Part shown: positions 1-64,000 of the stretch, in pieces
How positions within the stretch are numbered: position 1 is the first letter of the stretch
How the letters are laid out: every line of letters begins with the position of its first letter
Source: a virus
Lineage: Duplodnaviria; Caudoviricetes
Reading direction: 5' to 3' (one strand)
DNA length: 64,000 nt
Virus record (IMG/VR): IMGVR_UViG_3300021255_000122
Location: 1-64,000 of that record
Notes under the pieces: generated by a model
Database searches by the model: none
What the model saw: the letters and a program-made list of their open reading frames with translations, nothing else
What the model was told of the DNA's origin: nothing
Made by a program: the position numbers and the translations under genes

Positions 1-14
1 GGTTGTCCATAACT

Positions 15-191
15 TTATTCTTTTAATCCCCAAATAGCCAAATCTATGCAAGCAGAAAAACCTACCCCAAGTAGTATGATATCCCAATTACTGAAACTCT
101 TAATCAGTTCAGGGTTACTAACACATAAAATTGTGAAGAAAGGTATTCCTAAACCTATAGAAACTGCCATTGATTTAATCATTTCTTTCAT
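15..191 (-). CDS. small hypothetical membrane protein (start re-set to MKEMIKS at 191)
   Basis: Two hydrophobic stretches; ATG 4 nt after the stop of the upstream ORF at 196. Confidence 0.55.
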   Translation of the reverse strand: MKEMIKSMAVSIGLGIPFFTILCVSNPELIKSFSNWDIILLGVGFSACIDLAIWGLKE

Positions 192-195
192 AACT

Positions 196-357
196 TTATT
201 TCTCCAATTCAAGATTAATCGAAAATTCCCACACAAACAGATATAAAGAAATACTAAGAAACCCTCTACAATATCCCACACCTAATGATGGCAACAGCAT
301 ACAGAACCAAGAGTTTTTGTTCCGATAATAATCAGTTCTTTTGAAGTTTACTTTCAT
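196..357 (-). CDS. hypothetical protein, 53 aa (MKVNFKRTDYYRNK...), below ORF-track cutoff
   Basis: Read by hand; fills the gap exactly between neighbouring co-oriented genes. Confidence 0.5.
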   Translation of the reverse strand: MKVNFKRTDYYRNKNSWFCMLLPSLGVGYCRGFLSISLYLFVWEFSINLELEK

Positions 358-360
358 AAA

Positions 361-636
361 TTATTTTCCTTTCTGTGCTTTAAGTCCCAATTCAAAGAAA
401 TGCTTGGCAACACGTCTTAAACTTAGTTTGTGACCTATTGTAGCTTTTTCAAAATTAGTGTCTATAAACTGAGATATTTCCTTATTTATATCCACCTCTT
501 TCACTTCAAGAGTGTCGAGAAATGAAAGAATTTCATCACATTCATCTTTTCTTGAAAAGAGTCTATGTCTCTTGTAAATATCCTTCCTTTTTTCTATCTC
601 CGCTACTAAAGCGGCTTTATTTATGTACTGTGCCAT
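361..636 (-). CDS. hypothetical phage protein
   Basis: ORF tightly packed with neighbours (2-3 nt gaps). Confidence 0.7.
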   Translation of the reverse strand: MAQYINKAALVAEIEKRKDIYKRHRLFSRKDECDEILSFLDTLEVKEVDINKEISQFIDTNFEKATIGHKLSLRRVAKHFFELGLKAQKGK

Positions 637-638
637 AA

Positions 639-1313
639 CTACTCCTCCGTTAGTTTCTTTAAATCGTTATAGAGTTCAATCAATGTTTGTCCTTGTCCTG
701 CATAGGATATATTGCCAGTAAGGTTTAGGTCATGGAGTGCTTTCGTCTGCTCATCACTCGGCTTCCAAGAGTATCTGTCTTTAAGTGAATTAAGCCAATC
801 AAAAAACTTTTTTAGGTAAGACACATCATTCGAAAATGATAAAGCCATTAATTCAAGTTCCTTAAACCAACTTTCATCCTCTTCACTCCAAGCACAAGCA
901 GGTTTATCATACATTGCTTCCTTTGCTTCTGCTGAAATCATGCGTTGTGGCTTTTTGTTGGGATTCAGAGTTTTTAGGAAAAACATAAGTTCTTGCATCT
1001 TTTTTATATCTACAGCATTATTTACTTCCTCTGCCTGCCTCCACTGTTCTTTAACAAGTGATTCAAGCTGACAGATACAACTCTCTTCTTGTGGACTCCA
1101 TTTTGCTATTTTTTCAGCCTCTTCTTCTGTTACACATCTTGTATTTCTGCAATGTGTGATAAGTTCTTTCCTTATTTTCTCATCCTCGCTCTCTTTGAGT
1201 TCGGGGAAGATTCTTTCTAAAGTTGCTTTAAGATGTCTATCTTCATCTTTATACGCAGCATTTGCTATTTCCAAAGCCTCGTCGTAGGCTCTTGCTTTTT
1301 CTTCTATATTCAT
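639..1313 (-). CDS. modular hypothetical protein of Bacteroidales-phage type (KARAYDEAL / ESEDEKIRKEL / WSEEDE / WKPSDEQ blocks)
   Basis: 224-aa ORF with short blocks I recognise from Bacteroidales phage accessory proteins; one block shared with 1515-1964. Confidence 0.7.
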   Translation of the reverse strand: MNIEEKARAYDEALEIANAAYKDEDRHLKATLERIFPELKESEDEKIRKELITHCRNTRCVTEEEAEKIAKWSPQEESCICQLESLVKEQWRQAEEVNNAVDIKKMQELMFFLKTLNPNKKPQRMISAEAKEAMYDKPACAWSEEDESWFKELELMALSFSNDVSYLKKFFDWLNSLKDRYSWKPSDEQTKALHDLNLTGNISYAGQGQTLIELYNDLKKLTEE

Positions 1314-1498
1314 TTTCTTTTTCTTTTTATATACTTATTGATGTCTTCTATAATAGTAGCAAAAAGACCAATACAATACATAAAGGCACTAATACCACTA
1401 AACCAAATATATACGCCTTCTTTTGATACATAATAAAGTATTAAAAATAGTAGTGCATATACCATCCATTTAAAATTATTTTCTTTTTTCATAATCAC
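1310..1498 (-). CDS. small membrane protein
   Basis: Two hydrophobic helices, basic ends, 4-nt overlap with the next gene. Confidence 0.6.
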   Translation of the reverse strand: MIMKKENNFKWMVYALLFLILYYVSKEGVYIWFSGISAFMYCIGLFATIIEDINKYIKRKRK

Positions 1499-1514
1499 AA
1501 CAAATTTAATTCAT

Positions 1515-1964
1515 TCAACGTCTTTCTGTTCCTTGTTTTTCAAGCATTAACTTATCCAACTCTGAAAGTTCTATATAGTCACATTCAAATCCAAGGCATG
1601 AACTAAGGTGATAATCATTACCATTCTTTATTAAGTAAATTAATTTGCCTTCCCCATTTCCTGCAATACCGTCTTTCCAATGTTTCCATATAGACACTTT
1701 CTTTGACTTCTCCTTGCCCTGCTTTTCAAGCCAAGCAAGCATAGCACTTGTAGTAGTGTTGTTAATCATAAAATTACCACACCTTTCATTACATTTAACA
1801 AGTTCAGCAATGACTTTCCTTATACGCTCATCATATGGCTCAATCTTTTTAAGGATTATTTTATTTCCCTCAATAGTGGCTTCAAAGCCTTCAGGAATAG
1901 TAATTTCCTGGTGCATCAACTCGCTGTCAAATGCCCCGAATGATATTTCTTTTTCGTTGTCCAT
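1515..1964 (-). CDS. modular hypothetical protein, partial paralogue of 639-1313
   Basis: EPYDERIRKVIAEL resembles ESEDEKIRKELI; WLEKQG and LEKQG occur twice internally. Confidence 0.7.
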   Translation of the reverse strand: MDNEKEISFGAFDSELMHQEITIPEGFEATIEGNKIILKKIEPYDERIRKVIAELVKCNERCGNFMINNTTTSAMLAWLEKQGKEKSKKVSIWKHWKDGIAGNGEGKLIYLIKNGNDYHLSSCLGFECDYIELSELDKLMLEKQGTERR

Positions 1965-1966
1965 AG

Positions 1967-2323
1967 TTACAAAATTTCTAATATGTAGTTTTTAATTCCC
2001 AAGTTTTTAGCCAAGGAATCTACCTCTTTGCGGAATGTATCTTCCTTGCTTTCTGTAGTAAAGTAGTAGTCATATTTCCCTTCTGAAAGGTTTCTGGCTT
2101 TAAGCCATTTGTTTGCGATTATTTTTCTTTTCTCCGCATTCCAACGGCTGTAATTCCCTACCTTACTTTTTAACCACTCATTTACTTTTCCTTCACAGTA
2201 GGTACGGAATGCCTCTTTGCTTTCTACGGTAGCATAAGAACTAAAAACTCCGTCAGAGGAATTAACCTCTATTTTTCCATCACTTCTTTTAGAGATGTAC
2301 AAGTAATGATTTTCCATAATCAC
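1967..2323 (-). CDS. hypothetical protein
   Basis: ORF in packed operon. Confidence 0.65.
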   Translation of the reverse strand: MIMENHYLYISKRSDGKIEVNSSDGVFSSYATVESKEAFRTYCEGKVNEWLKSKVGNYSRWNAEKRKIIANKWLKARNLSEGKYDYYFTTESKEDTFRKEVDSLAKNLGIKNYILEIL

Positions 2324-2634
2324 AACATTTTAAGTTCATTGAGTTTAATAATCATTTCTACACAAGCATCAACAAAGTTGTCGTAATAGTCTCCTTCAAT
2401 ATCCTCATCAGCACCTGTATATGAAATATAATATTTATCCATATAACCTCTATAAAGTTCAAAGAAGCGGCTTGTACCTTCTTCATCAACAACTTCATAA
2501 GGCAATTTTTCAAGCAATGCTGCAGGACTCCAAGCAGGGTAAAACTTTACGTTGCCACTACCGTCCTTAACTAAATCCCATTCATCAATAGGGAGGATTC
2601 TTGTCGTTCCATCAACAAAAACGTTCCATCCCAT
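2320..2634 (-). CDS. hypothetical phage protein, apparently 5'-truncated (frame open upstream as YEQSRKLSEILPLESAD)
   Basis: Frame extends 17 codons upstream of the Met to an in-frame TAA at 2686-2688. Confidence 0.6.
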   Translation of the reverse strand: MGWNVFVDGTTRILPIDEWDLVKDGSGNVKFYPAWSPAALLEKLPYEVVDEEGTSRFFELYRGYMDKYYISYTGADEDIEGDYYDNFVDACVEMIIKLNELKML

Positions 2635-2685
2635 ATCTGCACTTTCAAGTGGCAGTATCTCTGACAGTTTTCTACTTTGTTCATA

Positions 2686-2841
2686 TTACCAAATACTTAC
2701 ATAATAGTTACCATTATTGTCTTGACATAGTTCAAGACGTGTAATGTTATCACTTACTCCCTGATAAACTACATGGATTTCACAAGAAGTTATATGCCTT
2801 CCTATAAAAAGGGATTGGTCAATTAATTGTTGTAGTGTCAT
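2686..2841 (-). CDS. hypothetical protein, 51 aa (MTLQQLIDQSLF...)
   Basis: Read by hand; fills the intergenic gap. Confidence 0.5.
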   Translation of the reverse strand: MTLQQLIDQSLFIGRHITSCEIHVVYQGVSDNITRLELCQDNNGNYYVSIW

Positions 2842-2862
2842 GTCTTTTTTCTTTTTGTTTAT

Positions 2863-3063
2863 TTATATACACCTTGCATAATATTCCTCAATGTGGTTGT
2901 ATCTTGAACAAACGTTAGCCCAATATTCCTTTTCGGTTTCGCTTTCCAATTGTTCGGCAAGCATATAAATATCAAGCCATCGGGCATATCCCCACTTACT
3001 ATCAATTTCATGTATTTGGGATAGCAAATCTTTGTCGTGTTCGCTTAATTTTTCGTTTTCCAT
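2863..3063 (-). CDS. hypothetical protein
   Basis: ORF in packed operon. Confidence 0.6.
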   Translation of the reverse strand: MENEKLSEHDKDLLSQIHEIDSKWGYARWLDIYMLAEQLESETEKEYWANVCSRYNHIEEYYARCI

Positions 3064-3065
3064 AA

Positions 3066-3446
3066 CTAATACACTTTAATGGGTTTAAGCCTTTCTATGC
3101 CCTTGAAAACGCGCCTAACGGCATCACCAAAGTTTTTGTATAAAGCGAATACCCAAAGTTCATCTTCTTTCTTTCCGTTGAAAAGTGAATACACCTCCCA
3201 ATATTGCTTGTTGTTTGCATCCAAACTTTTATACCGTTCAATTGCAGCGTAGTGTTCCCATACCGTACAATTTTCCGACAACTTGCATATTTCTATTACG
3301 TCGGTGTTACCATCATTTAAGTCAAATAGCACGTCAGCACCCCATTTGTCGTTTTCGGGGAAATACTTTTGTAGAATGCCATCAAGTTTTCGATTGAAAG
3401 TAAAGGCTTTCATCTTGTCCGATTGTTCGTAACTATAGTATTTCAT
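3066..3446 (-). CDS. hypothetical protein
   Basis: ORF in packed operon. Confidence 0.65.
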   Translation of the reverse strand: MKYYSYEQSDKMKAFTFNRKLDGILQKYFPENDKWGADVLFDLNDGNTDVIEICKLSENCTVWEHYAAIERYKSLDANNKQYWEVYSLFNGKKEDELWVFALYKNFGDAVRRVFKGIERLKPIKVY

Positions 3447-3452
3447 TGTTGT

Positions 3453-3608
3453 TTATTTGTGATTATACCTCAACATATTCAATTCGTACCTTATGTTGCT
3501 TAATTCGCGCTTAATATCATGTAGTTTGTTTGCGCAATCGCATTGTGCAATTGTACCAATCAAAATAAAACATAATATATTTAAAAGAGTCGTCTTAATA
3601 TCCTTCAT
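3453..3608 (-). CDS. small protein with N-terminal hydrophobic segment and short coiled coil, 51 aa
   Basis: Read by hand: MKDIKTTLLNILCFILIGTIAQCDC... Confidence 0.5.
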   Translation of the reverse strand: MKDIKTTLLNILCFILIGTIAQCDCANKLHDIKRELSNIRYELNMLRYNHK

Positions 3609-3619
3609 AACAAAACGGT

Positions 3620-4180
3620 TTAATAGTCAAAATCTTTATTCAAAGCCTCTTGTAATGAAATCGCACCGTAGTTTCCTGCTTTCCAATTGTTGATAAAATT
3701 GTATATCGCCCACGCAAAATCTTCGGTTACTATGTTGCTTTTCTTTTTGTACTTTTCAAATTCGGCATTTGCGTCATACCCTAACACATCGTTGCAAAGT
3801 TGGTCGCAAATTTCGTTGTACACGTTTCCGTTGTGGCCTTTCACCCAATTGTATGTTATGTGCTTAATGTTTTTATTTTCAGCACGTACCTTGCGCCAAA
3901 CCTTAAACAAATCTTCGTTGCTTTTTTGTTGCCATTGTCCAGACAAAGTATTAAGTGCATATTGCGAATCGGAATAAATATCCACCTCGTCGGCATCATC
4001 GGGCAATCGGTTAAAAGCCGCAATAATCGCTTTTAGTTCGGCGCGGTTGTTTGTTTCCTTTGTAATCTTGTACGCATTCCTTTCGATTTCCGCGTTTTCG
4101 CCATTCAATATAACATAGGCAAACGCACCCTCGTCGTGTTGTTTTGAATACGCACCGTCCGTATAAATCGTATATCTCAT
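3620..4180 (-). CDS. rnhA: ribonuclease HI
   Basis: Motifs YTDGA, TNNRAEL, YSDSQY, WVKGH..NVYNEICD give the RNase H catalytic D-E-D-D set. Confidence 0.92.
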   Translation of the reverse strand: MRYTIYTDGAYSKQHDEGAFAYVILNGENAEIERNAYKITKETNNRAELKAIIAAFNRLPDDADEVDIYSDSQYALNTLSGQWQQKSNEDLFKVWRKVRAENKNIKHITYNWVKGHNGNVYNEICDQLCNDVLGYDANAEFEKYKKKSNIVTEDFAWAIYNFINNWKAGNYGAISLQEALNKDFDY

Positions 4181-4274
4181 AATTGTTATCTATTTATATA
4201 TATTTATATTTATAATTATATCTTTAGAATTTTATTATGTAAAAACATACATAGTTTTGATTTTTGAACTTTGG

Positions 4275-4722
4275 ATATTGCACAAAATTCCCAAAGTACA
4301 TTTTTACTGTACTTAGGAATTGTGCGTTTCTGGTAGTCCGTCATCCGTCACCCCATCAACCACACACAATAGCGAATTGCAAACACTATTGATACCTGTC
4401 CTTCCCGATTTGCTTTCGGTCGCACAAGCGGACAAGACACTTTTTCAAGCGTACCCTCACTTACTACCTTAGTGCTATCCCTCTTGGTAGTTTAATGTCC
4501 TTGGAATCGAGGTGTGACAACCGATACAATTTTCTCTTTCGGTATTTATGGACGTTCAAATCCCAAGTAAGTGAAATGGGAAATGCCAACCTTATAAAAG
4601 CAACAATCCCTATCAAGTAGTGCGGATACTTAATAGGGAAATGTCTATATAAAGTTGGCTCAAATGCCGTACTTTCCAACAATGTCCGTGAATCCTACAA
4701 GTTCCGCACACTTAATTCACGG
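4275..4722 (-). ncRNA. candidate ~440-nt structured RNA or long leader with complementary hairpin loops
   Basis: Starts right after the promoter at 4725-4732; multiple stems; loops GUGCGGA and UCCGCAC are complementary; no convincing ORF. Confidence 0.5.
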
Positions 4723-4724
4723 TG

Positions 4725-4755
4725 CAAAGATAGAACAAAGTTTTAAACACACAAA
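4725..4755 (-). promoter_or_regulatory. Bacteroidota housekeeping promoter (-33 TTTG, -7 TATCTTTG)
   Basis: Reverse complements of caaagata (4725-4732) and caaa (4752-4755), 19-nt spacer. Confidence 0.8.
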
Positions 4756-4780
4756 TGTTTGCCCCGATTTTTAATGTGTT

Positions 4781-4945
4781 TTAACATTCATCATCCCTAT
4801 CGTAGCAATCATCATCTTCGTAATCGCCATTGTGGTATCGCATGTTTGCGGCAAACGCTTCACATTTCATACAATTCAATCCGCAAAGATTCTCGGAACG
4901 TTCGCAAATGCGTTCCAGTTGTTCGTCGGATAAAATAAATGCCAT
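4781..4945 (-). CDS. small acidic Cys-rich protein, 54 aa (MAFILSDEQLERIC...)
   Basis: Read by hand; fills the gap. Confidence 0.5.
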   Translation of the reverse strand: MAFILSDEQLERICERSENLCGLNCMKCEAFAANMRYHNGDYEDDDCYDRDDEC

Positions 4946-4949
4946 TGCG

Positions 4950-5144
4950 TTAACGTTCTAAGATTTCGATTTTGTAATCATCACATTCAAAAGTATCTCC
5001 GTTCTTGTGTGTGTTGCACCAACGGATAGCGTCGTTCGTTTCCTTTACGTTGCACACCAAGGCAAACACCATTTCACCGATTTGCCCCATTCTGCACTCT
5101 TTTGTTACGTTCTCTTTCTTGTTTGTAAATCTTAATTTCTTCAT
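4950..5144 (-). CDS. hypothetical protein
   Basis: ORF with AT-rich leader. Confidence 0.6.
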   Translation of the reverse strand: MKKLRFTNKKENVTKECRMGQIGEMVFALVCNVKETNDAIRWCNTHKNGDTFECDDYKIEILER

Positions 5145-5156
5145 AGTTCTATTTGT

Positions 5157-5378
5157 TTATTTGTTATATATTTCATTTGCCCTTGCGACGATTTTGTTAC
5201 GGCACGTATTATCAAGTTCGGAATACCAATACAAATCGCCAAGCCTACTACGCTGGTGTACCCATTTCGAAAAGACATGCTCGCCAAGATTATCTCCAAA
5301 CACTTTCTTTGCTTCTCCTATGCACCACTTGTTGCACATGTAATAGAGAAAGTTTGTCACCTCGTTATTTTTTTCCAT
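5157..5378 (-). CDS. hypothetical protein (start MEKNNEV)
   Basis: ORF; internal Met is the more plausible start. Confidence 0.6.
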   Translation of the reverse strand: MEKNNEVTNFLYYMCNKWCIGEAKKVFGDNLGEHVFSKWVHQRSRLGDLYWYSELDNTCRNKIVARANEIYNK

Positions 5379-5553
5379 TGTCGTTAAGTTTTTCAATGTG
5401 ATACCATTCAACATCGGGTTCGTTCAATCCCCAAAAGTCGATAAGAAAATTCTCGTCTATGTGGTCGTGCATTCCATCTTCGGGAACGCTATAAGTTGGT
5501 GTTAGCAAACTTTCTCGACCATGTTCTTTAATTGTTGCTTGCCATGTAATCAT
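5365..5553 (-). CDS. hypothetical protein (start MITWQ)
   Basis: ORF with A-rich leader. Confidence 0.55.
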   Translation of the reverse strand: MITWQATIKEHGRESLLTPTYSVPEDGMHDHIDENFLIDFWGLNEPDVEWYHIEKLNDNGKK

Positions 5554-5587
5554 AATAATAATATTTGAATTTAAACGCTTTTTCTTT

Positions 5588-5657
5588 GCTTGTAAGCACA
5601 TTTCATTTGCTGGGTGGGTAGTTATCCCACAACGGCAAAGAAACGCGCTTAGAACGC
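5588..5657. repeat. dispersed ~70-bp imperfect palindrome, copy 1
   Basis: Arms ttgtaagcacatttc / gaaacgcgcttagaa; core gggtgggtagttatcccaca. Confidence 0.8.
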
Positions 5658-5658
5658 C

Positions 5659-5961
5659 TTAAAATGCGCTTAAATCAATTTCGTGTACCTGCGTGTAGGT
5701 TAACTTTCCACGATAGCCCCTTGACGCAAGTTCTTCCATAAGTTCCCGCGGGGTAAAATCAGAAAGGCACAACTTGCGGTTTTCTGCTCGCAAATCCTCA
5801 ACTTTCTTTTTCTGCTCCTCAATGCGTTGCTGACGTTTTTCGGCACGGTGTGTTTTGTCGCAATCAAGACATACGGACACATAGCCATATCGTCCTCTTT
5901 TGAAATGGTCTAAACTTAATTCACGACCACAACACTTACAAACTTTTGTTTCTGTTTCCAT
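5659..5961 (-). CDS. Zn-finger (CxxC...CxxC) protein with coiled coil
   Basis: CKCCG...CLDC followed by a charged helix. Confidence 0.7.
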   Translation of the reverse strand: METETKVCKCCGRELSLDHFKRGRYGYVSVCLDCDKTHRAEKRQQRIEEQKKKVEDLRAENRKLCLSDFTPRELMEELASRGYRGKLTYTQVHEIDLSAF

Positions 5962-5969
5962 GATGTTTT

Positions 5970-6839
5970 TTATTTTTTAGTTAATAAATAAGCGATGTAA
6001 TCATCCGTTCGCGCAATTTCCTTAACTTTAAGAATGACATATCCATCTTCCACCCCAATCAATTCCTTGATACGCATACATAGTATCTTGCTATTGATAG
6101 CGGCATTTCCAACACTTCCGTCTTTTCGCTTTCCGTCAACGACAGGCACGCCCGTTTCATCATTCAACCACAAACAAACCTCGCCTTTCTTATTGACACG
6201 TAAAGCGGCATATTCGTAACCGCCACGTTTCTGCATATCCGATGTTATGTTTTGATTGAATGTAACGTTGAACTTTGAGCGCGTGTTGAGTGACACCTCG
6301 TCGTTCCCAAGGCGACAAGTTTTCTTGCGTGTGACATCGACAAGTTCAAAATCCTTCAATGGGTCGGCAACGTTGTCAATAGGAATTTTCTTGTCTATGT
6401 TTTGCCTCTTGTGTTCACTTTCAATTATTTTTACTTCGTCTTTGTCCATCATAACGCCGTATCTTTCTGCCGAATCTACACGCGCCTCGGTTTTCCAAAA
6501 CTGTGGGCTATCCCAATTGTGACGTAGAACTTTGCCTTTGCCTTTGAAATTCCTAATATCCGACATTGGGTACTCGCCCAACTTGTCAACACGGTATCTA
6601 TCCCAACGCCGTTGAAAATCTTGCCAGAAATCATACCCGAAATGTGAATTTGTAACCCAATAGAATGCCGACAACATAACGTTATCCGCGTCGGCTTGTA
6701 CAAGATACTCCTCTACCGAAAGCGGATTTTGCTTTAAGCGATACTTTACGTACAAGTTAATGAACAAATCATCCATACCCCTGTCCTTGACAAAGTTCTT
6801 GAACATTGCAATTTCTATTAACGTCATTGTTTTATACAC
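5970..6839 (-). CDS. hypothetical protein, 289 aa
   Basis: Long ORF; no motif recognised. Confidence 0.75.
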   Translation of the reverse strand: MYKTMTLIEIAMFKNFVKDRGMDDLFINLYVKYRLKQNPLSVEEYLVQADADNVMLSAFYWVTNSHFGYDFWQDFQRRWDRYRVDKLGEYPMSDIRNFKGKGKVLRHNWDSPQFWKTEARVDSAERYGVMMDKDEVKIIESEHKRQNIDKKIPIDNVADPLKDFELVDVTRKKTCRLGNDEVSLNTRSKFNVTFNQNITSDMQKRGGYEYAALRVNKKGEVCLWLNDETGVPVVDGKRKDGSVGNAAINSKILCMRIKELIGVEDGYVILKVKEIARTDDYIAYLLTKK

Positions 6840-6877
6840 CTATACGTGTCGGTGCGCCAACTTTAAAAGATTAAAAA

Positions 6878-7108
6878 CTATTTTGCCAAAACGTACTCGG
6901 TGACATACTTGCCCGTTTCCGTCTTTATCTTACAAGCGTTAATATTCAATCCACGTTCGCGTAGGTCGTGAATGCGGCTTGCCAAGCGCATACAACCGAA
7001 AAGGCGTAATGCCTCAAGACTTGTGATTGAATACCCTTTTTGTAGGTAGTCGGCAATCATGTTGCACTGTGTCCTACTTTCCTTTTCGTTTAAATTAACG
7101 TTTGCCAT
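6878..7108 (-). CDS. winged helix-turn-helix protein (HTH_39-like)
   Basis: ITSLEALRLFGCMRLASRIHDLRERG is typical of this small phage wHTH family. Confidence 0.8.
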   Translation of the reverse strand: MANVNLNEKESRTQCNMIADYLQKGYSITSLEALRLFGCMRLASRIHDLRERGLNINACKIKTETGKYVTEYVLAK

Positions 7109-7110
7109 AT

Positions 7111-7560
7111 TTATCCGTAAATTAATTCTCCAAATAAAACAAATTGCATCACACTTTCTGCCTGTGGCAAATCCAAGTTACCCTTGTCCGCATGAACAAG
7201 ATTTCTTGCGCATTCACTAATATAATCGTCACCGTCAAGACAAGCCTGCAATCCGTTCTTGATGTCTTCAAGAGAAACGGTGTAAATCATTTCGAACTCT
7301 TCATCATCCCAAACGTGGGGCAAGTTGCCATAGAACTCCGCATCCTCGGCATACTTGTCAACAATTTCAATTGTCTTACCAGCAAGCAACAAGCGTGCAA
7401 GTTTGTCTTCAAAGCAATCATTTTCGTTCGCGTCTTTCAATTCGTGGTATTCAATACTATCGTAGCGAGCACCAAACATAAAAGAACCATAAAGAGCCGT
7501 GCTAAAGAAGTCAACCAAATCTTCGTGATTGATTTCTAAAATTGTCGTTTTTGTTTTCAT
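7111..7560 (-). CDS. hypothetical protein
   Basis: ORF with AT-rich leader. Confidence 0.7.
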   Translation of the reverse strand: MKTKTTILEINHEDLVDFFSTALYGSFMFGARYDSIEYHELKDANENDCFEDKLARLLLAGKTIEIVDKYAEDAEFYGNLPHVWDDEEFEMIYTVSLEDIKNGLQACLDGDDYISECARNLVHADKGNLDLPQAESVMQFVLFGELIYG

Positions 7561-7599
7561 AATAAATAAATAAATTTTAAATATACAAAATAAGTTTCG

Positions 7600-7634
7600 A
7601 AAAAGATAGGGAGGTTTATACGCCTCCCCGTCTT
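7600..7634 (-). terminator. intrinsic terminator
   Basis: gggagg/cctccc stem followed by a U-run on the minus strand. Confidence 0.6.
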
Positions 7635-7795
7635 AAAAGTCTAACAATACGATATGCAACTACTTTTTCGTTACATTTGGAACAACACTCGCCCTCGTCT
7701 TTGATAGGCCACGGGTTGTGACCCCATTCGTTTTTGATTCGCTTGCCACAAATACAACAAGTAAAGGGCTTGAAGTTTGCTTTAATCCCGTCCAT
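7616..7795 (-). CDS. small Cys-rich Zn-finger-like protein, 59 aa (CCICGK..GHNPWP..CCSKCN)
   Basis: Read by hand; motif pattern seen in small phage proteins. Confidence 0.6.
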   Translation of the reverse strand: MDGIKANFKPFTCCICGKRIKNEWGHNPWPIKDEGECCSKCNEKVVAYRIVRLLRRGGV

Positions 7796-7800
7796 AACTT

Positions 7801-8640
7801 TTATAAATAATTGTTGTACATAAACGCTTTTTTAACTCTTTGAATGTAAGATGCAAGTTTTACCTGTAAGTCTCTACTATCCAAATCATCAAACACCCAT
7901 TTCGTAAACAACGTCGGGTCAATATCCCGATAATCGCGCATCATGCTTAAAACGCTTTGCCTATAACCTTCCTTTGTGGTGATGCCTGACCAATCCCAAT
8001 CGTTAGGATTTTCCGCGCTTGTAGCCAACGGAAATACGTTTCTAAGCACTTTAATAAACACCTGTACGTCCTTGCTTTCAATGTTACGTAGGTTTTTCGT
8101 AATACCTCTTTTCATACTTTCTTCTTTCTTTTGCTCGTTTGATTTTCTTTTATATGATTCAAGCCAAGCATCGGACGCACCACCAAGTTTGACACCCTGC
8201 TGTTTTTTAACTTGTAATGCGCTCAATGTTCTTTCTTGAATTAGTTGTTTTTCAAGTTGTGCTGCGAACGAAAAGTTATTTAATATAAGTTCATCTATGG
8301 CAGTAAGTTTGTCACATCTCAAATCAATTCCCATTGAAACAACAACAAGACGAAGTTTTCTGGGTTTTAATTCGTTATGTATAAGAAGATTGAGGTCAAA
8401 CATTGAACGGCCTAAACGACTAATTTCAGAGACTATAATCATATCGCCTTCTTTTGTTTTTGGCAAAAGTTTTTTACCAAGGTTTCTTTCGGCGTAACTA
8501 ACACCTCCACTTACACCTTCATCTGAAATGATTTCATCCACTTTCATATCGTGAGATTTTAACCATTCGTATGCTGTGCGTTCTTGCTGTTCTGTACTTT
8601 GCTGGTCGGTACTAACACGACTATAAAGATAAACTTTCAT
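7801..8640 (-). CDS. small serine site-specific recombinase (resolvase/invertase family) with C-terminal extension
   Basis: N-terminal YSRVSTDQQ (catalytic Ser), SEISRLGRS, EKQLIQERT; start at MKVYLY 8640. Confidence 0.9.
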   Translation of the reverse strand: MKVYLYSRVSTDQQSTEQQERTAYEWLKSHDMKVDEIISDEGVSGGVSYAERNLGKKLLPKTKEGDMIIVSEISRLGRSMFDLNLLIHNELKPRKLRLVVVSMGIDLRCDKLTAIDELILNNFSFAAQLEKQLIQERTLSALQVKKQQGVKLGGASDAWLESYKRKSNEQKKEESMKRGITKNLRNIESKDVQVFIKVLRNVFPLATSAENPNDWDWSGITTKEGYRQSVLSMMRDYRDIDPTLFTKWVFDDLDSRDLQVKLASYIQRVKKAFMYNNYL

Positions 8641-8656
8641 AATATAAATATATTTA

Positions 8657-8790
8657 TTAAACAAACTTCCAAATAAAACCTTTTGTTTTCTTTCTTTTTC
8701 CGTTACAACATTCACTCAATGATGCGGGGTTTATATCAAGCGTTTTGCAAGCGTCTGATGCGCTATTCCAAATGACGATTCCACTCTGTG
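8657..8790 (-). pseudogene. NUMOD1-type DNA-binding domain remnant
   Basis: WNSASDACKTLDINPASLSECCNGKRKKTKGFIWKF matches the NUMOD1 pattern; no convincing start. Confidence 0.45.
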
Positions 8791-8900
8791 AACTTTGCCA
8801 GCACACGTAACTGACGCTTTGCCGTGTCCTTACTACGAGTGATTGACAACGGCGCATGATACTCGTCGCGAATAACATAAAGATAATTACACTTTGCCAT
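8763..8900 (-). CDS. hypothetical protein, 45 aa (MAKCNYLYVIRDEY...)
   Basis: Read by hand; ATG follows a typical AT-rich leader. Confidence 0.4.
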   Translation of the reverse strand: MAKCNYLYVIRDEYHAPLSITRSKDTAKRQLRVLAKFTEWNRHLE

Positions 8901-9085
8901 AATAGATATAAGTTTAATTAATAATTTGTGGCGGTAGCCGTTTTCGCTACGGCTACAACGATTTTATTTATACCGCCTACCATGTACACGTCGGGCAAAT
9001 CATTTGCCGCCCATACGGAAAATATCACCCGTTAGAATCAATCCAAGAATCCCGATAAAAAGAAAAATAGTCATTTTTTTGCTCT

Positions 9086-9511
9086 TTAATTGTTGAAATA
9101 CTTTTTAACTTCATTCCATGTCCCGTTTACGACAGGGTCGCGGAAACTTACGCTTTCGTCATATAACCCCCAATGTGCATGGTCGCATCCATGAGAACCC
9201 TTTTCAAGATGCTGCACGCAGAACAACACGTCGCCCGTTTCAATATCGCAAATCGAAAACTGGTCGTATAGCGCGCCAACACACGGGCAATTGTTTTTAA
9301 AGAACACATACGTTTTCTCTTTGTCAAACCTTTTACTATCCATAATTGACAACACTTTCACTCCAAGGTTTTTCGTCTTGTTTGCAAGTGAAGAATCTTT
9401 GCAAAACCAATCGTGCCACCCTGCCTCAATCTGAACCTTTCTTGAAGGTGAACTAAAATCGCCGCGCATGAAACGCTCGGCGAAAGTTTTAATATTCATT
9501 TCCATAATCAT
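9086..9511 (-). CDS. conserved-looking phage hypothetical protein (IEAGWHDWFC...FFKNNCP..LYD)
   Basis: ORF; motif pattern recalled from phage/ICE proteins. Confidence 0.7.
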   Translation of the reverse strand: MIMEMNIKTFAERFMRGDFSSPSRKVQIEAGWHDWFCKDSSLANKTKNLGVKVLSIMDSKRFDKEKTYVFFKNNCPCVGALYDQFSICDIETGDVLFCVQHLEKGSHGCDHAHWGLYDESVSFRDPVVNGTWNEVKKYFNN

Positions 9512-9550
9512 TTAAGTTTAATTGTTAATTCGTTCCAATCATTCGTAAAG

Positions 9551-9748
9551 TTAATCCCAAATCGTCATGTCTTCGTCAAGATATTCGTAAACATGAAGCA
9601 CCGTGTCGGCAATATCTTCAGTAAAGCCAACTATCCCTTCATGGGTTAGCCAAGCGTTAATCAAGTCATACTCGTCCATTGATTCGACTTTTTCTCTATC
9701 ATATTCGGCCTCGTCAACCAAATAGTTTTTTAATTCTTCTTTTGTCAT
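9551..9748 (-). CDS. small acidic protein (start MTKEELK)
   Basis: ORF with ATAGGAGA-N7-ATG leader. Confidence 0.65.
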   Translation of the reverse strand: MTKEELKNYLVDEAEYDREKVESMDEYDLINAWLTHEGIVGFTEDIADTVLHVYEYLDEDMTIWD

Positions 9749-9752
9749 AATA

Positions 9753-9905
9753 TTATCTCCTATTTGTTTGTTTACTAATTGTTTTGTATGCCTCGTCGTA
9801 GGTTTCAAATGCCGTAGTATCACGGCACTCCCACGCTTTTGCGCCAAGCGCAATCAATACCGCCTGACGCTGCTTTTCCGTCAATGTTATTTGATACGTT
9901 TTCAT
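9753..9905 (-). CDS. hypothetical protein, 50 aa (MKTYQITLTEK...)
   Basis: Read by hand; fills the gap. Confidence 0.5.
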   Translation of the reverse strand: MKTYQITLTEKQRQAVLIALGAKAWECRDTTAFETYDEAYKTISKQTNRR

Positions 9906-9925
9906 AATTACATGTTTTTTGATTG

Positions 9926-10078
9926 TTAGTAACTAAGCCGCTGGCCGTTTGAAATAATATCCTGTACTTCGTCCTCGGTTGCATCAATCGGCTCGAGGTC
10001 GTCATCAAGATAAACAACATAACCGAACAATACGGGCAAAATATCTATTTTGTGCCCGTTGAATAAATACGCTCCCAT
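9926..10078 (-). CDS. hypothetical protein, 50 aa (MGAYLFNGHK...)
   Basis: Read by hand; AT-rich leader. Confidence 0.5.
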   Translation of the reverse strand: MGAYLFNGHKIDILPVLFGYVVYLDDDLEPIDATEDEVQDIISNGQRLSY

Positions 10079-10104
10079 ATTATTTATTTATATATAATTT
10101 TTGT

Positions 10105-10353
10105 TTAGCAACAATAATGTTCTTTGCGCCATTTGTCAAACTCTCTCAAAGATAGAATCTTTTGCCCGTTGCACTTTGTGCCTCGTGGATAGTTCTTCGA
10201 GTAGTCGTAACAAGAAGACAAGAAACGAAGAAAACCTCCTGCATACATTCTTTGTCTTATTTCGCCCTCGCTTGCTCTAACATAGATAGTTTCTTCAAAT
10301 TTAGGTGGGAGGACGTTCTCACTGACCATAAAGATATATTTTTCCATAATCAT
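10105..10353 (-). CDS. hypothetical protein
   Basis: ORF with AT-rich leader. Confidence 0.6.
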   Translation of the reverse strand: MIMEKYIFMVSENVLPPKFEETIYVRASEGEIRQRMYAGGFLRFLSSCYDYSKNYPRGTKCNGQKILSLREFDKWRKEHYCC

Positions 10354-10413
10354 AACAAATAACTTTATTATTTATTTCTATTAATTAATATTACACACAT
10401 GCGCGCACGCGAA

Positions 10414-10614
10414 TTAGAGACAATCGAAACGCGACAGGATTTTCAAATTAGCCACATAGAAACGCCGCCACACGTTCGGGAATCGTTTGCCGTGTAGGTA
10501 TAGGGCAAACCACCAAACAAGCGAACACACGCAAGAAAAACCACCGCCAAGCGAAAGGATAACGCCCACCAACAAAGCAAGCGAACAAAACAAACAATAA
10601 ATAATATTTTTCAT
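10414..10614 (-). CDS. small membrane protein
   Basis: Two hydrophobic segments and a basic tail. Confidence 0.6.
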   Translation of the reverse strand: MKNIIYCLFCSLALLVGVILSLGGGFSCVCSLVWWFALYLHGKRFPNVWRRFYVANLKILSRFDCL

Positions 10615-10736
10615 ATCTTCTTTTTTTTGTGATTAATTACTGGATAACTTTCTACAATAAGCGGAGGCGGTCACGTAATCACCGCTCGCCTCCGCCGTTA
10701 TAATTGCATCATAAAGCGCAAAGATTTCTTCTTGTT

Positions 10737-11030
10737 TCATAACACTTGCTCTTTAATCCACTTTCGCGTCTCTTTCAAAATCTCCTGAAAGTCAACAGAA
10801 GAATGCAAGATTAAACCTTCACAAAATGCGCCCTGTTGGTCGTTGCGTTCCGTGTGGTACATCATACGAACATCCCACTCTGGACGGTCTAAGCAATACA
10901 ACTCTATCGGGGTGACGTTCTTTTCTGCATCGTAACAATGCAGCCTCCAATCACAATCTACAGCAGCGTCAAAGCGCAGCCCCTTCACTTTGTATTGTAT
11001 GTTAACAATACGACTCGCCTTCGTTCTCAT
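10737..11030 (-). CDS. hypothetical protein
   Basis: ORF with AT-rich leader. Confidence 0.65.
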   Translation of the reverse strand: MRTKASRIVNIQYKVKGLRFDAAVDCDWRLHCYDAEKNVTPIELYCLDRPEWDVRMMYHTERNDQQGAFCEGLILHSSVDFQEILKETRKWIKEQVL

Positions 11031-11044
11031 AATATATTTAAAAA

Positions 11045-11491
11045 TTAGATTTCAATTTTGCCCCACCAGCCACTATCGGAAACCTCGGGGTCTTCCATAC
11101 GGCTTGCACACTGCCAAAAGAAAGAGGCTACCCACGTATTCATCTCACGGTTTTCAATCTGGTATAAGACGGAGTGAAAAAACTCGGTGAGCGCGTTGCG
11201 AAGTTCATTGCGATTCATCGGCACATTTCCAAAACCGTCAACCGCCCAAATAGCCGCGCCTTTCTTGCGATATTCCTCAAACGTACTATCATACGTCAAC
11301 TCGTCTTTATACGGCTCGTCGTCGTGATACTGCTCGGCAACCGAAAGCGCGTTAAACTCAAATACCTGCATGAAGTTTTTGCGCACGTTTTCGAGAAAAT
11401 AACGAAACTTGTGCGGCTTACTTTCTTCAATTCCATACAGAAGGCCTGCGGCCTTCACAAACTCGATTTTATCAACAACAAAACTTGACAT
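11045..11491 (-). CDS. hypothetical protein
   Basis: ORF with AT-rich leader. Confidence 0.7.
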   Translation of the reverse strand: MSSFVVDKIEFVKAAGLLYGIEESKPHKFRYFLENVRKNFMQVFEFNALSVAEQYHDDEPYKDELTYDSTFEEYRKKGAAIWAVDGFGNVPMNRNELRNALTEFFHSVLYQIENREMNTWVASFFWQCASRMEDPEVSDSGWWGKIEI

Positions 11492-11623
11492 GATATAAAA
11501 AATTTAAGTATAACAATATTTATTTTAATTCTAACGGCTTTTATTTTCCCTACCTAATAAAGTGACCGCCGACGCATATAAAACGCGCCAACGGCCACAA
11601 AATCAAAAGATAGGAAAATATTA

Positions 11624-12088
11624 TTAATCGAGATATTCGTACATGTATGCCGTTTTCTCTTCGTCCTCGGCATAGTAGTCGTACATAAGGTCTCTAACCT
11701 GTTCGTACATGAAAGACCATAACCGTGTCCAATTTTCATTTTTTCGGGCATCATGCTCCCACGCCTTCCAATTGCAACAAAGCACAAACTCGGCCATGTA
11801 TTCCTCGTCGTCTTTCCAAGAGGACACGGCATTTTTAACCGTATCGAGAACGCCATTAAAACCAAACCACTCACCAGTCGACAGGTCGCTCATAAATGTG
11901 GTCTTTCGTTTCTTGCCACATTCGGCCAAATTGCGCTCCATGCACCGCTCTGAGGTTGCGGCATATTGGAACATATTAACGGGCGTACCCATCCAATTAT
12001 TAACGGCTTCAAACTTTGTGCCGACAAACTCTTCTTTTGCCGTGCTGATGATTTCACGCAAACGGCTCGCAAATTCTTTCTTTTCCAT
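11624..12088 (-). CDS. hypothetical protein
   Basis: ORF with AT-rich leader, followed by a GC hairpin. Confidence 0.7.
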   Translation of the reverse strand: MEKKEFASRLREIISTAKEEFVGTKFEAVNNWMGTPVNMFQYAATSERCMERNLAECGKKRKTTFMSDLSTGEWFGFNGVLDTVKNAVSSWKDDEEYMAEFVLCCNWKAWEHDARKNENWTRLWSFMYEQVRDLMYDYYAEDEEKTAYMYEYLD

Positions 12089-12290
12089 AATAATATAAAG
12101 TAAAAGTATATAATTATAAAACCAAAACTAAAACAAGAGGCCGACGTTTTGAACGTGTGAAAACGCAAAACGCTCAGCCCGTTCTATAATACGGCGCGAG
12201 CCGTACCCGTGCAAATAAAGTGCGTAAATTCGCTCCATTTGCGTCGCTATTTGTTTAAACGTCTTCATACCTTTGTCCTCCCCGTTTGCT

Positions 12291-12461
12291 TTATTTATAA
12301 AACCACTGGCCGCTCATATCGTCGGCAAATGCACCGCCGAAAGAAATAACACCTAAAGCGTTACACAGCCGCAAGAATAAACACACATTCTCGAAACGCA
12401 CAAAGGTCTGCCCCTTTGCGTCTAACTCCTTGACCTTTTCAATAACATTTAATTTTTTCAT
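12291..12461 (-). CDS. hypothetical protein, 56 aa (MKKLNVIEKVKELD...)
   Basis: Read by hand; ATAGGAGA-N7-ATG leader. Confidence 0.55.
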   Translation of the reverse strand: MKKLNVIEKVKELDAKGQTFVRFENVCLFLRLCNALGVISFGGAFADDMSGQWFYK

Positions 12462-12508
12462 AACTTTGTCTCCTATCTTTAAATTGAAAATAAACCGCTT
12501 TTTCTTTT

Positions 12509-12576
12509 GTGTACGCCCTTAAATATATCTTTGTGGGTAAGTACAAAGGTACACAAATAAAACGCGCTTAAAACGC
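12509..12576. repeat. dispersed ~70-bp imperfect palindrome, copy 2
   Basis: ...ttgtgggtaagtacaaaggtacacaaataaaacgcgcttaaaacgc; closest to the copy at 59812. Confidence 0.8.
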
Positions 12577-12658
12577 TTTAAAATATGTTTGTGGGTGCAA
12601 AGGGCTCGCCCCTTTGTGCCGTGTCTTGAAACACGCCAACACCCAAAAGGGGAGGCCG

Positions 12659-13495
12659 TTATCGTTTGGCCTCGCCCGTTATGCTCTTTAATACCTCCTC
12701 CGTTGTTTTGTCACGTATTTCGTAAAAGTCAAGAATCACCGCGTTTTTGATTTTCAACGCTTCGCAAATTTCCGCCCTTTGTTCTTTTGTCGTCACTGGG
12801 CTTCCGAAGCCGCTTGAAAAAACGTCGCTCAGCCCTTCCGTTATGCCGATAAATTTAAAAAAATGCCGACGTACCCACGAAGGGTTGACGGTGGGATAAA
12901 TAACACGCAAAACGTCTAAAGCGTTTCTGCTGTCCTTAATCTTAACAACCGCCGCCGCCGTTTGTTTGTCACTTTTGCGACGTGAGCCTGCGTTAACTGT
13001 TGAAATAATTGAGGTGTACAAATTAACACGCGTACCGCTCGCCTCGAGCATCATTATTGCGCTCAACACCTTTGCACAAACACGAATGCTTTCCTCTGTT
13101 TTTACGGAATAGTCAAAACCTCCGTTAAATAAGATATTGACTACCTTTGCCCGCGTTTTAACGTACCGCTGTGCTATCATGCTATTTGGAGCACCTGCGA
13201 GATAGACTGGCACATTCGGCGCAAAACCTACGACACTCGAAAAGGTCTGCCGACGTTGTATAAATTTATGAATGTTTGCGCGTGTTTTTTTAACGCCTTC
13301 GTTCTCCACGGCGTCGAGCAAATCTTTGTCGCCGAAAAGCATTTTATTTTGCGCCTCGTCAAAATTTTGTGTACCCGTCCACGAAGAGCCTTCTTTTTCC
13401 CAACTATTTTTGTTAAATGCTGGCTGCACCTTGCCGTTTTCGAGATACGTGTTAAATTCACGGATGCTCTCGAATCGTTTATAAATATTCTCCAT
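12659..13495 (-). CDS. vWA-like partner of the adjacent AAA ATPase
   Basis: GFAPNVPVYLAGAPNSM, then alternating beta/alpha (VVNILFN, LEASGTRVNLY, VKIKDS); directly downstream of the AAA gene. Confidence 0.6.
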   Translation of the reverse strand: MENIYKRFESIREFNTYLENGKVQPAFNKNSWEKEGSSWTGTQNFDEAQNKMLFGDKDLLDAVENEGVKKTRANIHKFIQRRQTFSSVVGFAPNVPVYLAGAPNSMIAQRYVKTRAKVVNILFNGGFDYSVKTEESIRVCAKVLSAIMMLEASGTRVNLYTSIISTVNAGSRRKSDKQTAAAVVKIKDSRNALDVLRVIYPTVNPSWVRRHFFKFIGITEGLSDVFSSGFGSPVTTKEQRAEICEALKIKNAVILDFYEIRDKTTEEVLKSITGEAKR

Positions 13496-13515
13496 TTTAA
13501 CCGTGTTTATTTTGT

Positions 13516-13583
13516 TTGTATTGCGTTTTATTGTGGACGGTGGTACATTTGCCCACCGCCCTAAAAATCACCGCTTAAAACGC
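13516..13583. repeat. dispersed ~70-bp imperfect palindrome, copy 3
   Basis: Right arm ccgcttaaaacgc contains the AAA gene stop; minus-strand core gtgggcaaatgtaccac. Confidence 0.75.
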
Positions 13584-14852
13584 TTTTTTCATGGCTTTAG
13601 CCCAAGCATTTTCCTTATTCTTGAGTGCGCCGTAAATCTCGCGAATTTCGTCCTTTTCAAGACCTTTGCAAACACTCTCCACAATGCAAGCCTCTTTGTC
13701 GTTTTCGTTTTCCACTTCGTCGCGCATGGCTGCTGTAGCGCGATAAGACACTACCTGCTGAATGCCTGTGCTCTTTATTGCTTCGCGAATATCTTCGACA
13801 AAAGCAACAATTTCCTCATTACCCCCTGCAATTTTCAACTCGACTTCATGGCTGTAATCAACCTCGAAGAAAAAACCGAAACGGTCCCGGCTGCTTGCGT
13901 CAATAATCTGACCCGTCACATATTCCTCGTCAGCACCTTTCATTAAAGTGTTTCCTGCGGCCATAAAGCGGAAATTCGGATGAGCGTTAACACGGCCAAC
14001 AATAGGGAAATCGTACCAGCCGTTAGCAAGAGCCGAATTAAGAACAATAGCGGCTTCACTGTTGCTGCGGTCGTATTCATCCTGAAAGTACAGGCCGCCA
14101 TTTGCAAACGCTTTAAAAAACGGCGTTTCCTGAAAATTGCCGCCAGCGTCACCATATCCGCGTACGTCGTGCGCAAATTGTATTGTGGTCTGTCCGTAAA
14201 AATCAAGACCCAGCCGCTCGGCTACCTGTTCTGCCGTGTGGCTCTTACCACTACCAGCACGACCAAACAAATACACGTTATTACCGCGTGCGACCTTTGC
14301 CACAATACGCTCGAACTTTTCACAATAAACCTCGCCTTCTTTTTTCGCGTTTTGGCGTGCTTTCTTGACAACTGCGGAGAACTTCTTTGGGTCATCCTTT
14401 GCCATGCGGTTGAGGACGTTGCAAACAATCTCCTCAACCTTTGCGGCATCCACTGCACCTCCGCGCAGATTCTTAATGGCATTAATTAACGCCTGTTCGT
14501 CCTTTGTGCTTTCGTCGGTGGTATGCACATTTTCTGGCTTGTGTGCATTTTCGGCACATGGTTCTTCTTTCACCTCCACGGCCTCGGCCTCGGCTTTTTC
14601 CGTCGGCTGAGGCTGCGGTTTTTCGGCCTTCTTGCGAGGAGCACGCTCTTTCGTTAAGATAGTCCACTCGTTAGAGAGTGTAAATACCTGCTCACCGTTC
14701 TCGTCCTTTGACTCGTTCAAAATACCGCTCCATGAGTTTGCGAACCTCTTGCCGAGAGGCTTTCCCGTGTTGCTTTTAACAAGACCTCCCTCTACCTTTG
14801 TGTTGCTAACTGCCTTGACCTCACCTGTTGTCAAATTCTTAATCTTAATCAT
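13575..14852 (-). CDS. MoxR/CbbQ/NorQ-type AAA+ ATPase with low-complexity N-terminal region
   Basis: Walker A GRAGSGKS, Walker B YFQDEYD, LNSAL, HPNFRFMAAGN, D.SSRDRF. Confidence 0.88.
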   Translation of the reverse strand: MIKIKNLTTGEVKAVSNTKVEGGLVKSNTGKPLGKRFANSWSGILNESKDENGEQVFTLSNEWTILTKERAPRKKAEKPQPQPTEKAEAEAVEVKEEPCAENAHKPENVHTTDESTKDEQALINAIKNLRGGAVDAAKVEEIVCNVLNRMAKDDPKKFSAVVKKARQNAKKEGEVYCEKFERIVAKVARGNNVYLFGRAGSGKSHTAEQVAERLGLDFYGQTTIQFAHDVRGYGDAGGNFQETPFFKAFANGGLYFQDEYDRSNSEAAIVLNSALANGWYDFPIVGRVNAHPNFRFMAAGNTLMKGADEEYVTGQIIDASSRDRFGFFFEVDYSHEVELKIAGGNEEIVAFVEDIREAIKSTGIQQVVSYRATAAMRDEVENENDKEACIVESVCKGLEKDEIREIYGALKNKENAWAKAMKKAF

Positions 14853-14960
14853 AACTTAATCTCCTATCTTTTAAATTAAACAATTAATAAATAAATAAAA
14901 ATTGCACCCCGTCCGCTGTGCAAGAGCGGTGCATTGCTTAACTCACGGGGTGTTGAAAGT

Positions 14961-15221
14961 TTAAACGACGTTGTACCAGCTATATTTGTCGAAATTGCCA
15001 GCTTTATAGTCAACACCTAAAGCGCGCAAACGGCTCTTTGTGGTCTGTGTCGGCCAACCTGCAAACGTCCAATACTTAACTCAGTCTATAATGCGAAAAA
15101 TGGCATTATTGTGGAGGTACACCGTCAATTCGCCGTTAAAGGTTTCTACTCGCGTGTTCCCGTTCGCCAAATTTTTGCGATTTTTTACGGCCTCGCACAT
15201 GGCTTCCTCAATCTTTCTCAT
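14961..15221 (-). pseudogene. phage gene interrupted by an in-frame TGA at 15081-15083
   Basis: MRKIEEAM...FRIID*VKYWTFAGWPTQTTKSRLRALG...; frame continues 39 codons to a TAA. Confidence 0.65.
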
Positions 15222-15261
15222 AGTTGTAAAATTTAAATAAATGAATAAATAAAAATATAAA

Positions 15262-15306
15262 AAATTTGTGGACGTGTGCAAAACCGCCTCGCACAAATAA
15301 AACGCT
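15262..15306. repeat. partial copy of the dispersed palindrome
   Basis: tttgtggacg...cacaaataaaacgc shares arm and core words with copies 2 and 3. Confidence 0.45.
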
Positions 15307-15406
15307 ATTTTCTTGCATGTATCATAAATAAAGATTCTGCCGTTTTGTCGTGTATCTTTGTTTTGCAACCGCCGCGGCTCTGTTCCCAGTGCTTCCGTTT
15401 TGGTTG

Positions 15407-15414
15407 CAAAGATA
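15407..15414 (-). promoter_or_regulatory. Bacteroidota -7 promoter element TATCTTTG
   Basis: caaagata on plus; upstream of the leftward accessory genes; -33 element not clear. Confidence 0.6.
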
Positions 15415-15539
15415 CGAAAACGTGAGGTCTTCGCGTGTATGTGATATTTTGCAATTAAATCCGTTTTCCGTCCTCCGTTCTGCTTTCGTTTATACATTTA
15501 AGCGGATACGAAAAAATGTAAATTAGTCTATTATCTAAA

Positions 15540-15866
15540 AAAATTAGTCGGCTGGTTGCTGCCTGTAGGCCGTTGCTGCTCACTCGCCCCACCGTTAGGT
15601 GGTTTTAACGCCGCATAATATAAAGCGTTGCGAGGCCGAGAAAATCTGGCTTTTGTGTTTGTTTACAATTCCCTGTTAAGGTTCACGACCTACGTCGGCG
15701 GCATGTAAGTACTGCAAAAGCGGTTCTGCTCGATTTGCATTCCCTTCGGGTATCATGCTCCGCGCATATCCCGTTGGCAATTTAAGACCTCCCTGAAAAA
15801 CTAATTCCATGTACTCGCTTGCTTGAGGGTGATGCTTGCGACCCTGTGGGGTGATTTCTTAAATCT
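15540..15866 (-). ncRNA. candidate ~330-nt structured non-coding RNA
   Basis: Follows the -7 element at 15871-15878; GC-rich island in AT-rich surroundings; many nested stems; no ORF of 60 aa or more. Confidence 0.6.
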
Positions 15867-15870
15867 GATG

Positions 15871-15878
15871 CAAAGATA
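15871..15878 (-). promoter_or_regulatory. Bacteroidota -7 promoter element TATCTTTG
   Basis: caaagata on plus. Confidence 0.65.
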
Positions 15879-16139
15879 ATGCATTATTTTTATAGTTGTT
15901 TATTTTCTTAACACTTTTAACTAAAACATATATGTATTTAATATTTGTAAACAAATAAGCGGTTTAAATGTGAAAATATCTTTAATATTGCACGTACACG
16001 GGAATATATTGCACATTTTCCGCTTTTTGTGCATTTTTTCCATTTGGCCGTGAATTTATGCGTTATTTGCAATAATGTACACGATACGCGCACGCATATT
16101 ATAACTTTCGAATTATCCGATTTAAGCCCGTTTTCCTTT

Positions 16140-16214
16140 CGCGTGTTGCGTTTATTTGTGGCAAATGTATAATTTATCCACTAATAAATAAATCTCCGTT
16201 TTGTGTACGTACAC
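16140..16214. repeat. dispersed palindrome, copy 4 (inverted partner of 16807-16880)
   Basis: cgcgtgttgcgttta...gtggcaaatgtataatttatccac...ttgtgtacgtacac. Confidence 0.75.
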
Positions 16215-16243
16215 AGTGCAAATTCCAGTTAGTGCATGGACAC

Positions 16244-16274
16244 AAAAAAAGCGTACCTAAAAAGATACGCTTTT
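16244..16274. terminator. bidirectional intrinsic terminator
   Basis: aaaagcgta/tacgctttt stem with A and T runs. Confidence 0.7.
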
Positions 16275-16297
16275 GATACTATGGAAAAAATGTAATA

Positions 16298-16645
16298 TTA
16301 CACAAACTTAACTTGGCCGTTTACTTCGAGCGTAACAGCCTCCTGTTGCATTTCGTTTTTGATGCGCTCGGCAATTGCATAAACCTTTGCAAAGTTTTCT
16401 TGCAACTGTGCCGAACTGCAAAAAGAGTAAACAATTGTTACCTCCTCTAATACCGTTTCGCCGTTTGCACATACCCAGCCGCCAACGGCCTTCGATGCTG
16501 TTGCACCGCCAAACATCTGAGCCAGTTCTGTTATTGTGCGCTTGACTTGTGCACTGTTGTCAGTTTGTTCGTTTACATTTACTGTAGAGGGTACATAAAT
16601 GCTAACTTTGCAATCTAAATCAAATTTAAATTTTAAGGTCTTCAT
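16298..16645 (-). CDS. small protein with a probable PII-like/ferredoxin fold (DUF3574-like)
   Basis: FGGATA..AVGGW...GETVLEEV...QEAV pattern; has its own promoter and terminator. Confidence 0.6.
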   Translation of the reverse strand: MKTLKFKFDLDCKVSIYVPSTVNVNEQTDNSAQVKRTITELAQMFGGATASKAVGGWVCANGETVLEEVTIVYSFCSSAQLQENFAKVYAIAERIKNEMQQEAVTLEVNGQVKFV

Positions 16646-16694
16646 AATTTTTAATTTTAAGTATAAATAAATAAAATGTTAACTAATTCTTTTG

Positions 16695-16702
16695 CAAAGG
16701 TA
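16695..16702 (-). promoter_or_regulatory. Bacteroidota -7 promoter element TACCTTTG
   Basis: caaaggta on plus, 50 nt upstream of the 16645 start. Confidence 0.7.
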
Positions 16703-16806
16703 ATCATTTTATTTATATAATGTATTTGTATTTTTATGTTATAAAACATATTTCCGATATTTAACATTGTGTTCGCACACAATTAGTAAATGCAAACAAA
16801 TGTTAT

Positions 16807-16880
16807 GTGTACGCACACAATGCGTTAAATTTATACCAGATATATAACTTATCGTTTTTTAGATTTAAACGCAACACGCG
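16807..16880. repeat. dispersed palindrome, degenerate copy (inverted partner of 16140-16214)
   Basis: Minus strand begins cgcgtgttgcgttta and ends ttgtgtgcgtacac. Confidence 0.7.
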
Positions 16881-16930
16881 CAAATTATAGCGTTTTTCGT
16901 TTTTCTTGACACTTATTTAATACTTTTGCG

Positions 16931-17504
16931 TAACTACTTGATTTATAGCGTTTTACGTGTTGTTTTGCTAAAAGGTACGTTAATTGCTTGATTTACAAAG
17001 AGTTACGATTTTTCGCGCTTTAATAGTGCTTCATAAAGTATTGAAAATCAATTATTTAGCGCAAACACCTTTGTTATTTAGAATTTTCTAAATAAGGAAA
17101 ACACCTAATTTATTGCACAAATTTACTTTAAATGTGCAAAACGTGAAACAATTGTTTTTGTTACGTGAAACATTTATAAAACTTTGCTTTCAAAAATAGT
17201 TTTCCTTTTCTTTTATATTCTTTTCTTTTCCCTTACTTAATTATATTATGCTTTATTATATCGTATCTTTATATTTTATATTTATATTCTTTAGTATTGC
17301 TTTATATATAGCTTTATTATAATATATATTTATTATTATAATTATATTATATTATGTAATGCGCTTTTTTCGCGTTTTGCGCCCGTCGTTTGCATCCGCT
17401 TCGCACTTCATGCCGTGAAATATGGCATAACACCAGAAATAAACGTTTTTATTTTTGCAAGACGAACGTTTTCAAAACGTAACACGTTGAAAATCAAAAC
17501 GTTA
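16931..17504. promoter_or_regulatory. four IHF-consensus sites (WATCAANNNNTTR) at 16931-16943, 16981-16993, 17046-17058 and 17492-17504
   Basis: All four match the consensus exactly; two on each strand. Confidence 0.6.
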
Positions 17505-17830
17505 CGCAATTTTAGAAGGGGGAGGGGGTAAAACTCCCAACTTCTTTGTGTGGTGCATACCTTTTATTTTGAAAAAAAGAAAATTTCCGAAAAAAAGAAA
17601 AATTTTCAAAAACGAAAAACGAAAAATTTCAAAATTCTTGTATAATATAAATATTAATATTATTTTTGTCAAGTCTAAATATATTATATATATATTATGA
17701 TGTTTTGTTTTACGTGCGCGTGCGCATACGTGCGTATATATATACATATTAATTAATATCTTAATAATAAGGAAATCTTTATATATAAAGAAACCTTTAT
17801 AAATATTAAGAAATTCTAATATTTTGTTGT
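17260..17830. other. divergence point: AT-rich low-complexity tracts flanking a G-tract, A-tract repeats and an RY tract; candidate origin or packaging/terminus site
   Basis: gaagggggagggggtaaaactccc at 17515-17538; tandem gaaaaaaagaaaaattt; tacgtgcgcgtgcgcatacgtgcgtatatata; gene orientation flips here. Confidence 0.5.
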
Positions 17831-17835
17831 TTTTG

Positions 17836-17866
17836 TTTGAATATTAAAAATAATTATATACTTTTG
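17836..17866 (+). promoter_or_regulatory. Bacteroidota promoter (-33 TTTG, -7 TACTTTTG)
   Basis: 19-nt spacer; heads the rightward operon. Confidence 0.8.
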
Positions 17867-17909
17867 TGGTTGAATTTATATATATTTTTATTTTAAACTT
17901 TATATTTTT

Positions 17910-18155
17910 ATGAAAGCAAGATTATTACGAAAGTTACGGCGTAGATATTCGCGCAAGTATGCGATTCGCCGTTGGTCTGGTGGTTGGTGTGTTGTATGGG
18001 GTGCAAGCGACCTTGACCGTTTGCGTTATTCCACCCTTGACCGTGCAAAGATTCAATTTCGCGAAATGGTGCGTGACGACATTATGGCTTACGTTGTCAA
18101 GTTCCGCAACCGTCTTTTTTACTTGAACCGCAAAGTTACTTATTACCCTTGGTAG
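17910..18155 (+). CDS. small basic hypothetical protein
   Basis: First ORF after the promoter; Arg/Lys-rich. Confidence 0.7.
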   Translation: MKARLLRKLRRRYSRKYAIRRWSGGWCVVWGASDLDRLRYSTLDRAKIQFREMVRDDIMAYVVKFRNRLFYLNRKVTYYPW

Positions 18156-18162
18156 ATTTGTT

Positions 18163-18474
18163 ATGGAAAAGGCAAAGATTAAGAACGAACGCCGTTGGGG
18201 TGGTATTCTTGGTGTTATCGGTGAAGATTTGGTACGTCCTCTATCCGTTATCGAGGGTGTATTGCAAGAAGTATTGCAAGAAATGAAGAAATACGACGAA
18301 CGTTTAGAATCGCGTGGTATCAATCCCGACGAGGATGCCGTTCATCGTAGGTATTTAAAGATTTCGTGTGACCTTGGTGCGATACATTCCGTTCTAAGTG
18401 GCGGCAATGTGATGTTGAGTGGTGTTATATGTGATTTACTTGAAGAATACGTAACGAATAGAAATTGCAATTAG
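18163..18474 (+). CDS. hypothetical protein
   Basis: ORF in packed operon. Confidence 0.7.
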   Translation: MEKAKIKNERRWGGILGVIGEDLVRPLSVIEGVLQEVLQEMKKYDERLESRGINPDEDAVHRRYLKISCDLGAIHSVLSGGNVMLSGVICDLLEEYVTNRNCN

Positions 18475-18477
18475 TTT

Positions 18478-19062
18478 ATGAACAAGAAAACGAATGAATT
18501 TATAGAGCGTGCGCATGAAATGGCGTGCAATCACGGCTTCCACGACAAAGAGTTAAGTATTGAGCATTGTTTAATGTTGGTGATAACCGAGATTTCCGAA
18601 ATGGTTGAAGCAGACCGCAAGGGAAAGTATGCGCAAGTGGCGATGTATGAAAGCCAAAAGAATACGCCACAATCAGAAAACTTGAAAGAGGCGCATAGGA
18701 AGTTTTGCTTCGAGACTTTCATCAAAGACTCCTTTGAGGACGAAATGGCCGATACGTGCATTAGGTTATATGATACGGCAGGTGCTTTCGGTGTGAAATT
18801 TGAAAAATGGCAACTTGACGCGGACATGGGCGATATGTATTACGACAACATAGCACCAAAGACGTTACCCGAAAAGGCGTTTTTGCTCTGTGGTGTTCTA
18901 ATGCGTGCCATTGAGGGTGAAGAACTTGACGGGATTATTGGTGGCGCGTTAAGTTTTCTTGAACTTTTGGCCGAGGAAATGGATGTTGACTTGTTTTGGT
19001 ACATCGAAAAAAAGATGGATTACAACGAAACACGCAAGAAATTGCACGGCAAAAAGTACTAA
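18478..19062 (+). CDS. MazG-like nucleoside triphosphate pyrophosphohydrolase
   Basis: LMLVITEISEMVEADRK, EDEMADTCIRLYD and C-terminal KMDYNETR..LHGKKY. Confidence 0.82.
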   Translation: MNKKTNEFIERAHEMACNHGFHDKELSIEHCLMLVITEISEMVEADRKGKYAQVAMYESQKNTPQSENLKEAHRKFCFETFIKDSFEDEMADTCIRLYDTAGAFGVKFEKWQLDADMGDMYYDNIAPKTLPEKAFLLCGVLMRAIEGEELDGIIGGALSFLELLAEEMDVDLFWYIEKKMDYNETRKKLHGKKY

Positions 19063-19072
19063 AGCCCAAAAT

Positions 19073-19149
19073 CGTGCGTTCTAAGCGTAGATTTTTGTCT
19101 TTGTGGGCAACTTATCCACCCAATAGGTAAAAACGCGTCAAAACGCACG
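19073..19149. repeat. dispersed palindrome, copy 5
   Basis: cgtgcgttctaagcgt / acgcgtcaaaacgcacg arms; core tgtgggcaacttatccaccc. Confidence 0.85.
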
Positions 19150-19189
19150 AAAACGGGCAAATTTGGCATTTATTTTAAATTTACACATT

Positions 19190-19501
19190 ATGAACAACAA
19201 GAATTACGAGTCCATTCCCGAATGGAAAAAGGATTTAACGAGAAAAATCGGTCTGTTTGGTCTTGGTGACTTGCGCAAACTTGCCCCGATAGGAAACTTA
19301 GGGTATGCGAACGGGTGGTACTGGAACTTTGAAGGCGAAAGTGGGTGGTTTTACGGAGAAATGGAGAAAGCCATTATGGAGGCTTTTCGCGAACAAGGGT
19401 TCAAGTTCGACAAAGGTTACGATAGTGGCTATAGACGTACCGACCACCATTACATTTGTACCGAACTAAACATGCGTTATTCAGTAGATAGTGGGGATTA
19501 A
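19190..19501 (+). CDS. hypothetical protein (start MNNKNY)
   Basis: ORF with AT-rich leader. Confidence 0.65.
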   Translation: MNNKNYESIPEWKKDLTRKIGLFGLGDLRKLAPIGNLGYANGWYWNFEGESGWFYGEMEKAIMEAFREQGFKFDKGYDSGYRRTDHHYICTELNMRYSVDSGD

Positions 19502-19529
19502 TATACAAACTTAATATTTTATATTATAT

Positions 19530-19727
19530 ATGGAAAAGTACAAGAACGACAACAAGATTGTTATAAGTTACCAAAAGCGGTTGACTACGGTTGACGTGCG
19601 TGAAATTGTGGCCATGAACCATCCGAATGAGGGTGACAAGTTCTTTCGCGTCTATTTTGAAAATGCCGTTTGGCAGGTTTCTTCCGACCAACATGATAGG
19701 TTATACAAAGCATGGATGGCGCAATGA
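19530..19727 (+). CDS. hypothetical protein
   Basis: ORF with AT-rich leader. Confidence 0.6.
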   Translation: MEKYKNDNKIVISYQKRLTTVDVREIVAMNHPNEGDKFFRVYFENAVWQVSSDQHDRLYKAWMAQ

Positions 19728-19879
19728 TAAGGAAATGTGGGCATAGTGCGTTTGGTGGTCATTTATACCGTTCGTACTTGATATTTGGCCTTATATGGCT
19801 ACATATTGGGATAGGCAAGGATTTCCCACGCATATCGTTTAAAAAGTTACCGTTTTAATTCAACAAAAAAAAGAAAATT

Positions 19880-20269
19880 ATGGAAAATTCAATTATCGTA
19901 CAAATAGAGAAAATCTTAGACAAGCAAACATTCACTTCAAGTAAGACGGGAAACGTCTATGAAAAATTTTTCTTCGTAGGCAAGACGCAAGCGCAATATC
20001 CAAAGACAATCGCCTTTTCGGTGATGGGTGCGGAAAAGTTTGAGAAACTTGGTATTGTGGTAGGCAAAACGTACAATATTTCGTTTGATGTGGAAAGCCG
20101 CGAATGGAATGGAAAGTATTTTACCGATATAACCGCATGGAAGGCCGTGTGCGTCGATGGTGGCAATGCGCCACAACAAGCATCATCCAATGTTCAAAAT
20201 CCGCAACCGCAACCACAAGCCGCGCCGCAAACTACAACGAATGCCAATGATGATGGTCTGCCATTCTGA
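19880..20269 (+). CDS. DUF3127-like OB-fold, putative single-stranded DNA-binding protein
   Basis: QYPKTIAFSVMG, FDVESREWNGKYFTDITAWK, Q/P-rich linker, acidic DDDGLPF tail. Confidence 0.85.
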   Translation: MENSIIVQIEKILDKQTFTSSKTGNVYEKFFFVGKTQAQYPKTIAFSVMGAEKFEKLGIVVGKTYNISFDVESREWNGKYFTDITAWKAVCVDGGNAPQQASSNVQNPQPQPQAAPQTTTNANDDGLPF

Positions 20270-20272
20270 TGC

Positions 20273-20638
20273 GTGTTTCGTTCACGAGAGCAAATGATTA
20301 TGAACGCACAAAATAATGAAACCCTACAAGCCATGTGCCGTGACTACTTAACGCGGTTGCGGTACATGGGTAGGAAACACGGTATAGATGTTGATGCGAT
20401 TATACGTGCCAACAAGCGCAGGGAATGTGTCGCAACAAACAAGGAGGTTGAAATGCTTTCACGTTGTGTTGACGACGAGAGAATATCACGCACGGAAATA
20501 CCAACAATGCTTGGCAAGTCATATAGAAGATGTTGCGAAGATGAAGATTTTGAAAAAATCAAAAAATTAAAACGAGTTGGTATATACTCTAAGATTTCTA
20601 CTATTTTATACAAAACAAAACGAACAAAAAGGAAGTAA
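20273..20638 (+). CDS. hypothetical basic protein (start uncertain)
   Basis: ORF in packed operon. Confidence 0.65.
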   Translation: MFRSREQMIMNAQNNETLQAMCRDYLTRLRYMGRKHGIDVDAIIRANKRRECVATNKEVEMLSRCVDDERISRTEIPTMLGKSYRRCCEDEDFEKIKKLKRVGIYSKISTILYKTKRTKRK

Positions 20639-20639
20639 A

Positions 20640-21734
20640 ATGCCAGAAAAATATTCAAATCCTTTATTGCACACAAGTCAGTTTACAATGTGTGGAAACT
20701 GCTTTAGAATGGATTCTTACAAAGGTTGTTGGTTTGGCTGCGAGTATTGTTTCGCAAATGCAAGAGCAGGTGGTGGAAGCGATAATAATTTTAATAGAGA
20801 CTTTGCTATTACCGACCCCGAACTTGTTAGAAAATGGTTTTACGAAGCGATAGAACTTGGCGAGACAAATAATATTAAAAAAGAGATGCTTAATCATCGC
20901 GTACCTATTCACCTTGGTGGAATGTCAGACCCTTTTCAAGAGTTGGAAAAAAGGTATAGGGTAACATATAGATTGCTTGAAATATCAAAAAAATACAAAT
21001 ACCCAATAAATATTAGTACCAAAACATCTTCATTGGAAGAAATGTATTTTGAGTTGTTAGACCCTAAGATACACACGTTTTCAATATCGTTGATTGGTGT
21101 AAGCGATGATTATATCCGCACATGGGAAACACGTACACCTTTGGCGTGGGAACGTATTAACTTTATTAAAGAGTTAAAAAAAAGAGGCTTTTGGGTTTCT
21201 ATAAGAATACAACCAATTATTGATATAAAAGAGGTGCTCGAACTTGTTAAAGAAACAGACGATTTGGTTGATTACTACACAATAGAACATTTGAAGATAC
21301 CTACAGACAACAAGCAAATATCAAACTCTTTATTCAAGAAGTTAGGTGAAATGAATTTAAACATTAACCTAATACCTAAAGGTAGAGAGTATGAGTTTGA
21401 AGGAAAAGTAAAACTTGAAAATATAAGAAAAATACAAGAACTTGCAAAAACGCCTGTTGGTTGTGGTGATAACGATTTCCATATACTATCCGAAAGTCTA
21501 AATTGTTGCGGTATAGATTTGATGCCTAAATCATTTTCAAATTGGATGAAATACAACACTATGTATATCAAAATGACTGGCGACAAATCACAATGGTCTC
21601 CACAAAACAATTGTAATGCTTGTTTTGTTTCACATTGTGTAAAAAAGGGTTTTACAACAGTAAAGCAATATACGGATAGGGCATACATAGAACAATATGG
21701 AAACCCAAGCCAGCTTGCTTTTGATTTTGGTTAA
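20640..21734 (+). CDS. radical SAM protein, spore photoproduct lyase/COG1533-like
   Basis: CWFGCEYC (CxxxCxxC), GGMSDPFQELE, ISTK, SIRIQPII; start at ATG 20640. Confidence 0.85.
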   Translation: MPEKYSNPLLHTSQFTMCGNCFRMDSYKGCWFGCEYCFANARAGGGSDNNFNRDFAITDPELVRKWFYEAIELGETNNIKKEMLNHRVPIHLGGMSDPFQELEKRYRVTYRLLEISKKYKYPINISTKTSSLEEMYFELLDPKIHTFSISLIGVSDDYIRTWETRTPLAWERINFIKELKKRGFWVSIRIQPIIDIKEVLELVKETDDLVDYYTIEHLKIPTDNKQISNSLFKKLGEMNLNINLIPKGREYEFEGKVKLENIRKIQELAKTPVGCGDNDFHILSESLNCCGIDLMPKSFSNWMKYNTMYIKMTGDKSQWSPQNNCNACFVSHCVKKGFTTVKQYTDRAYIEQYGNPSQLAFDFG

Positions 21735-21748
21735 TTGTGGTTAAAGAT

Positions 21749-21779
21749 TTTGATATATGAAAACATAGTTGTATCTTTG
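21749..21779 (+). promoter_or_regulatory. Bacteroidota promoter (-33 TTTG, -7 TATCTTTG)
   Basis: 19-nt spacer. Confidence 0.85.
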
Positions 21780-21784
21780 CACCA

Positions 21785-22025
21785 ACCTATCAACCATGCG
21801 TTGAAAAGGTAACGGTGGCGTAGTTCCCGAAAGGGTGGTATCTTTTTAGGTATTATTGGTTAATTGCGCCACTTGCTAAGAAAGAATCGTTGATGCGTTG
21901 TCGGTCACAAAGGCGCATTAAGCGAAAAGATATAAGTAATTACTATTTTTGCCTACGGGCGGCATGAAAGTGTAGTGACCGACACAAGTAATGTCGCTCG
22001 TTGGTTTTTTAAAAGGTCACAAATT
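21785..22025 (+). promoter_or_regulatory. structured ~240-nt 5' leader of the HNH-initiator operon
   Basis: 11-bp and 10-bp long-range stems; GAAA and UACG tetraloop hairpins. Confidence 0.55.
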
Positions 22026-22574
22026 ATGAAGAAAGAGTATTTATCGGCACTTGCCAGCCCACAATGGCAAAAGAAACGTCTTGAAATCATGCAAAGAGAC
22101 AACTTTACTTGCCAATTTTGCGGATGTAAGGATAGAACGTTGCACATTCATCACAAAGTGTACGAAAAAGGAAAGAAACCTTGGGAATACGAAGACAAGG
22201 ATTTGATTACTTTGTGCGATAGGTGTCACGAATACATAACCGATGAAAAAAACAATCTTTACGAAAATTTTACCAATGCAAGAGATTGTTTTAGAAAGTT
22301 TGGTTTTAGTGATTCGATTTTTAATGCAATTTTGTGCGGCTTTTGTTCTTTTTTTGAAAGCATAAAAGAACAAGAAAAACTTTGGAATTTTGATATAACA
22401 AAGCAAGACATCCATAATGCTGTTATGAGCACCCAAAATTATGACGATGTTAAAACCCTTGTTAAATTGGGGATTAAAGAAAAGGAATTGGTGAATTTCA
22501 ATTATCCTATTTTTCTTGAAGACTATGATAATGCTAAAATAGATGAAAACGTATCTTTACTTCTTAATGATTGA
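22026..22574 (+). CDS. HNH endonuclease-domain protein
   Basis: RDNFTCQFCG...LHIHH...LITLCDRCH; start MKKEYL. Confidence 0.85.
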   Translation: MKKEYLSALASPQWQKKRLEIMQRDNFTCQFCGCKDRTLHIHHKVYEKGKKPWEYEDKDLITLCDRCHEYITDEKNNLYENFTNARDCFRKFGFSDSIFNAILCGFCSFFESIKEQEKLWNFDITKQDIHNAVMSTQNYDDVKTLVKLGIKEKELVNFNYPIFLEDYDNAKIDENVSLLLND

Positions 22575-22582
22575 TTGCTAAC

Positions 22583-23428
22583 ATGGAAAGAAACGATTAT
22601 ATCACCATCCAAGCCTACATGGTAACGGAACTTGGATTGAGCGGAAACAATTTGATTATCTATGCCCTTATACATGGTTTTTGTAAAGATGGAATACATG
22701 AATTTAAGGGTAGTATAAATTATATTTGTGAATGGACTAACCTAACACGAAACACCGTGATAGCCATTCTAAAGCAATTAGTTGAAAGTGAATTACTCGT
22801 AAAGAGAATATACAAGGAAAATAATGTTGCTTTTTGCGCTTATTCATTGGGTAGTGCAAAAATTGCACCACCAGTGCAAAATGTGGATGATGGTAGTGCA
22901 AAAATTTCACCCAATAATAATATAGATAATACTAAATTGAAAAAAGATAAAGAAGAATCTTTATCTAAAAGTGCAAGCGATGTGGAACTTTTTGAGAAAT
23001 GTTGGATTGCATATAGGAGAAAAGGGAAAAAAGGCAAATCCTTACCGTATTGGAAAAAACTAACTGAAAGTGAGAAGCAAATGGTACTTCCACATATCAA
23101 GGCTTATGTAACAAGTCGTGAATTACAATTCCAACAGGATTTTGAACGATACCTACGCGATAAAACATTTACCACAATCGTATTTTTAAAAAACAAGGTT
23201 ATATACGACCCGACAAAAAATAATGGCGCAACATACATGCCAATATGCGACGGTGCTTTATCATGGAGCGATTATCTTAATTGCTATGTTTACGTTGGAA
23301 TGTACTATGGCCATGTTTCGGATGGATATACCGATGAAAACCGTCCTAACGGCGCAAAGGTGTTTCTTGGTAATGGTGGCGGTTATATTGTATGGAATAG
23401 CGAAACAAAAACTTGGAATAAGATATGA
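22583..23428 (+). CDS. phage replication initiator (N-terminal wHTH, DnaD/replisome-organiser-like helical domain)
   Basis: LSGNNLIIYALIHGF..INYICEWTNLTRNTVIAILKQL; FEKCWIAYRRK..YWKKL; internal DNA repeats. Confidence 0.75.
   Translation: MERNDYITIQAYMVTELGLSGNNLIIYALIHGFCKDGIHEFKGSINYICEWTNLTRNTVIAILKQLVESELLVKRIYKENNVAFCAYSLGSAKIAPPVQNVDDGSAKISPNNNIDNTKLKKDKEESLSKSASDVELFEKCWIAYRRKGKKGKSLPYWKKLTESEKQMVLPHIKAYVTSRELQFQQDFERYLRDKTFTTIVFLKNKVIYDPTKNNGATYMPICDGALSWSDYLNCYVYVGMYYGHVSDGYTDENRPNGAKVFLGNGGGYIVWNSETKTWNKI
22850..22911 (+). repeat. iteron-like direct repeats inside the initiator gene (candidate origin)
   Basis: ggtagtgcaaaaattgcacc (22850), agtgcaaaa (22873), ggtagtgcaaaaatttcacc (22892), then an AT-rich tract. 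Confidence 0.7.
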
Positions 23429-23646
23429 AAGCAGAAGAATATATAAAATCAAAGTCAACTATCTTGTATAGTGGTGGTATGAACGAAGAAAAAGTAGTTA
23501 GCCAAAAAGACGCTTTACTTGCACTTGATGCCGCAAGAAATGAAATGCTTAATAAAGTGTATCATTGGCTTCGTAAGGAGCTTTATATATCGCCACAAGC
23601 ACTTGAAGAAATGTATAATGCCAATCGTGTATATCAACCTTTTTAA
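23425..23646 (+). CDS. hypothetical protein
   Basis: ATGA overlap with the initiator stop. Confidence 0.65.
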   Translation: MKAEEYIKSKSTILYSGGMNEEKVVSQKDALLALDAARNEMLNKVYHWLRKELYISPQALEEMYNANRVYQPF

Positions 23647-23713
23647 CGATAATGCTAAGTAATGGTCGTGGTACGTTGGTATGGTCAACAATCACTAAGA
23701 CATGGAATAAGGT

Positions 23714-23893
23714 ATGATTAAGGACAAAGCGTTTTACTACTCGCAAAAACGAGGAGTTGGAAAGAAAGCATACGAAAACTACATGCAAGGTGTAAAGGAC
23801 GTTATCATAGAACTAAACAACGCTTTCCAAATCGGAGGTATTGGTACTATGGTTGAATGTTACAACAGCATCTTAGAGGAATTAAAACATTAA
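23714..23893 (+). CDS. hypothetical protein, 59 aa (MIKDKAFYYSQK...)
   Basis: Read by hand. Confidence 0.55.
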   Translation: MIKDKAFYYSQKRGVGKKAYENYMQGVKDVIIELNNAFQIGGIGTMVECYNSILEELKH

Positions 23894-23896
23894 GAT

Positions 23897-24163
23897 ATGA
23901 ACTACGTTATAGAAAAGCATATCACGAAAAAGTACGAGGTAACGGATATTGCGCGTTTCTTGAAGTACGCTACTTTTGTAGGTGGCCGAAAGGGGATGCG
24001 CAATACCCCAAGGACGTGCTTTCGTTGTGGCCATAAGTTCACTGATGACGAATATACATACCTTGGTGTGGTTAAGGGTGACAAGAACCGTATTTTTTGC
24101 AAGTCGTGTGCGGAACATATTGCATCTATTATTGGCAAAGAAAATATTAGTTCATTAACATAG
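23897..24163 (+). CDS. Zn-finger protein (CFRC...CKSC)
   Basis: Two CxxC pairs. Confidence 0.65.
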   Translation: MNYVIEKHITKKYEVTDIARFLKYATFVGGRKGMRNTPRTCFRCGHKFTDDEYTYLGVVKGDKNRIFCKSCAEHIASIIGKENISSLT

Positions 24164-24176
24164 TATAACATAAAAT

Positions 24177-24209
24177 TTTGCTATATATGAAATTTTATTA
24201 GTACACTTG
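24177..24209 (+). promoter_or_regulatory. Bacteroidota promoter (-33 TTTG, -7 TACACTTG variant)
   Basis: 21-nt spacer; same position relative to the RNA motif as the promoter at 31004-31035. Confidence 0.65.
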
Positions 24210-24210
24210 C

Positions 24211-24289
24211 AAAGTGGATAGGGCGGTTTGGCCACCGCTTGATAAGGGGTAATCCTATCGCCCCTTCCACTTTTTCAAATGATAGGATT
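24211..24289 (+). ncRNA. three-way-junction/pseudoknot RNA motif, copy 1 (5' of NUMOD4-HNH gene)
   Basis: Four helices, all with compensatory changes relative to copy 2. Confidence 0.75.
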
Positions 24290-24308
24290 GATTAAAGAAT
24301 AGGAAATT

Positions 24309-25061
24309 ATGAAAGAAATTTGGAAAGACGTTGTAGGCTACGAGGGTTTGTATCAAGTATCGAATCTTGGTAGGATAAAATCGTTACCAAAAGAAAAGAA
24401 AACCCCAACCACAACTTTTATGACGAAAGAAACAATCTTAAATCAACACAAAGATAAGGGTGGTTACTTTCGTGTAATGTTGACAAAGAAAGGGAAATCA
24501 ATACTTAAATCAGTGCATGTCATTGTCGCTTCTGCTTTTATTGGTGAAAGGAATAATCTTACCGTAAACCATAAAGACGAAAATAAAGCCAACAATAACG
24601 CAAACAACCTTGAATATCTTACAAGAGCAGAAAACGTGAGGTACGGAACTGGTATTATTCGTAGTGCTAAAAACAGACAAAATAACCCTAACATAGGTAT
24701 TGCTGTAAATCAATTCAACTTAGACGGTACTTTTGTCGCAAGATACAAATCTGCTTTTCTCGCAATGAAACTAAACGGTTGGAAAGGTTGTGGAGGTAAT
24801 ATCTTAGAATGTTGTAGAAAAAAGAAACACACATTTATGGGTTTTGTGTGGCGTTTTGATGGAGATACAAACATTGAATTTGAACGAAAGACTAATGCCA
24901 AGGGTGTTTTGCAATTTACAAAGGATGGTGTACTCATCACAGAATATAAGTCATTGACAGATGCGGAAATGGCTACACATACTCAAAAAGCGCACATTTG
25001 CGATTGTTGTAAGGGAAATAGAAAATACGCAAACGGTTTCTTGTGGAAATATAAGGATTAG
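24309..25061 (+). CDS. free-standing homing endonuclease NUMOD4-HNH-NUMOD1x2
   Basis: EIWKDVVGYEGLYQVSNLGRIKS (NUMOD4), VNHKDENKANNNANNLEY (HNH), two NUMOD1 repeats ending GFVWRF and GFLWKY. Confidence 0.92.
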   Translation: MKEIWKDVVGYEGLYQVSNLGRIKSLPKEKKTPTTTFMTKETILNQHKDKGGYFRVMLTKKGKSILKSVHVIVASAFIGERNNLTVNHKDENKANNNANNLEYLTRAENVRYGTGIIRSAKNRQNNPNIGIAVNQFNLDGTFVARYKSAFLAMKLNGWKGCGGNILECCRKKKHTFMGFVWRFDGDTNIEFERKTNAKGVLQFTKDGVLITEYKSLTDAEMATHTQKAHICDCCKGNRKYANGFLWKYKD

Positions 25062-25066
25062 TAATT

Positions 25067-27199
25067 ATGGATGCAAACGAAATTAGGCATTGGCACAGCG
25101 TTTTCAAACGTGATAATGAATTGTTTGAGATACGCATATTGGGAGATAGAACTTGGAGCGGATATTTTTATGACGTGGAAACTGCAATAAAGGCTCTTGA
25201 ACCGTTTGATAATGCCAATATATATTATTCAATCAATGAGGTTAAATCAGCTTGCGCAAGCAGAGACCAATTTAATTGTTTTAAACAAGTAAAAGGTACG
25301 GCTACAAGTAAACAAGATATAGAACATCGTTGGTGGTTGCCTATTGATGTGGATTGTGAACGACCAAGCGGTGTTAGTTCAACCGAAGAAGAAAAAGCAA
25401 AGGCTCACAAAAAAGCGCAAGATGTTTTTGTATTCTTACGCGAAAATGGTTTTTGTACGCCAGTCGTTTGTGATAGTAGTTCGGGTTATCATATATTATA
25501 CCCTATTGATATGGATAACAATCAAGAAAGCGAAGATTGCATAAAGGCTTTTCTTGAAATACTTGCAAACAACTTTACGGACGAGAGCGTAAAAATCGAC
25601 ACCGTATTGCATGATGCAAATAGAATATTACGATTGTCAGGAACTTATGGACGCAAAGGCCGTTCGACAAAGGAAAGACCTCACCGTATGGCTAAGATAC
25701 TTTCCGTACCAAGCGAAATAAAACGCATGGGTATTGAACAAATCAAGGCTTTTAACGCAAAATACACAATTAAGGTTGAACAACCACAAAGACGGCAATT
25801 TCGTGGATTACAAAACGAGCAATTCAATCTAAGGGATTTTATTGAAAAGTACGGTATTAAAGTCGCAAAGGAAATTCCTATTAGTGGTGGAGGTACAAAG
25901 TTTGTGCTCGAAGAATGCCCGTTCGACCAGCAACATAAAGCCCCAGATTCCGCTTTGTTTGAAATGCCAAATGGTAGTATTGCGTTCAAATGCTTCCACA
26001 ATTCTTGTTCGCAATACGATTGGCGTGCGTTTAGGTTGCATTTCGACCCACACGCTTACGATTATGAAAACGAACCAAGACAACAACACGTACCACAATC
26101 AACGTACCAACAAAAGGGTTACACGCAACAAAAAAAGTACGAGATTAAAGAGGAAATCCCCGAACTTGGAGAAAAATGGCTTTCCATGTCAACTATAAAG
26201 AAAGTGGACTTGTCACAACTTGAACACTTTTCTACGGGTTTTACAGAACTTGATAAGAATATAATTGGTCTTTACATGTCGGAAGTAACCATATTGTCGG
26301 GCAGTAACGCAAGTGGTAAATCATCATGGTTAAACACGCTCTTACTAAATATAATCCAACAGGGAGGAAAGGCTGCTTTGTGGTCTGGTGAATTGCGCCC
26401 CGATATATTGAAGACGTGGATTCAAATGGTAGCCGCAGGAAAATCAAATCTTAGGCTTTCAAACTATGGTGATGGCAAATATTATGTACCAAACGCAATT
26501 GCCGACAAAATAGACGAATGGCTCGACGGAAAGTTTTTCTTGTACAATAACGAATACGGAAACTCATGGCAGCAAATCTTTCACGATATGGAATTGTTGT
26601 TAAAGGCTGGCGTAAAAGTATTTGCTTTGGATAACTTGTTTAGCCTTGATATTGATATTCTTGATGGGGATAAAAACAACAAGCAAAAGGAATTGATATT
26701 GCAAATCAAGGATTTTGCTAAAAAGAACCTTGTACATATAATATTGGTTGCACACCCAAGGAAAGTTACTTCGTTCCTTAGAAAGAATGATATTAGCGGA
26801 ACATCAGACTTACAAAATGCTGTTGATAAGATATTTATAATTCATAGGGTAAATAACGACTTTTTCCGCTCTGGTGCTGAGTTCTTTGGCGAAAGCGAAA
26901 TCAATCATTATCGTGGTTACGGAAACGTTATAGAAGTTTGCAAGGAAAGACTTTACGGCGTTGTTGACTTAATGGTAGGTATGCAATACGAGGTGGAAAG
27001 TCGTAGGTTCAAGAACACGATGGACGAAAACATTCGATATGGATGGGAAATAGAACCCATACAAAGCACGATGTCGTTTAATGGTGGCCAAGTGTACACG
27101 CAACCACAAGAAAACGCGCCACAAGCAAAAGAAACGGCAAATAACGCAAACGATATGATGCCATTTGCACCTTATGTTGGCGACGATACGCCTTTTTAG
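25067..27199 (+). CDS. primase-helicase fusion (N-terminal primase-like domain, Zn-binding segment, SF4/DnaB-Twinkle-type helicase)
   Basis: IDVD and SSSGYHILY primase-like motifs, CPF..H..C..SC, Walker A GSNASGKS, ALDNL, LVAHPRK, ISGTSDL; acidic DDTPF tail. Confidence 0.85.
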   Translation: MDANEIRHWHSVFKRDNELFEIRILGDRTWSGYFYDVETAIKALEPFDNANIYYSINEVKSACASRDQFNCFKQVKGTATSKQDIEHRWWLPIDVDCERPSGVSSTEEEKAKAHKKAQDVFVFLRENGFCTPVVCDSSSGYHILYPIDMDNNQESEDCIKAFLEILANNFTDESVKIDTVLHDANRILRLSGTYGRKGRSTKERPHRMAKILSVPSEIKRMGIEQIKAFNAKYTIKVEQPQRRQFRGLQNEQFNLRDFIEKYGIKVAKEIPISGGGTKFVLEECPFDQQHKAPDSALFEMPNGSIAFKCFHNSCSQYDWRAFRLHFDPHAYDYENEPRQQHVPQSTYQQKGYTQQKKYEIKEEIPELGEKWLSMSTIKKVDLSQLEHFSTGFTELDKNIIGLYMSEVTILSGSNASGKSSWLNTLLLNIIQQGGKAALWSGELRPDILKTWIQMVAAGKSNLRLSNYGDGKYYVPNAIADKIDEWLDGKFFLYNNEYGNSWQQIFHDMELLLKAGVKVFALDNLFSLDIDILDGDKNNKQKELILQIKDFAKKNLVHIILVAHPRKVTSFLRKNDISGTSDLQNAVDKIFIIHRVNNDFFRSGAEFFGESEINHYRGYGNVIEVCKERLYGVVDLMVGMQYEVESRRFKNTMDENIRYGWEIEPIQSTMSFNGGQVYTQPQENAPQAKETANNANDMMPFAPYVGDDTPF

Positions 27200-27218
27200 T
27201 TAAAATTTGTGTTTTATC

Positions 27219-27250
27219 TTTGGAATATTTAAAACAAAACGTTATATTTG
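27219..27250 (+). promoter_or_regulatory. Bacteroidota promoter (-33 TTTG, -7 TATATTTG)
   Basis: 20-nt spacer. Confidence 0.8.
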
Positions 27251-27269
27251 CAACCAAAATTACAATAAA

Positions 27270-27689
27270 ATGGAGAAACCAAAACTTTATGTAAAAAATG
27301 AGAAAGGCCGTTATGTGCCTTATCAAGAACCAGTACAAGAATACGACAACAAATTATATCGTAAAAATGTACGAGGAAAGAAAATCGTCTATGAACCGTG
27401 TTCAATGTGTTTGACTAACGACTTAGGCGAAGGTGTGTGGGTGGTTACTAAGCAATACGGAGGCCGTTGTATTACAAGTGGTAAGTACCTTATGGAAAAT
27501 TTCATGTGCCTAAAAGCAAGCGACATTCAAGAAGTTTCGTTGGCAAAGTTAGGAGGCATGGAACGCCTTGCACATCATTTGTCAACACATTGGAATGAAT
27601 TGCCGCGTTATGTTTCACAATACGAACTTTGCCGTGCAATTGTAGGATTATTGTTTGAATACGAAAAAGAAAAGGAAAATGGGAAATAG
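27270..27689 (+). CDS. hypothetical protein (start MEKPKLY)
   Basis: First ORF after the promoter. Confidence 0.7.
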   Translation: MEKPKLYVKNEKGRYVPYQEPVQEYDNKLYRKNVRGKKIVYEPCSMCLTNDLGEGVWVVTKQYGGRCITSGKYLMENFMCLKASDIQEVSLAKLGGMERLAHHLSTHWNELPRYVSQYELCRAIVGLLFEYEKEKENGK

Positions 27690-27954
27690 CAATGTTGACA
27701 AGTTTAGCGAAATCCTTTTGGAAATGCGCGAAACGTATGAAAAGAAAAATAGCGACTATGGAAATAGCTTTGGCGACACAATACGCGAATTTGGCTACAT
27801 ACCTGCCGTTGCCCGTATAAACGACAAACTAAATCGCGTAAAAAAGATGGTTAAAGGAGATGCGATGAACGTTAATGAAAGTATGCGTGACAACTTGATT
27901 GATATTGCCGTATATAGTATTTTAACCGTAATGGAAATAGATAATCAAAAATAA
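27679..27954 (+). CDS. DUF1599 / nucleotide-modification-associated domain 1 (Nmad1) protein
   Basis: YEKKNSDYGNSF...RINDKLNR...ESMRDNLIDIAVYSIL. Confidence 0.85.
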   Translation: MGNSNVDKFSEILLEMRETYEKKNSDYGNSFGDTIREFGYIPAVARINDKLNRVKKMVKGDAMNVNESMRDNLIDIAVYSILTVMEIDNQK

Positions 27955-27955
27955 A

Positions 27956-28024
27956 GCGTTCTAAGCGCGCAAAAACGAAAGATGATATAGTTTACCGCAT
28001 TTTGCGTTACGTGCGCTTAGAACG
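27956..28024. repeat. dispersed palindrome, copy 6
   Basis: Perfect 12-bp arms cgttctaagcgc / gcgcttagaacg, 2 nt after a stop codon. Confidence 0.85.
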
Positions 28025-28052
28025 AATAAAACGTGGCTTAAAACGAAAGATT

Positions 28053-28454
28053 ATGGCATCATTTCAATTGACAGGATTTGTAAACACGATAAAATATCTA
28101 CCCGACGCGTTGTTGGTTTATGTAGATGAATACAAACGCGGCTACAAGAAACAAGACGGTACGATAGTTAGCGAAAAATATATGACGTGGAAGTGTATTT
28201 TTAAGCCATACTTTAAAAAATACGTTTCCGAACATTTCGGCGACGGAATGCTTGTCGAAATAAAAGGCGAGATAATGCCTTATGCCATCGAAAAGGAAAA
28301 GTTGATAGACGGATATAGCGTTATAGGCCAAACTATCAATATCGCATCATACCCGAAATCTACCGTGAAACGCGAAATAAGGATGATTAAAGATAGTCAA
28401 ACAACCGCAAATGAAACACCCGATTTAGAGGGCTATATTGAACCAGATTTTTAG
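28053..28454 (+). CDS. putative OB-fold SSB-like protein
   Basis: FQLTGFV...WKCIF...GMLVEIKGEI beta pattern; acidic EPDF tail. Confidence 0.6.
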   Translation: MASFQLTGFVNTIKYLPDALLVYVDEYKRGYKKQDGTIVSEKYMTWKCIFKPYFKKYVSEHFGDGMLVEIKGEIMPYAIEKEKLIDGYSVIGQTINIASYPKSTVKREIRMIKDSQTTANETPDLEGYIEPDF

Positions 28455-28477
28455 TTAACAATAAAAACAATTAAATT

Positions 28478-28948
28478 ATGAGCAACAAAAAAGAACTTAA
28501 ACAACAAGTACGTTCCGACGTGACGATGCTTGAAGAATTAACAAGATTAAAAAAGGATATTGAAACCTATAAGCAAGTGGGTGAACAAATGGGTGTTGAA
28601 ATCCTTTCACTTAAACGTCAAAACGCTGGCTTAAAGGGGTTGAACAAGCAATTGCAAAAGCGTGTAGAACATTACAAGAAACTTGACCTTGAAGGTGATG
28701 AATTAAATGAGGAAAAGATAGCCAAAATCGAAACTCTCACCAATGAATTAAAAGCCAAAAACAAAGAACTTGAACAATCAAAGTTAGCTTATTCTAACGT
28801 AAGCGCACAAGCTATAGGCCGACGCGAAACGATTGACAAGTTGAACAAAAAGATTTGCGGTTTAGAAAAAGAAATCTTGGAATTACGTTCAACTATTGAT
28901 AGTTACAATGCAATGCCTTGGTACAAAAGGATTTATAAAAACATGTAA
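28478..28948 (+). CDS. coiled-coil protein
   Basis: Heptad pattern over most of its length. Confidence 0.7.
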   Translation: MSNKKELKQQVRSDVTMLEELTRLKKDIETYKQVGEQMGVEILSLKRQNAGLKGLNKQLQKRVEHYKKLDLEGDELNEEKIAKIETLTNELKAKNKELEQSKLAYSNVSAQAIGRRETIDKLNKKICGLEKEILELRSTIDSYNAMPWYKRIYKNM

Positions 28949-28977
28949 CTATTTCTTGCCATATTTATATACAAATG

Positions 28978-29009
28978 AAATGCCACTATCTTTTTTGACG
29001 GTGGCATTT
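28978..29009. terminator. hairpin between convergent operons, probable terminator
   Basis: aaatgccac/gtggcattt stem. Confidence 0.65.
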
Positions 29010-29034
29010 CGCTTTAAACAACAACAAATATATA

Positions 29035-29514
29035 TTACGTTTGTGGGGCGTTAAGACAATGCATCGTGATAGTCCCCATAATCCAAGATTTATCTCCTCT
29101 TTTCATCTTTTGTGTCGTTGGCTTGTATTCTTTCAAGCACACACAATGTACGTATTTGTTATTAACATAAGAAGATTGAATCCATACGTCTGAATCGGTC
29201 ATGTACGATATGAAATTATCGTGTACCGATTGTACATCGAAACTTACGCTTGGATTTGTCGCGTATTTTTTTCTTATGATGAAAGTAATTTCTATATCCG
29301 TGTTTTCGCGAATAACAACGGGATTATTTGTTGTTTCGCTAATTGTCGTTATAAGAAAATCTTCTTCTTGCGAATCAATCCATTGCGCCGTATAGATATT
29401 AACAGGTTTCCCTTTTGCAAGAAATCCGTCCATTTTCAATATCCTTAGACCATTGAACATTGTTTCAACGTTCGCAAATTCACCGTTGCTTGTGTTCTTT
29501 ACTTGATATGTCAT
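29035..29514 (-). CDS. putative tail/baseplate (distal tail-like) protein
   Basis: Downstream of tape measure; beta-rich. Confidence 0.5.
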   Translation of the reverse strand: MTYQVKNTSNGEFANVETMFNGLRILKMDGFLAKGKPVNIYTAQWIDSQEEDFLITTISETTNNPVVIRENTDIEITFIIRKKYATNPSVSFDVQSVHDNFISYMTDSDVWIQSSYVNNKYVHCVCLKEYKPTTQKMKRGDKSWIMGTITMHCLNAPQT

Positions 29515-30089
29515 AATCTTAATTCCTTTCTAAACGTTTTAATTTGTCCCAAACAATATTTACCGTATTCAACATTTGAATTTTCGGAATATTTGTATAT
29601 CGTGACGTTGCAAGTGTCGTCGCAATCCCTAATATTTACCGAAGATGTATCAAAAAGATAAATCCTAATACTTGAATACCCATCACATGTAAGGTTTATT
29701 TTACTACCATTGCTTATGTAAAGCGTAGGACAGGAAACTTTTGGCACTAAAACGTTAATATTACACCAAAGTAATTGTGTAACGTCCGTTGTAATTACCA
29801 AATCAGTTTGCGTGTCAATATACATTGCATAGGTAAATCCGTTTACACCATCACAATCGTTAAAAACGTGTCCATTGATATATTCTCCAAATTCTTTTTT
29901 GCAATACTCTTTCGACAACCCTTTGCCTCGATAACAAAAGTCCGCAAAATAAGGTGCTGCTTGTTGGTTTAGAACTAACCTTACCAACTTCTCTTTATCA
30001 TCGTGGCAAGCCGCCCACTTACCATCCCATTCTTTACATAGATTAGCAAGTTTGGCGTTTTTTCTAAATTCTAACATTTCGTTTTTCAT
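29511..30089 (-). CDS. hypothetical virion-module protein with C-terminal beta-repeat-like region
   Basis: Position in tail operon; repeated I/V-x-I/L-Y-x-x pattern. Confidence 0.6.
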   Translation of the reverse strand: MKNEMLEFRKNAKLANLCKEWDGKWAACHDDKEKLVRLVLNQQAAPYFADFCYRGKGLSKEYCKKEFGEYINGHVFNDCDGVNGFTYAMYIDTQTDLVITTDVTQLLWCNINVLVPKVSCPTLYISNGSKINLTCDGYSSIRIYLFDTSSVNIRDCDDTCNVTIYKYSENSNVEYGKYCLGQIKTFRKELRL

Positions 30090-30092
30090 ATA

Positions 30093-30905
30093 CTAATCAG
30101 TTATTTCTACCTTGTAATTCATTAAAGCATTATAAACTTTTTCGTTTATCTTTCCATCTTTGTAATATTGTGTTGCCATTTCTTGAATATGGGCTTCTTT
30201 CGTCTTTTTGTATGCTTGAAATGCTTTTTCTTGTGTATCAAACGTGCCAAGATTTATATATTCACCATACTTTCTAACAATAGCACTAAACGATTTGCGT
30301 TTATTTCTTTTTACTACACCTATCGGAAAATTACCCCTTGTTGCATCATGTTTTGTTATAAGCGTATTTATTTCAGATGGCACAAAACAACAAGTTTTAG
30401 GGGAATATACTTTATTGCCTTTTATAAGAATGTCCTTATCAAGATGATACCCTTCTACGTAATTCTCGTCAAACCATCTTTCGAAATTAGAAAAATACCG
30501 CCAACTATCACAAACAGTACAATTTTCGTAAGGTGTTCCTATGTTCTTTGACGAATAACATCTTTGAAACATGGCTTTCCATATTACATAAGATTTATGT
30601 CTTTCCCCTTTAACCGATGTGGAAAAATCCGAATCATTTATACCAATGCCATATATTTTTTTTCGTGACCATTTTCTTGGAATACCGCCGTTATTACGTG
30701 AAGCATACGAACAACTTTTGCATCCACAATACAATAAATGGTCGTGTGGGGTTTGTAAAAAAACACCATGTTTCTTGCATATAATAGGAACTTTTGTAGT
30801 GGTGTTAACGTAAATTTCTTCTGTAATAAGGTTATAATCAAACCTGTTACCCCACACATTTTTAAATGCAGTTTTAATTTCTGCTAAAGTTTTCTTTCTT
30901 GGCAT
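30093..30905 (-). CDS. free-standing HNH-AP2 homing endonuclease inserted in the tail operon (start MPRKK; alternative start 30935)
   Basis: IICKKHG..CKSC, WKAMFQRCY, HLDKDILIKGNKVYSPKTCCFVP..IN, NLGTFDTQEKAFQAY (AP2). Confidence 0.88.
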   Translation of the reverse strand: MPRKKTLAEIKTAFKNVWGNRFDYNLITEEIYVNTTTKVPIICKKHGVFLQTPHDHLLYCGCKSCSYASRNNGGIPRKWSRKKIYGIGINDSDFSTSVKGERHKSYVIWKAMFQRCYSSKNIGTPYENCTVCDSWRYFSNFERWFDENYVEGYHLDKDILIKGNKVYSPKTCCFVPSEINTLITKHDATRGNFPIGVVKRNKRKSFSAIVRKYGEYINLGTFDTQEKAFQAYKKTKEAHIQEMATQYYKDGKINEKVYNALMNYKVEITD

Positions 30906-30926
30906 ATTATCTACACTTTTAATATT

Positions 30927-31000
30927 ATCTACCATTGGAATTATGGAAGGGGCGGTAGATTTGCCCCTTATCGGATGGTGGCCAAACCATCCTATCCATA
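30927..31000 (-). ncRNA. three-way-junction/pseudoknot RNA motif, copy 2 (5' of HNH-AP2 gene)
   Basis: Same junctions (AUA, GAU) and loop (UUGGCC) as copy 1, with covarying stems. Confidence 0.75.
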
Positions 31001-31003
31001 CTA

Positions 31004-31035
31004 CAAAGATAAACATTATTCTAAACATATCCAAA
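31004..31035 (-). promoter_or_regulatory. Bacteroidota promoter (-33 TTTG, -7 TATCTTTG)
   Basis: caaagata at 31004-31011 and caaa at 31032-31035, 20-nt spacer. Confidence 0.8.
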
Positions 31036-31049
31036 TATTTTTAAGTTCT

Positions 31050-34000
31050 TTAAGATAAAAGTTCAACAGCGAAAGCACGACCACTTGGTACAAGAACCCC
31101 TTCAAGTATATGTTGTATGGCTTGTTGAGTTTGGTACGATGATTGTAGCTGCAAAAGGATTTGGCTTACGGTAGCCGTTTGAACGTCTAAGTCAAAACCT
31201 ACAACCGCATCGCGGATTTGCGTAAGTAAGTCACTATGCAAATAAACTTGTTGGCTTACGCTATTCATGTATGCTTCAAGTGCGCCTGCGGTTTCTTCCG
31301 TAACACTTTGAATACCTTGTTGTAATCCGCTAAGATTCTTACTTGGGTCTGCTTTGTCGCCAAACGAATAGTATTGACTTATTAATTCTTTAAGCCTCTC
31401 CGCAAGTTCTGGGGTTGTTTGCCCTAATTGTTCCATCACCCAACTAATGTCAGAATCGTTAATTGCGGAAACCGAATCAAGTGCTTGTTTTGTCGATTTT
31501 TCGGCATCGGCAGCGGCTTTGCGATATTCATCAGCAATCCTCTTGAACTTTGATGCATTTGATTGTTGCAACATAAACGCATCGTATGAACTGTAACCGC
31601 CAAATGTTGTAAGAATCTCCATGTCATTCATGTTTTTTATATCGCTATTTCTTAATTGCGCTTCGGCGTATGCTTCCGCTTCTTTTTCCGAACGCGATGT
31701 GATTCTTTTATCTATGCTCTCCCAAAGGTTATCCATATATTGTGTCATAACACGCGAAACAATTGATTTCATTATCATGTTATCAATCATTTCTTCGAAT
31801 TTACCTTCAAACACTTCCATGTAGTCCTCACCTTCACGGAAAGCATCTATCATGGATTCAACCAAGTTTTCTGCAAAATCACCAACGCTTGAAACACCCA
31901 TTAGGTCGTTAACAATTTCGTTGGTCATATCCATAATCTCGTATTGCAATTCCTTGATATTCTTTTGTAAATCAAGAATCTTGTCATCGTCACGGTCTTT
32001 GGAGTCACGCGACTTTTCAAGAATCAATTGCCTACGTAGTTCTTCAAGTTGCAATTCCTTGTTGGCTTGTGCGGCTTTCTTAGCACCTACAACACTTGTT
32101 CCGTATGCGTTATCTATTGCGTGTTGCAAATCAACATAGGCGATTTCAAGCCGTTTAACGGCGCGTTCGGATGCTTCCACTTGTTCGGTTATCTTTTTGT
32201 TATTGTTGCCCGACAAGAAAGAAACAAGGCCGATAATAACGCTTAACGCGGCGGCTATAGCCAACAAATAAGGTGATGTTGATTGTAAAACAATCATTGC
32301 AGCCACGACACCCATGATAACGGTAGTCATAACGGAAAAACCTTCGGATATTGCATTGATAGCCTCTGCCGTATCATCATCGCCTGCGGCCTCGAATAGT
32401 TTTGCCACCGACGTAAATAATCCTTGCACGTTTTCAAGTTGCCCAGAAAGACCTTGTAGGCCGTTTTGTAGTTTCTTGTAAGCCTTTTGTTGCTTGTTTT
32501 CTGCTTGAACAACCTTTATTTCTGCATTTGATTGTCTTTGAATAGCAAGCGCAAGACGTTCTCTTGCTTTTGCTTGCATTTCGGGATTTGCATCTTCCGA
32601 CTCGTCCAATTCGCGTTGAGCGGCTTCTACTTCTTTTGTTGCGTCGGCAAGTTCTTGTTGCGCCAATTTTGCTTCAGCGCTTGCTTGTCGCATTTCCCTA
32701 ATGGATGATGTTATGGCAAGATACGGGTCACGGCTTTCAAGTTCGGATTGTGCTTGTTTTAGGCTTTGCATCAATGCTTTCATTGACGCTGGGTCTTCTT
32801 TGACTTGATTCTTTAAAGTTTCAAGTTTATCAATAATAAGTTGAATGGCGTGTGTGGAATTGTTTGACATATCCTCAAACGTCATTGTGTACAAATCCGA
32901 ATCTTTGAAATCACCCCACGTTGCGCTTGCTATTTTACTATCTTGCATCTTAAATGCTGCATTTGCAACATTCGCGGCTACCTTGTTGCTTGATGTTACC
33001 TTAGATAAAACATCTGCAAGTTCTGCTTGTAAACGTGCAATTTCTTGTGGGTTGCTTGAAACCTTTATCCGCGATACAATGTCTAACGCTTGCGATTGTT
33101 GCGAATCGTTACCAAATTGACGAATGATAGAAAGTTGTTCTTGAACGGTTTCTTTGTATATCTTAATGATTTTTGATTGTAAGTCACCGTACTTTTCTAC
33201 CAAATCCGACCAATTCTTTGTAGCGGACTTTGCTTCGTCAAGCCTTATCTTGTTGGCATATTCGCGTATCGAGTTGAGTGATTTTACAAAAGCACTATCC
33301 AAAGTTTGTCCTTGTTCTTTAGCCCATTTTTCGAAATCGTTTTTGTCAAGCATTGCGGCAAGGTCGAAACTTTGTTGGATATTGTTTTCGGCAAACAATT
33401 TGTCAACACTTGCTTGCATCTTCGTGACAACTTGGTTAAACGTTCTTGGTAAGTCACGTAGTTCGCTTTCATCAATACCCATCATGTCTGCAAAAACGTC
33501 GCCAAGTTCGGGGTTGGCATCAAGTTCTATGCCGAGTTCGTATTCTTCTTTAAGTTTACCAAGTTCATTGTTAAGGCCATCGGTTAACTTTTTGTAATCC
33601 GCTTTTGTAATTTCGACATTAATGTTTGCGATAGCTTTTTCAAGCGATTCTATTCCTTTTGCGTTGTTTGCACCCTTTGCAACATCAAGTAAGGACTTGT
33701 AATAATCTCGAACTTCTCGCAAGTCCATATTGGCAAGTTCTTGTGCGCCCTTTGTTTGAACGCCGTACTTGCTTAATGTAGCGTTAACACGCATAAGTGT
33801 GTTGTTGTATTCTTCGGCTGCTTTTGTAATCGCTTCTTGTGCAGAAACACCCATCTTGCGATATTCGTTATATCGCTTTTGAATGTTGTTGATTAATTCT
33901 ATTTCATCTTTAAGCGATTCGGCAAACGGGTCTTTCTTAGCACCACCAGAGGATTTCGTCTTTTTATCATGTTTGTTTCTTTCTTCAAGGGCATCCCGTT

Positions 34001-36875
34001 CTTGTTTGTATTGTTTTTCACGCGCAGCGGATGCATACAACAAACCTTGTTCGTATGTTGTTTCCCTTGTATATCCTTTGGCGTGTCCACCACTTTGTGC
34101 AATAGCGGTAAAACGCGCTGCAAGCCTTTGCAATTCGGGCAAATCTATATTCTGCATCCATTGCGGCGGCTTTTGTGCCGTAAGTTTTAAGTCAAAGTTT
34201 ATAACGTGGTTTTGTTGAGCAAGTTTCACTATTTCATATACGCGATTATAAAGCGACACTGCGTCATTTGCATTGTTCCGCATAGCACGGGCGTTTGCGT
34301 CTACTTTTTCGGTAAACGACATCGTGCTCTGTGTAGCCTTTTTCGCGGCATTGTAGTTCGCTTCTGTTTTGTTGTTAAAGTTGTCTAATTCTTCTCGTGC
34401 TGTTTGTAAACTTTGAATAAAACTATCAAGCCCAACCTTATATGCACCGTGATTTTGTGAAAATTGTGTGAATTGTGCTTGTATTGTTTCCTCGCTTATT
34501 CCAACCGCCCGAAGCCTGTTGGCAATTTCTTTGTATATTTCTCTTAAACCTTTTTCGTATTCTTCACCCGTTTTATTGGCAATCAAAGATATTCTTTGTT
34601 GTACAATATCTCCAACTATTGCGCTTATTACCTTTGAGTTTTCTTCAAGTTCTTTGGCAATTTGGGGTGAGAACTTACCATAGATACCAAGTGTGTCACC
34701 TCCTAATCTTTCTTCAAAAGCCTTTTGTGCTTCTTCAACTTGTGTTTTGTATGTTTCTTGTCCCGTAGCAAGCATATTGGCGCGTTGACGTTGTGCGCTT
34801 TCTTCTTGTACCAATTCAATAGTTCTTTCTATTTTTGAATTGATTTCATCGCGATTTTTGATTTCGCTAACACCGTATTCTTGTAAAACTTGGTTAAGGT
34901 CTCCGACTGTTTTCTTATACAAAGCAGTGTTTTCGTCAACACCTTTTAGGATTTTTCCAAGAGTTTCAATATTGCTAATGGTTTTTGCACCACTTTCACC
35001 AAAACGCTCAATATCTACGGTTGTCTTGTTTGCCGATTGCCTAAAGAAAAGGAAATAACTTGCGAGCCCCATAAGTGCTGATGCAAAAGCAACAACAACA
35101 TTAGAAGACATAACGGCATTAAACGTTGCCATAGTTCCAGTAGCGGAACGAACAGCGTTGATATATTGGGTTATACCTACGATTATTCTTGTACCCCATG
35201 TTCTTTGATGTTCAAAGTTAACAACCGCAAGAATTGCCCGATAAGCACCGTATGTAACGATTAAAGATTGTATTATCGAAAGTACGGTTTTCCAATTTTC
35301 AAATATCTTTTTTATGGTTTGAACCGACCCTACCAAAAAACCTTGATTACTTGCACCAATTTCGTTGTACATATTGTTCATCGCAAGCGTAAGGTTGTTC
35401 ATTTGAACTTTTAGTGTTTCGGCTTGCTTGGCTTGGAAATCAAAGAACTTTCCTCCCTCGTCTGTGATTTTATATAAAACTTGAAGCACATCGGAATACG
35501 ATACAAGTTTTTTTGACATCATATCATAGACTTGTGCCGTAGTAACAATTTGGTCGCCAAAACGTTTTTGTTCGGTGTACATTTGTGCAAGCATTGGAAC
35601 GATAGCAAGACCAGCGTTAGCAAAGTCACGGGCATCACGGGCGTTAAGAAAACCTTGCGCCTTAATCTGTCCTAAGTTGTATGTTAAACGTTCCATAGAA
35701 ACACCCAAAGCCGCACTAATATCTGCCAATCTACGTGTGGTATCTACAACTTCGTCTGCGGCAAAGTTGTATGCGGTAAGTTGTTTGGCGGCAGTACCAA
35801 GTTCAATCAACGTGAATGGCGACTTGATAGCCATTTGGTTTAATTCGTTGAATATCTCGGAACCGCGCTCAAAAGAACCTACAAGAACGCCAAGACTTCT
35901 TTCCAATAATTCGTATTGACCGCGAATTTCAAGAACTTGTTTTGTAAAGTTAGAAATTGCGCCTAATGTTAATGCGTAAACAACACGATTACGAATATAT
36001 CCAAAAGATTGCGCCAACATATTGTTGGAACGGATTGCTTGGGCGTTTTTGCCAATAAGCTGTGTTTGCAACTTTGAAAGACGTTGGTATTCATCACCCA
36101 ATTGTTTTACTTGCGTTTTATTATTTGGGTCAATAGAAACACGTCTTAATGCTTGCATTTTTTTTGCAATGGCATCAACGCTTGATTCATCCATACCAAG
36201 AACATCTTTGATTGTTTTTGGTTGAGCGTTTCTTATTTTGTCTATTTTGTCTTTACAATTTTGAATAGCGGTAGCAAGTCGGTTTGTTTGTTGTTGGCTA
36301 AGTATGGTTGTATTTGCGTATTTGGCTTGTATGCTTTCCAATGCACGAAGTTTTGTTTGTGCATCGGCTAACATTTTTGTTGGCATAGAGGTTGCTGCGC
36401 TAATTTCTTTGCGTGCGTTAGCCATAGATTCTTTTAGCGTTCCTTTTGCAAGTATGCTCTGCAAACGTGTACGCATATCCTCTATTTGTTTGTTTATTGC
36501 CGCAACTTGTGGAGATGTTTGTTGGAACGTGTCTCGCAAGCGTTCTGCGGCAGTTATTTGTTCCTTCAAATCTTTTATTGAATTTTGTGTTGCGCTTGCA
36601 CCACTTCCACTTGAACTCCCGCGACTACCAGCCGATTGTGCAGCTACCATAGCATCAAACGATTGCGACATTTTGCGCCACGCTTCTTGCATCGTATCGA
36701 CACTAACCTTTTGTGTTATGGCAAAGTCTTTCATCGCAAGTTTCATCTTGTCAAGCCCTTCGGTAAAATTTTTGGCCATAGCATTTGTTTTATCGCCAAC
36801 ATAGTTCACCAAGTCTTGTATGGACTTTTCAAGTTCTCTCTTATCGAGACTGCCAACGATTATAACGTCATCCAT
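31050..36875 (-). CDS. tail tape measure protein
   Basis: 1941 aa, helical; tape-measure N-domain pattern (KSPFTLIELGTAAKQLTAY...LGQIKAQG); hydrophobic patches; follows the chaperone genes. Confidence 0.93.
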   Translation of the reverse strand: MDDVIIVGSLDKRELEKSIQDLVNYVGDKTNAMAKNFTEGLDKMKLAMKDFAITQKVSVDTMQEAWRKMSQSFDAMVAAQSAGSRGSSSGSGASATQNSIKDLKEQITAAERLRDTFQQTSPQVAAINKQIEDMRTRLQSILAKGTLKESMANARKEISAATSMPTKMLADAQTKLRALESIQAKYANTTILSQQQTNRLATAIQNCKDKIDKIRNAQPKTIKDVLGMDESSVDAIAKKMQALRRVSIDPNNKTQVKQLGDEYQRLSKLQTQLIGKNAQAIRSNNMLAQSFGYIRNRVVYALTLGAISNFTKQVLEIRGQYELLERSLGVLVGSFERGSEIFNELNQMAIKSPFTLIELGTAAKQLTAYNFAADEVVDTTRRLADISAALGVSMERLTYNLGQIKAQGFLNARDARDFANAGLAIVPMLAQMYTEQKRFGDQIVTTAQVYDMMSKKLVSYSDVLQVLYKITDEGGKFFDFQAKQAETLKVQMNNLTLAMNNMYNEIGASNQGFLVGSVQTIKKIFENWKTVLSIIQSLIVTYGAYRAILAVVNFEHQRTWGTRIIVGITQYINAVRSATGTMATFNAVMSSNVVVAFASALMGLASYFLFFRQSANKTTVDIERFGESGAKTISNIETLGKILKGVDENTALYKKTVGDLNQVLQEYGVSEIKNRDEINSKIERTIELVQEESAQRQRANMLATGQETYKTQVEEAQKAFEERLGGDTLGIYGKFSPQIAKELEENSKVISAIVGDIVQQRISLIANKTGEEYEKGLREIYKEIANRLRAVGISEETIQAQFTQFSQNHGAYKVGLDSFIQSLQTAREELDNFNNKTEANYNAAKKATQSTMSFTEKVDANARAMRNNANDAVSLYNRVYEIVKLAQQNHVINFDLKLTAQKPPQWMQNIDLPELQRLAARFTAIAQSGGHAKGYTRETTYEQGLLYASAAREKQYKQERDALEERNKHDKKTKSSGGAKKDPFAESLKDEIELINNIQKRYNEYRKMGVSAQEAITKAAEEYNNTLMRVNATLSKYGVQTKGAQELANMDLREVRDYYKSLLDVAKGANNAKGIESLEKAIANINVEITKADYKKLTDGLNNELGKLKEEYELGIELDANPELGDVFADMMGIDESELRDLPRTFNQVVTKMQASVDKLFAENNIQQSFDLAAMLDKNDFEKWAKEQGQTLDSAFVKSLNSIREYANKIRLDEAKSATKNWSDLVEKYGDLQSKIIKIYKETVQEQLSIIRQFGNDSQQSQALDIVSRIKVSSNPQEIARLQAELADVLSKVTSSNKVAANVANAAFKMQDSKIASATWGDFKDSDLYTMTFEDMSNNSTHAIQLIIDKLETLKNQVKEDPASMKALMQSLKQAQSELESRDPYLAITSSIREMRQASAEAKLAQQELADATKEVEAAQRELDESEDANPEMQAKARERLALAIQRQSNAEIKVVQAENKQQKAYKKLQNGLQGLSGQLENVQGLFTSVAKLFEAAGDDDTAEAINAISEGFSVMTTVIMGVVAAMIVLQSTSPYLLAIAAALSVIIGLVSFLSGNNNKKITEQVEASERAVKRLEIAYVDLQHAIDNAYGTSVVGAKKAAQANKELQLEELRRQLILEKSRDSKDRDDDKILDLQKNIKELQYEIMDMTNEIVNDLMGVSSVGDFAENLVESMIDAFREGEDYMEVFEGKFEEMIDNMIMKSIVSRVMTQYMDNLWESIDKRITSRSEKEAEAYAEAQLRNSDIKNMNDMEILTTFGGYSSYDAFMLQQSNASKFKRIADEYRKAAADAEKSTKQALDSVSAINDSDISWVMEQLGQTTPELAERLKELISQYYSFGDKADPSKNLSGLQQGIQSVTEETAGALEAYMNSVSQQVYLHSDLLTQIRDAVVGFDLDVQTATVSQILLQLQSSYQTQQAIQHILEGVLVPSGRAFAVELLS

Positions 36876-36899
36876 TTCGTATAATATATTTAGTTGTTG

Positions 36900-37295
36900 T
36901 TATTTACTTTTTTTTGAATTATTGGCTTTGGTTTGGCGTATGGGAACGATGTATTCTTCGCCTTCCTTTAGTTCCGAACCATTGCTTAATCCATCCATAA
37001 AGTTTTCCAACTTTCTTTGCGACTCCAATGCGTCTTTGTACGTTTCCCATGCTTTTTTGTCCGAACCATGCAAGTATTTTGTGTGTGTGTTATCAATGGC
37101 CATGAATTGTATTTGCGCACAAGATAGCTTGAAAAGGTAATCATCAAGTTTGTATTGCGTGAATGCCCTTATGAAGTCTGAGGCGTCCGCAATGATAGTG
37201 CTTCCATAAATTGTGATGCTGTCTCCATTGACTTCTTCTTCCGAGTCAGAAGTGAATCCGTAGCCATACTCACCGATTTTTTGAGTAAAAAAAAA
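36900..37295 (-). CDS. tail assembly chaperone, -1 frameshift extension (gpT-like)
   Basis: Open -1 frame overlapping the chaperone 3' end; U9 slippery run at 37287-37295. Confidence 0.7.
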   Translation of the reverse strand, partial: FFFTQKIGEYGYGFTSDSEEEVNGDSITIYGSTIIADASDFIRAFTQYKLDDYLFKLSCAQIQFMAIDNTHTKYLHGSDKKAWETYKDALESQRKLENFMDGLSNGSELKEGEEYIVPIRQTKANNSKKSK

Positions 37296-37756
37296 CCCGA
37301 TAAGTCTATAGACTTGATTGCGCCAAGGACAATAGCAGCCCATTGGTTTGCGTCAAAAGTGCTATTCATAACCTTTGCTTTCATTATGCCTATCCACTTG
37401 TCGTTTCGCGACATAACCGCTTGTGCCGAATCATAATCTGTTATATCATCGGGTGCAAACAAATGATTACATAACACTATTGCCATTATTTCACACATAG
37501 CATCTAAATCGGTACACAACGCGGTTATAATTTTCGCGTCCGTGTCCAAAGTTTCATCAGACTTACGCATGTCCATTACCAATCGGCAAATGCGATACAA
37601 CGAATAATAACGCATGCCTTTTACACTATATTCTTTTTCACCAAGGCGCACCAACGAAGGTGAATCCGTTATGATGTCAAGAATATCGCGTTTAACGTCT
37701 ATTGGAAAATCGTTAAATGTTTTTTCGTTGGAACTATTCTTTACGTTTTTGTCCAT
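37169..37756 (-). CDS. tail assembly chaperone (gpG-like)
   Basis: Between tail tube and tape measure; contains GGT TTT TTT TTA. Confidence 0.75.
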   Translation of the reverse strand: MDKNVKNSSNEKTFNDFPIDVKRDILDIITDSPSLVRLGEKEYSVKGMRYYSLYRICRLVMDMRKSDETLDTDAKIITALCTDLDAMCEIMAIVLCNHLFAPDDITDYDSAQAVMSRNDKWIGIMKAKVMNSTFDANQWAAIVLGAIKSIDLSGFFLLKKSVSMATDSLLTRKKKSMETASQFMEALSLRTPQTS

Positions 37757-37806
37757 TTTTTTAGCTTTTCGTAAACGTTGTTTTTTTGCTTTCTATTAAA
37801 CGTAAA

Positions 37807-37841
37807 GGGCGCGCACTGGGTGACACCCCAATAACGCACCC
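37807..37841 (-). terminator. GC-rich hairpin after the tail tube gene
   Basis: gggcgcg...tggg/ccca...cgcaccc. Confidence 0.5.
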
Positions 37842-37882
37842 TCACGTTCACGAAAGCAAGTTAATTCGCAAATTAGTACACC

Positions 37883-38401
37883 TTATGCAGACGTTGTACC
37901 AACAATCTTGTACATGTGGTCAACATTCGGAGTAACCGAAGTGTCGGTGTAAACAAGAGCGGTAATAGTAACTGCGTAGTTTAATGCACCATCAGCATCC
38001 TTTTTGAGTGTACCAACGGTAAGACCCTTGTAGATGATAAGTGAATTGTAACCACGTCCGAAATCAAGTTTCCATTCCCACTCCGAAGTGTGGGCGGCGG
38101 CAGCACCTTCGTAGGATTCAGCAACAGACGATGTTGCAGCCGTAGCAGTTCCACCAAAAAGGTTTGGAAGTTCGGAAAGTTCGTAGTTAGTCAATTCAAA
38201 TGTCATTGTCACGGGCTGACCCTGATAAATGATGTCAAACGGAGAATCATAGAACTCGGCTTCAATCTCTGTTGAATCTGGCTCGTCTTGTGCAATAGTA
38301 AGACCACGGAGAATACCCATAAGCTGAGTGTAGTCACCAGTACCAGCACCAACGGCACGATAACCAAGGCTAACTGGCTTCAAAGTTGTTTTCTTTGCCA
38401 T
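37883..38401 (-). CDS. major tail (tube) protein
   Basis: Position; beta-rich 172 aa; biased codon use suggesting high expression. Confidence 0.75.
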   Translation of the reverse strand: MAKKTTLKPVSLGYRAVGAGTGDYTQLMGILRGLTIAQDEPDSTEIEAEFYDSPFDIIYQGQPVTMTFELTNYELSELPNLFGGTATAATSSVAESYEGAAAAHTSEWEWKLDFGRGYNSLIIYKGLTVGTLKKDADGALNYAVTITALVYTDTSVTPNVDHMYKIVGTTSA

Positions 38402-38437
38402 AATTTTATCCTTTCTTTTTAATGTTTATAATTTTGT

Positions 38438-38875
38438 TTATTCTTGTTTGTTAATTACAACAACAAAAGACTTTACGAATAAGTTATATTGGTTTCCCTT
38501 TTGCGTGTTTGCGTTATCATCCATAGAAATGGTGGTTTCGGGCATAACATAATAGGGTTCGTTTTCTTGCGTTTCGGCGTTTTTTATAACGGCCAAAATT
38601 GCATCTTCAAATTCCTTATACTTTCTTTTGTGTAGCCTACCACGCGACATCTTAGGAACGTATGCGTAGATATAGCATCGCGCCCATGCGTAAGTTTCTC
38701 CTTCAAATTCCGATTCATCCTCTATGTCGCCAACTTTTGTTACCACAAATCCGTTTTCCGCTTCATCGTCTGTTGTTTCCGATGGTTCGCCCATAGAATG
38801 AACATTATTCGTTACTACGCCATATAATAGCGAATAAAGATAATCGTATATAGCAATTCTTGACTTGTCTATCAT
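38438..38875 (-). CDS. putative tail terminator protein
   Basis: Synteny immediately upstream of the tail tube gene. Confidence 0.55.
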   Translation of the reverse strand: MIDKSRIAIYDYLYSLLYGVVTNNVHSMGEPSETTDDEAENGFVVTKVGDIEDESEFEGETYAWARCYIYAYVPKMSRGRLHKRKYKEFEDAILAVIKNAETQENEPYYVMPETTISMDDNANTQKGNQYNLFVKSFVVVINKQE

Positions 38876-39405
38876 AATGGCTTAACGCTAAATGTTACAT
38901 GTCCTTTAGGTGAAAACGTATTCTTAATATGGTCGTATCGTTGGCTAATAACGAAGAAACGGTTTGTTTTCGTACTACCAGCCGCAGGGTCTAAGTATCG
39001 CGCATAGGGCGCACATGCAGCCCAAACAACAACCCAACCGTCTTTTGTCGGCAAATGCCCTTGAAACGCGCTTAAAAAAGCCGTAGCCTCTTTGCGTCCG
39101 TCAACGGGTATTCTTTTTGACGGGTCTTTACTCCATTCATGCAAATAAGACACATCGTTAGCCATCTTAGAACCAATATGGCCGTGTGATTGTTCTTTGC
39201 CATCAAAATAGACAGCCCAAACATAACTATCGGCCAAGTTGAATGTACGGCTTTTGAATTGTCGTGTCACAATCATTTCGTAAAGTTCCTCTTTGGCGTA
39301 TTGTACAAGGCGGCGCGTTTGTTCCGTAACCAAGTTTTTCATCATGGCTTTTCTAAGTTTTTCCTTATCGAATTTAACGCGTGTTCTTGTTGCCATAGTT
39401 ACCAC
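38872..39405 (-). CDS. putative tail completion/neck protein (HK97 gp10-like)
   Basis: Synteny; SRTFNLADSY and APYARYL patterns. Confidence 0.55.
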   Translation of the reverse strand: MVTMATRTRVKFDKEKLRKAMMKNLVTEQTRRLVQYAKEELYEMIVTRQFKSRTFNLADSYVWAVYFDGKEQSHGHIGSKMANDVSYLHEWSKDPSKRIPVDGRKEATAFLSAFQGHLPTKDGWVVVWAACAPYARYLDPAAGSTKTNRFFVISQRYDHIKNTFSPKGHVTFSVKPL

Positions 39406-39734
39406 TTTTTACGTGTGCAATAAATGCTAATTCCTTTTAATTGCGAGGGTTCTGCGTTGTCAACGGTTAGTTGTAAGGTTTCACCATACCGTGTAACCGT
39501 TACATCATCGCCTTTACGTGGAATAATATAATTCCCCTGTTCATCGGTTGTAAGCGGAATGGAAACAACATAGGGTGCGGTTTGTAGTGTGCGCCCGTCA
39601 AGGTCTCTTTGTGTGGTTTCATCCATGACACCACTATAGATTTCCTGTGTAGTATCTTCCTCGTCGCCAACACCGTAGATTGTGCGGCTTATAACACCGT
39701 TGTAGGGAAATTCTACTATTTCGTCGCGAATCAT
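39399..39734 (-). CDS. putative head closure/stopper protein
   Basis: Synteny; size; beta pattern. Confidence 0.5.
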   Translation of the reverse strand: MIRDEIVEFPYNGVISRTIYGVGDEEDTTQEIYSGVMDETTQRDLDGRTLQTAPYVVSIPLTTDEQGNYIIPRKGDDVTVTRYGETLQLTVDNAEPSQLKGISIYCTRKKW

Positions 39735-40123
39735 AGGCTAATAACGTCGGTTATTGGTATAAACTTAATTCGGCGGTTTTCGGCAAGTTCCTCCAAATCG
39801 CCAGCCTTTTCGTCGTTGTATCGCTTGTAAATGCGTATAGCGTACTGAATCTTGTCGTCTTGATAGAAATCCTGTTCGCTACCAATGGTTTTTTGGAAAC
39901 CGTTGTGCGATTGTTGCAACGATGCAGTATTAGATGGTCTAAGAAGAACTGCCGTATAGATAAGGTCTGCGGTCATAAGGTCGCGTTCCCTTTCTGTTAC
40001 TTTAGTTTCATCGTAAACGTCCCAACTTGGGTCTATACCTCGGTCAAGGGCGATTTTTACAAAGTTTTTCTCCGTAAACGAAGAATACATTGTTGATGCT
40101 TCCAACCATTCTAATACCGTCAT
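39731..40123 (-). CDS. putative head-tail adaptor
   Basis: Immediately after the capsid gene; helical, 130 aa. Confidence 0.55.
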   Translation of the reverse strand: MTVLEWLEASTMYSSFTEKNFVKIALDRGIDPSWDVYDETKVTERERDLMTADLIYTAVLLRPSNTASLQQSHNGFQKTIGSEQDFYQDDKIQYAIRIYKRYNDEKAGDLEELAENRRIKFIPITDVISL

Positions 40124-40153
40124 CTTTGCAAGTTTTTAAGGTTCTATATTTGT

Positions 40154-41449
40154 TTAGGCATCTGCGGTTGCAGTGTCTACCACTACGTGATAAAGTGACT
40201 CGTTAAGCACGGGTGCATAGCGACCAATAATATCCGTATGATAAGACTTCAACATTCCGTTAGGCGTAACCTTGTTGATTACATAGAGGAAATTCTGCAC
40301 TTTTGCAAGTGAGAACTGAATATTGCTATTCACCTCTCCGCTTTGCATCAACTTAACATCTGCGGTCTTGGCGTGTACAACAACACCTGCCGTACCGAGC
40401 GGACGAAGAACGGCTGCGTTTGGCTTCCATCCCGAAACATCGGAAACGGTTGTGATGTTTTGTACTGTGGCCGACTGCTTGACAACGCGGATAGGCGCAA
40501 TCTTGGAAATCGGGCTTTGACTATAAGCAACGATGTTTTCCCAAGTGATGCTTGATTGGTTCGAGGGAGAGCCGCTTGAATCAATGATAACCACGCGGTT
40601 GTTAGATACGCCATACATGGCAATCCAACGGTTAACCTCGGCCACAAATGCGGCGTTGTTAAGCAATACGGATGTAATCATGCTGTAAGGAATATCCCAC
40701 TCCATTGGGAAATCCTCTGGCAAGTTGTTTGCGGCCTTGAAATCATGCTCAATCTTTTGCATTTGTGCAGGAATGTCGCAAGTTGCGTCCGACCAAACCT
40801 TTGTACCAGCGGTCTTAAAGTTTGCAAGAGGAATGTACGAAGACTGCAATGTGTTCACGCCACTAAAGCCCAATGTAGACGTGATAGTTCCCGTGCTACC
40901 GTTGAACGAAATGCGGTTGGTGTTACTATAAGCACCACCATAAGAAAGTGCTTGTGCGGCCATATAAGAAAGACGGTAGTTGTGTGTCTTGATAAGGTCG
41001 GCAACACCACGAACAAAGCCTGTAACAAGGTTTTGGTCTTGTGGGTTCATTTCACGAAGACGTGCCTGCAATTCCAACTTGGACATAGAGGTTTCGAACA
41101 AGCCCTTACCGTATTGGTAGATAGAGCCAGTCTTTTCCTCCCATCCTTCGTTGTCAAGCTGAGCGGTTTCGGAAAGAGGAGCCATTGCGTCGGCCATAGG
41201 CACGATGCGATTCACGCGTTGACGAACCGTCCATGCTGGGTTTTTCTTTGTATCGGCAAGGTCAATGTCGTATTCGTTACCTTCTACAACAAAGTGTTCT
41301 TGCCAAAAGAAACGGTTTGCCTCGATTTCAAGAGAATTGTCGATAAGTGTCTGGAGAAAACCACCATTGTTTCCGTCCATAAATCCCTTTTGATACAATT
41401 TTTCAATTGCCTCATCGGGTGTCCACTGATATTTATATGCGTTTGCCAT
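40154..41449 (-). CDS. major capsid protein
   Basis: 431 aa after scaffold and decoration genes; strongly biased codons; position before head-tail genes. Confidence 0.8.
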   Translation of the reverse strand: MANAYKYQWTPDEAIEKLYQKGFMDGNNGGFLQTLIDNSLEIEANRFFWQEHFVVEGNEYDIDLADTKKNPAWTVRQRVNRIVPMADAMAPLSETAQLDNEGWEEKTGSIYQYGKGLFETSMSKLELQARLREMNPQDQNLVTGFVRGVADLIKTHNYRLSYMAAQALSYGGAYSNTNRISFNGSTGTITSTLGFSGVNTLQSSYIPLANFKTAGTKVWSDATCDIPAQMQKIEHDFKAANNLPEDFPMEWDIPYSMITSVLLNNAAFVAEVNRWIAMYGVSNNRVVIIDSSGSPSNQSSITWENIVAYSQSPISKIAPIRVVKQSATVQNITTVSDVSGWKPNAAVLRPLGTAGVVVHAKTADVKLMQSGEVNSNIQFSLAKVQNFLYVINKVTPNGMLKSYHTDIIGRYAPVLNESLYHVVVDTATADA

Positions 41450-41481
41450 AATCTATGTTTCCTTTCTTTAATGTTTTGTGA

Positions 41482-42156
41482 TTAAATCCAGAAGATACCG
41501 TCAATGTAAGAGCGATTCTTGGCCAAAACGTAAGTAGGTAGTGGTTGCATACGTGCAATCCAAGCCTGCTTGTTGTAAACGGCTGAAACACTATAGTTGG
41601 CGTTTTCAAATCCGTAGCCCTCGGTGGGGAGCAAATCGCGGTCTGCCTCGTTGAATACGTTAGGATTGGGAACAAGAACGGTTGCGGATGCGGATGCTGC
41701 GCTACCGCTTGCCTCTACAAGAATGTCGTTGATAGCCAAAGCACCAAGTGCGGTGTCAACGGTTACGGCAAATTCGGCGTTAGCCTTATCGTAAACGACT
41801 GCCGTTACCTTACCTGACTGGCCTGTTCCAGTTGCGGTTTGTGGTGCTTTCATCAAAATTTGGCCAACTTCGGGAGCGTCCGAATAACCATCGGCTTTAA
41901 TATAGATGGTGGTGTCGGTTGCTGCGGTAGTAGCCTTACTAACGGCGAAAGAACGGAAAATCAACATCTCTTGGCCTGGGGTGTACTGTAAAAGTTGCGC
42001 AGCCCAAAGATGTCCGAAGCCTTTGTTGGGGTTGCCAATAGTGCCACCAAGCAAGATGTTGTTTCTTTGCTCACCGTTACTATCTTTCACCCAAACAAAC
42101 TTCCCACCACGCACTTGTCGTGATGTTTCAAAGAAAAATGCTAAGTTTGTTACCAT
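41482..42156 (-). CDS. putative head decoration/cement protein
   Basis: Ala/Thr-rich, beta-rich; between scaffold and capsid genes. Confidence 0.55.
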   Translation of the reverse strand: MVTNLAFFFETSRQVRGGKFVWVKDSNGEQRNNILLGGTIGNPNKGFGHLWAAQLLQYTPGQEMLIFRSFAVSKATTAATDTTIYIKADGYSDAPEVGQILMKAPQTATGTGQSGKVTAVVYDKANAEFAVTVDTALGALAINDILVEASGSAASASATVLVPNPNVFNEADRDLLPTEGYGFENANYSVSAVYNKQAWIARMQPLPTYVLAKNRSYIDGIFWI

Positions 42157-42181
42157 AATCTTTTGCTTTTAATTTGTTTGT

Positions 42182-42814
42182 TTAAACTTTAACTTTGGGG
42201 ATGGAATTAAGGAGTTCCTCTTCGCGCTTTTGTGTTTGTTGCGGCGCGAGTGGCTTAATGTCACCTATACTATCCTTGAAAATATCTTGGAATTGAGATA
42301 CAAGTGATTCTGCCTGTTCCTTGTCTTCCTTGTCCAACTTGATTTCATAATTTGCCGCAAATTTCTCAAACGACTTATGCAAATCTTGTCGAACACTTTT
42401 CTTTGCCAGTTCCAATACGTCCTTTTGTTTAGCTTTTTTTGCTTCACTGTCCTTATACCGCTTTAGTTCGTCGATTTGGTCTTGCACCTCTTTTGGAATT
42501 TGCGGTGTAGGCTTTGGATTTGGTTCTGGATTGATTTTTTTTTGCAACTCGGCGATTTGGTTTTTGTATTCGTTTTCTTTCGAATTAAAGACGTTGGTCT
42601 TTTCGGTAATGATAGTGCTTGCGCCGCTAAAAGCGGTATTCAAAGCGAATTTCATGTCCTCAATGGCCTTTTCATCATCAACATTTGTTTCGGCATAACG
42701 CTTTGCAAAATGTTCCGCGAATTTGTCTTTGAAACCATCGGTTAGTGTTGCGGTAGTGTAACTTTTCTCGTTACAATAATCGTTTACTTTCTGTAAAACT
42801 TCGTCTTTTGTCAT
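42182..42814 (-). CDS. putative capsid scaffolding protein
   Basis: Charged, helical, Pro-rich linker (PEPNPKPTPQ); first gene of the head operon. Confidence 0.65.
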   Translation of the reverse strand: MTKDEVLQKVNDYCNEKSYTTATLTDGFKDKFAEHFAKRYAETNVDDEKAIEDMKFALNTAFSGASTIITEKTNVFNSKENEYKNQIAELQKKINPEPNPKPTPQIPKEVQDQIDELKRYKDSEAKKAKQKDVLELAKKSVRQDLHKSFEKFAANYEIKLDKEDKEQAESLVSQFQDIFKDSIGDIKPLAPQQTQKREEELLNSIPKVKV

Positions 42815-42860
42815 AGTTTTCTACTATTTTAAATAAAAACAATGTCGCATTTGTTTTGCG

Positions 42861-42983
42861 CAAAAGTATAAAAAAAACAAAATGCAATTCTTGCAATATT
42901 AAAAATCCATTTGAAATTATTAAAAACGCAACGAACTTTCAAAAGGATTGGAATAACGCGCTATATTTTAATGTGTAATTTTG
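42861..42983. promoter_or_regulatory. divergent promoters: -7 TACTTTTG (minus, 42861-42868) and TAATTTTG (plus, 42976-42983)
   Basis: TAnnTTTG matches heading the two divergent structural operons. Confidence 0.65.
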
Positions 42984-43008
42984 CATAGAAAACAACAATC
43001 AAAGCGTT

Positions 43009-44778
43009 ATGGCGAGAAAAAGAAACGATATTGTCTTATCACCGTTAGAGGATGGCAATCAAAAAAAAGCCATTCGCTCTAATGCCGATATTGTATGCTT
43101 TACGGGCGGTACGGGAGGTGGTAAGTCCGTTGCGCTTTATTATGCGCCAATAGAATATCTTTCTATGAACGATAATGCCAAGATTGTTTGTTTTATGCGC
43201 AACGTAAGTGATTTCTGGGGTGCAGGAAAAGTAAACGATACGCTAAAGAAAATGTACCCGTTGATAGATAGGACAACAAAACGCCAACCGCACGACCCGA
43301 TAGGTGAAATTATCCGTAACCAAACGGACATGGGTTTGAAATTCTACAACGGTAGCGAATTGAAATTCCAGCAACTTGACAACGAGAACCCGATTGTTAT
43401 TGATAAGATAGCAAAAGGTTTGCAAGCCAAGAAACTTATCTTTGACGAATGCAATAAATTCGAATGGCGTACAATTACGTCGTTCTTTCCGCGTTTGCGT
43501 AGTGATAGCAAGGGAAAGGCGCAAATATACCTTGCACAAAACCCCGAACGTGAATGTTTCTTGCGTAAACTATGCGGAAAGGGTGAACACGGAGGCGGTT
43601 GGATAAACGATGATGGAACGGTAGATAAGTCTATGGATGGTGTTGTTATGTATTTCAATATGCAAAACGGTGAAATAGACAAGACGTATTGGGGTAGAAC
43701 GAAGCGTGAAGTTTACGAAAAATGCAAAGAGCACATAGATGCGCTCTTGCAACAAGACCCCGATATGTCGTATGAAGATTTCATCCTTTCCATGACATTC
43801 TTTACGTTTGACGTTCGCGACAACAAGAAAATGCTATCCAAAAACAAAGGTTATCGTGGTTTGGCCGCAAATTCAGCTACCGCAGCATCATCATATTCCG
43901 TGAATTGGAATTATTCGTTAGAGGATGAACAAAAAGAGGAAATAGACCTTTCAAGCGTTCAATTGTTGCCAACCGATATTGAAAGAATGTTTAGAAAAAT
44001 GGAAATCCCAACCGATTCCGTTTGTCTTAAACGCTTTATGACAATGGATATGGCGACAACGGGATTTGATAATCTTGTTTTTAAATATTGGGAATTATGG
44101 TCGCGTTACGGTTATATATGTAAAGATATAAAATATTCTCTTTACAATACAAACCGCCAAGCCGTTATGGACGCAATAGCTTTTCGTGACAAGCACGATT
44201 TGCAAGAAAAACAAATGATTATTGACGTGCAAGGCTTTGGCTTTTTACGTGATTGTTTCCCAAGGGCAATATTGTTTAGCGGTTCTGGTAGCCCGTCGCA
44301 ACGTTCTAAGGCGCAATTTAAGACGATGAAAGACGAAGCAGGACACATTGCAATGGAAATGGTGCAATCGGGGCTTATTCACTACGAACCATCGCTTGCA
44401 AACATGCGATATACGCACCAAAATATGAAACGCCAAGCTACAACAATACAAAAGCACATGACGTTTGAACGCCTTATCTTTCAATTCCACAAAACGCCAA
44501 ATGGCCGCTTGGAAATGATGAGGAAAGAGGATATGAAGAAACTATTGAAAGGTATGTCACCAGACCTTTTCGATAACGTTATATTGCTTTGCGGAGGCAC
44601 TTGTTACGATTGTTATAGGATTTTGCGCGATGATGCAGGTGTTATGCGAAAACAAGTTCAAGCAAGCGATATGCTTACACTTTTGGGAGTAAATGATAAT
44701 CAAATAGATACAAGGTTGCAGCGTGTAAGAAAGATACGTAATGCGAGCGAAATATTAAACGTTTTAAGTACAATATGA
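43009..44778 (+). CDS. terL: terminase large subunit
   Basis: Walker A GGTGGGKS, Walker B LIFDEC, AQNP coupling motif, nuclease MTMDMA and SPDLFD. Confidence 0.92.
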   Translation: MARKRNDIVLSPLEDGNQKKAIRSNADIVCFTGGTGGGKSVALYYAPIEYLSMNDNAKIVCFMRNVSDFWGAGKVNDTLKKMYPLIDRTTKRQPHDPIGEIIRNQTDMGLKFYNGSELKFQQLDNENPIVIDKIAKGLQAKKLIFDECNKFEWRTITSFFPRLRSDSKGKAQIYLAQNPERECFLRKLCGKGEHGGGWINDDGTVDKSMDGVVMYFNMQNGEIDKTYWGRTKREVYEKCKEHIDALLQQDPDMSYEDFILSMTFFTFDVRDNKKMLSKNKGYRGLAANSATAASSYSVNWNYSLEDEQKEEIDLSSVQLLPTDIERMFRKMEIPTDSVCLKRFMTMDMATTGFDNLVFKYWELWSRYGYICKDIKYSLYNTNRQAVMDAIAFRDKHDLQEKQMIIDVQGFGFLRDCFPRAILFSGSGSPSQRSKAQFKTMKDEAGHIAMEMVQSGLIHYEPSLANMRYTHQNMKRQATTIQKHMTFERLIFQFHKTPNGRLEMMRKEDMKKLLKGMSPDLFDNVILLCGGTCYDCYRILRDDAGVMRKQVQASDMLTLLGVNDNQIDTRLQRVRKIRNASEILNVLSTI

Positions 44779-46286
44779 TTAGAATAAAAGACATTAATTG
44801 GTATCTTAGTGAACCTACAAGGCTTTTGCAAATGAAGCCTTTTACACGCGGTGGCAAGATGAATAGTCATGGGTTTGAAACGCAAGAAATCCTTAATAAC
44901 ACGACACTTGAAACTGGATTTGCGAATCTTACCCTTAGACCTATATCGCAAGATACGTACATTACGGAATACAAGCCCGACTTGCATCACATTATTTATA
45001 ATAAGACAATTCCGCATATTAAAGTGGTGTTGAATGGTGTTGAAATTCCAACGGGCGACATGGAATTAACGCAAACCGCAGCGTTTCAAAAACTTATCCA
45101 TTCCGCGCATGTACGTAGCCTAACATCAAATCCGTTGGAATTTAACCTTTGCAACATTGACAAAGAACAAGGTGGTATTAACCAATTTGAATACGCAAAG
45201 AGTGAATGGAATTGGCGCAACATGGATTGGTGGTTAGGACGTGCTATCAACACTTGCAAGCAACTCGGCAATTGCGGATTGTTGTTTAGTTTCGACCCAC
45301 AAGAAGAAAAATATTCCGTTTCAAGCTATAGCTACGAAGATGGCTATCAAGTCATTCCTAACTATGATGAATACGGAATTGAAATAGCGCGAACACTTTG
45401 CTATCAAATAGACAACACAACCGTAATCGACACATACGACAACAAGTACCATTATCGTTGTACGAAAGGGTCAAACGGTTGGTCTATCCAAAAAGAAAAA
45501 CACGGGTTTAGTAGATGCCCGTTGTTAACGAAACGTGGAAAGGTTGCATGGGAATATGCGGAAAGTTCCATTGAAATATGGGAACTTATGGCAAACATTC
45601 AAGCAATTGCACTTAAACGTTTTGGAACTTTTGCTTTGGCGTTTTGGGGAGAAATGGACAAGGAAACATTTTCCCGTGATTCATCAACGATGATTATCAA
45701 TCTTTCAAGCGATACTACGCAAGGAAAGCAAGATGTTAAGGTGTTGGATTTTCCCGAACCGCAAACAATGGACGGTTTCTTGAAAACCGTAGAGGAAAAA
45801 ATTTCGTTGTTTAGTTCAACTTCGTTTATTACGCCAAAAGATATTACCGCAACAAATAGTGGTGGTAACGGAATTGCGCTTGCGATGTCTAACGACTATG
45901 CGCTTGCAACGCAGAGCGCGCTTGATTGGCGTAAATTCGTAAACGACATGGTGTATCTACACCAAGAAGGACTTGACCTTGAAAACAACGCTACCGAGAA
46001 ATACGGAAAGCTACGCATTAGCGCAAAGATAGTTCCTTGGTCACTTGAAACAAACAATACAAAGATTACGAACTTGCAAATGGAATCCAAGTGGTTGTCA
46101 ATGAAAACTATCATTGAAAAGTCACCCGATGCCGCGCCAAACGAGGTTGAGCGTATTATTGAAGAACGTGGCTCACTTATACCGCAAGATGGTATTAGTG
46201 ATGCAGATAGCGAAAAAGCCGCAAGAATATCCAAGAACAATAGTAACGAAATAGTTGATAATCAAGCCCAAACGGGACTTTCATAA
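44775..46286 (+). CDS. portal protein (SPP1 gp6-like)
   Basis: 503 aa directly after terL; NSGGNGIALAM..A pattern. Confidence 0.82.
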   Translation: MIRIKDINWYLSEPTRLLQMKPFTRGGKMNSHGFETQEILNNTTLETGFANLTLRPISQDTYITEYKPDLHHIIYNKTIPHIKVVLNGVEIPTGDMELTQTAAFQKLIHSAHVRSLTSNPLEFNLCNIDKEQGGINQFEYAKSEWNWRNMDWWLGRAINTCKQLGNCGLLFSFDPQEEKYSVSSYSYEDGYQVIPNYDEYGIEIARTLCYQIDNTTVIDTYDNKYHYRCTKGSNGWSIQKEKHGFSRCPLLTKRGKVAWEYAESSIEIWELMANIQAIALKRFGTFALAFWGEMDKETFSRDSSTMIINLSSDTTQGKQDVKVLDFPEPQTMDGFLKTVEEKISLFSSTSFITPKDITATNSGGNGIALAMSNDYALATQSALDWRKFVNDMVYLHQEGLDLENNATEKYGKLRISAKIVPWSLETNNTKITNLQMESKWLSMKTIIEKSPDAAPNEVERIIEERGSLIPQDGISDADSEKAARISKNNSNEIVDNQAQTGLS

Positions 46287-46672
46287 TGGAGGATTACAAT
46301 ATGGGATGGATGGAATTTGTATTAGGTATAGCAACGTTGGTGTTAGGCACGGGATGGTTGTTTACATACCGTGCTTTCAAGAAACGAAACGAAGGCGAAG
46401 CCATGCAAGCCGAAGCAGGTGGATGGGAAGGCCAACAACGCGTATATCAAAACACTATTGCCGATTTGGAGAAATCATGCGAGTTTATCAGAAACGATAG
46501 GGATTTACTTAGAAAGGAAAACGAAGAATTGCGTCGTGAAAACAAAGAACTTAGAGATAAGATTAACCATCTTGAAAGCGTTATTCTTGATATTAGAAAG
46601 GATATGGCAAGGCAAGGTAGGCGCATTGAATCTTTGACTAACAAAACAAAAAAAGGAAACCAATCAACGTAG
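46286..46672 (+). CDS. putative holin (N-terminal TM plus coiled coil)
   Basis: FVLGIATLVLGTGWLFTY; directly before the endolysin. Confidence 0.55.
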   Translation: MEDYNMGWMEFVLGIATLVLGTGWLFTYRAFKKRNEGEAMQAEAGGWEGQQRVYQNTIADLEKSCEFIRNDRDLLRKENEELRRENKELRDKINHLESVILDIRKDMARQGRRIESLTNKTKKGNQST

Positions 46673-46687
46673 TAAGGAGGACAAATA

Positions 46688-47305
46688 ATGCAAACACTAA
46701 GAATAGGTAGCCGAGGAAACGACGTAAAGATTCTACAACGCGCTTTGAATCTTTACGACGATGGAATATTTGGAAATTTGACACTTGAACGGGTAAAGGA
46801 ATACCAAAAAAGCGTAGGACTTTACCCCGATGGAATAGTTGGCGATAAAACTTGGGAAAAGTTGCTTAACGGCAAATCGCAAATATCCGTATCAAAACGA
46901 AAGATTACGGAGATAATTGTGCATTGTACGGCGACGCAAGAAGGAAAACACTTTACCGTTTCCGATATAACACGTTGGCACAAGCAACGTGGGTTTTCAA
47001 CGATAGGTTATCATTACGTTATATATCTTGATGGCACAAGACATTTAGGACGTAACGTAAACATTAGTGGCGCACATTGTGAAAACCACAATTCGCATTC
47101 AATAGGCGTTTGTTACGTTGGTGGCCTTGCAAGCGATGGAAAGACACCAAAGGATACACGCACACAAGCGCAAAAAACGGCCTTGCTTGCGTTATTACGT
47201 GAATTACGTAGGGTTTACCCGATGGCAAGAATTTATGGCCATAGGGATTTCTCTTCCAAGGCTTGCCCATCGTTTGATGCCAAACGTGAATATTCAACAA
47301 TCTAA
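46688..47305 (+). CDS. endolysin: peptidoglycan-binding domain plus N-acetylmuramoyl-L-alanine amidase (T7 lysozyme-like)
   Basis: LRIGSRG.DV..LQ...DGIVG..TW; IIVHCTAT, IGYHYVI, GAHC, GHRD, KACPSFD. Confidence 0.93.
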   Translation: MQTLRIGSRGNDVKILQRALNLYDDGIFGNLTLERVKEYQKSVGLYPDGIVGDKTWEKLLNGKSQISVSKRKITEIIVHCTATQEGKHFTVSDITRWHKQRGFSTIGYHYVIYLDGTRHLGRNVNISGAHCENHNSHSIGVCYVGGLASDGKTPKDTRTQAQKTALLALLRELRRVYPMARIYGHRDFSSKACPSFDAKREYSTI

Positions 47306-47317
47306 AACACGAATATT

Positions 47318-47788
47318 ATGATAGACAAAGAAAAAATAGAATATGCAAGAATATGGCATGAACAACAAAAACAAAACGTTGGTTGTGGAACGCCTTTGTA
47401 TGTTTGCATCATTATTGCCGTTATCCTTTTCTTTTCGTCTTGCGCAACACGTACCGTAATAGAATATCGTGACCACGACGTTAATCACTACATAACGAAA
47501 GTAGAAAAAGATACGGTAACACAAAACACAAGGGATAGCATCTATTTTGAAGTAATACAAAAAGGCGATACGGTGTTTGCTACTAAGTATAAGGAAAAAT
47601 ATATCTATTTAGACAAAATCCAAATAAGATGCGATACATGTTGGCGCGATAGTGTTGTAACGGAATACAAGGAAAACGTAAGGGAAATAAAAAAAATACC
47701 TAAAATCTATAAGGTTTCACTTGTGTTTTCAATCCTTTGTGTTATATTTGCAATATTAAAATTTGTAAGATGGCTAAAGAAACGTTAG
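47318..47788 (+). CDS. putative unimolecular spanin (lipoprotein with C-terminal TM)
   Basis: Hydrophobic run ending FSSC; beta-rich middle; C-terminal TM and basic tail. Confidence 0.6.
   Translation: MIDKEKIEYARIWHEQQKQNVGCGTPLYVCIIIAVILFFSSCATRTVIEYRDHDVNHYITKVEKDTVTQNTRDSIYFEVIQKGDTVFATKYKEKYIYLDKIQIRCDTCWRDSVVTEYKENVREIKKIPKIYKVSLVFSILCVIFAILKFVRWLKKR
47743..47750 (+). promoter_or_regulatory. -7 element TATATTTG ahead of the large tail gene
   Basis: 20 nt upstream of the ATG at 47770. Confidence 0.55.
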
Positions 47789-50700
47789 GAAGAAATATCA
47801 CGTTCCCGATATACAACGAGAACGGCACATCGTTCCACAACCTTGTTTTAAAAAGAGCCGTTGTGGATAGTGTTGTTATGTCGCTTGGTGACAAGATAAC
47901 TGGTGATGTATATTACAAAGACAACGCCCTCGATGTAACGATGCGTGAATATATCTTGTACAAGAAAAATCCAGAGGATGAAAACGAAGATGCGGTAAAA
48001 TACGTTCTTGTTAGCCCACCTACGATAGTACGCGAAGGTATGGTTTCGGACAATTCCGAATTAAAAGGAATGACAAAATACTCGTTCGTTTTCTATCATC
48101 CTATGTATGTGTTGAACAACATTCCTTTTAGCGATGTTGCCGTTACAAGCGAACAAGAAAGGTATTTATCGCAAAACAAGGAGTTTTCTTGGATTGGCTA
48201 CCCAGACGATTATATTGCAAAGATAAGCAAGAATTTACAGCAAACACAATGGACGGTAGAGAAAAGTTCACGTTTCCCAACCGATAAAGATAGTGTTCTT
48301 AGCGGTGTTTTGTCTTTTAGCAACAATACTATTGCCGATGCATTAAAAACATGGTACGACACATGGGAAATACCTTATGTGATTGACGTTGTAAAAAGCG
48401 GCGAACAAGGGTATTCCAACGGAAAGCGTTTCAAGATTGTATTCGGCTTACCGTCAACGGAAATCTACCAACAAAACGGTAGTACGCCTTTTGTGTTTGA
48501 AATGGGAAAGGGTGTTGGTTTAAAGAACAATTCCCGAACGCCACGTAACAATAAAATCGTTACACGAATAAGTGGTTACGGTAGTGAAAGCAATATCCCT
48601 TATGGCTATCCGCAAATTATTTGGACGGGCGACCAATCATGGGATTACACGATAAACAACGCAAGCGGAATGCAAACAATTACCGTTGGCGGTAGGACAA
48701 TACAAGCGATGTCTTACCCAATTTATGACGGTATTGTTGGTGGCCAAAAAGTAAGGCTTATCAAGCATCCGTTTACGCGCACACACCTTATGCCAACGGT
48801 TTATTCGGACACGGTAAACAAAAAGGTGAACCCACGTAATCCGAACTATAATCCTAACGGCGAAATCATTGATTATTACGATGCAATTGCAACGCAAGAA
48901 TATCAATACCCTAACGAAATAGACCAAAATTCACCGTCTTACGAAATACACGAATTTGACGTTAAGCCAGAAATGAGTGATGGTGGCGAGGATATTGAAA
49001 TTGTAAACGCCGTACCACTTAATGCCGACCTAACACCTGCCGATTCTTGGGATGATTCCATAGACGATGATGGTAATTTCCTACAAAGTTATTTTAGGTT
49101 GGATTTGCCTATATTTCCGTTTGATTTGTATGCGTGTGCATCCATAACCGAGGAAATGAGCGTTAATATGCGTTCGGGTGCTTGTATCGGGTGTACATTC
49201 AATGTACAAGTTGATTGGGAAGAATATAAGCGTAATTTCTACAAGGAAGATGGTACGTTTGACCCTGTAATCCATACGGAAAGCGGTGACGGACACGTAA
49301 GAGACGGTAGTAGATTCCCCGATAGTAGCCAAACGGCAATAAGCCTTATTGTTCAAAAAGACAACGAAACATTTGGTACAATCATGCCAAATGTGTACCA
49401 ACAACCACATAGCGGTGATGCTTTTGTCGTGTTGGGAATATCGTTGCCCGTTGAATATATCACAAACGCCGAGGAAACACTTGACGATGAAATGAAATCG
49501 TATATGCTTGAAAACAACGTGCATTATTACGATTATCCTTTGAAATTCGACGAGTATTTCTTGGCTACACATACAAATATCCTAACTCAACTAAAGCCAA
49601 ATGCCATTGTTCATTTCGCCTTTGGTGACATAGAACAACCGCTTGAATTGTATGTTAAGCAACTTACCGTAAAATACGGATATAATGTATTACCGCAATA
49701 CGACATTACGCTAACGGACAACGTAGAGGTGGTTCTTAACCAAATAGGACAAGTTGCCGATGATGTGGAAAGGCTATCTTCGATAATCTCCATGATGCGT
49801 GAAAACTATTCGCGTAACGTATGGGGTGAGATAGCAAAGAAACTATCAAAGGTTAGCGATGATACGGCAAAGGGTAAGATTACGTTCGAAAAGGGAGCGG
49901 AATTTGGAACATACAATAGTGGTGCACTTGGAAGCGGAGGTGCTATCAACATAGACCAAAACGGCAATTCTAATGCCGAATTTGATTTCCTTACGATACG
50001 AAAAGCCGCAACGTTTAGGACAATAACGATTCTTGAATTGAAACACGTTGGCGGTGAACTTGGATTAACCGCTGGCGCAATGAAAGTTTCGGCGGTAGAG
50101 GAAACCGAAACCGCATACCGTTGTTACTTCGATACAAGCGATGGCACAAAGCAAGTGTATCAAGAATTTGTTGTAGGCGACCAAGCACGTTGCCAACAAT
50201 TCCGACTTGCACAAAATGCAAGCGGAATGACAACTACGCATTACTATTGGCGACTTGTAACGGGTGTTGGCGAAAACTACGTTGATTTGTCCAAGACGGA
50301 TGCCGATACGGGTAGTGGCATTCCACAAGCAGGTGACGAGGTAATCCAATTAGGTTATCGCAACAACGACCACCCAGAACGCCAATCAGCAATCATTCTT
50401 TCGGCGGTTGAAACACAAGCACCTTCCATAAGATATTACCAAGGGATTAATAGCTACAACTTAACGAACACTATTGTCAAGGAAGAATATTACGACCCAG
50501 ACCCTAACGATAAAAAATTTCATTCAAACACTTACGGTGAAAGTTATGTAGGAGACAAGAACGAAACTACCTACATGAAATACACGCAAAACGGTGGTGT
50601 TGAAATCAAGGGTAAGGTGGAAATGTCAAGTGCAAGCACTCTTGATGGAAGTAACTTGGGAAGTGTGTTAACCGCAATTAATGGAACGGCAACGACAGCA

Positions 50701-52614
50701 AACACCAATGCGCAAAATGCACAAACTGCTGCTGGCAATGCCCAGAGTGCTGCTGATGCTGCACAATCTACGGCTAACACGGCTAACACAAACGCCACAA
50801 ATGCACAAACCGCCGCAAGCAATGCGCAATCAACCGCAGATGCGGCAAATACCGCCGCAAGTAATGCTGCCACAGCCGCACAAACGGCACAAACCGCCGC
50901 AAATAACGCGCAAACTGCTGCTGATAATGCTCAAACATCAGCCGACCAAGCAAACACAACGGCAAACGCAACCGCAACTACCGTAGCCAATCTTTCTACG
51001 GGAAATCAAAATCTTTTGCGTAATAGCGGATTTACGGGGGATTATCTACCTGAAGATTCCGCAACAAGTGTCGAAGTGAATGATGGTACTTTCTTGTTTT
51101 CCAACCCGTTTGACCATTGGACAACGACAAATGCAACTGCCATTTCTTCGGTAGAAAGTGTTACTGGTATGGCTGTGGTATTAACAAACGGCTCTTTGCA
51201 GCAAACGCTTGAAACGCCTTTGATTGCAAGCGGAAACTACATATTTTCGTTTAAAGCAAAAGGAACGTCGATAAGTTTCACTATTGGTTCTTATTCCTAT
51301 ACGCAAGCACTAACAAATACGGCTACAAGATACACGTTCAAGTTCATTGCGCAAAGTGCTTCAACTGCTTTTGCGATAACGTCATCAACGTGTACCGTTA
51401 TGGAGCTTCAACTTGTACAAGGAACTGTACCAAATACCGATTGGATAAACAACCCAAATGACAACGACAAAGCACTTGCATATTTCCAAAACCTTACATA
51501 TCTCACGAATGCTATTGTAAACGGAAGTACAAGTATTCTTGGCGGTTTGATTCTTTCCAACCAGATAAGAGTTGGCAACTACCGTGACGGTTCAATGGTA
51601 CAAGAGACTGGAGGTATAGCAAGTCAATCAAGTTATGAGTTTGAAGAAAGCGGTGGCACAAGTGGATTGTACACGGGTTCAAATAGTCCTTTCCTTTGGG
51701 GAGGAGGAACTATGGAAAAAGCATTCTATACTATTGCTAAATACGATGAGAATCCTAATTACGAGCCATCCGCAAGCGAACTTGCAAATTTGATGGCAAA
51801 ATTCGTTGTGACACACGGTGGTAGGGCAATTCTTAATGATATTATTCTTCGCGGAGTAATATATGCCGTGAGCGGAAAAATAGGTGGGTTTGATATTGGT
51901 GTGGACAAATTAAAAAACACCAATTATGCGGCTTCAATTAACATATCTAACGATGCTACAAACCCAACACAAAACACAATTATAGGTGGCGAAGCCGTAG
52001 ATACTTTTACGAACAAGAAATGTGCAATGGTTGCAAGGAATGTTACGCCTTCACAGACACACAACACGGCCTTGTTCTTGGTGGCTCAGGGAGCAAATTA
52101 CAACTATGCTTTTCACGGAGAAGGCAATGGTGTACTTAATGGTGTAATGTATGGTTACAAAACCGCATTGTTGTCATTAAAGACACAAGAAACACAAATA
52201 AACCTAACGCAAGGTTCAACTTTTCTTGTGACAGAAAGAACTGGCACGGATGATGATAAGAGATTTATATTGATGCCAAAACTTAGTCAAGTACAACAAA
52301 CACTTGGACTACCACAGACGTTTTCACAAGAAAATTCAACACCGTTTTCAATAGAAATAAACATAATGTATTATTCGCCCGTAACCACAAAAATAAGACT
52401 TATTTTTAGAGGATATACTGGCTACACGGATAGTCAATACCCATATTTGCATTATGACGATGATAATATTCATACGGGTGATAGCGAATCGAGTATTGAA
52501 ATGACGAGAGGTGATATAGTCAAATTGTTGCTCGTTTATTACCCCAACAAAGTTGCATCCTCTGGAGAACTTGCTCCCTATCAAGCAATCAAGATGGTTC
52601 ATAATCATTCATAA
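47770..52614 (+). CDS. large tail protein (baseplate hub/central fibre)
   Basis: 1614 aa; NNKIVTRISGYGSESNIP, AEFDFLTIRKAATF motifs typical of Bacteroidales phage tail proteins; Ala/Asn/Thr heptad stalk. Confidence 0.8.
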   Translation: MAKETLGRNITFPIYNENGTSFHNLVLKRAVVDSVVMSLGDKITGDVYYKDNALDVTMREYILYKKNPEDENEDAVKYVLVSPPTIVREGMVSDNSELKGMTKYSFVFYHPMYVLNNIPFSDVAVTSEQERYLSQNKEFSWIGYPDDYIAKISKNLQQTQWTVEKSSRFPTDKDSVLSGVLSFSNNTIADALKTWYDTWEIPYVIDVVKSGEQGYSNGKRFKIVFGLPSTEIYQQNGSTPFVFEMGKGVGLKNNSRTPRNNKIVTRISGYGSESNIPYGYPQIIWTGDQSWDYTINNASGMQTITVGGRTIQAMSYPIYDGIVGGQKVRLIKHPFTRTHLMPTVYSDTVNKKVNPRNPNYNPNGEIIDYYDAIATQEYQYPNEIDQNSPSYEIHEFDVKPEMSDGGEDIEIVNAVPLNADLTPADSWDDSIDDDGNFLQSYFRLDLPIFPFDLYACASITEEMSVNMRSGACIGCTFNVQVDWEEYKRNFYKEDGTFDPVIHTESGDGHVRDGSRFPDSSQTAISLIVQKDNETFGTIMPNVYQQPHSGDAFVVLGISLPVEYITNAEETLDDEMKSYMLENNVHYYDYPLKFDEYFLATHTNILTQLKPNAIVHFAFGDIEQPLELYVKQLTVKYGYNVLPQYDITLTDNVEVVLNQIGQVADDVERLSSIISMMRENYSRNVWGEIAKKLSKVSDDTAKGKITFEKGAEFGTYNSGALGSGGAINIDQNGNSNAEFDFLTIRKAATFRTITILELKHVGGELGLTAGAMKVSAVEETETAYRCYFDTSDGTKQVYQEFVVGDQARCQQFRLAQNASGMTTTHYYWRLVTGVGENYVDLSKTDADTGSGIPQAGDEVIQLGYRNNDHPERQSAIILSAVETQAPSIRYYQGINSYNLTNTIVKEEYYDPDPNDKKFHSNTYGESYVGDKNETTYMKYTQNGGVEIKGKVEMSSASTLDGSNLGSVLTAINGTATTANTNAQNAQTAAGNAQSAADAAQSTANTANTNATNAQTAASNAQSTADAANTAASNAATAAQTAQTAANNAQTAADNAQTSADQANTTANATATTVANLSTGNQNLLRNSGFTGDYLPEDSATSVEVNDGTFLFSNPFDHWTTTNATAISSVESVTGMAVVLTNGSLQQTLETPLIASGNYIFSFKAKGTSISFTIGSYSYTQALTNTATRYTFKFIAQSASTAFAITSSTCTVMELQLVQGTVPNTDWINNPNDNDKALAYFQNLTYLTNAIVNGSTSILGGLILSNQIRVGNYRDGSMVQETGGIASQSSYEFEESGGTSGLYTGSNSPFLWGGGTMEKAFYTIAKYDENPNYEPSASELANLMAKFVVTHGGRAILNDIILRGVIYAVSGKIGGFDIGVDKLKNTNYAASINISNDATNPTQNTIIGGEAVDTFTNKKCAMVARNVTPSQTHNTALFLVAQGANYNYAFHGEGNGVLNGVMYGYKTALLSLKTQETQINLTQGSTFLVTERTGTDDDKRFILMPKLSQVQQTLGLPQTFSQENSTPFSIEINIMYYSPVTTKIRLIFRGYTGYTDSQYPYLHYDDDNIHTGDSESSIEMTRGDIVKLLLVYYPNKVASSGELAPYQAIKMVHNHS
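50690..50990 (+). repeat. in-frame 7-residue (21-bp) degenerate repeats, A/N/Q/T coiled-coil stalk
   Basis: NAQTAAG NAQSAAD AAQSTAN TANTNAT NAQTAAS NAQSTAD ... Confidence 0.75.
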
Positions 52615-52632
52615 AAACAACAATAAAGATAT

Positions 52633-55600
52633 ATGGAAAACTTAAATAATGTACCAAGTAGCGGAACTTTCGGTGGTTCTATAAACCAAGTCAATCAGAA
52701 CTTCGGTTTGGTTAAAGTGGCGATAGACGGATTAGAAGGCAGGACAATCCGTTCAAAGGGGCTGTTTCCCACACAAGCTGCGTTAGTAGCCGCATATCCA
52801 TCCCCAATAGTCGGCGATTATGCTTACGTCGGTAGCGGACTACCTGCCGAAATCTATGATTGTGTAACCGCTGGTACATGGCATGACACGGGGCAAACTG
52901 GAGGTAGCGAGACGATAAACCTTGGCGACTATTCAACGACAACACAAATGAACGCTGCCATTGATAGCGGACTACAAGGGCAAGTTGGTTATGCGGTTTG
53001 TAGTACCGCTGGTGGAACGGCGAGAAAAGATGTCGTTGTTAGTGGTTTCAAGTTACTTGCGAATGGCGGTGCATTGCACATAAAGATGACAACGGCCAAC
53101 ACTAACGCAAGTGCAACGATGAACATAAGTCCAACGTCAACCGTTATAGCAGCAAACACAAAACCGCTTTTCTACAACGGTGCACAAGCAAGTTCCGAAA
53201 ACACATGGGGCGCAAATGAAATCATTTCCGTTTATTATGACGGAACTAATTATCAAGCAACGAATAGCCAAGGAGGGGGTGGCAAGGCCGAGAGAATAAA
53301 GTATGACAATTCACAAAGTGGGCTTGCTGCTGAGAATGTTCAGGGGGCTTTGGATGAGTTAGGGCAGAGGGCTGTTATCATTAATAGTGATAATATAATT
53401 GGTAATTATACAGATAAGCTCGGCTATATAACTCCAGATTTAAAGTGGCTTTCTAACAACAAAAAGAGGAAACATAGGGCAATCCCAGTTGCAGGTGCAG
53501 ATTATGTGAAGATTACGGCAAAGAGTGACCACAGGTCATCAATAACATTCGCAACATCTAATTATGTGACACCTACTACTTCCAGTTCAGGAAGTAATGT
53601 TCCTGTTTGTGCTGGTGCAGAATTATATTATATTGATACAGCAGAAACGAAGATATTTCGTATTCCTTCTGATTGTGCTTACGTTCTTGTTAATATCACT
53701 TCCGATAATTCCACTTTTCTTACACCGACTTCTATATATTTTGGTGTTGATATTAATAAGGTTGTAACAACGAAAATCACTAATAAGATTCCGTTTGCTA
53801 CCTTTGAGCACCTTGCACTTAGAATAACTAATAACCAAGAAATCGCAATTCAATCAAGGAATGTAACTGATTATATAGATATAAGTACCATGTCAAATAT
53901 AATCTATACTCGCGCACATTCTGATGGTGCAGGAGGAAATTATGGTATGTTATTCTACGATGAAGATAAAGAGCCTATAGCTGATTCTGGCTACAGGGAG
54001 TTTACAAATTATCCTAAAGATGGATATTCGATAGAAAAGATTCCTGTTCCTGAAGGCGCTGTATATGCAAGGTTTACCTATTGGAATAATGAAAAATTTG
54101 GCAAGTTCTTCGTTGCTGATGGGGATGCAGATGCAGAGGCGATTGCCTTGTGGAAAAGTATCAATAATTCAAGAATGCTATATGGCTATGAGGCTGGTAT
54201 ATATAGGCAAGCTAATGGAACAGAAGATAATGGCCTCCAACTAAATCCTTTGTATGGATTAAGTGTTCCTATTCCTGTATCAAAAGGTGATACTGTATTA
54301 TGGCACTATGGTGATGTAGAAATTAGGACAATGGCAATGGAGATTATTTCTGAAAATAATACTGACCTTGGTTCTTATAAAAACACAGAAGCTAATGAAA
54401 GGTTGTTTACTGATTTTTTTCCTTCCTCTCAGTATAGTAATTTCTTTATAAGAGTAAGTCTACTGATAGCCAATGGCAGCGATAATTATATTGAAGTCAA
54501 TGGCGAAAGGGTATGGACAGCATTTAATGAAAGCCTTGGAAATAAATTCAACAAGATAGATAAGGTGGTGAATCCTTATACGGATTTATCTTTCTACAAT
54601 AAATCTATTAGCACCACTACGGGCGGTGAAGCGAAAACAACCAAAAGACTTTCTACGTCATATATTGTACATAGGGGAAGATATATATTAAGCGTAGCTG
54701 ATGGATACTTAATCCATTCTGTTAATTATTATGATGAAAATAAAACATGGTATAAGGGTATCTTTGCCCCAGCGCAGACAGTCATAACGGAACAGCAAGA
54801 TATTGAAGGTTATATTAAAATAGTTGTTACTAATCAGGACAATACTACAGATATCGCACTTGATGCCCCTATAAACCTGACTTTTAATACATATTCAGGC
54901 GGTAGTTTGGAAGAGTTTGACGATGCTTTGCGTATAGGTACATTCAATAGTTCTTATAACAATACAGATGTAGAGGCGGTTAGAAATAAATACTGCGGAT
55001 TAATCAAGGGTAAGAGCAAGATAGAGAATTTCCTTTTCTTTACAGACCCACATCTTACGCCAAATAGCAGATATGAGGAAATGACGGAAGCCATCAGAGA
55101 TAGATTTATATCTACTCTACAAAAATACTATAATTCATTACCTATGGATTTCTGTATTTGTGGAGGAGATTGGCTCAACTTTAACCATCCTAATAATACG
55201 GACTGTGAATGGTTAGGATATTGTGATGCCTATATGCGTAAGTTGTTTAGGAACTATTATCCAGTGTTTGGAAACCACGATAACAATCCATACACTCCGA
55301 GTAACACGGAAAGTAACTGGTTGAATGCTCTAACCTATCCAACGGTTATGAATCTCATGTTCCGCGAGAATGGAAGAACATACTATTCATTTGAGGGATT
55401 GAACACCAAATTCTATGTAATGAATAGCGGTGTCTCATTCATCAAGGGGATGACAAATAGCACATATTCAAGACTTGTCAGTAACCGATGGGCACAGATT
55501 GAATGGTTAGGCAATGCTCTTCTTCAAGATGATGCAGATAATAGTGTAATTGTAATGCACATTTATTCCAACGCATCTAATCCTGTGAACTGGTTCTCAG

Positions 55601-56151
55601 AAGAAACAGGATATAGAGCATACGGAATCCACGATTTAGGTAAGAATGTGAAATTGTTAGTGACTGCCTACAATAACAGGCAATCAATAACACTAAATGG
55701 CATTACATATAACTTTGCGAATTGCAATGGAAGGGTGATGTTTATTCATTGCGGACATACACACTTTGATTATGTAGACACAACAGGGGAAATTCCAATT
55801 ATTAGTACAACAAACTTAGAAGGTGGACACTTGGTAAATGGAGAAGTTGTGTATGACCTTGTACCAACCTTTGATTGTTGTATGAACGATTTGGACAACT
55901 CCGCTTTGTATATGACAAGAGTCGGTGCTGGAGTAAGCAGAATAGTTAATTACAGTCACAAGGCTGTTTCTGTTGGTGGAAGCATTTCTCTTACTTGTAA
56001 ATTGAGCGGCACTATAACATGGCAGACAAGAAACAGCAATATTGCCACTGTATCTAATGGGACTGTGGCTGGTGTTGCTTCTGGTTGTGTGGGCATTATT
56101 GCCACCAATGAAAACGGTGAGGAAGAATATTCGATTGTTAAAGTTGGGTGA
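52633..56151 (+). CDS. tail fibre/receptor-binding protein with calcineurin-like metallophosphoesterase domain and C-terminal Ig-like (Big_2) domain
   Basis: Fibre N-terminus and YDNSQSGLAAENVQGALDEL linker; FTDPH, GGDW, GNHD, VMH, GHTH; C-terminal TWQTRNSNIATVSNGTV. Confidence 0.8.
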   Translation: MENLNNVPSSGTFGGSINQVNQNFGLVKVAIDGLEGRTIRSKGLFPTQAALVAAYPSPIVGDYAYVGSGLPAEIYDCVTAGTWHDTGQTGGSETINLGDYSTTTQMNAAIDSGLQGQVGYAVCSTAGGTARKDVVVSGFKLLANGGALHIKMTTANTNASATMNISPTSTVIAANTKPLFYNGAQASSENTWGANEIISVYYDGTNYQATNSQGGGGKAERIKYDNSQSGLAAENVQGALDELGQRAVIINSDNIIGNYTDKLGYITPDLKWLSNNKKRKHRAIPVAGADYVKITAKSDHRSSITFATSNYVTPTTSSSGSNVPVCAGAELYYIDTAETKIFRIPSDCAYVLVNITSDNSTFLTPTSIYFGVDINKVVTTKITNKIPFATFEHLALRITNNQEIAIQSRNVTDYIDISTMSNIIYTRAHSDGAGGNYGMLFYDEDKEPIADSGYREFTNYPKDGYSIEKIPVPEGAVYARFTYWNNEKFGKFFVADGDADAEAIALWKSINNSRMLYGYEAGIYRQANGTEDNGLQLNPLYGLSVPIPVSKGDTVLWHYGDVEIRTMAMEIISENNTDLGSYKNTEANERLFTDFFPSSQYSNFFIRVSLLIANGSDNYIEVNGERVWTAFNESLGNKFNKIDKVVNPYTDLSFYNKSISTTTGGEAKTTKRLSTSYIVHRGRYILSVADGYLIHSVNYYDENKTWYKGIFAPAQTVITEQQDIEGYIKIVVTNQDNTTDIALDAPINLTFNTYSGGSLEEFDDALRIGTFNSSYNNTDVEAVRNKYCGLIKGKSKIENFLFFTDPHLTPNSRYEEMTEAIRDRFISTLQKYYNSLPMDFCICGGDWLNFNHPNNTDCEWLGYCDAYMRKLFRNYYPVFGNHDNNPYTPSNTESNWLNALTYPTVMNLMFRENGRTYYSFEGLNTKFYVMNSGVSFIKGMTNSTYSRLVSNRWAQIEWLGNALLQDDADNSVIVMHIYSNASNPVNWFSEETGYRAYGIHDLGKNVKLLVTAYNNRQSITLNGITYNFANCNGRVMFIHCGHTHFDYVDTTGEIPIISTTNLEGGHLVNGEVVYDLVPTFDCCMNDLDNSALYMTRVGAGVSRIVNYSHKAVSVGGSISLTCKLSGTITWQTRNSNIATVSNGTVAGVASGCVGIIATNENGEEEYSIVKVG

Positions 56152-56232
56152 AAATAATGGACAACAGAATATTGACATTAATGATATGTGGCGGCATCAT
56201 GCTGCTGATGTAAAAAAACAATTCTTTATCGC

Positions 56233-56270
56233 AAAAAGCCTTTGTAACTTAATGATTACAAAGGTTTTTT
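56233..56270 (+). terminator. intrinsic terminator after the tail fibre gene
   Basis: aaaaagcctttgtaa/ttacaaaggtttttt. Confidence 0.8.
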
Positions 56271-56322
56271 CTTTTTGTAATGGACTTAAAAAAGTCCAAC
56301 ATTGTTCTTTCTTGTTTTGGGA

Positions 56323-56330
56323 TATCTTTG
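56323..56330 (+). promoter_or_regulatory. -7 element TATCTTTG for the 56.4-58.6 kb cassette
   Basis: Consensus match between the terminator and the first gene. Confidence 0.75.
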
Positions 56331-56391
56331 CACCGTAATCGGTTACACAACGTGAACTTAAATTCAATAACAACAAAACAAGAAAAAAATT

Positions 56392-57372
56392 ATGGCAGCA
56401 GAAATTTATCAACTTCCAGAAGGAAACGGCAATGGTGGCAATGCAACCATTCCTTTCTCTATTCCTATTGGCTTTGGCGGTTATGGGAACGGCGGTATGT
56501 TCGGAAACGGCAACGGCTTTAATTCAATCGCAGACCTTTTCGGCTTGGCAATTATCGCTTCAATGTTCGGTTGGGGCGGCAATGGCTTTGGCGGCGGTTT
56601 CGGCGGTTGGGGCGGCAACGGTGGCGCAGGTTTCATCAGCAATCAGTTGAACAACGATAGCGGACGTGAACTTTTGATGAATGCCATCACGAACCAAGGC
56701 GAAGCATCGAGAACCGCAATACAGACACTTAGCACGATGCTCGGACAGGACTTCAATCTTGTCAACGCGGGCATCCAGTCGGCGCAAAACACCCTTAACC
56801 AAATTGCCAACGCACAAGGAATGTCAACCTTGCAGATGATTAACGCCGTACAATCGGGCGACGCGAACCTTGCAAGCACAATCCAAAAGTGTTGCTGCGA
56901 CCAATCACTTGCAACTTGCCAGCAAACGAACACTTTACAGAATGCGATTAATGGCGTAAACCAAAGCGTTCTTAACAAAGCGGCTTCAGACCAACTTGCA
57001 ATGTGTCAGCAGACCTATGCTTTGACCGATACAATGAACCGCAACTATCTTGCTCTTGACAACAAGATTGACGCGCTTGAATCAAGTCGTAAAGACCGTG
57101 AAATCACAAGCCTTACCGCTCAAGTGGCTAAGTTGGAATCGCAGAACTTCACGGCTGGTATCGTTCAGCAAGCCGTTGCACCACTTAACGCTCAATTGAA
57201 CAATCTTGCAAACGAGGTGGACGATATTAAGTGCAAACTTCCCGAAACTGTAAACGTTCAGTGGCCTAATCTTGTGGCCGTCAATGCAAGCCCCTACGTT
57301 AGTGGTGGTTTCTACGGACAGCCTTGGGGTGGTTTCTATGGCAATGGGTTTGGTAACAACATAACGTTCTAA
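56392..57372 (+). CDS. Gly/Asn/Phe-rich protein with hydrophobic segment, CCC motif and coiled coil (function unknown)
   Basis: GGNGFGGGFGGWGG; IADLFGLAIIASMFGW; KCCCD; LDNKIDALES..KDREITSL. Confidence 0.85.
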   Translation: MAAEIYQLPEGNGNGGNATIPFSIPIGFGGYGNGGMFGNGNGFNSIADLFGLAIIASMFGWGGNGFGGGFGGWGGNGGAGFISNQLNNDSGRELLMNAITNQGEASRTAIQTLSTMLGQDFNLVNAGIQSAQNTLNQIANAQGMSTLQMINAVQSGDANLASTIQKCCCDQSLATCQQTNTLQNAINGVNQSVLNKAASDQLAMCQQTYALTDTMNRNYLALDNKIDALESSRKDREITSLTAQVAKLESQNFTAGIVQQAVAPLNAQLNNLANEVDDIKCKLPETVNVQWPNLVAVNASPYVSGGFYGQPWGGFYGNGFGNNITF

Positions 57373-57398
57373 CAATTAGCGGATAGGAGGTAAAAAGC

Positions 57399-57734
57399 AT
57401 GAGTTGTTTTGGTAATATTACGACAAACGCAGGAGGTATTCCGCTTTTGATTTCAACAACTACAACCGTAGGAACGGAAAGCATTGACATTGCTTTGGGT
57501 TTCCGTCGTATTCAGCCGTTAGGATATTTCACCGTTCGTATTTCGGATGTTATTCCCACGGATGCAACCACAACGTTACCCGTGACTTTGACTTTGAACG
57601 GCACAACACGCGCCCTTACGTTACCTAACGGCACACCCGTAACCGCAGCCGAATTGCTTTCGACGAACGTTATCTTGGTGTTCAACGATAGGTTTAATGG
57701 CACGCTTGCGCTAATGTCAAGAACGGTATTGTAG
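57399..57734 (+). CDS. small Thr-rich all-beta protein (function unknown)
   Basis: ORF in cassette. Confidence 0.8.
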   Translation: MSCFGNITTNAGGIPLLISTTTTVGTESIDIALGFRRIQPLGYFTVRISDVIPTDATTTLPVTLTLNGTTRALTLPNGTPVTAAELLSTNVILVFNDRFNGTLALMSRTVL

Positions 57735-57770
57735 TTTTTAGTGTTTAACAACAAAAAGTAAATAACAATT

Positions 57771-58292
57771 ATGGATTTTTCAAGTTTAGGTAACGGTAAT
57801 CCGTTTTACATTCTTCGTCAAGGAGAAAAGCCGGTATTAGAGGTTGGAACGGTTAAGGCAAAGACACAACCACACGTAAAGTTTCCCACCCAAACGCCTA
57901 ATCTAATGGCAGGTTTGCAAACGCAACAAGTTATTGATATAACCGCTACGATTAACGGAAAGGATGAAACATTTAACGACATTCCCGTAGGTGTGGAAAT
58001 CGCCCAAAAAGGTAATAGCACGTTTAGTGGTAGCCGTGAGGCAATGTTACAAGCGGTGGATAATATGTTGCAAACGTCTAAAAAGGCTTTGGAACAAATT
58101 CCATTGCACAAAAATGTAATTGCCGAATCGGAAAAAATGCTTGAAGTCTTGAATCCACGTTATGCGGAGGAAAAGAAACAGGCACGCACTATTACAGACC
58201 TTGAACGTCGACAGTCAGAGACCGACAAGAAACTTGACACAATCCTTGGAATCTTGAAGAAGTTGGATTCTCCTTCGCCGAACAATGTTTAA
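57771..58292 (+). CDS. hypothetical protein (beta N-terminus, helical C-terminus)
   Basis: ORF in cassette. Confidence 0.8.
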   Translation: MDFSSLGNGNPFYILRQGEKPVLEVGTVKAKTQPHVKFPTQTPNLMAGLQTQQVIDITATINGKDETFNDIPVGVEIAQKGNSTFSGSREAMLQAVDNMLQTSKKALEQIPLHKNVIAESEKMLEVLNPRYAEEKKQARTITDLERRQSETDKKLDTILGILKKLDSPSPNNV

Positions 58293-58313
58293 TCCATATA
58301 AAAACGAAAGAAT

Positions 58314-58550
58314 ATGAGTTACGTAATAATTAATCGGGATGAAGACGACATGATGGGCTTACGTTCACAAATGCGTAGGAACTATCATGGTGGTGAATAT
58401 CGCAACTATGGCGGTTCAAGTGCTATGATGCGCAATGACGGTAGTATGCGTGACCACTATTACAAGATGGGTTATCGGCACGCTATGGAAGATATGGAAG
58501 ATGATGAACAGTATCGCCGCCAGCGTGATAGCCGTGGCCGTTACGTCTAA
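58314..58550 (+). CDS. small low-complexity R/Y/M/D-rich protein ending RRQRDSRGRYV
   Basis: ORF in cassette, followed by a terminator. Confidence 0.75.
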   Translation: MSYVIINRDEDDMMGLRSQMRRNYHGGEYRNYGGSSAMMRNDGSMRDHYYKMGYRHAMEDMEDDEQYRRQRDSRGRYV

Positions 58551-58558
58551 AAAATTAT

Positions 58559-58590
58559 AGGGGGAGGGTGTTTCGCCCTTTCCCTTTTTT
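58559..58590 (+). terminator. intrinsic terminator
   Basis: aggggagggtg-tttc-gccctttccc plus T-run. Confidence 0.75.
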
Positions 58591-58621
58591 CAATAACAAT
58601 AAAATAAAAAGGAAAGGAACA

Positions 58622-59029
58622 ATGATGGAATATTACGTTTATAAAAGTGAGGAAGAAGAAATATACAATAGCAAATACCATTGTCATTTCAACAAAAGAC
58701 TTGCGGAATGGGCAATAGAAAACATGCGCAAGGAAAACCCCACGAACGGAATGCTTGAACCAATCAAGAAAAAAACAATTGAGGAATTTGACGAGTTCTT
58801 GAAAGAAAACAAATTAAGCATTCAAGATGAATCGTATTACGATGCCTACTATCTTTTGCACATGACTTTTGCCGATTATGCAAAATCCTTAGAGGATGAT
58901 AAGCATCGTGCGGCATATATTGAGGAAACCATTTGCGACCCCGATTGTGAACCCACAGCCGTTCTTGCTTGTTTCAAGGCAAAAATGGATTTGATGGGTA
59001 AGCCTATCTTTTGGGAGAAATTTTTCTAA
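58622..59029 (+). CDS. conserved-looking helical hypothetical protein
   Basis: DAYYLLHMTFADY...ICDPD..CFKAKM..PIFWE; start MMEYY. Confidence 0.75.
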   Translation: MMEYYVYKSEEEEIYNSKYHCHFNKRLAEWAIENMRKENPTNGMLEPIKKKTIEEFDEFLKENKLSIQDESYYDAYYLLHMTFADYAKSLEDDKHRAAYIEETICDPDCEPTAVLACFKAKMDLMGKPIFWEKFF

Positions 59030-59040
59030 TATCATGGCCT

Positions 59041-59427
59041 ATGGAAACAACGTATATTGACGTAGATAACAAGTGGGGTATAGTTGTCGTATATGATTAC
59101 GATGTTGATTACGAAGCAAATGACCTTTTGGCTATCATGCGTAGTTTTGGTATGACAAGAAAAAACGCCAATCGTGCGCTAAACATTTTGTCTAACTACA
59201 ACACGGGTATGTCCATTTCGAACGACGATTTGCGTATGAGTGCCATCTTCATAAGCAAGGCAACAAACAATAGCGAGTTTTGGTCAACGGCGATACACGA
59301 ACTAAAACATACCGCTGATGCAATTATAACGTATTACGGTGTGGATTGGGACGGAGAAGATGCTGCATACCTTACTGGCTATCTCACAAAAGAAATGGTG
59401 GAAGAAATTGGAGAACCATGTTATTAA
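59041..59427 (+). CDS. putative zincin-like metallopeptidase
   Basis: AIHELKH (HExxH) with downstream GEDAAYL. Confidence 0.6.
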   Translation: METTYIDVDNKWGIVVVYDYDVDYEANDLLAIMRSFGMTRKNANRALNILSNYNTGMSISNDDLRMSAIFISKATNNSEFWSTAIHELKHTADAIITYYGVDWDGEDAAYLTGYLTKEMVEEIGEPCY

Positions 59428-59447
59428 TCACATAAACAAACAAAAAA

Positions 59448-59819
59448 ATGGAAAAAGAAAAATTAATGGTCGAATACAAGGTTACGCTTGAAAGCCTTGT
59501 CGAGAAAACAAAGTTCGTTTATAGCGAGGAATTTTACAAGTTAGACGAATTTGAAAAACAAAAGTTCACTAAAGACAAGATGGCAACCGAGGGGCATTTA
59601 AGCACTTTGTGTAACTTGCTTTGGGGTGAAAAGGTGCAATTTGGTGGTGGCGTTACCGATATGTTTGCACTTGGTATTATAAGTTCTATGTTTGGGTATA
59701 ATGGGCTTTGGGGTGGCAACACGTCAAGTACCGACTACCTAAAGAAAGCACTTGATGATGAAAAGGAAAAGCAAGATGAGGTTTACGTAGTGCCAACGAA
59801 CGAAAATAAAGCCGTGTAA
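59448..59819 (+). CDS. hypothetical protein
   Basis: ORF; its stop codon lies inside palindrome copy 7. Confidence 0.7.
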   Translation: MEKEKLMVEYKVTLESLVEKTKFVYSEEFYKLDEFEKQKFTKDKMATEGHLSTLCNLLWGEKVQFGGGVTDMFALGIISSMFGYNGLWGGNTSSTDYLKKALDDEKEKQDEVYVVPTNENKAV

Positions 59820-59884
59820 GCGCGTTTTATTTCTTTTGTGGTAACTTGTACGTTAGGGTACATAAAAAGCCGTTACAACGCACG
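59812..59884. repeat. dispersed palindrome, copy 7
   Basis: gtgtaagcgcgtttt...ttgtggtaacttgtac...aaagccgttacaacgcacg. Confidence 0.8.
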
Positions 59885-59909
59885 AAAATAGCGTTAGCGG
59901 CTTTTAATA

Positions 59910-60116
59910 TTATTCTATTCCTTTTTGCTTTTTGATGAAATGCCACAAATACCCCATTTCTTGCGTGTATTTTGTGCCATCAAACAAAGGATAGTTTATG
60001 TCTTTGCCAAACTTTGCCATAAGGTGAATCGCTTTGATAAATCCCTCGTAGGAATCTATTTTCTTTTGCATCTTGGCGATTTCCTTAATTTCATTGTTGT
60101 TTAATTTTGTTTCCAT
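59910..60116 (-). CDS. hypothetical protein
   Basis: ORF in packed operon. Confidence 0.6.
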   Translation of the reverse strand: METKLNNNEIKEIAKMQKKIDSYEGFIKAIHLMAKFGKDINYPLFDGTKYTQEMGYLWHFIKKQKGIE

Positions 60117-60124
60117 AATTGTTG

Positions 60125-60313
60125 TTATTCGCTAATTAAACCTTGTTCGTCAAGAAATTCTTGCAAATCCATATCCAACGTATTTTGCAAATGGATTTTT
60201 ACTTCTTGTGCCTCGCCACAAGTTAGATTTGCAAATTCTTTCATCATACATTCCGATGCAATAAAATTGTGCGCAAAGTCTGTACAAAACTTTCGTATAT
60301 CTTTTCTTTCCAT
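60125..60313 (-). CDS. hypothetical protein
   Basis: ORF in packed operon. Confidence 0.6.
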   Translation of the reverse strand: MERKDIRKFCTDFAHNFIASECMMKEFANLTCGEAQEVKIHLQNTLDMDLQEFLDEQGLISE

Positions 60314-60318
60314 AATAA

Positions 60319-60939
60319 TTAAAGTTTAGACGGTTGCGGATAAAACCGATTTTCGTTTTCTGCCCATTGGTACACTTGATGACAATGTGGGCATATAGAA
60401 TCAATACCTGCATACGCATCAAACTCTTTGTTGCAATTAACGCATAGGGCATTAAACTTTGGGTGTACCGTTATGAAATGTTTTTGGAACGTGTCGCCAC
60501 TATCAAGCGCACCTTGTTCGTACATCGTCTTGATAAGCGAAAGAATATCCTTTACGCTTGCATCATCAAGTTCTTGCGAACGATTGTGCAATAGGTTTGC
60601 CAATAGTTGTTGTACCTCCGACCCCGTGAACTTGTAGTTTTCCAACGTACTTGCGCTTGCTTGAACGTCTTGTTGGTAACTTTCTTTTAGCAAGTCAAAT
60701 AAGTGTTGGCATTCTTGTTGTTGCAACATTACGTCAGCATCGCGGTTAATCTTTGCAAGGTATTCGCTTTCATCTTCACTACTTGTTTCACGCAAGAACT
60801 TTTCCCTATCGTATATCATTCCATACGCAACCGCTTTTTCCTCGCCCAATACAACTTGTGCGACAAATAAATATTGGTTGATGTCAAACGTTACGCCGCG
60901 TGTAAACAACACGTTTTTTGTATCAAGATAGTTTAGCAT
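60319..60939 (-). CDS. helical protein with C-terminal Zn ribbon (CVNC...CPHC)
   Basis: 206-aa ORF with two CxxC pairs. Confidence 0.7.
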   Translation of the reverse strand: MLNYLDTKNVLFTRGVTFDINQYLFVAQVVLGEEKAVAYGMIYDREKFLRETSSEDESEYLAKINRDADVMLQQQECQHLFDLLKESYQQDVQASASTLENYKFTGSEVQQLLANLLHNRSQELDDASVKDILSLIKTMYEQGALDSGDTFQKHFITVHPKFNALCVNCNKEFDAYAGIDSICPHCHQVYQWAENENRFYPQPSKL

Positions 60940-61127
60940 AGTTCTCTTGCGTCTATTATTTCTCCAGTTTCAATCACATATCCTTGTACGCCGCATCGCG
61001 GACATTCAAGGTCTTTAAGTAGTGTTGCCATAGGTCTTACGGCAATCCACCGCTTTAGACACCCAAGGCAAACGACCTCAGATGTCTTGTGCGGAATGTT
61101 TTCTTCTATGTAGTGTATCTCACTCAT
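60933..61127 (-). CDS. small Zn-finger protein (CLGC...CPRC)
   Basis: Two CxxC pairs; start MSEIHY. Confidence 0.6.
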   Translation of the reverse strand: MSEIHYIEENIPHKTSEVVCLGCLKRWIAVRPMATLLKDLECPRCGVQGYVIETGEIIDARELC

Positions 61128-61365
61128 TGGTAGTAAACAATTCTTGTTTATCAACAGTCAAAAGTGTTGGCTGTAAAGGCTTGTTAAAAGTAAGCATCGA
61201 GTGCCATACTTTTCTTGTAAACACTAACTTGATTACCTCCTTCCAAGATAATTCCCAACAAGTTACCACAGTGCCATCATCAAATTTTAGTGCAGGCAAT
61301 GGCATGTACTCTGGTTGGTCTTTTCCGTAGACCACGTTCTGTTCTTTAAATTCTATTGGTTTCAT
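61120..61365 (-). CDS. hypothetical phage protein (MKPIEFKEQNVVYGKDQPEYMPLP)
   Basis: ORF in packed operon. Confidence 0.7.
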   Translation of the reverse strand: MKPIEFKEQNVVYGKDQPEYMPLPALKFDDGTVVTCWELSWKEVIKLVFTRKVWHSMLTFNKPLQPTLLTVDKQELFTTNE

Positions 61366-61586
61366 ATCTCATCATCCCACAAAATATAATCTTTGTATTT
61401 TATTTCCATAGTGCAACATTCATTCTTGCAAGCAAGACACAAGACTTTGTCGCCATCTGAATTTGAGCCAACATAGTTGTCATCAGCCCACATAGTTTCA
61501 CCACAAATAGGACATTTTATGTCTTTATTGTAAAAATGATGGTGGTGTCTTGTTATAAACTCAATTAACTTCGTGAAAGGTCTCAT
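61362..61586 (-). CDS. small Zn-finger protein (CPIC...CLAC)
   Basis: Two CxxC pairs. Confidence 0.6.
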   Translation of the reverse strand: MRPFTKLIEFITRHHHHFYNKDIKCPICGETMWADDNYVGSNSDGDKVLCLACKNECCTMEIKYKDYILWDDEI

Positions 61587-61589
61587 ATC

Positions 61590-62084
61590 TTACAAGTTTT
61601 TACGTCGTGCATACTCTGCGATGAGGAGTCCATCAAAGTCTGTATGGTTAAAGTCTGCAAGCTGGGGAAATAATCGTTTTCCAATATCCTTACTTGCTTT
61701 CTTTTGTTCGTCAGTTCCCTTAATACCTTTTGGCAACAACATTCTCTGCCACTCCTTGCTGTCAACATAGCAATAAGGAAAGCCGAAATGCTCAATAAGG
61801 GTTAGTTCCGCTTCAAAGCAACGCAATGCCGATGTTGTAGCCTTAAACCTTGTCGGATTAACCATTGGACGTTCCATTACTACCATCGTGTTTAATGGGT
61901 CAAACTGCTTTAGAATATCGGCCAAACCATTAGCATCAACGCGCGTGATGTTATCTTTCTTCTTGGTGTAGTTTTGCTCTTTCTTTACAGGCGTGTGGAA
62001 AATCTTTGGTTCTAATCCCTCACCAACGATTCCAATAGTGCCAGTCACGCCGTTATCCACACCGATGTATGTTTTTTGTGCCAT
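61590..62084 (-). CDS. RuvC-like Holliday junction resolvase
   Basis: YIGVDNG, VVMERP, DGLLIAEY acidic catalytic set. Confidence 0.85.
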   Translation of the reverse strand: MAQKTYIGVDNGVTGTIGIVGEGLEPKIFHTPVKKEQNYTKKKDNITRVDANGLADILKQFDPLNTMVVMERPMVNPTRFKATTSALRCFEAELTLIEHFGFPYCYVDSKEWQRMLLPKGIKGTDEQKKASKDIGKRLFPQLADFNHTDFDGLLIAEYARRKNL

Positions 62085-62096
62085 ATTATTGCGTCG

Positions 62097-62513
62097 TTAA
62101 ATTATGGTTGTGAACTTTGTGAGTTTCAAACTAACAAGCGACATGTTATCATATCCTTGCCGCATATATTCCGAAATGAAAGCCTTTGCGTTATCGAATG
62201 ATTGTGCAAACAAGATAGTCTTGTATTTGATTTCTTTCTCGTTTCCCTCGTCATCGTGAAAGACATCCATAAGTTCGGCTTGCCAAATCAAATCGTCGTC
62301 GTGTTGGCAAGTGTTAAGGATTTCTTTAATCTTACTGCGCTTAACACCGACAACATCTACTTCGTTAAGGTTCAATCCTTGTCCGTATTCATAACCCGCT
62401 TCTTCTGCATCGGCAAAAGATATTGCGTTTTGTACTACAAGGTTATTTTTTACGTTTTTGTCGTTACCTTTGTTGTCAATGGCAACATGGGTTATTTGTA
62501 CTTCGTATATCAT
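62097..62513 (-). CDS. DUF4494-like protein
   Basis: GNDKNVKNNLVVQNAISFADAEE...WQAEL..GNEKEIK..LFAQSFDNA. Confidence 0.75.
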   Translation of the reverse strand: MIYEVQITHVAIDNKGNDKNVKNNLVVQNAISFADAEEAGYEYGQGLNLNEVDVVGVKRSKIKEILNTCQHDDDLIWQAELMDVFHDDEGNEKEIKYKTILFAQSFDNAKAFISEYMRQGYDNMSLVSLKLTKFTTII

Positions 62514-62515
62514 AA

Positions 62516-62989
62516 TTATTTTCTTTTAAGTTCTACTCTTGCGTTCTTTGGTATAACAATTTTTATCGGTTCTTCGTTTTCCATTATGCTTTCTTGGTGT
62601 TGCTTTATAACGCGCTTGATAATAACCCACCGTTTTGTCCATATTGGTTCGCATTCTATCATTTGCGTCATTTTAGTAATACCATTGGCAATTGTTGCCG
62701 TGGTGAAATACTTTCCGTAATATTGAGAGGAAACTTTTGCTATCTTTTCGTATGTTTCGTTTGTCATACGTCGGTATGAATACCAAAACAACCAACGTGC
62801 TTGCGCGACACTTAACGTGTTGCAGTCCGTGAGCATTTTATCCATTTCTACGTTACAAAGAGCCGAAACGAAATAAGCAAGCCAATATTGAATCTTGCTT
62901 TCGTACCCACGTAGTATTTTACAAATAGTGTCAAGCATTATTTGTTCGGCTTCCGACATTTTTTCTAATACAAAATCTTCTTCTTTCAT
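62516..62989 (-). CDS. stand-alone DnaA domain IV-like helix-turn-helix protein
   Basis: VSALCNVEMDKML...VAQARWLFWYSYRRMTNETYEKIA..TATIANGI follows the DnaA C-terminal pattern; ATGA overlap with the upstream stop. Confidence 0.55.
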   Translation of the reverse strand: MKEEDFVLEKMSEAEQIMLDTICKILRGYESKIQYWLAYFVSALCNVEMDKMLTDCNTLSVAQARWLFWYSYRRMTNETYEKIAKVSSQYYGKYFTTATIANGITKMTQMIECEPIWTKRWVIIKRVIKQHQESIMENEEPIKIVIPKNARVELKRK

Positions 62990-63417
62990 CCGCTTTGTTT
63001 CCTTTCGCATATTTCGTTAATGATAGTTTGTTGTGCCAACGGCAATCTTTCGACGTACAAGTTTAACCGTTGTTGCTTTTCCTTTCCAAGAATCTTATCC
63101 CAAACCCCTTGTATTTCGAAACGGAATCTAAGGAAAACAAATACACCTTTAAATGCAACCATATCGCCATCTATTTGTTTTTCAAGATAAGCCTCCCATT
63201 GCGGCCTTCTTTCCCTTTCGGTGTATGTTTGTGATTCGTTGTTATATTCAAGCAATTTCTTTCGTTTAAGCCAAAGATACGTCTTTCCGTCTTTCTTGAA
63301 ATATTGCCCGACAATAGGCGAGAGATTGATACCCTCGATGGTTATCTTTCCCTCGTACCTACCGCCTTGCTTGCGTTCTAAATAGCCGTTAGCATAATCA
63401 CCGTAATATTCTATCAT
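62986..63417 (-). CDS. hypothetical protein
   Basis: ORF in packed operon. Confidence 0.7.
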   Translation of the reverse strand: MIEYYGDYANGYLERKQGGRYEGKITIEGINLSPIVGQYFKKDGKTYLWLKRKKLLEYNNESQTYTERERRPQWEAYLEKQIDGDMVAFKGVFVFLRFRFEIQGVWDKILGKEKQQRLNLYVERLPLAQQTIINEICERKQSG

Positions 63418-63422
63418 TACGT

Positions 63423-64000
63423 TTACGATATTAGCATTGGCATAATCAACGAAATGTAATCATACCCGAAAGAATTTTCATCGCCCTCGGTAATAATTCC
63501 AGCGCGTGACGGGTCGGAAAGCAACAAGTTCACCTTTTCACCACTAATGTTCGTTAGCATTTGCAAAAGGGTAGAGCCTTTAAAGCCGATTGTAATTCTT
63601 TCGCCGTTGTATTCACAAGGAACGATTTCCGATGCTGCTTTTGAAAAATCAATATCTTCGGCGTTGATTTCCATTTTCCCGTCCGCAAGTTCAAGTGAAA
63701 CAAGTTCCACCGTATCGTTTGACATAGGAAGCACACGTTTCAAGGCTGAAACTAACGTTTTCTTTTCGATTACGGCTTTTTTATCGTTGTCTTTGGGTAT
63801 TACCGCGTCGTAGTTCGGGTAACGTCCTTCAAGCAATCTTGTGCAAAGTTTGAACGTGTTATTGTTTATGGAAACAAAACGTTCGTTGAACTCAATCTTA
63901 ACATCACCCGTTTGTTTGTTTAGCGCGTTCATAAGGACGTGTGACGGTTTTGTGTGTAGGGTAAATCCGTTGTCTTGTTCACCGTCGCCGTTTTTAATCG
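63423..64000 (-). CDS. dnaN: DNA polymerase III beta sliding clamp, 5'-partial (runs off the window)
   Basis: RLLEGRYPNYDAVIP, ITIGFKGSTLLQML, DPSRAGII, LIMPM; frame open to the window edge. Confidence 0.9.
   Translation of the reverse strand, partial: IKNGDGEQDNGFTLHTKPSHVLMNALNKQTGDVKIEFNERFVSINNNTFKLCTRLLEGRYPNYDAVIPKDNDKKAVIEKKTLVSALKRVLPMSNDTVELVSLELADGKMEINAEDIDFSKAASEIVPCEYNGERITIGFKGSTLLQMLTNISGEKVNLLLSDPSRAGIITEGDENSFGYDYISLIMPMLIS

Follow-up and report, generated by a model that had tools for sequence, protein, structure and literature searches.

In the guanidine-IV (mepA) riboswitch the loops of two hairpins kiss, and this contact competes with the lengthening of the second hairpin to a full intrinsic terminator (PMC11611296). 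The leader RNA described here, from a phage of the cattle rumen, also holds a kissing hairpin pair whose second member is of terminator type. However, guanidine-IV loops are conserved and bind guanidine, whereas those of the phage leader are hypervariable and joined by seven strong Watson-Crick pairs that need no ligand. With hypervariable loops, the leader lacks the conserved loop nucleotides that make up the guanidine-IV ligand pocket.

The c4 RNA of phages P1 and P7 depends on complementary segments on the same strand of a leader, with specificity types that differ by matched changes. In P4, same-strand complementarity between leader sites and the CI RNA (seqA/seqB/seqC) controls premature termination before the replication genes, and specificity types again arise by matched changes (PMC4825925). 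These systems use linear targets, three sites and RNase P processing and are tied to lysogeny, whereas the rumen phage leader uses two hairpin loops and its genome gives no evidence of lysogeny. A CI-type layout with two target sites (seqA and seqC) was excluded for the leader, in which two loops, L1 and L2, are the only complementary sites.

The loops of RNA I and RNA II, the regulatory pair of ColE1, are 7 nt long and fully paired. RNA II is a structured RNA of ~500 nt whose 5′ stem-loops form kissing complexes, in a replication system that involves RNase H and is free of an initiator protein (PMC11012335). RNA I is made from the opposite strand, whereas both loops of the phage locus lie on one strand, and the adjacency of its RNase H gene reflects synteny. 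Finally, ROOL and GOLLD are large, phage-borne, rumen-associated structured RNAs with covarying kissing loops. In this they resemble the RNA of the locus, which differs from them in matching no Rfam 15 family, in being smaller and in being fused to an mRNA-type leader.

Bacteroidota are the dominant phylum of gut and rumen, yet next to nothing is known of gene regulation in their phages, for which the locus offers a clean, testable case. The window, the whole stretch of DNA analyzed here, covers 64 kb of a virus record that is 80,227 bp long, has terminal repeats and is 38.7% G+C. It encodes a large terminase, a DnaB-like primase-helicase, a clamp-loader-like ATPase, a beta clamp, RecT and SSB, and holds no tRNA or tmRNA. 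A 304-aa resolvase-family protein is the sole recombinase seen, and no integrase or plasmid-maintenance genes were seen. The RNA locus, on the minus strand, is flanked by a 54-aa Cys-rich ORF (4781-4945) and the RNase HI gene and belongs to a replication block in which RNase H is followed by SSB and, further on, by RecT and the beta clamp (Table 1). All related DNA and RNA come from bovine or other ruminant gut samples. The promoter arrangement, TTTG followed after 19-20 nt by TAnnTTTG, consists of what we take to be Bacteroidota motifs, after the consensus of Bacteroides promoters. The source is a cattle-rumen phage of Bacteroidota.

The original prediction described this locus as one structured RNA of ~440 nt with two kissing hairpins, set in series with an AT-rich tract and an RNase H gene, and proposed either an R-loop primer or an undescribed large non-coding RNA. 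Much of this was borne out: the minus-strand promoter, the two hairpins with their complementary loops and the serial arrangement of AT-rich tract and RNase H gene are all in place. The single RNA is instead two independent modules, a leader of ~150 nt and a type-A domain of ~320 nt.

Table 1. Features of the RNA locus, by position in the window, and loop pairs of the leader family.
Feature	Position	Strand	Remarks
RNase HI gene, 186 aa	3620-4180	-	Pfam PF00075, E 2.4e-26; 354 homologues; syntenic neighbor of the RNA
AT-rich tract, from RNA to RNase H start codon	4181-4244	-	no Bacteroidota -7 box on minus strand
Type-A RNA domain, ~320 nt	4245-4570	-	covariation in window, L011, L034 and L040; RNA-library contigs
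RNA-library contig	4256-4441		188 nt, depth 151, 97% identity
RNA-library contig	4331-4531
RNA-library contig	4379-4622
Leader, ~150 nt	4571-4722	-	behind conserved Bacteroidota-type promoter
U/C-rich tract ending CAC	4571-4584	-	directly after rod; presumed termination zone
Terminator-like rod, ~29 bp	4585-4659	-	basal stem 4648-4659 with 4585-4596, middle stem, hairpin H2 4608-4638
H2 apical loop L2, UCCGCAC	4620-4626	-	exact complement of L1, 7/7 Watson-Crick
Variable spacer	4660-4685	-	small hairpin possible; includes first bases of rod 5′ strand; read by eye
Hairpin H1, RNA 5′ end	4686-4722	-	from fold; 7-nt loop L1 GUGCGGA 4703-4709; stem pairs kept
Promoter	4725-4755	-	-33 TTTG 4752-4755, 19-nt spacer, -7 box TATCTTTG 4725-4732
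Loop pair of window, L002 and L029			GUGCGGA/UCCGCAC
Loop pairs of other homologues			GUUGCAG/CUGCAAC; GGGCUGG/CCAGCCC; GUAGCGG/CCGCUAC; AUGGCGG/CCGCCAU; GUCGCAC/GUGCGAC; GGGCAGU/ACUGCCC; GUUGCGG/CCGCAAC; GUGGGAG/CUCCCAC; GUGACGG/CCGUCAC; GUGCUGG/CCAGCAC

The leader and its loop pair

Exact-motif scans, the upstream ORF, the neighbors of RNase H homologues and one degenerate pattern yielded 15 non-redundant leader homologues. The same promoter arrangement precedes every one of them, directly before the first hairpin, and would place the transcript start of the window near 4721. The second hairpin, H2, was also listed as terminator-like in a scan of the window. It carries the complementary loop, as predicted, although it does not stand free and instead forms the tip of a long terminator-like rod that ends before a U/C tract. 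This rod forms in 16/16 sequences, and its basal stems are unrelated in sequence between lineages yet always paired. A fold of 550 nt reaches -155 kcal/mol (z = -5.4 relative to shuffles).

In most homologues a tract rich in U or in pyrimidines follows on the 3′ side of the rod. The tract is weaker and mixed A/U in some ORF-bearing loci, such as L015 and L023, and its U run is broken in the window (AUUUCCCAUUU), where termination may be poor. In five lineages (L015, L017, L023, L026 and L030) an ORF starts ~5-25 nt past the rod or tract. The start of an ORF so soon after a rod and pyrimidine tract marks the module as a promoter-proximal leader with the build of an intrinsic terminator. Most homologues have, as read by eye, a spacer hairpin, weak in L011, L033 and L040, that overlaps the 5′ side of the basal stem and could possibly act as an anti-terminator.

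The strongest signal lies in the two loops. The 15 homologues hold 11 different loop pairs, each of them 7/7 Watson-Crick (77/77 base pairs), with two-sided changes at all seven loop-loop pairs and zero wobble. Leader pairing is kept in 94.7% of alignment cells, against 30-43% when partners are slid; the unpaired loop-loop cells belong to the L023 row, which was misaligned by MAFFT and is by eye also 7/7 complementary. None of 500 shuffles reached the leader covariation score. The predicted kissing duplexes have energies of -8.7 to -13.4 kcal/mol. Stems H1 and H2 also contain G-U pairs which, together with the frequent G-U pairs of type A, place the RNA on the minus strand, that of the promoter.

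Loops diverge faster than the rest of the leader. For instance, L031 and L035 differ at 71% of loop positions, 0% of stem positions and 11% of the remaining columns, and the corresponding values for L033 and L040 are 29%, 0% and 4%. Relatives from the same metagenome may carry different codes, as do L014 and L030, L033 and L035, and L037 and L041. This combination, loops outpacing stems and flanks and codes differing within one sample, is the pattern of a specificity determinant and not merely of a structural contact. Thus, judged by sequence comparison, the loop pair looks like a private pairing code that varies from phage to phage. Such a code, always complementary within a locus, implies that the leader of each phage has no pairing partner but itself, either in cis or as free copies of its own. 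The 11 natural alleles amount to ready-made compensatory mutants of a putative terminator that guards the replication genes.

Other targets and other readings of the leader were sought in the window. No third target site for the loops was found: L1 and L2 are the only complementary sites, and extra 7-mer matches occur at chance level. The plus strand has no -7 box between 4560 and 4760, and so no RNA I-like promoter over the leader. The 72-aa ORF at 4464-4682 is not conserved as a protein and has no Pfam match.

Type A and the alternative cargos of the slot

Type A was compared in four divergent sequences only (window, L040, L034 and L011; 70% mean column identity), among which pairing holds in 94.7% of cells and two-sided changes occur at 14 pairs, against 0-4 in slid controls. 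The shared parts are a long-range stem, the ACUACC/GGUAGU and UGUCC/GGACA helices, further hairpins, a G-rich stretch and a 3′ hairpin. Both helices had been read from the window and are kept by compensatory changes. The 3′ hairpin (4275-4326) is likewise present in 4/4 sequences, with an inner stem that is different in each and covaries. The predicted G-rich stretch (~4338-4360) is conserved and mostly single-stranded. Only the long-range stem proposed between UCACUUAC and GUAAGUGA fared unevenly, being intact in L040 and reduced to 6/8 pairs in L034 and ~3 bp in L011. A covariance model of type A, R1, matches the four members and a truncated fifth (L032).

No reading frame is shared by the four type-A loci, whose longest frames agree in neither strand, frame nor position. 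The domain is matched in RNA libraries: over a 4-kb stretch compared with four RNA-seq runs, type A alone bears substantial contigs, which stem from three studies of bovine metatranscriptomes. One contig (4379-4622) runs on for 51 nt into the H2 hairpin of a relative whose loop is different again, and therefore crosses the U/C tract. The depth of 151 reached on type A, with the adjacent RNase H gene uncovered, argues for a specifically abundant RNA; contigs were matched at a threshold of 85%, at which the flanking genes of relatives are perhaps too diverged, they carry neither ends nor strand, and gaps such as that of run X7 (4442-4780 and the flanking genes) have no evidential weight. Type A is read here as a stable structured non-coding RNA that is independent of the leader.

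This independence is visible in recombinant loci. L029 joins a window-type leader (92% identical) to the type-B cargo found in L019, L002 joins a window-type leader (94%) to a type-C cargo, and L011, L034 and L040 join diverged leaders to type A. Such recombinants of leader and cargo identify two modules that are exchanged independently. At least three unrelated RNA cargos fill the slot downstream of the leader, and R1 matches none of types B, C and D. Type B (L019, L029, L038 and L047, the last with its tail only) has compensatory changes of its own. Types C and D (L002, L031, L033 and L035) have short motifs in common, in a MAFFT/alifold alignment too poor for use.

The slot may also hold protein genes. 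The main alternative cargo is an ORF of 228-253 aa with a double winged helix, weak DnaD-like and replication-initiator PHROG matches and a poor fold model (AlphaFold, pLDDT 45). RNA and ORF are mutually exclusive: the ORF is missing from three complete RNA-bearing genomes (G000, G001 and G002) and present in a complete genome that lacks the RNA (G004). In L046 ORFs occupy the slot. In more distant relatives the same place is taken by a smaller winged-helix gene, preceded by 4-5 iteron-like repeats and a hairpin leader of another kind. RNase H lies downstream in all arrangements, sometimes after a DUF559 endonuclease gene or a small ORF. Since it follows the slot whatever the cargo, RNA or protein gene, its adjacency to the RNA is a matter of synteny. 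The AT-rich run before its start codon need not be special to this locus; it includes a sigma-70-like match (4215-4243) of doubtful relevance in a Bacteroidota-type host.

Both modules appear to be new. The Rfam comparison foreseen in the original prediction, which included ROOL and GOLLD, gave no family match for the window or 10 homologous loci, and the alternative of an undescribed large non-coding RNA is supported, with a covarying fold, no conserved ORF and matching RNA-library contigs. In Rfam 15 the window has no match at gathering thresholds, an 801-nt query at E<10 returned only AfaR (25.6 of 100 bits) and a snoRNA, and the 10 loci gave only a tRNA elsewhere; ROOL, GOLLD, mepA/guanidine-IV and the Bacteroid* motifs do not match. 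No published description or Rfam family was found for either module. BLASTN of the 801 nt against 50,697 phage records gave no match. In IMG/VR an RNase H probe led to nothing confirmed, and a core 18-mer and a gapped type-A pattern returned the L011 contig only. Among 185,579 species genomes no leader was found; the sole match to the H2 pattern is an ordinary terminator in a Gammaproteobacteria MAG. Other candidates were also set aside: exact loop 17-mers in L003-L009 are chance matches, and L012 and L013 share the upstream 54-aa ORF without the RNA. The cargos represent new families of large structured RNAs that are expressed in the rumen, and their alternation with a protein gene is a rare natural swap of RNA for protein.

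Termination, replication and rival readings

On balance, and with moderate confidence, the locus is read here as a kissing-loop terminator gate before the replication genes, operated by a private code and followed by a stable RNA that stands in for the winged-helix protein. Host RNA polymerase would initiate at the conserved Bacteroidota promoter and make H1 first, then the long rod with its U/C tract, built as an intrinsic terminator. L1 of H1 would pair with L2 at the tip of the rod, and this contact would decide whether the rod closes down to its base. Closure would in turn decide between a stop at the U/C tract and read-through into the cargo and the RNase H and SSB genes. The type-A cargo, as a stable non-coding RNA, would take over the role of the winged-helix ORF and supply in RNA form what that protein supplies, presumably replication control or initiation. 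If so, the cargo could show how DNA replication is begun or timed in such phages. Should the code set specificity, it would account for the way in which close relatives that share a host population avoid cross-regulation, and it could provide orthogonal RNA switches for Bacteroides engineering.

The same code has been considered as the basis of a trans-acting immunity like that of P4 and P1, which seems unlikely. Here the terminated 150-nt leader would build up as a small RNA, pair with nascent leaders of the same code, whether of its own phage or of a superinfecting one, and force termination before the replication genes, so that the code would define an immunity or incompatibility type. The rapid divergence of the loops, their differences within one sample and their unbroken Watson-Crick pairing (77/77) are what such a determinant would leave, and P4 offers a precedent in CI RNA, which is processed from the leader, pairs on the same strand and terminates transcription before replication genes (PMC4825925). 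However, each locus has two complementary sites and no third target, and in a folded free leader both loops may be engaged in cis already. A resident prophage state lacks support, given that no member occurs in the 185,579 species genomes; nor were integrase or plasmid-maintenance genes seen beside the single resolvase-family protein.

Improbable, too, is a reading of the 3′ domain as accessory cargo, carried in a variable hot spot downstream of an early or middle promoter, where it would counter host defense or take over a host factor and have no link to replication. A hot spot without shared function would also fit the unrelated RNAs and the homing-endonuclease-like gene in or next to the slot. 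Indeed, the slot holds unrelated RNAs, the winged-helix ORF, small ORFs and DUF559 endonuclease genes, and leader and cargo recombine freely. Against this, its place within a conserved block of replication genes and its strict alternation with a single protein family suggest a shared role.

An R-loop primer acting with RNase H was one of the two readings of the original prediction. In its ColE1-like form, the RNA would be a pre-primer: its G-rich part would form a persistent RNA-DNA hybrid near the AT-rich tract, RNase H would trim it to a primer, the 5′ kissing hairpins would control primer folding, and the RNA would replace an origin-binding initiator protein. The points in its favor are circumstantial. 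The locus lies in a replication block (RNase H, SSB, RecT and beta clamp), the protein that alternates with the RNA has a double winged helix, gives weak DnaD-like and initiator PHROG matches and is missing from complete RNA-bearing genomes, iteron-like repeats (4-5) precede the related small winged-helix gene of more distant relatives, the G-rich stretch is conserved, and the loops are 7 nt and fully paired as in RNA I and RNA II. However, RNase H accompanies every kind of cargo, ORFs too can directly follow the same leader, and three unrelated RNAs occupy the slot. GC skew follows gene direction with no switch at 4.5 kb, the only switch of the arm lying near 17 kb. Abundance in an RNA library fits a stable RNA better than a transient primer, and the leader lacks an RNA I-like promoter on the opposite strand. 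Taken together, these points make a ColE1-like primer quite unlikely. Rather doubtful as well is a bolder combination in which the loop pair serves as an RNA address code that lets each phage lineage alone control transcription into its replication genes, for incompatibility or immunity among co-infecting Bacteroidota phages, and the large RNA replaces an origin-binding initiator protein, the whole being a phage counterpart of the ColE1-type RNA-primed replicon with self-encoded kissing control.

Head-to-tail assembly through the loops, to give dimers or closed rings like those of phi29 pRNA or cages like those of ROOL and GOLLD, is very unlikely: the covarying kissing loops of ROOL and GOLLD did prove intermolecular (10.1101/2024.12.08.627333), the position of L2 at the far end of a long rod would, from the fold, make contact in cis geometrically demanding, and the RNA is abundant in a rumen RNA library, but no Rfam ROOL or GOLLD model matches, and a leader that frequently opens directly onto an ORF, and that recombines separately from the large domain, acts like the leader of an mRNA and not like a piece of an ornate particle.

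The leader is single-copy in the genome of the window, in which no further kissing leaders were found. L029 carries a second, shorter leader with a separate loop code.

Leaders and neighbors of the slot in related phages

A close relative, L029, carries an additional kissing-loop leader, the promoter-proximal RNA in which two 7-nt loops are complementary and form a pairing code. This shorter leader has the loop pair GUACGAG/CUCGUAC; thus, a single genome can carry two leaders with differing codes.

In two more distant relatives, the same genomic slot is occupied by a repeat and winged-helix arrangement. Behind the iteron-like repeats, whose spacing is ~21-25 nt, lie a promoter and a long hairpin leader of another kind, then a winged-helix gene whose product is 182-185 aa in length, and RNase H. 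Some relatives (L015 and L019) encode two consecutive RNase H-family genes, and a tRNA gene lies a short distance downstream of those in L019; the window has no tRNA. In L031, two genes downstream of a type-D RNA cargo, a phage gene encodes a protein that contains the C-terminal domain of RNA polymerase alpha.

Features in the window and in related phage loci (L-numbers)
Feature	Location	Strand	Detail
ORF-free, promoter-driven stretch	window 15540-15878	-	additional to type-A locus; begins behind TATCTTTG
Bacteroidota -7 box TAGTTTTG	window 4252-4259	+	strand opposite to type A
Shorter kissing-loop leader	L029:425-540	+	5' of 208-aa ORF
Iteron-like direct repeats	L020:1652-1755		n=5
Iteron-like direct repeats	L025:43-132		n=4
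tRNA gene	L019:3959-4032	+	Rfam, 61.7 bits
Additional RNase H-family gene	L015:3304-3933		directly behind first
Additional RNase H-family gene	L019:3135-3560		directly behind first
120-aa phage protein	L031:1625-1984	-	PF03118, E 1e-9

An opposite-strand box at the 3' end of type A

The TAGTTTTG box lies within the A-rich 3' tail that the ~320-nt type-A RNA of the window shares with L034; its counterpart in L040 is imperfect, and the window box lacks a -33 TTTG. Transcription from this box could yield an RNA antisense to type A. The contig from the bovine rumen RNA-seq run X7 ends at 4256.

Other regions of the window

No kissing-loop leader precedes the additional ORF-free stretch, which bears no obvious likeness to RNA types A-D. 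Its 3' end is a hairpin followed by a T-run. The AT-richest kilobase of the genome (window 17000-18000, 26% G+C) is the point where the two gene arms diverge. Cumulative GC skew turns there, which makes this kilobase a candidate origin or early control region of a more conventional kind.

Follow-up and report, generated by a model that had tools for sequence, protein, structure and literature searches.

Six of the nine sites listed in the preliminary description of the analysed DNA (the window, 64,000 nucleotides of an 80,227-bp phage genome) are copies of one palindromic repeat of 80–100 bases. The repeat is previously undescribed, intergenic and specific to one clade of uncultured Bacteroidota phages. 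Because the copies lie just behind stop codons, where the gene content of related phages differs, the repeat probably serves as a hairpin at gene boundaries and a point of gene swapping rather than as a DnaA or replication site.

Repeat copies and their distribution

The six window copies, recovered with a covariance model and a profile HMM, are presented in Table 1. The exact 12-mer GCGTTYTAAGCG occurs five times in the whole genome, against about 0.01 occurrences expected by chance (our own estimate from base composition) and 0 for a reversed-pattern control; a mirrored copy with one mismatch is found at 28014-25. Rfam 15 gave no matches in the window at gathering score. Based on covariance-model and HMM matches, copies are found at about 45–60 loci across the clade, in 16 of 18 related phage genomes, with 1 to 6 copies per genome; related contigs of differing G+C content also carry them. 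A more distantly related Bacteroides phage that has been cultured has none, and only one of the at least 120 bacterial matches listed resembles a repeat copy.

The proposed family of eight to nine palindromes therefore has to be narrowed. The six recovered copies align better than shuffled hairpins, so the family stands, whereas the sites at 16140-16214, 16807-16880 and 15262-15306 are matched neither by the profile HMM (E up to 10) nor by the covariance model (E up to 1) and fold no better than shuffles. The first two form a separate inverted pair and were rejected as members: CGCGTGTTGCGTTTA is found at both the 16140 and 16807 ends (15/15 exact, opposite strands), with GTGTACGYACAC palindromes at 16203, 16769 and 16807, and the pair brackets ORFs 16298-16645 and 16657-16782 in an AT-rich divergent early control region. 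A T-run and the apex are the sole features that the 16140 site has in common with the family. The third site, taken earlier for a partial copy, was also rejected.

Table 1. Repeat copies in the window and listed sites outside the family
Feature	Position	Strand	12-mer (strand)	Covariance model	nhmmer E	Fold z	Context
Best repeat copy	5571-5667	-	5646-5657 (-)	78.5 bits, E 1e-16	2e-10	-4.9 (-30 kcal/mol)	TAA of outer TTTTAAG arm is the stop codon of upstream ORF 5659-5961, endonuclease VII-like (PHROG endonuclease VII)
Weaker repeat copy	12491-12586	-	12565-12576 (-)	25.2 bits, E 0.013	1e-6	-2.0	83 nt past the stop of the DUF7192 gene
Repeat copy over stop codon	13497-13593	-	13572-13583 (-)	only 18.9 bits, E 0.63	1e-6	-3.3	core TAA is the stop of the AAA-ATPase gene (13575-14852)
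Repeat copy	19066-19161	+	19076-19087 (+)	33.2 bits, E 1e-4		-3.6	flanked by pyrophosphatase-like gene (18478-19062) and ORF 19163-19501
Most perfect palindrome of the family	27946-28042	+	27956-27967 (+)	69.9 bits		-5.6	14-bp outer stem; DUF1599 gene (stop 27954) on one side, SSB-fold gene 28053-28454 on the other
Degenerate repeat copy, late-operon end	59802-59896	+		38.5 bits, E 4e-6	0.003		stop codon of ORF 59448-59819 within the arm
Separate inverted pair, non-family	16140-16880						CGCGTGTTGCGTTTA and GTGTACGYACAC palindrome at each end
Partial copy of the preliminary description, non-member	15262-15306						inside ORF 15081-15497 (ORF map)

Structure and conservation of the repeat

The repeat unit has the nested palindromic form TTTTAAG-sCGTTYTAAGCGC-rTTT, followed by an apex of GTGG-loop-CCAC and the mirrored arm. 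In four of the window copies the fold is far more stable than in shuffles (z -3.3 to -5.6). In an alignment fitted to the covariance model, which includes both strands of many loci, 73% of the cells at paired positions are paired (66% in shuffles, 40–56% in slid controls), the covariation score is 0.255 (0.156 in shuffles, 0.06–0.09 in slid controls) and double changes are seen at 21/21 pairs. The interior stems are of unrelated sequence between loci, with complementarity kept; the middle stem of the copy at 12491-12586 is TTGTGTAC / GTACACAA, and the copy in relative G002 orthologous to that at 13497-13593 shows compensatory stem changes. Sequence conservation in the arms and the apex loop exceeds the needs of a stem: TTTTAAG / TTYTAAG repeats recur in the arms about 10–11 nt apart, and the offset from 12-mer to apex is fixed at 23 +/- 1 in independent contigs. 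The copy at 27946-28042 contains the motif in both arms, which form an inverted repeat (12/12) and are separated by 44 nt.

Concerning strand, the sense strand folds 3.9 kcal/mol better than the antisense at the elements; this bias is not element-specific, since element-free intergenic regions show a similar one (2.8). As stated earlier, the hairpins lack U-tails: no U-run follows on the sense strand, where every window copy has an A-rich 3' flank. A standard intrinsic terminator was therefore rejected, while canonical ones exist elsewhere in this phage (56233-56270 and about 59875-59915). The claim that copies occur in both orientations fails for this genome, in which all six have the better arm on the sense strand, but it holds across the clade, where the stronger arm faces either way (11/23).

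Differences in conservation between the copies and their surroundings can be seen in the comparison with relative G001: the copy at 5571-5667 is 99% identical, that at 19066-19161 is 100% identical over 91 nt with flanks at 82–85%, and that at 12491-12586 is an island of 78% identity with flanks on either side unaligned. Orthologues of the copy at 27946-28042 precede the corresponding SSB-like gene in G001, G005, G009, L199, L227 and L269, and orthologous copies persist where the protein identity of the neighbouring gene is 43–54%.

The copy at 59802-59896 is a weak but real member of the family. It retains the 5' arm and the apex, and its 3' part runs into the canonical hairpin-plus-U terminator at about 59875-59915. 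A sense-orientation copy is found at the late-operon end in this genome and six others (7/7 examined there), followed by a hairpin-plus-U terminator in five of the seven. The absence of copies from the structural operons thus applies to their interior, this degenerate copy being at the late operon's end.

Gene context of the elements

The distances to stop codons quoted earlier are correct. Across the clade, the upstream stop lies within 15 nt of the arm or inside it in 26 of 45 elements, the modes of the stop-to-arm distance (-8, -3 and +2) are the TAAs of the arms, and 78% of the arms have stops in at least two frames (40% of controls). The stem-loop lies between the upstream stop and the downstream start codon. 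Based on naive ORF calls and on loci which are partly orthologous and non-independent, 25 element junctions are co-directional, 11 convergent and two divergent, the baseline of convergent to divergent being 99:101 (p 0.012), and the conservation of neighbours across an element averages 0.11, in comparison with 0.43 over the junctions as a whole and 0.27 where the gap is at least 60 nt (p 1e-4 and 0.012).

The association of gene-content breakpoints with copies, proposed earlier, was therefore found. It is also seen at single loci: the unit of element and SSB gene has five different upstream genes, and G008 and G010 contain a 93%-identical element behind different genes; both are indirect hints of recombination between copies. 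Presence at the ATPase/DUF7192 junction varies: G000 and G002 have the element, G007 has a degenerate one, six genomes have another hairpin there and five have none. The copies show no target-site duplication and no empty site with matching flanks, and neither recombinants nor mini-circles were seen.

Proposed function and alternative explanations

Our preferred reading, which we hold tentatively, is that of a transcribed hairpin marking cistron 3' ends, the conserved arms of which would double as short homologies for module exchange, similar to PeSL and REP elements. In polycistronic mRNA the element would form a long stem-loop with interruptions, which would cover the upstream stop codon or follow it immediately and may mark the cistron 3' end as a 3'-exonuclease barrier, a processing site for a double-strand RNase or a leaky attenuator. 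In DNA, the conserved arms of ~25 nt and the apex, common to many genomes, could supply short homologies at which a RecT-type annealing system of the phage would exchange, delete or insert genes, and the TAA triplets of the arms would terminate any incoming reading frame. RecT is encoded at 72886-73509; together with the breakpoint association, it agrees with the cassette exchange suggested before, although an attC-like mechanism is not supported, as no tyrosine recombinase (PF00589) is found in the 80-kb genome and the arms do not fit the attC cores.

Several observations go against this hairpin reading: the missing U-run, a folding bias not specific to the elements, the lack of recombinants, and the variable orientation of the stronger arm in the clade. 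The last of these, together with the sequence conservation of the arms and the apex loop, which exceeds pairing alone, would suit a DNA palindrome bound by protein. The element may, in that case, be a double-stranded site bound by a symmetric, oligomeric protein of the phage, which would act as regulator, roadblock to transcription or genome organiser and would contact the two arms, through the TAAG repeats about 10–11 bp apart, and the palindromic apex. Candidate binders are encoded, namely the DnaA-domain-IV-like HTH protein at 62516-63010 and the HTH_36 protein at 22571-23428, and the copy at the late-operon end keeps the 5' half without the 3' arm. We consider such a site unlikely: a binding site does not need compensatory stem changes or interior stems unrelated between loci, the element is dispensable at one orthologous junction, and its neighbourhood links no protein to it. 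The operator role proposed earlier may still apply; divergent promoter regions are avoided, and the elements contain no promoter motif.

It is also unlikely that the element is a selfish, REP/MITE-like mobile palindrome without function for the phage, with its siting at 3' ends reflecting tolerated insertions. Presence and absence do vary at the ATPase/DUF7192 junction, near-identical copies occur in different contexts and in related contigs of different G+C content, the number per genome ranges from 1 to 6, and copies lie in either orientation and are rare at divergent junctions, like the REPs of E. coli. The REP/MITE likeness suggested earlier thus extends to position, orientation and variable presence, but not to mobility: the genome encodes neither a Y1/RAYT transposase (PF01797) nor a tyrosine recombinase, no target-site duplication or empty site with matching flanks accompanies the copies, and copies are almost nil among the bacterial matches listed. 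In addition, orthologous copies are kept over the protein divergence of their neighbours given above and evolve more slowly than their flanks.

The apex was first described as a DnaA-box-like core, and statistically the likeness shows at family level: 10 of 41 apexes differ from TTATCCACA at no more than one position, compared with 3 of 534 control windows. It does not extend to the window, where one-mismatch DnaA-box matches are not enriched (26 vs 19.3 +/- 4.8), and the relaxed box TTWTNCACA is matched by just 1 of 41 apexes. Moreover, GTGG/CCAC covaries, and some copies have other complementary stems in its place, e.g. CTTG/CAAG and GCGG/CCGC; pairing, not the box, is therefore conserved, and the apex resembles a DnaA box but behaves as a stem. 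This bears on the earlier proposal of hairpin priming at a DnaA A-site and on a wider reading in which the element would be a single-stranded DNA hairpin: a signal for priming or replisome loading, placed on the lagging-strand template, or a recombination site of the attC type, with an apex which might be read by host DnaA or by a DnaA-like HTH protein of the phage. All copies in this genome share one polarity with respect to the two arms diverging at ~17 kb, where the GC skew switches, the most conserved copy precedes the SSB-fold gene, and the match of the 62516-63010 protein to Bac_DnaA_C is weak (22.2 bits, with a cut-off of 31.5 bits). The polarity is not kept clade-wide, however, the window's only perfect DnaA box (62053) lies outside any element, the tyrosine recombinase is lacking, and with ~60 offsets per element the chance of a consensus within two mismatches of a given 9-mer is roughly 0.15 by our own estimate. 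We regard this reading as improbable.

It is very improbable that the element is a promoter specific to the phage, in which the 12-mer would serve as upstream box and the apex as extended -10: the fixed distance between the two (23 +/- 1), TGnTAnnnT in some copies and the sense orientation of every copy in this genome would fit, but conservation is among the lowest at the would-be -12/-11 positions (T, A), the fixed offset holds TAnnnT in just 18 of 41, the Bacteroidota -7 box TAnnTTTG is absent from the elements, the phage genome has no sigma factor, 11 copies lie at convergent ends against two at divergent junctions, and the palindrome and its covariation are left unexplained.

Comparison with known systems

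Integron attC sites fold as single strands and contain the cores RYYYAAC...GTTRRRY. The repeat is similar in that both are imperfect palindromes with a variable interior and conserved outer inverted cores, located right after an ORF. Its arms, GTTCTAAG...CTTAGAAC, do not fit those cores, and the genome has no cassette array and no tyrosine integrase, only a small serine recombinase (7801-8715); an attC identity is therefore not supported.

The stoperators of cluster A mycobacteriophages (e.g. L5) are single short sites without a hairpin, about 24–30 per genome, which are bound by the immunity repressor. Both systems have an asymmetric motif of 12–13 bp at gene boundaries, oriented with transcription (for the repeat, in this genome). 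In the repeat, however, the motif makes up one of two palindromic arms, relatives do not keep its orientation, and no link to a repressor is seen.

The RNase III sites of the T7 early region are strictly sense-oriented, with experimentally proven cleavage, and in T7-type sites the cut lies in an interrupted stem of at least about 20 bp. Similarly to the repeat, they are hairpins of comparable size, dispersed and with an internal loop, no U-tail and sequence common to the copies, and they lie between the cistrons of a polycistronic early mRNA. The orientation of the repeat varies across the clade; its structure is compatible with an RNase III site, and cleavage is putative. The phage contains no RNase III gene, whereas the control genome of Bacteroides thetaiotaomicron has one, so T7-like processing would need the host enzyme.

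The REP/BIME elements of enterobacteria are chromosomal, 35–40 nt long, present in hundreds of copies and mobilised by RAYT; REPs are reported to stabilise mRNA 3' ends. They share with the repeat an imperfect palindrome in transcribed 3' regions of co-directional or convergent genes, rarely divergent ones, either orientation and a variable presence. The repeat differs in that it is phage-borne and 80–100 nt long, has no RAYT gene in its genome and, unlike the chromosomal elements, is almost without copies among the bacterial matches listed.

PeSL (promoter-early stem-loop) cassettes are found in the T4-type phages RB49 and phi1, with about 50 per genome; they contain a strong sigma70-type promoter and stem-loops shown to terminate (Arbiol et al. 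2010, PMC2839356). The repeat has no promoter motif, is present in only 1–6 copies per genome and forms, over its full length, one long nested palindrome with conserved arms; termination and recombination, the former demonstrated for PeSL stem-loops, are putative here. Both are intergenic repeated units which start at the upstream stop codon and include a stem-loop, both are concentrated in plastic early regions beside variable genes, and for both a modular shuffling by recombination between copies is proposed.

Members of the family and their anatomy

Two models were used to define the family of intergenic palindromes in the phage genome (G000): a profile HMM built on the 5' half and the covariance model R1. 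Both recover five copies and, weakly, a sixth; therefore six of the nine sites listed in the preliminary description are members, whereas those at 16140, 16807 and 15262 (the last within an ORF) are recovered by neither model. The 12-mer GCGTTYTAAGCG is present in five exact copies in G000, against none for the reversed-pattern control and about 0.01 expected by chance (our own estimate from base composition); the second arm of element 27956 is a mirrored sixth copy with one mismatch. Compared with shuffles, four copies fold far better (z -3.3 to -5.6) and element 12509 marginally so (z -2.0); element 59812 and the sites at 16140 and 16807 fold no better.

Coordinates of the family members and of the other features discussed
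Feature	Position	Strand	Evidence
Element 5657	5571-5667		HMM and R1
Element 12509	12491-12586		HMM and R1
Element 13583	13497-13593		HMM and R1, weakly
Element 19076	19066-19161		HMM and R1
Element 27956	27946-28042		HMM and R1
Element 59812	59802-59896		HMM and R1
Inverted pair, not of the family	16140 and 16807	opposed	Box CGCGTGTTGCGTTTA (15/15 exact) and GTGTACGYACAC palindrome at each
Endonuclease VII/HNH-like ORF, 100 aa	5659-5961	-	PHROG families, E 4e-9
SSB-fold protein, 133 aa	28053-28454	+	No Pfam or PHROG match
RecT-family single-strand annealing protein	G000 72886-73509, outside the window	-	131.6 bits
Three short G+C-rich hairpins	12577-12658	-	One is CAAAGGGGCGAGCCCTTTG
Folding intergenic region	20270-20387	+	-0.33 kcal/mol per nt
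Folding intergenic region	21735-21974	+	-0.27 kcal/mol per nt
tRNA-like cloverleaf fold, intergenic	G000 75330-75439, outside the window	-	T-arm GGTTCGATTCC

Based on an alignment of 41 non-redundant copies from G000 and related genomes, the element is a nested palindrome. Its 5' side consists of an outer TTTTAAG, the arm sCGTTYTAAGCGC, rTTT and a T-rich stretch; the apex is formed by GTGG, a loop of 7-9 nt (consensus nWAAnTWWW) and CCAC; the 3' side contains an A-rich stretch, the mirrored arm GCGCTTArAACGs or the variant GCGCyCTACGGGC, and then CTTAAAA. Arm variants among the genomes are GCGTT, CCGTT or GCTTT, and AGAACG or ACGGGC. The TAAG units of the arms are spaced 10-11 nt apart, and TAA is therefore found in two or three frames of the arms; 78% of elements have it in at least two frames, vs 40% of control windows.

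Concerning base-pairing, MAFFT and RNAalifold gave no consensus structure for 30 copies because the 3' arms misalign, and they were replaced by a structure supplied by hand with covariance-model realignment. In the resulting alignment of 112 matches, which is model-fitted and contains related rows and both strands of many loci, standard pairs occupy 73% of cells (66% when shuffled, 40-56% with slid partners), the covariation score is 0.255 (0.156 in shuffles, 0.06-0.09 when slid) and double changes are found at 21 of 21 pairs. Independently of this alignment, the interior stems differ from locus to locus, with unrelated sequences that keep their complementarity. Orthologous copies also show compensatory changes (e.g. 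T-A to C-G between element 13583 and position 2509 of the related genome G002), and some copies have CTTG/CAAG or GCGG/CCGC in place of the apex GTGG/CCAC, with the same loop. Judged from the sequences, these three observations together argue that selection acts on the pairing of the element itself. No matching family is found in Rfam, and the motif was not found in the literature by its letters or by keywords.

Genome setting, gene ends and orientation

G000 is a siphovirus-type genome of 80,227 bp, of which positions 1-64000 form the window, with 22-bp terminal repeats, encoding a tape measure protein of 1,941 aa and a large terminase subunit; it contains many Bacteroidota-type -7 promoter boxes (TAnnTTTG). 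Leftward early genes extend from about 17.7 kb and rightward early genes from about 17.9 to 28.9 kb, the GC skew switching at the point where the two arms diverge, and the structural and late genes lie between 29 and 59.8 kb. As described previously, the structural operons are free of copies, the copies have no U-tails and they lie close to stop codons: in 26 of 45 elements the upstream stop is within 15 nt of the arm or inside it, and the modes of the stop distance (-8, -3 and +2) are the TAAs of the arms. The junctions which carry elements are co-directional in 25 cases, convergent in 11 and divergent in two (baseline convergent:divergent 99:101, p 0.012). At the position where the late operon ends, each of the seven genomes inspected has a sense-oriented copy; in five of them, G000 included, the 3' part of this copy runs into a canonical hairpin-plus-U terminator.

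The occurrence of copies in both orientations holds across the clade, where the better-conserved arm is on the sense strand in 11 of 23 cases, but not in G000 (five of five); strict sense orientation is thus ruled out as a rule of the family. The folding advantage of the sense strand is 3.9 kcal/mol at elements, but element-free intergenic regions show 2.8 kcal/mol, so this bias is no special feature of the element and is not diagnostic of an RNA signature. A palindrome bound by protein as DNA is a serious rival to the reading of the element as an RNA hairpin.

Distribution and gene-content breakpoints

Relatives were retrieved from IMG/VR by their ATPase and terminase proteins; many contigs were obtained and 17 were taken in full. 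One of them, G001, has 80-87% DNA identity to G000 and four orthologous copies: element 19076 is 100% identical over 91 nt between flanks of 82-85%, and element 5657 is 99% identical. More distant genomes (terminase identity 72-81%) contain one to six copies each. A 16-mer scan of the whole of IMG/VR hit more than 117 contigs, part of which are chance matches; among 70 non-redundant hits, the apex box recurs at its usual offset (23 +/- 1) in 10, a number that exceeds the controls' 99th percentile, and several of these 10 are wider relatives of G000 (proteins 35-70% identical). In the species genomes of bacteria and archaea (185,579), the same 16-mer has at least 120 matches, spread over all phyla; with one family-like copy among the 120 matches listed, an origin of the element in the host chromosome is rejected. 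Megablast and blastn found no DNA match among GenBank phages. The closest cultured phage, Bacteroides phage C3_41T2LP (terminase identity 53%), has no copy in a covariance-model scan; its YqaJ-type recombinase lies two genes from its RecT gene.

An association between copies and gene-content breakpoints, put forward earlier as a test, is seen. A first adjacency test with four usable junctions was replaced by a one-sided neighbour test, which takes conserved genes adjoining an element and asks whether the gene across it is the same elsewhere. Mean neighbour conservation is 0.11 across elements vs 0.43 for all junctions (p 1e-4) and 0.27 for junctions whose gap is at least 60 nt and contains no element (p 0.012). 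The unit of element and SSB-fold gene follows five different upstream genes in different genomes, and one 93%-identical element stands behind an endonuclease VII-like gene in the related genome G010 and behind another gene in G008. The conserved ATPase/DUF7192 junction contains the element in G000 and G002, a degenerate copy in G007, a different hairpin in six genomes and nothing in five. No gene was found to be shared as a neighbour by the motif-bearing loci.

A second serious rival is a purely selfish repeat. The target-site duplications suggested earlier were not found, nor were empty sites with matching flanks, in 300-nt flanks across 18 genomes, and G000 encodes neither a Y1 transposase nor a tyrosine recombinase.

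Neighbouring genes and structured regions

An element copy always precedes the SSB-fold gene, which starts at ATG 28053 and not at TTG 28002. Its product has the predicted fold of a bacterial-type SSB OB domain (pLDDT 79; top Foldseek hits all SSBs, E 1e-6) and an SSB-like acidic C-terminal tip (...PDF); on this model, the gene supplies the phage with a second SSB. The stop of the endonuclease VII-like ORF lies inside an arm of the best palindrome copy, likewise in G001 and G010; nucleases of this type cut junctions or cruciforms. The three short hairpins of the table lie between the DUF7192 stop and element 12509, in a 197-nt spacer with an unusual degree of structure (-0.27 kcal/mol per nt). 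The two other strongly folding regions of the table belong to the rightward early arm, and their sequences show no relation to the family; that at 21735-21974 begins downstream of the promoter box TATCTTTG (21772).

The inverted pair (16140-16880; CGCGTGTTGCGTTTA, about 46 nt, then GTGTACGYACAC) brackets a 41-aa ORF and ORF 16298-16645, the latter with a weak Pfam match of S-AdoMet-lyase type (E 0.008), within an AT-rich divergent control region; a third near-palindrome is found at 16769. TTGTGTGCGCACACAA is counted six times over both strands of G001 (three sites if every one is a full palindrome) and GTTTCACGTGAAAC four times in G004, another relative. From their sequences, these palindromes resemble operators, specific to each lineage, for an early regulator.

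The apex, DnaA boxes and promoters

The DnaA-box-like cores of the preliminary description stand at the level of the family, where the apex is within one mismatch of the box in 10 of 41 copies vs 3 of 534 controls, but not across the window, where near-matches are not enriched (26 vs 19.3 +/- 4.8), nor with the relaxed box TTWTNCACA, which fits one of 41 apexes. The sole perfect box of the window (62053) is outside every element, the CCAC part of the apex behaves as a stem, and, as the element offers about 60 possible offsets, such likeness by chance is not very improbable. Putative binding of the apex by DnaA, or by the protein encoded at 62516-63010 (weak DnaA-C-like match, 22.2 bits, below cut-off), has no support beyond resemblance. 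A bipartite promoter, taken seriously because the spacing of apex and arm is fixed, is rejected: the would-be -12/-11 positions are among the least conserved, TAnnnT is at the fixed offset in only 18 of 41 copies, TAnnTTTG is absent, G000 encodes no sigma factor and convergent gene ends commonly carry copies.

Function and comparison with known systems

Whatever we say of the function of the element we infer; of the readings considered, that of a boundary hairpin has the best support. The hairpin would be transcribed together with the upstream cistron and mark that cistron's 3' end, and RecT could use the arms of the element, common to many genomes, as short homologies to exchange modules. 'Linker' sequences are postulated by the modular theory of phage evolution. 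That the elements are dedicated linkers, i.e. portable boundary hairpins used clade-wide, read by a specific phage protein or processed as RNA, which insulate early cistrons and with RecT steer the cut-and-paste of modules, seems to us rather unlikely; if true, the mosaicism of this uncultured phage group would be partly programmed and not accidental. The covariance model would offer a sequence handle for module boundaries in metagenomic phage genomes. Ribosome-binding and terminator rules in Bacteroides are unlike those of E. coli, and the family is a candidate cis-element for the control of multi-gene expression there.

Few concrete mechanisms for phage mosaicism have been proposed, and dispersed boundary elements joining expression punctuation with short homologies are one of them; to our knowledge, experiments document such elements almost exclusively for the PeSLs of T4-type coliphages. 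If Bacteroidota siphophages had a second family of this kind, unrelated to the PeSLs and different in structure, this would suggest a recurring solution. In its working the element is closest to the PeSL cassettes (PMC2839356) found in phages of the T4 type and similar to REP elements; since it lacks the PeSL promoter and G000 encodes no RAYT, it is a member of neither group.

Follow-up and report, generated by a model that had tools for sequence, protein, structure and literature searches.

What is specified by a GC-rich stretch of about 330 nt that follows a promoter box in a phage genome and in which no reading frame is found? An earlier note on this DNA had proposed an undescribed structured phage RNA on the minus strand, near the divergence point. 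The stretch lies in the window analyzed here, the first 64 kb (64,000 nucleotides) of the 80,227-bp IMG/VR virus record IMGVR_UViG_3300021255_000122. The GC-rich island, its promoter, the absence of an open reading frame (ORF), and six of the proposed helices stood up to comparison with homologues, whereas five further helices did not, and the U-run that had been placed after the last stem proved not to be universal.

The 80,227-bp record has direct terminal repeats, a terminase, and a portal and was judged to be a complete phage genome. Among the products encoded in the window are a large terminase, an SPP1-type portal, a primase-helicase, an RNase H, a resolvase, HNH endonucleases, and a radical-SAM protein. 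Of the cultured phages, Bacteroides phage C3_41T2LP, with B. uniformis as its host, is the closest, and the terminases are 53% identical. A single related record (n = 1) was traced to project PRJEB21624, presumably a cattle-rumen study, and rumen projects are indicated by some of the record names of the RNA-carrying contigs.

Promoter box, genomic setting, and absence of a reading frame

The GC content of the island, on the minus strand, is 0.50 to 0.52 at 15550-15850 versus 0.23 to 0.41 in its flanks, and the island begins 5 to 8 nt past the TATCTTTG box (Table 1). This box immediately precedes the RNA, and TAnnTTTGCA stands at an equal distance in 11/11 homologous copies, behind three different upstream sequences, in agreement with the proposed promoter. 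TAnnTTTGCA is the -7 promoter motif of the Bacteroidota, as known from Bacteroides promoters, and such boxes precede many other genes of the window. Transcription would be expected to start at about 15863-15870.

Table 1. Features of the RNA locus in window coordinates, listed from 5' to 3' on the minus strand
Feature	Position	Strand	Description
Promoter box TATCTTTG	15871-15878	-	Bacteroidota-type -7 box, read from sequence
RNA core	15539-15870	-	332 nt in the window, 268-332 nt in homologues; R1 match of 363 bits
Domain 1	15779-15865	-	9- to 11-bp closing helix, GAUUUAAGA.. with ..UCUUAAAU; 2 covarying pairs
Domain 2a hairpin	15742-15777	-	CC..GGG-AUAUGC[GCGGA]GCAU-CCC..GG; helices 6 and 7, 5 covarying pairs
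Domain 2b	15637-15738	-	Single strand, 16-bp long-range helix, apical extension
Domain 3	15578-15636	-	CUCGC/GCGAG around AACGC-UUUAUAUUAUG-GCGUU
3' tail	15539-15577	-	AGCAACGGCCUACAGGCAGCAACCAGCCGACUAA; near-invariant; motif GCAGCAAC twice; U-run follows in the window
Probable 3' extension	15470-15538	-	AGAUAAUAGACUAAUUUACAUUUUUU, then hairpin CCGCUU[AAAUGUAUAAACGA]AAGCGG; kept in 11/11 copies

The island had been described as free of ORFs, and this was confirmed: no reading frame is kept among the homologues, and no codon periodicity was seen. The 44-aa ORF at 15676-15810 has lost its ATG or gained an early stop in the copies on contigs L019, L028, L002, and L030. Variable columns fall into the three codon phases as 57/47/47, that is, without 3-periodicity, and the longest open stretches differ in frame between homologues, so that the region does not behave as protein-coding sequence; in L028, one frame is stop-free over 114 codons. 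Folding of the single sequence was nonsignificant (minus strand, z = -1.7; plus strand, z = -0.2), and the case for a structured RNA therefore rests on covariation. The consensus fold described below includes 73 G-U cells, which would be A-C mismatches if the opposite strand were read. These cells, the position of the promoter, and the fold z-scores together identify the minus strand as that of the RNA.

The real upstream neighbor of the RNA is a 115-aa gene (16298-16645), and the real downstream neighbor is a 46-aa Kyano_Gp96-like ORF (15081-15221, minus strand). The 138-aa ORF listed at 15081-15497 is mostly spurious, since the family match covers its last 46 residues only. The 46 aa of the Kyano_Gp96-like gene correspond to profile positions 1 to 46 of 110, and the corresponding proteins of relatives have 86 to 95 aa (L018's second place, L025, and L032); the gene is possibly truncated in the window phage. 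Downstream of the RNA, the operon runs leftward through the Kyano_Gp96-like gene, an AAA+ ATPase gene, DUF7192, and onward. No RNA-binding protein or reverse transcriptase was recognized among 30 ORFs of the early region in Pfam and PHROG scans.

The noncoding region at the divergence point (about 2.5 kb; 15230-16225 and 16650-17950) is 75 to 95% conserved among six phages, while the genes within or beside it (16298-16645 and 14900-15225) are 30 to 45% conserved or absent. It contains a 1.2-kb tract of 13 to 30% GC at the divergence point. Because this whole region outconserves the flanking genes, conservation by itself is not specific to the RNA; covariation is. A long inverted repeat, almost perfect over some 80 nt, lies upstream of the RNA promoter at 15951-16030. 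On the plus strand, it gave weak, chance-level matches to miRNA models, and on the minus strand, a U-rich stretch comes after it; the repeat may be a terminator of transcription of the upstream gene or an operator.

Homologues and consensus fold

In public assemblies, 375 relatives of the neighboring AAA+ ATPase were found, and their contigs were searched for copies of the RNA; copies were present on L018, L019, L020/L021, L026, L031, L032, and L034. In pattern scans of IMG/VR, the only real matches were the window's own record and G001, and six 16-mer matches as well as L027 were rejected as fortuitous similarities within coding DNA. When metagenomes were scanned with the invariant 3' tail, three loci were returned, of which L028 and L030 were real. 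L029 (AUXO016503342.1), a 1.3-kb metagenome contig, was left out: it carries two 31-nt pieces identical to the RNA (the domain 1/2 border and the 3' tail), 850 nt apart and in opposite orientation, and is probably chimeric. Ten full-length homologues were thus available from related phage contigs, making 11 sequences with that of the window. All 11 copies lie upstream of the same AAA+ ATPase operon and on the same strand, and model R1 gave 11 full-length matches of 257 to 379 bits, all behind a TAnnTTTG box.

Searches beyond these contigs were negative. The element had no blastn match in 50,697 GenBank phage records, and R1 did not match the cultured Bacteroides phage C3_41T2LP or records G003 and G004. 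Neither nhmmer nor R1 found a match on L003, L004, L005, L022, L025, L033, or L040. Neither a relative of the neighboring ATPase nor the 3'-tail motif turned up among 185,579 prokaryote genomes, which gives no hint of a counterpart in host genomes or of a prophage copy; the RNA was found in phage contigs only. R1 also failed to match 4180-4755 of the window (minus strand), a candidate promoter-driven RNA upstream of the RNase H gene (3620-4180), which is therefore not a paralogue of the RNA at 15539-15870.

A distant member was recognized in L023/L024. With filters off, R1 aligned end to end with L023 3381-3682 at 16.6 bits. L023 keeps the closing helix of domain 1 as GGUUUAAGG/CCUUAAAC, with two further compensatory pairs. 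It also retains the AAGCGAG..UACA strand, the GGG/CCC helix, and, complete with the AGCCAG bulge, the long helix. In this very divergent copy, domain 1 is the best-kept part, and the 3' domain differs.

RNAalifold, applied to six and then to eleven sequences, gave a branched consensus fold with six branch points, which was scored on a model-guided alignment of 11 distinct sequences. The fold has 89 pairs, and 95% of its 955 cells are paired. Compensatory double changes were found at 27/89 pairs, compared with 13.4 ± 2 in column shuffles (0/500 shuffles reached the observed number) and with 1 to 8 pairs in a control in which partners were slid by 1 to 3 columns. The changes are spread over nine helices, and the same helices, with 24 covarying pairs, were recovered from a MAFFT-only alignment that had not been fitted to the model. 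Since only 11 or 12 sequences, from two or three sublineages, were compared, part of this covariation signal reflects shared ancestry, and an all-against-all covariation screen of columns was too noisy with 11 related sequences. The covariation is nevertheless strong for 11 sequences, and the outcome that would have spoken against a structured RNA, its absence, did not occur.

In domain 1, the comparative data support the closing helix AUUUAAGA/UCUUAAAU of the earlier note as well as AGGGU/ACCCU (15841-15845 with 15826-15830; 2 covarying pairs). The latter is crossed by CGC (15838-15840) with GCG (15816-15818), which also has 2 covarying pairs. Since both pairings covary, they suggest a pseudoknot, which we regard as probable only, given the few sequences. 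The domain further contains an invariant AAGC..GCG..UACA stretch and a small hairpin (15794-15809) with 3 covarying pairs.

The hairpin GGG..AUAUGC[GCGGA]GCAU..CCC that forms domain 2a was likewise supported by the homologues, and its apex has been rewritten with pairing preserved in L026, L002, and L030. Domain 2b opens with the invariant single strand GCAAAUCG. Its 16-bp long-range helix, helix 9, pairs CGAGCAGAACCGCUUUUG (15715-15732) with CAAAAGCCAGAUUUUCUCG (15637-15655), has 5 covarying pairs, and carries a conserved AGCCAG bulge; within it, UUUU/AAAA is replaced by UCAU/AUGA, UCGA/UCGA, and GCCG/CGAC. Two pairings proposed previously, UGCAAA/UUUGCA and UCGGC/GCCGA, were not supported, as their bases pair in this helix. 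The apical extension (15663-15708) is variable and ends in a conserved hairpin, AGGU[CGUGA]ACCU, which takes the place of the suggested CGAC[GUAG]GUCG. All 7/7 pairs of helices 10 and 11 covary, and 45 nt of the apex are cleanly deleted in G001/L002 and L030. The possible long-range pairings GAGUAC/GUACUU and GCGG/CCGC found no support, being broken in L020, L026, and L031.

Three proposed elements of domain 3 held. Helix 14, CUCGC/GCGAG, has 3 covarying pairs and occurs in the variants UUCAC/GUGAA, CUCAC/GUGAG, and UUCAA/UUGAA; helix 15, AACGC/GCGUU, shows one-sided (G-U) changes only; and CCACC[UAAC]GGUGG (15590-15602) is an 18-nt inserted hairpin, present as an option in the window and L028 only. 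GCC[UACA]GGC is invariant among the homologues. In the 3' tail, 3 of 35 nt vary among the 11 sequences. A pairing of tail GCAACC-A-GCC with leader GGC-GGUUGC was rejected by eye, since the leader changes in L026 and L028 and the tail is constant.

The U-run reported after the last stem follows it in 8/11 copies and is missing from L032, L002, and L030, and a terminator scan made no call at the 3' end of the RNA. Farther downstream, all copies keep AGAUAAUAGAC, ACAUUUUUU, and a hairpin whose loop, AAAUGUAUAAACGA, is invariant; covariation of this 3' hairpin is modest, with 4 double-change pairs, a number attained in 16/500 shuffles. In L033, the sequence that is common to L028 and L034 ends at the RNA start and resumes at window position 15479. 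Because the foreign sequence of L033 spans this interval, the exchangeable module would extend over about 15480-15870. The proposed size fits the core of about 330 nt, but the module probably continues some 60 to 70 nt past the end first assigned to it, which may bring the RNA to about 390 nt with the 3' hairpin included.

Between the RNA and the first gene lies a second TATCTTTG promoter (15405-15412, minus strand), conserved in 8/11 copies and degenerate in L026, L028, and L031. The leader that follows it (15330-15412, minus strand) contains a conserved hairpin, UUGCAACC...GGUUGCAA, with the near-invariant loop AGCACUGG(G/U)(A/G)ACAG, which occurs also in L003, L022, and L023, contigs that lack the A-type RNA described here; this could represent either an independent small RNA motif or a leader that regulates the ATPase operon. 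In L020 (3590-3700) and L031 (3205-3320), some 100 nt of additional, inserted sequence separate the 3' hairpin from the second promoter.

No Rfam family reached its gathering score anywhere in the window (Rfam 15; 4,227 covariance models). At E ≤ 10, nothing was found within the element in a search of 15200-16200, and only chance miRNA and snoRNA matches, outside the element or on the wrong strand, were found for L034 and L002. The earlier note had recognized no tRNA, tmRNA, or RNase P RNA; in keeping with this, ARAGORN found no tRNA or tmRNA genes in the window, and no RNase P model matched at E ≤ 10. A hallmark of RNase P RNA is the P4 pseudoknot, formed by the universally conserved CR-I and CR-V strands. 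CAGAACCGCUU is faintly CR-V-like, but it pairs in the covarying helix 9. 6S RNA, including its Bacteroidales type, is a single rod-like hairpin of about 180 to 200 nt with a central open-promoter-like bubble, unlike the branched RNA of the window, which no 6S model matched. The pRNA of the phi29 family is likewise structured, transcribed from an early promoter close to a landmark of its genome, and diverges in sequence among relatives with its architecture kept, as do the A-type copies and L023. However, pRNA measures about 120 to 174 nt and belongs to protein-primed genomes with a phi29-type packaging ATPase, whereas the genome described here has terminal repeats and encodes a large terminase of the classical kind together with an SPP1-type portal.

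With no Rfam match and with covariation present, the interpretation of the island as an undescribed structured phage noncoding RNA is supported. The data give good support to a new RNA family, kept in at least eleven related, uncultured tailed phages of the Bacteroidales type with genomes of about 80 kb and without a match among catalogued families. A published csRNA catalogue (Fremin et al. 2023, PMC10690425) admitted only entries with 3 or more IMG/VR regions, and the mean length of its models is 67 nt. In the comparison of the window with G001, the 5' half of the RNA shows 83% nucleotide identity versus 54% amino acid identity for the ATPase. Selection appears to act on the RNA itself, which outconserves its protein neighbors and gains or loses whole hairpins cleanly.

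Possible functions

The reading that we favor, and to which we assign a probability of roughly 0.5, is that of a stand-alone RNA that acts in trans by binding a protein. An RNA of about 330 nt, or about 390 nt with its 3' hairpin, would be transcribed on the minus strand from its own TAnnTTTG promoter, within the conserved noncoding region beside the divergence point. The consensus fold has three parts: a 5' domain with a multihelix junction and a possible pseudoknot, a central part with a long helix and a dispensable apex, and a 3' domain ending in a nearly invariant single-stranded tail. The folded RNA would bind a host or phage protein and serve as a scaffold or a decoy in early infection, with the invariant tail and the junction strands as its recognition surface; recognition of a macromolecule fits the long invariant unpaired stretches. 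An independent unit is suggested by the terminator-like hairpins upstream, by the separate conserved promoter and leader before the next gene, by the exchange of the module as a block in L033 with both flanks kept, and by the insertion after the RNA in L020 and L031. Antisense action is disfavored because complementarity in the 80-kb genome is at chance level, with none longer than 15 nt elsewhere and a number of 11-mers near chance. Counting against this reading are the lack of a convincing intrinsic terminator, the absence of the U-run from 3/11 copies, the degenerate second promoter box of L026, L028, and L031, and the negative outcome of the search for an RNA-binding protein or reverse transcriptase among the 30 ORFs.

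The weak or absent terminator, with none called by the scan, also fits the main rival, which we hold to be rather unlikely: a cis-acting leader of the early leftward operon that works by attenuation or by processive antitermination in the manner of put or EAR elements, or that is cut off afterwards. HK022 put, EAR, and riboswitch-like leaders are likewise promoter-proximal, sense-strand elements upstream of an operon, and the window RNA shares with them a conserved junction and possible pseudoknot features. At 11/11 loci, the RNA lies on the same strand as the operon and directly upstream of it, and in L026, L028, and L031, the downstream genes may need read-through from the RNA promoter because the second promoter box is degenerate. 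However, in 8/11 copies, a conserved second TAnnTTTG promoter with a hairpin leader of its own precedes the first gene, and the distance from RNA to gene varies by more than 100 nt. A riboswitch or attenuator would be expected directly upstream of its gene within one transcript; most copies have the second promoter and the variable spacer in between, and the scan called no terminator, although read-through may occur. L033, L022, and L005 have the same downstream genes with unrelated sequence at this place, so the RNA is exchanged independently of the operon. Moreover, known put and EAR elements are several times smaller than 330 nt.

An RNA of a replication origin appears quite improbable. The transcript, or else the structured single strand, would prime replication at the origin, form an R-loop there, or determine replicon specificity in the manner of ColE1 RNA II/RNA I, which are likewise structured, several hundred nucleotides long, and near an origin, here a putative one. 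This reading would account for the differences in the module among related phages, since incompatibility determinants are exchanged as modules, and it draws on the location of the RNA within the 2.5-kb noncoding region that is more conserved than its flanking genes, next to the 1.2-kb AT-rich tract (13 to 30% GC) at the divergence point, and on an AT-rich stretch 3' of the RNA. Yet transcription is directed away from the AT-rich tract, and the frequent G-U pairs argue for structure at the RNA rather than the DNA level. In contrast to the ColE1 system, no antisense RNA or promoter for such a partner and no RNase H processing site were seen; the primase-helicase gene is 10 kb distant, and nothing ties the site to replication initiation.

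A smaller analogue of ROOL and GOLLD, an ornate RNA that would form homo-oligomers through conserved loops and so assemble itself into an RNA-only particle, seems similarly doubtful. The window RNA resembles ROOL and GOLLD in being phage encoded, probably stand-alone, and multidomain and in occurring mainly in metagenomic phage contigs; its promoter and long invariant unpaired stretches would suit such an RNA. ROOL and GOLLD are described in a preprint as phage- or prophage-associated RNAs that form RNA-only cages (bioRxiv 10.1101/2024.12.08.627333). However, with about 580 and 800 nt, respectively, they are some two or more times the size of the window RNA (330 to 390 nt) and usually lie beside tRNA genes, of which none adjoin the RNA or occur in the window. 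Their Rfam covariance models did not match, the hosts here are of the Bacteroidales type, and no covarying loop-loop pair was found. Finally, a decayed gene remnant or an alignment artifact, to which the single-sequence z of only -1.7 and the 114 stop-free codons of L028 might point, is close to refuted by compensatory changes in 9 helices that persist in the MAFFT alignment, by the lack of a common frame and of 3-periodicity, and by conservation above that of the neighboring proteins.

Other occupants of the locus

At the equivalent place, L033 and L022/L005 carry unrelated sequence that is likewise promoter driven, GC rich, and ORF poor, and R1 with filters off found nothing in the equivalent slots of L022 and L033. 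The other occupants lie at L033:3125-3740, L003:4270-4700, L022:3492-3800, and L005:258-640. The region upstream in L033 is common to L028 and L034 up to the RNA start, after which divergence is complete. L005 and L022 share one type, with a 183-nt block of 89% identity, and their two-sequence alignment contains four compensatory pairs (e.g., GUCGG/CCGAC versus GUCCU/AGGAC); L033 and L003 start with a common hairpin. Because relatives carry unrelated RNA-like sequence behind the same promoter, the place can be regarded as a swappable slot for RNAs. We tentatively raise the further idea, which we think unlikely as it stands, that the phage group maintains a dedicated RNA slot. A conserved promoter region and a conserved downstream boundary would enclose unrelated RNA cassettes: the A/D type here, B in L033/L003, and C in L022/L005.

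Large folded RNAs without known relatives are rare and have repeatedly been a route to new biochemistry. The clear comparative signal and compact size of the present RNA suit structure probing or cryo-EM, and since the lineage has a cultured distant relative on Bacteroides uniformis, the RNA is open to experiment. If the occupants of the slot were functional alternatives, they would constitute an RNA-based, rapidly diversifying determinant, which could serve in counterdefense, as a decoy for host immunity, or could govern superinfection or replicon specificity when phages compete. To our knowledge, accessory genes that encode proteins are known in such a role, large folded RNAs hardly at all. 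A slot with different RNAs in sister phages suggests that exchangeable structured RNAs may be among the accessory functions of gut and rumen Bacteroidales phages.
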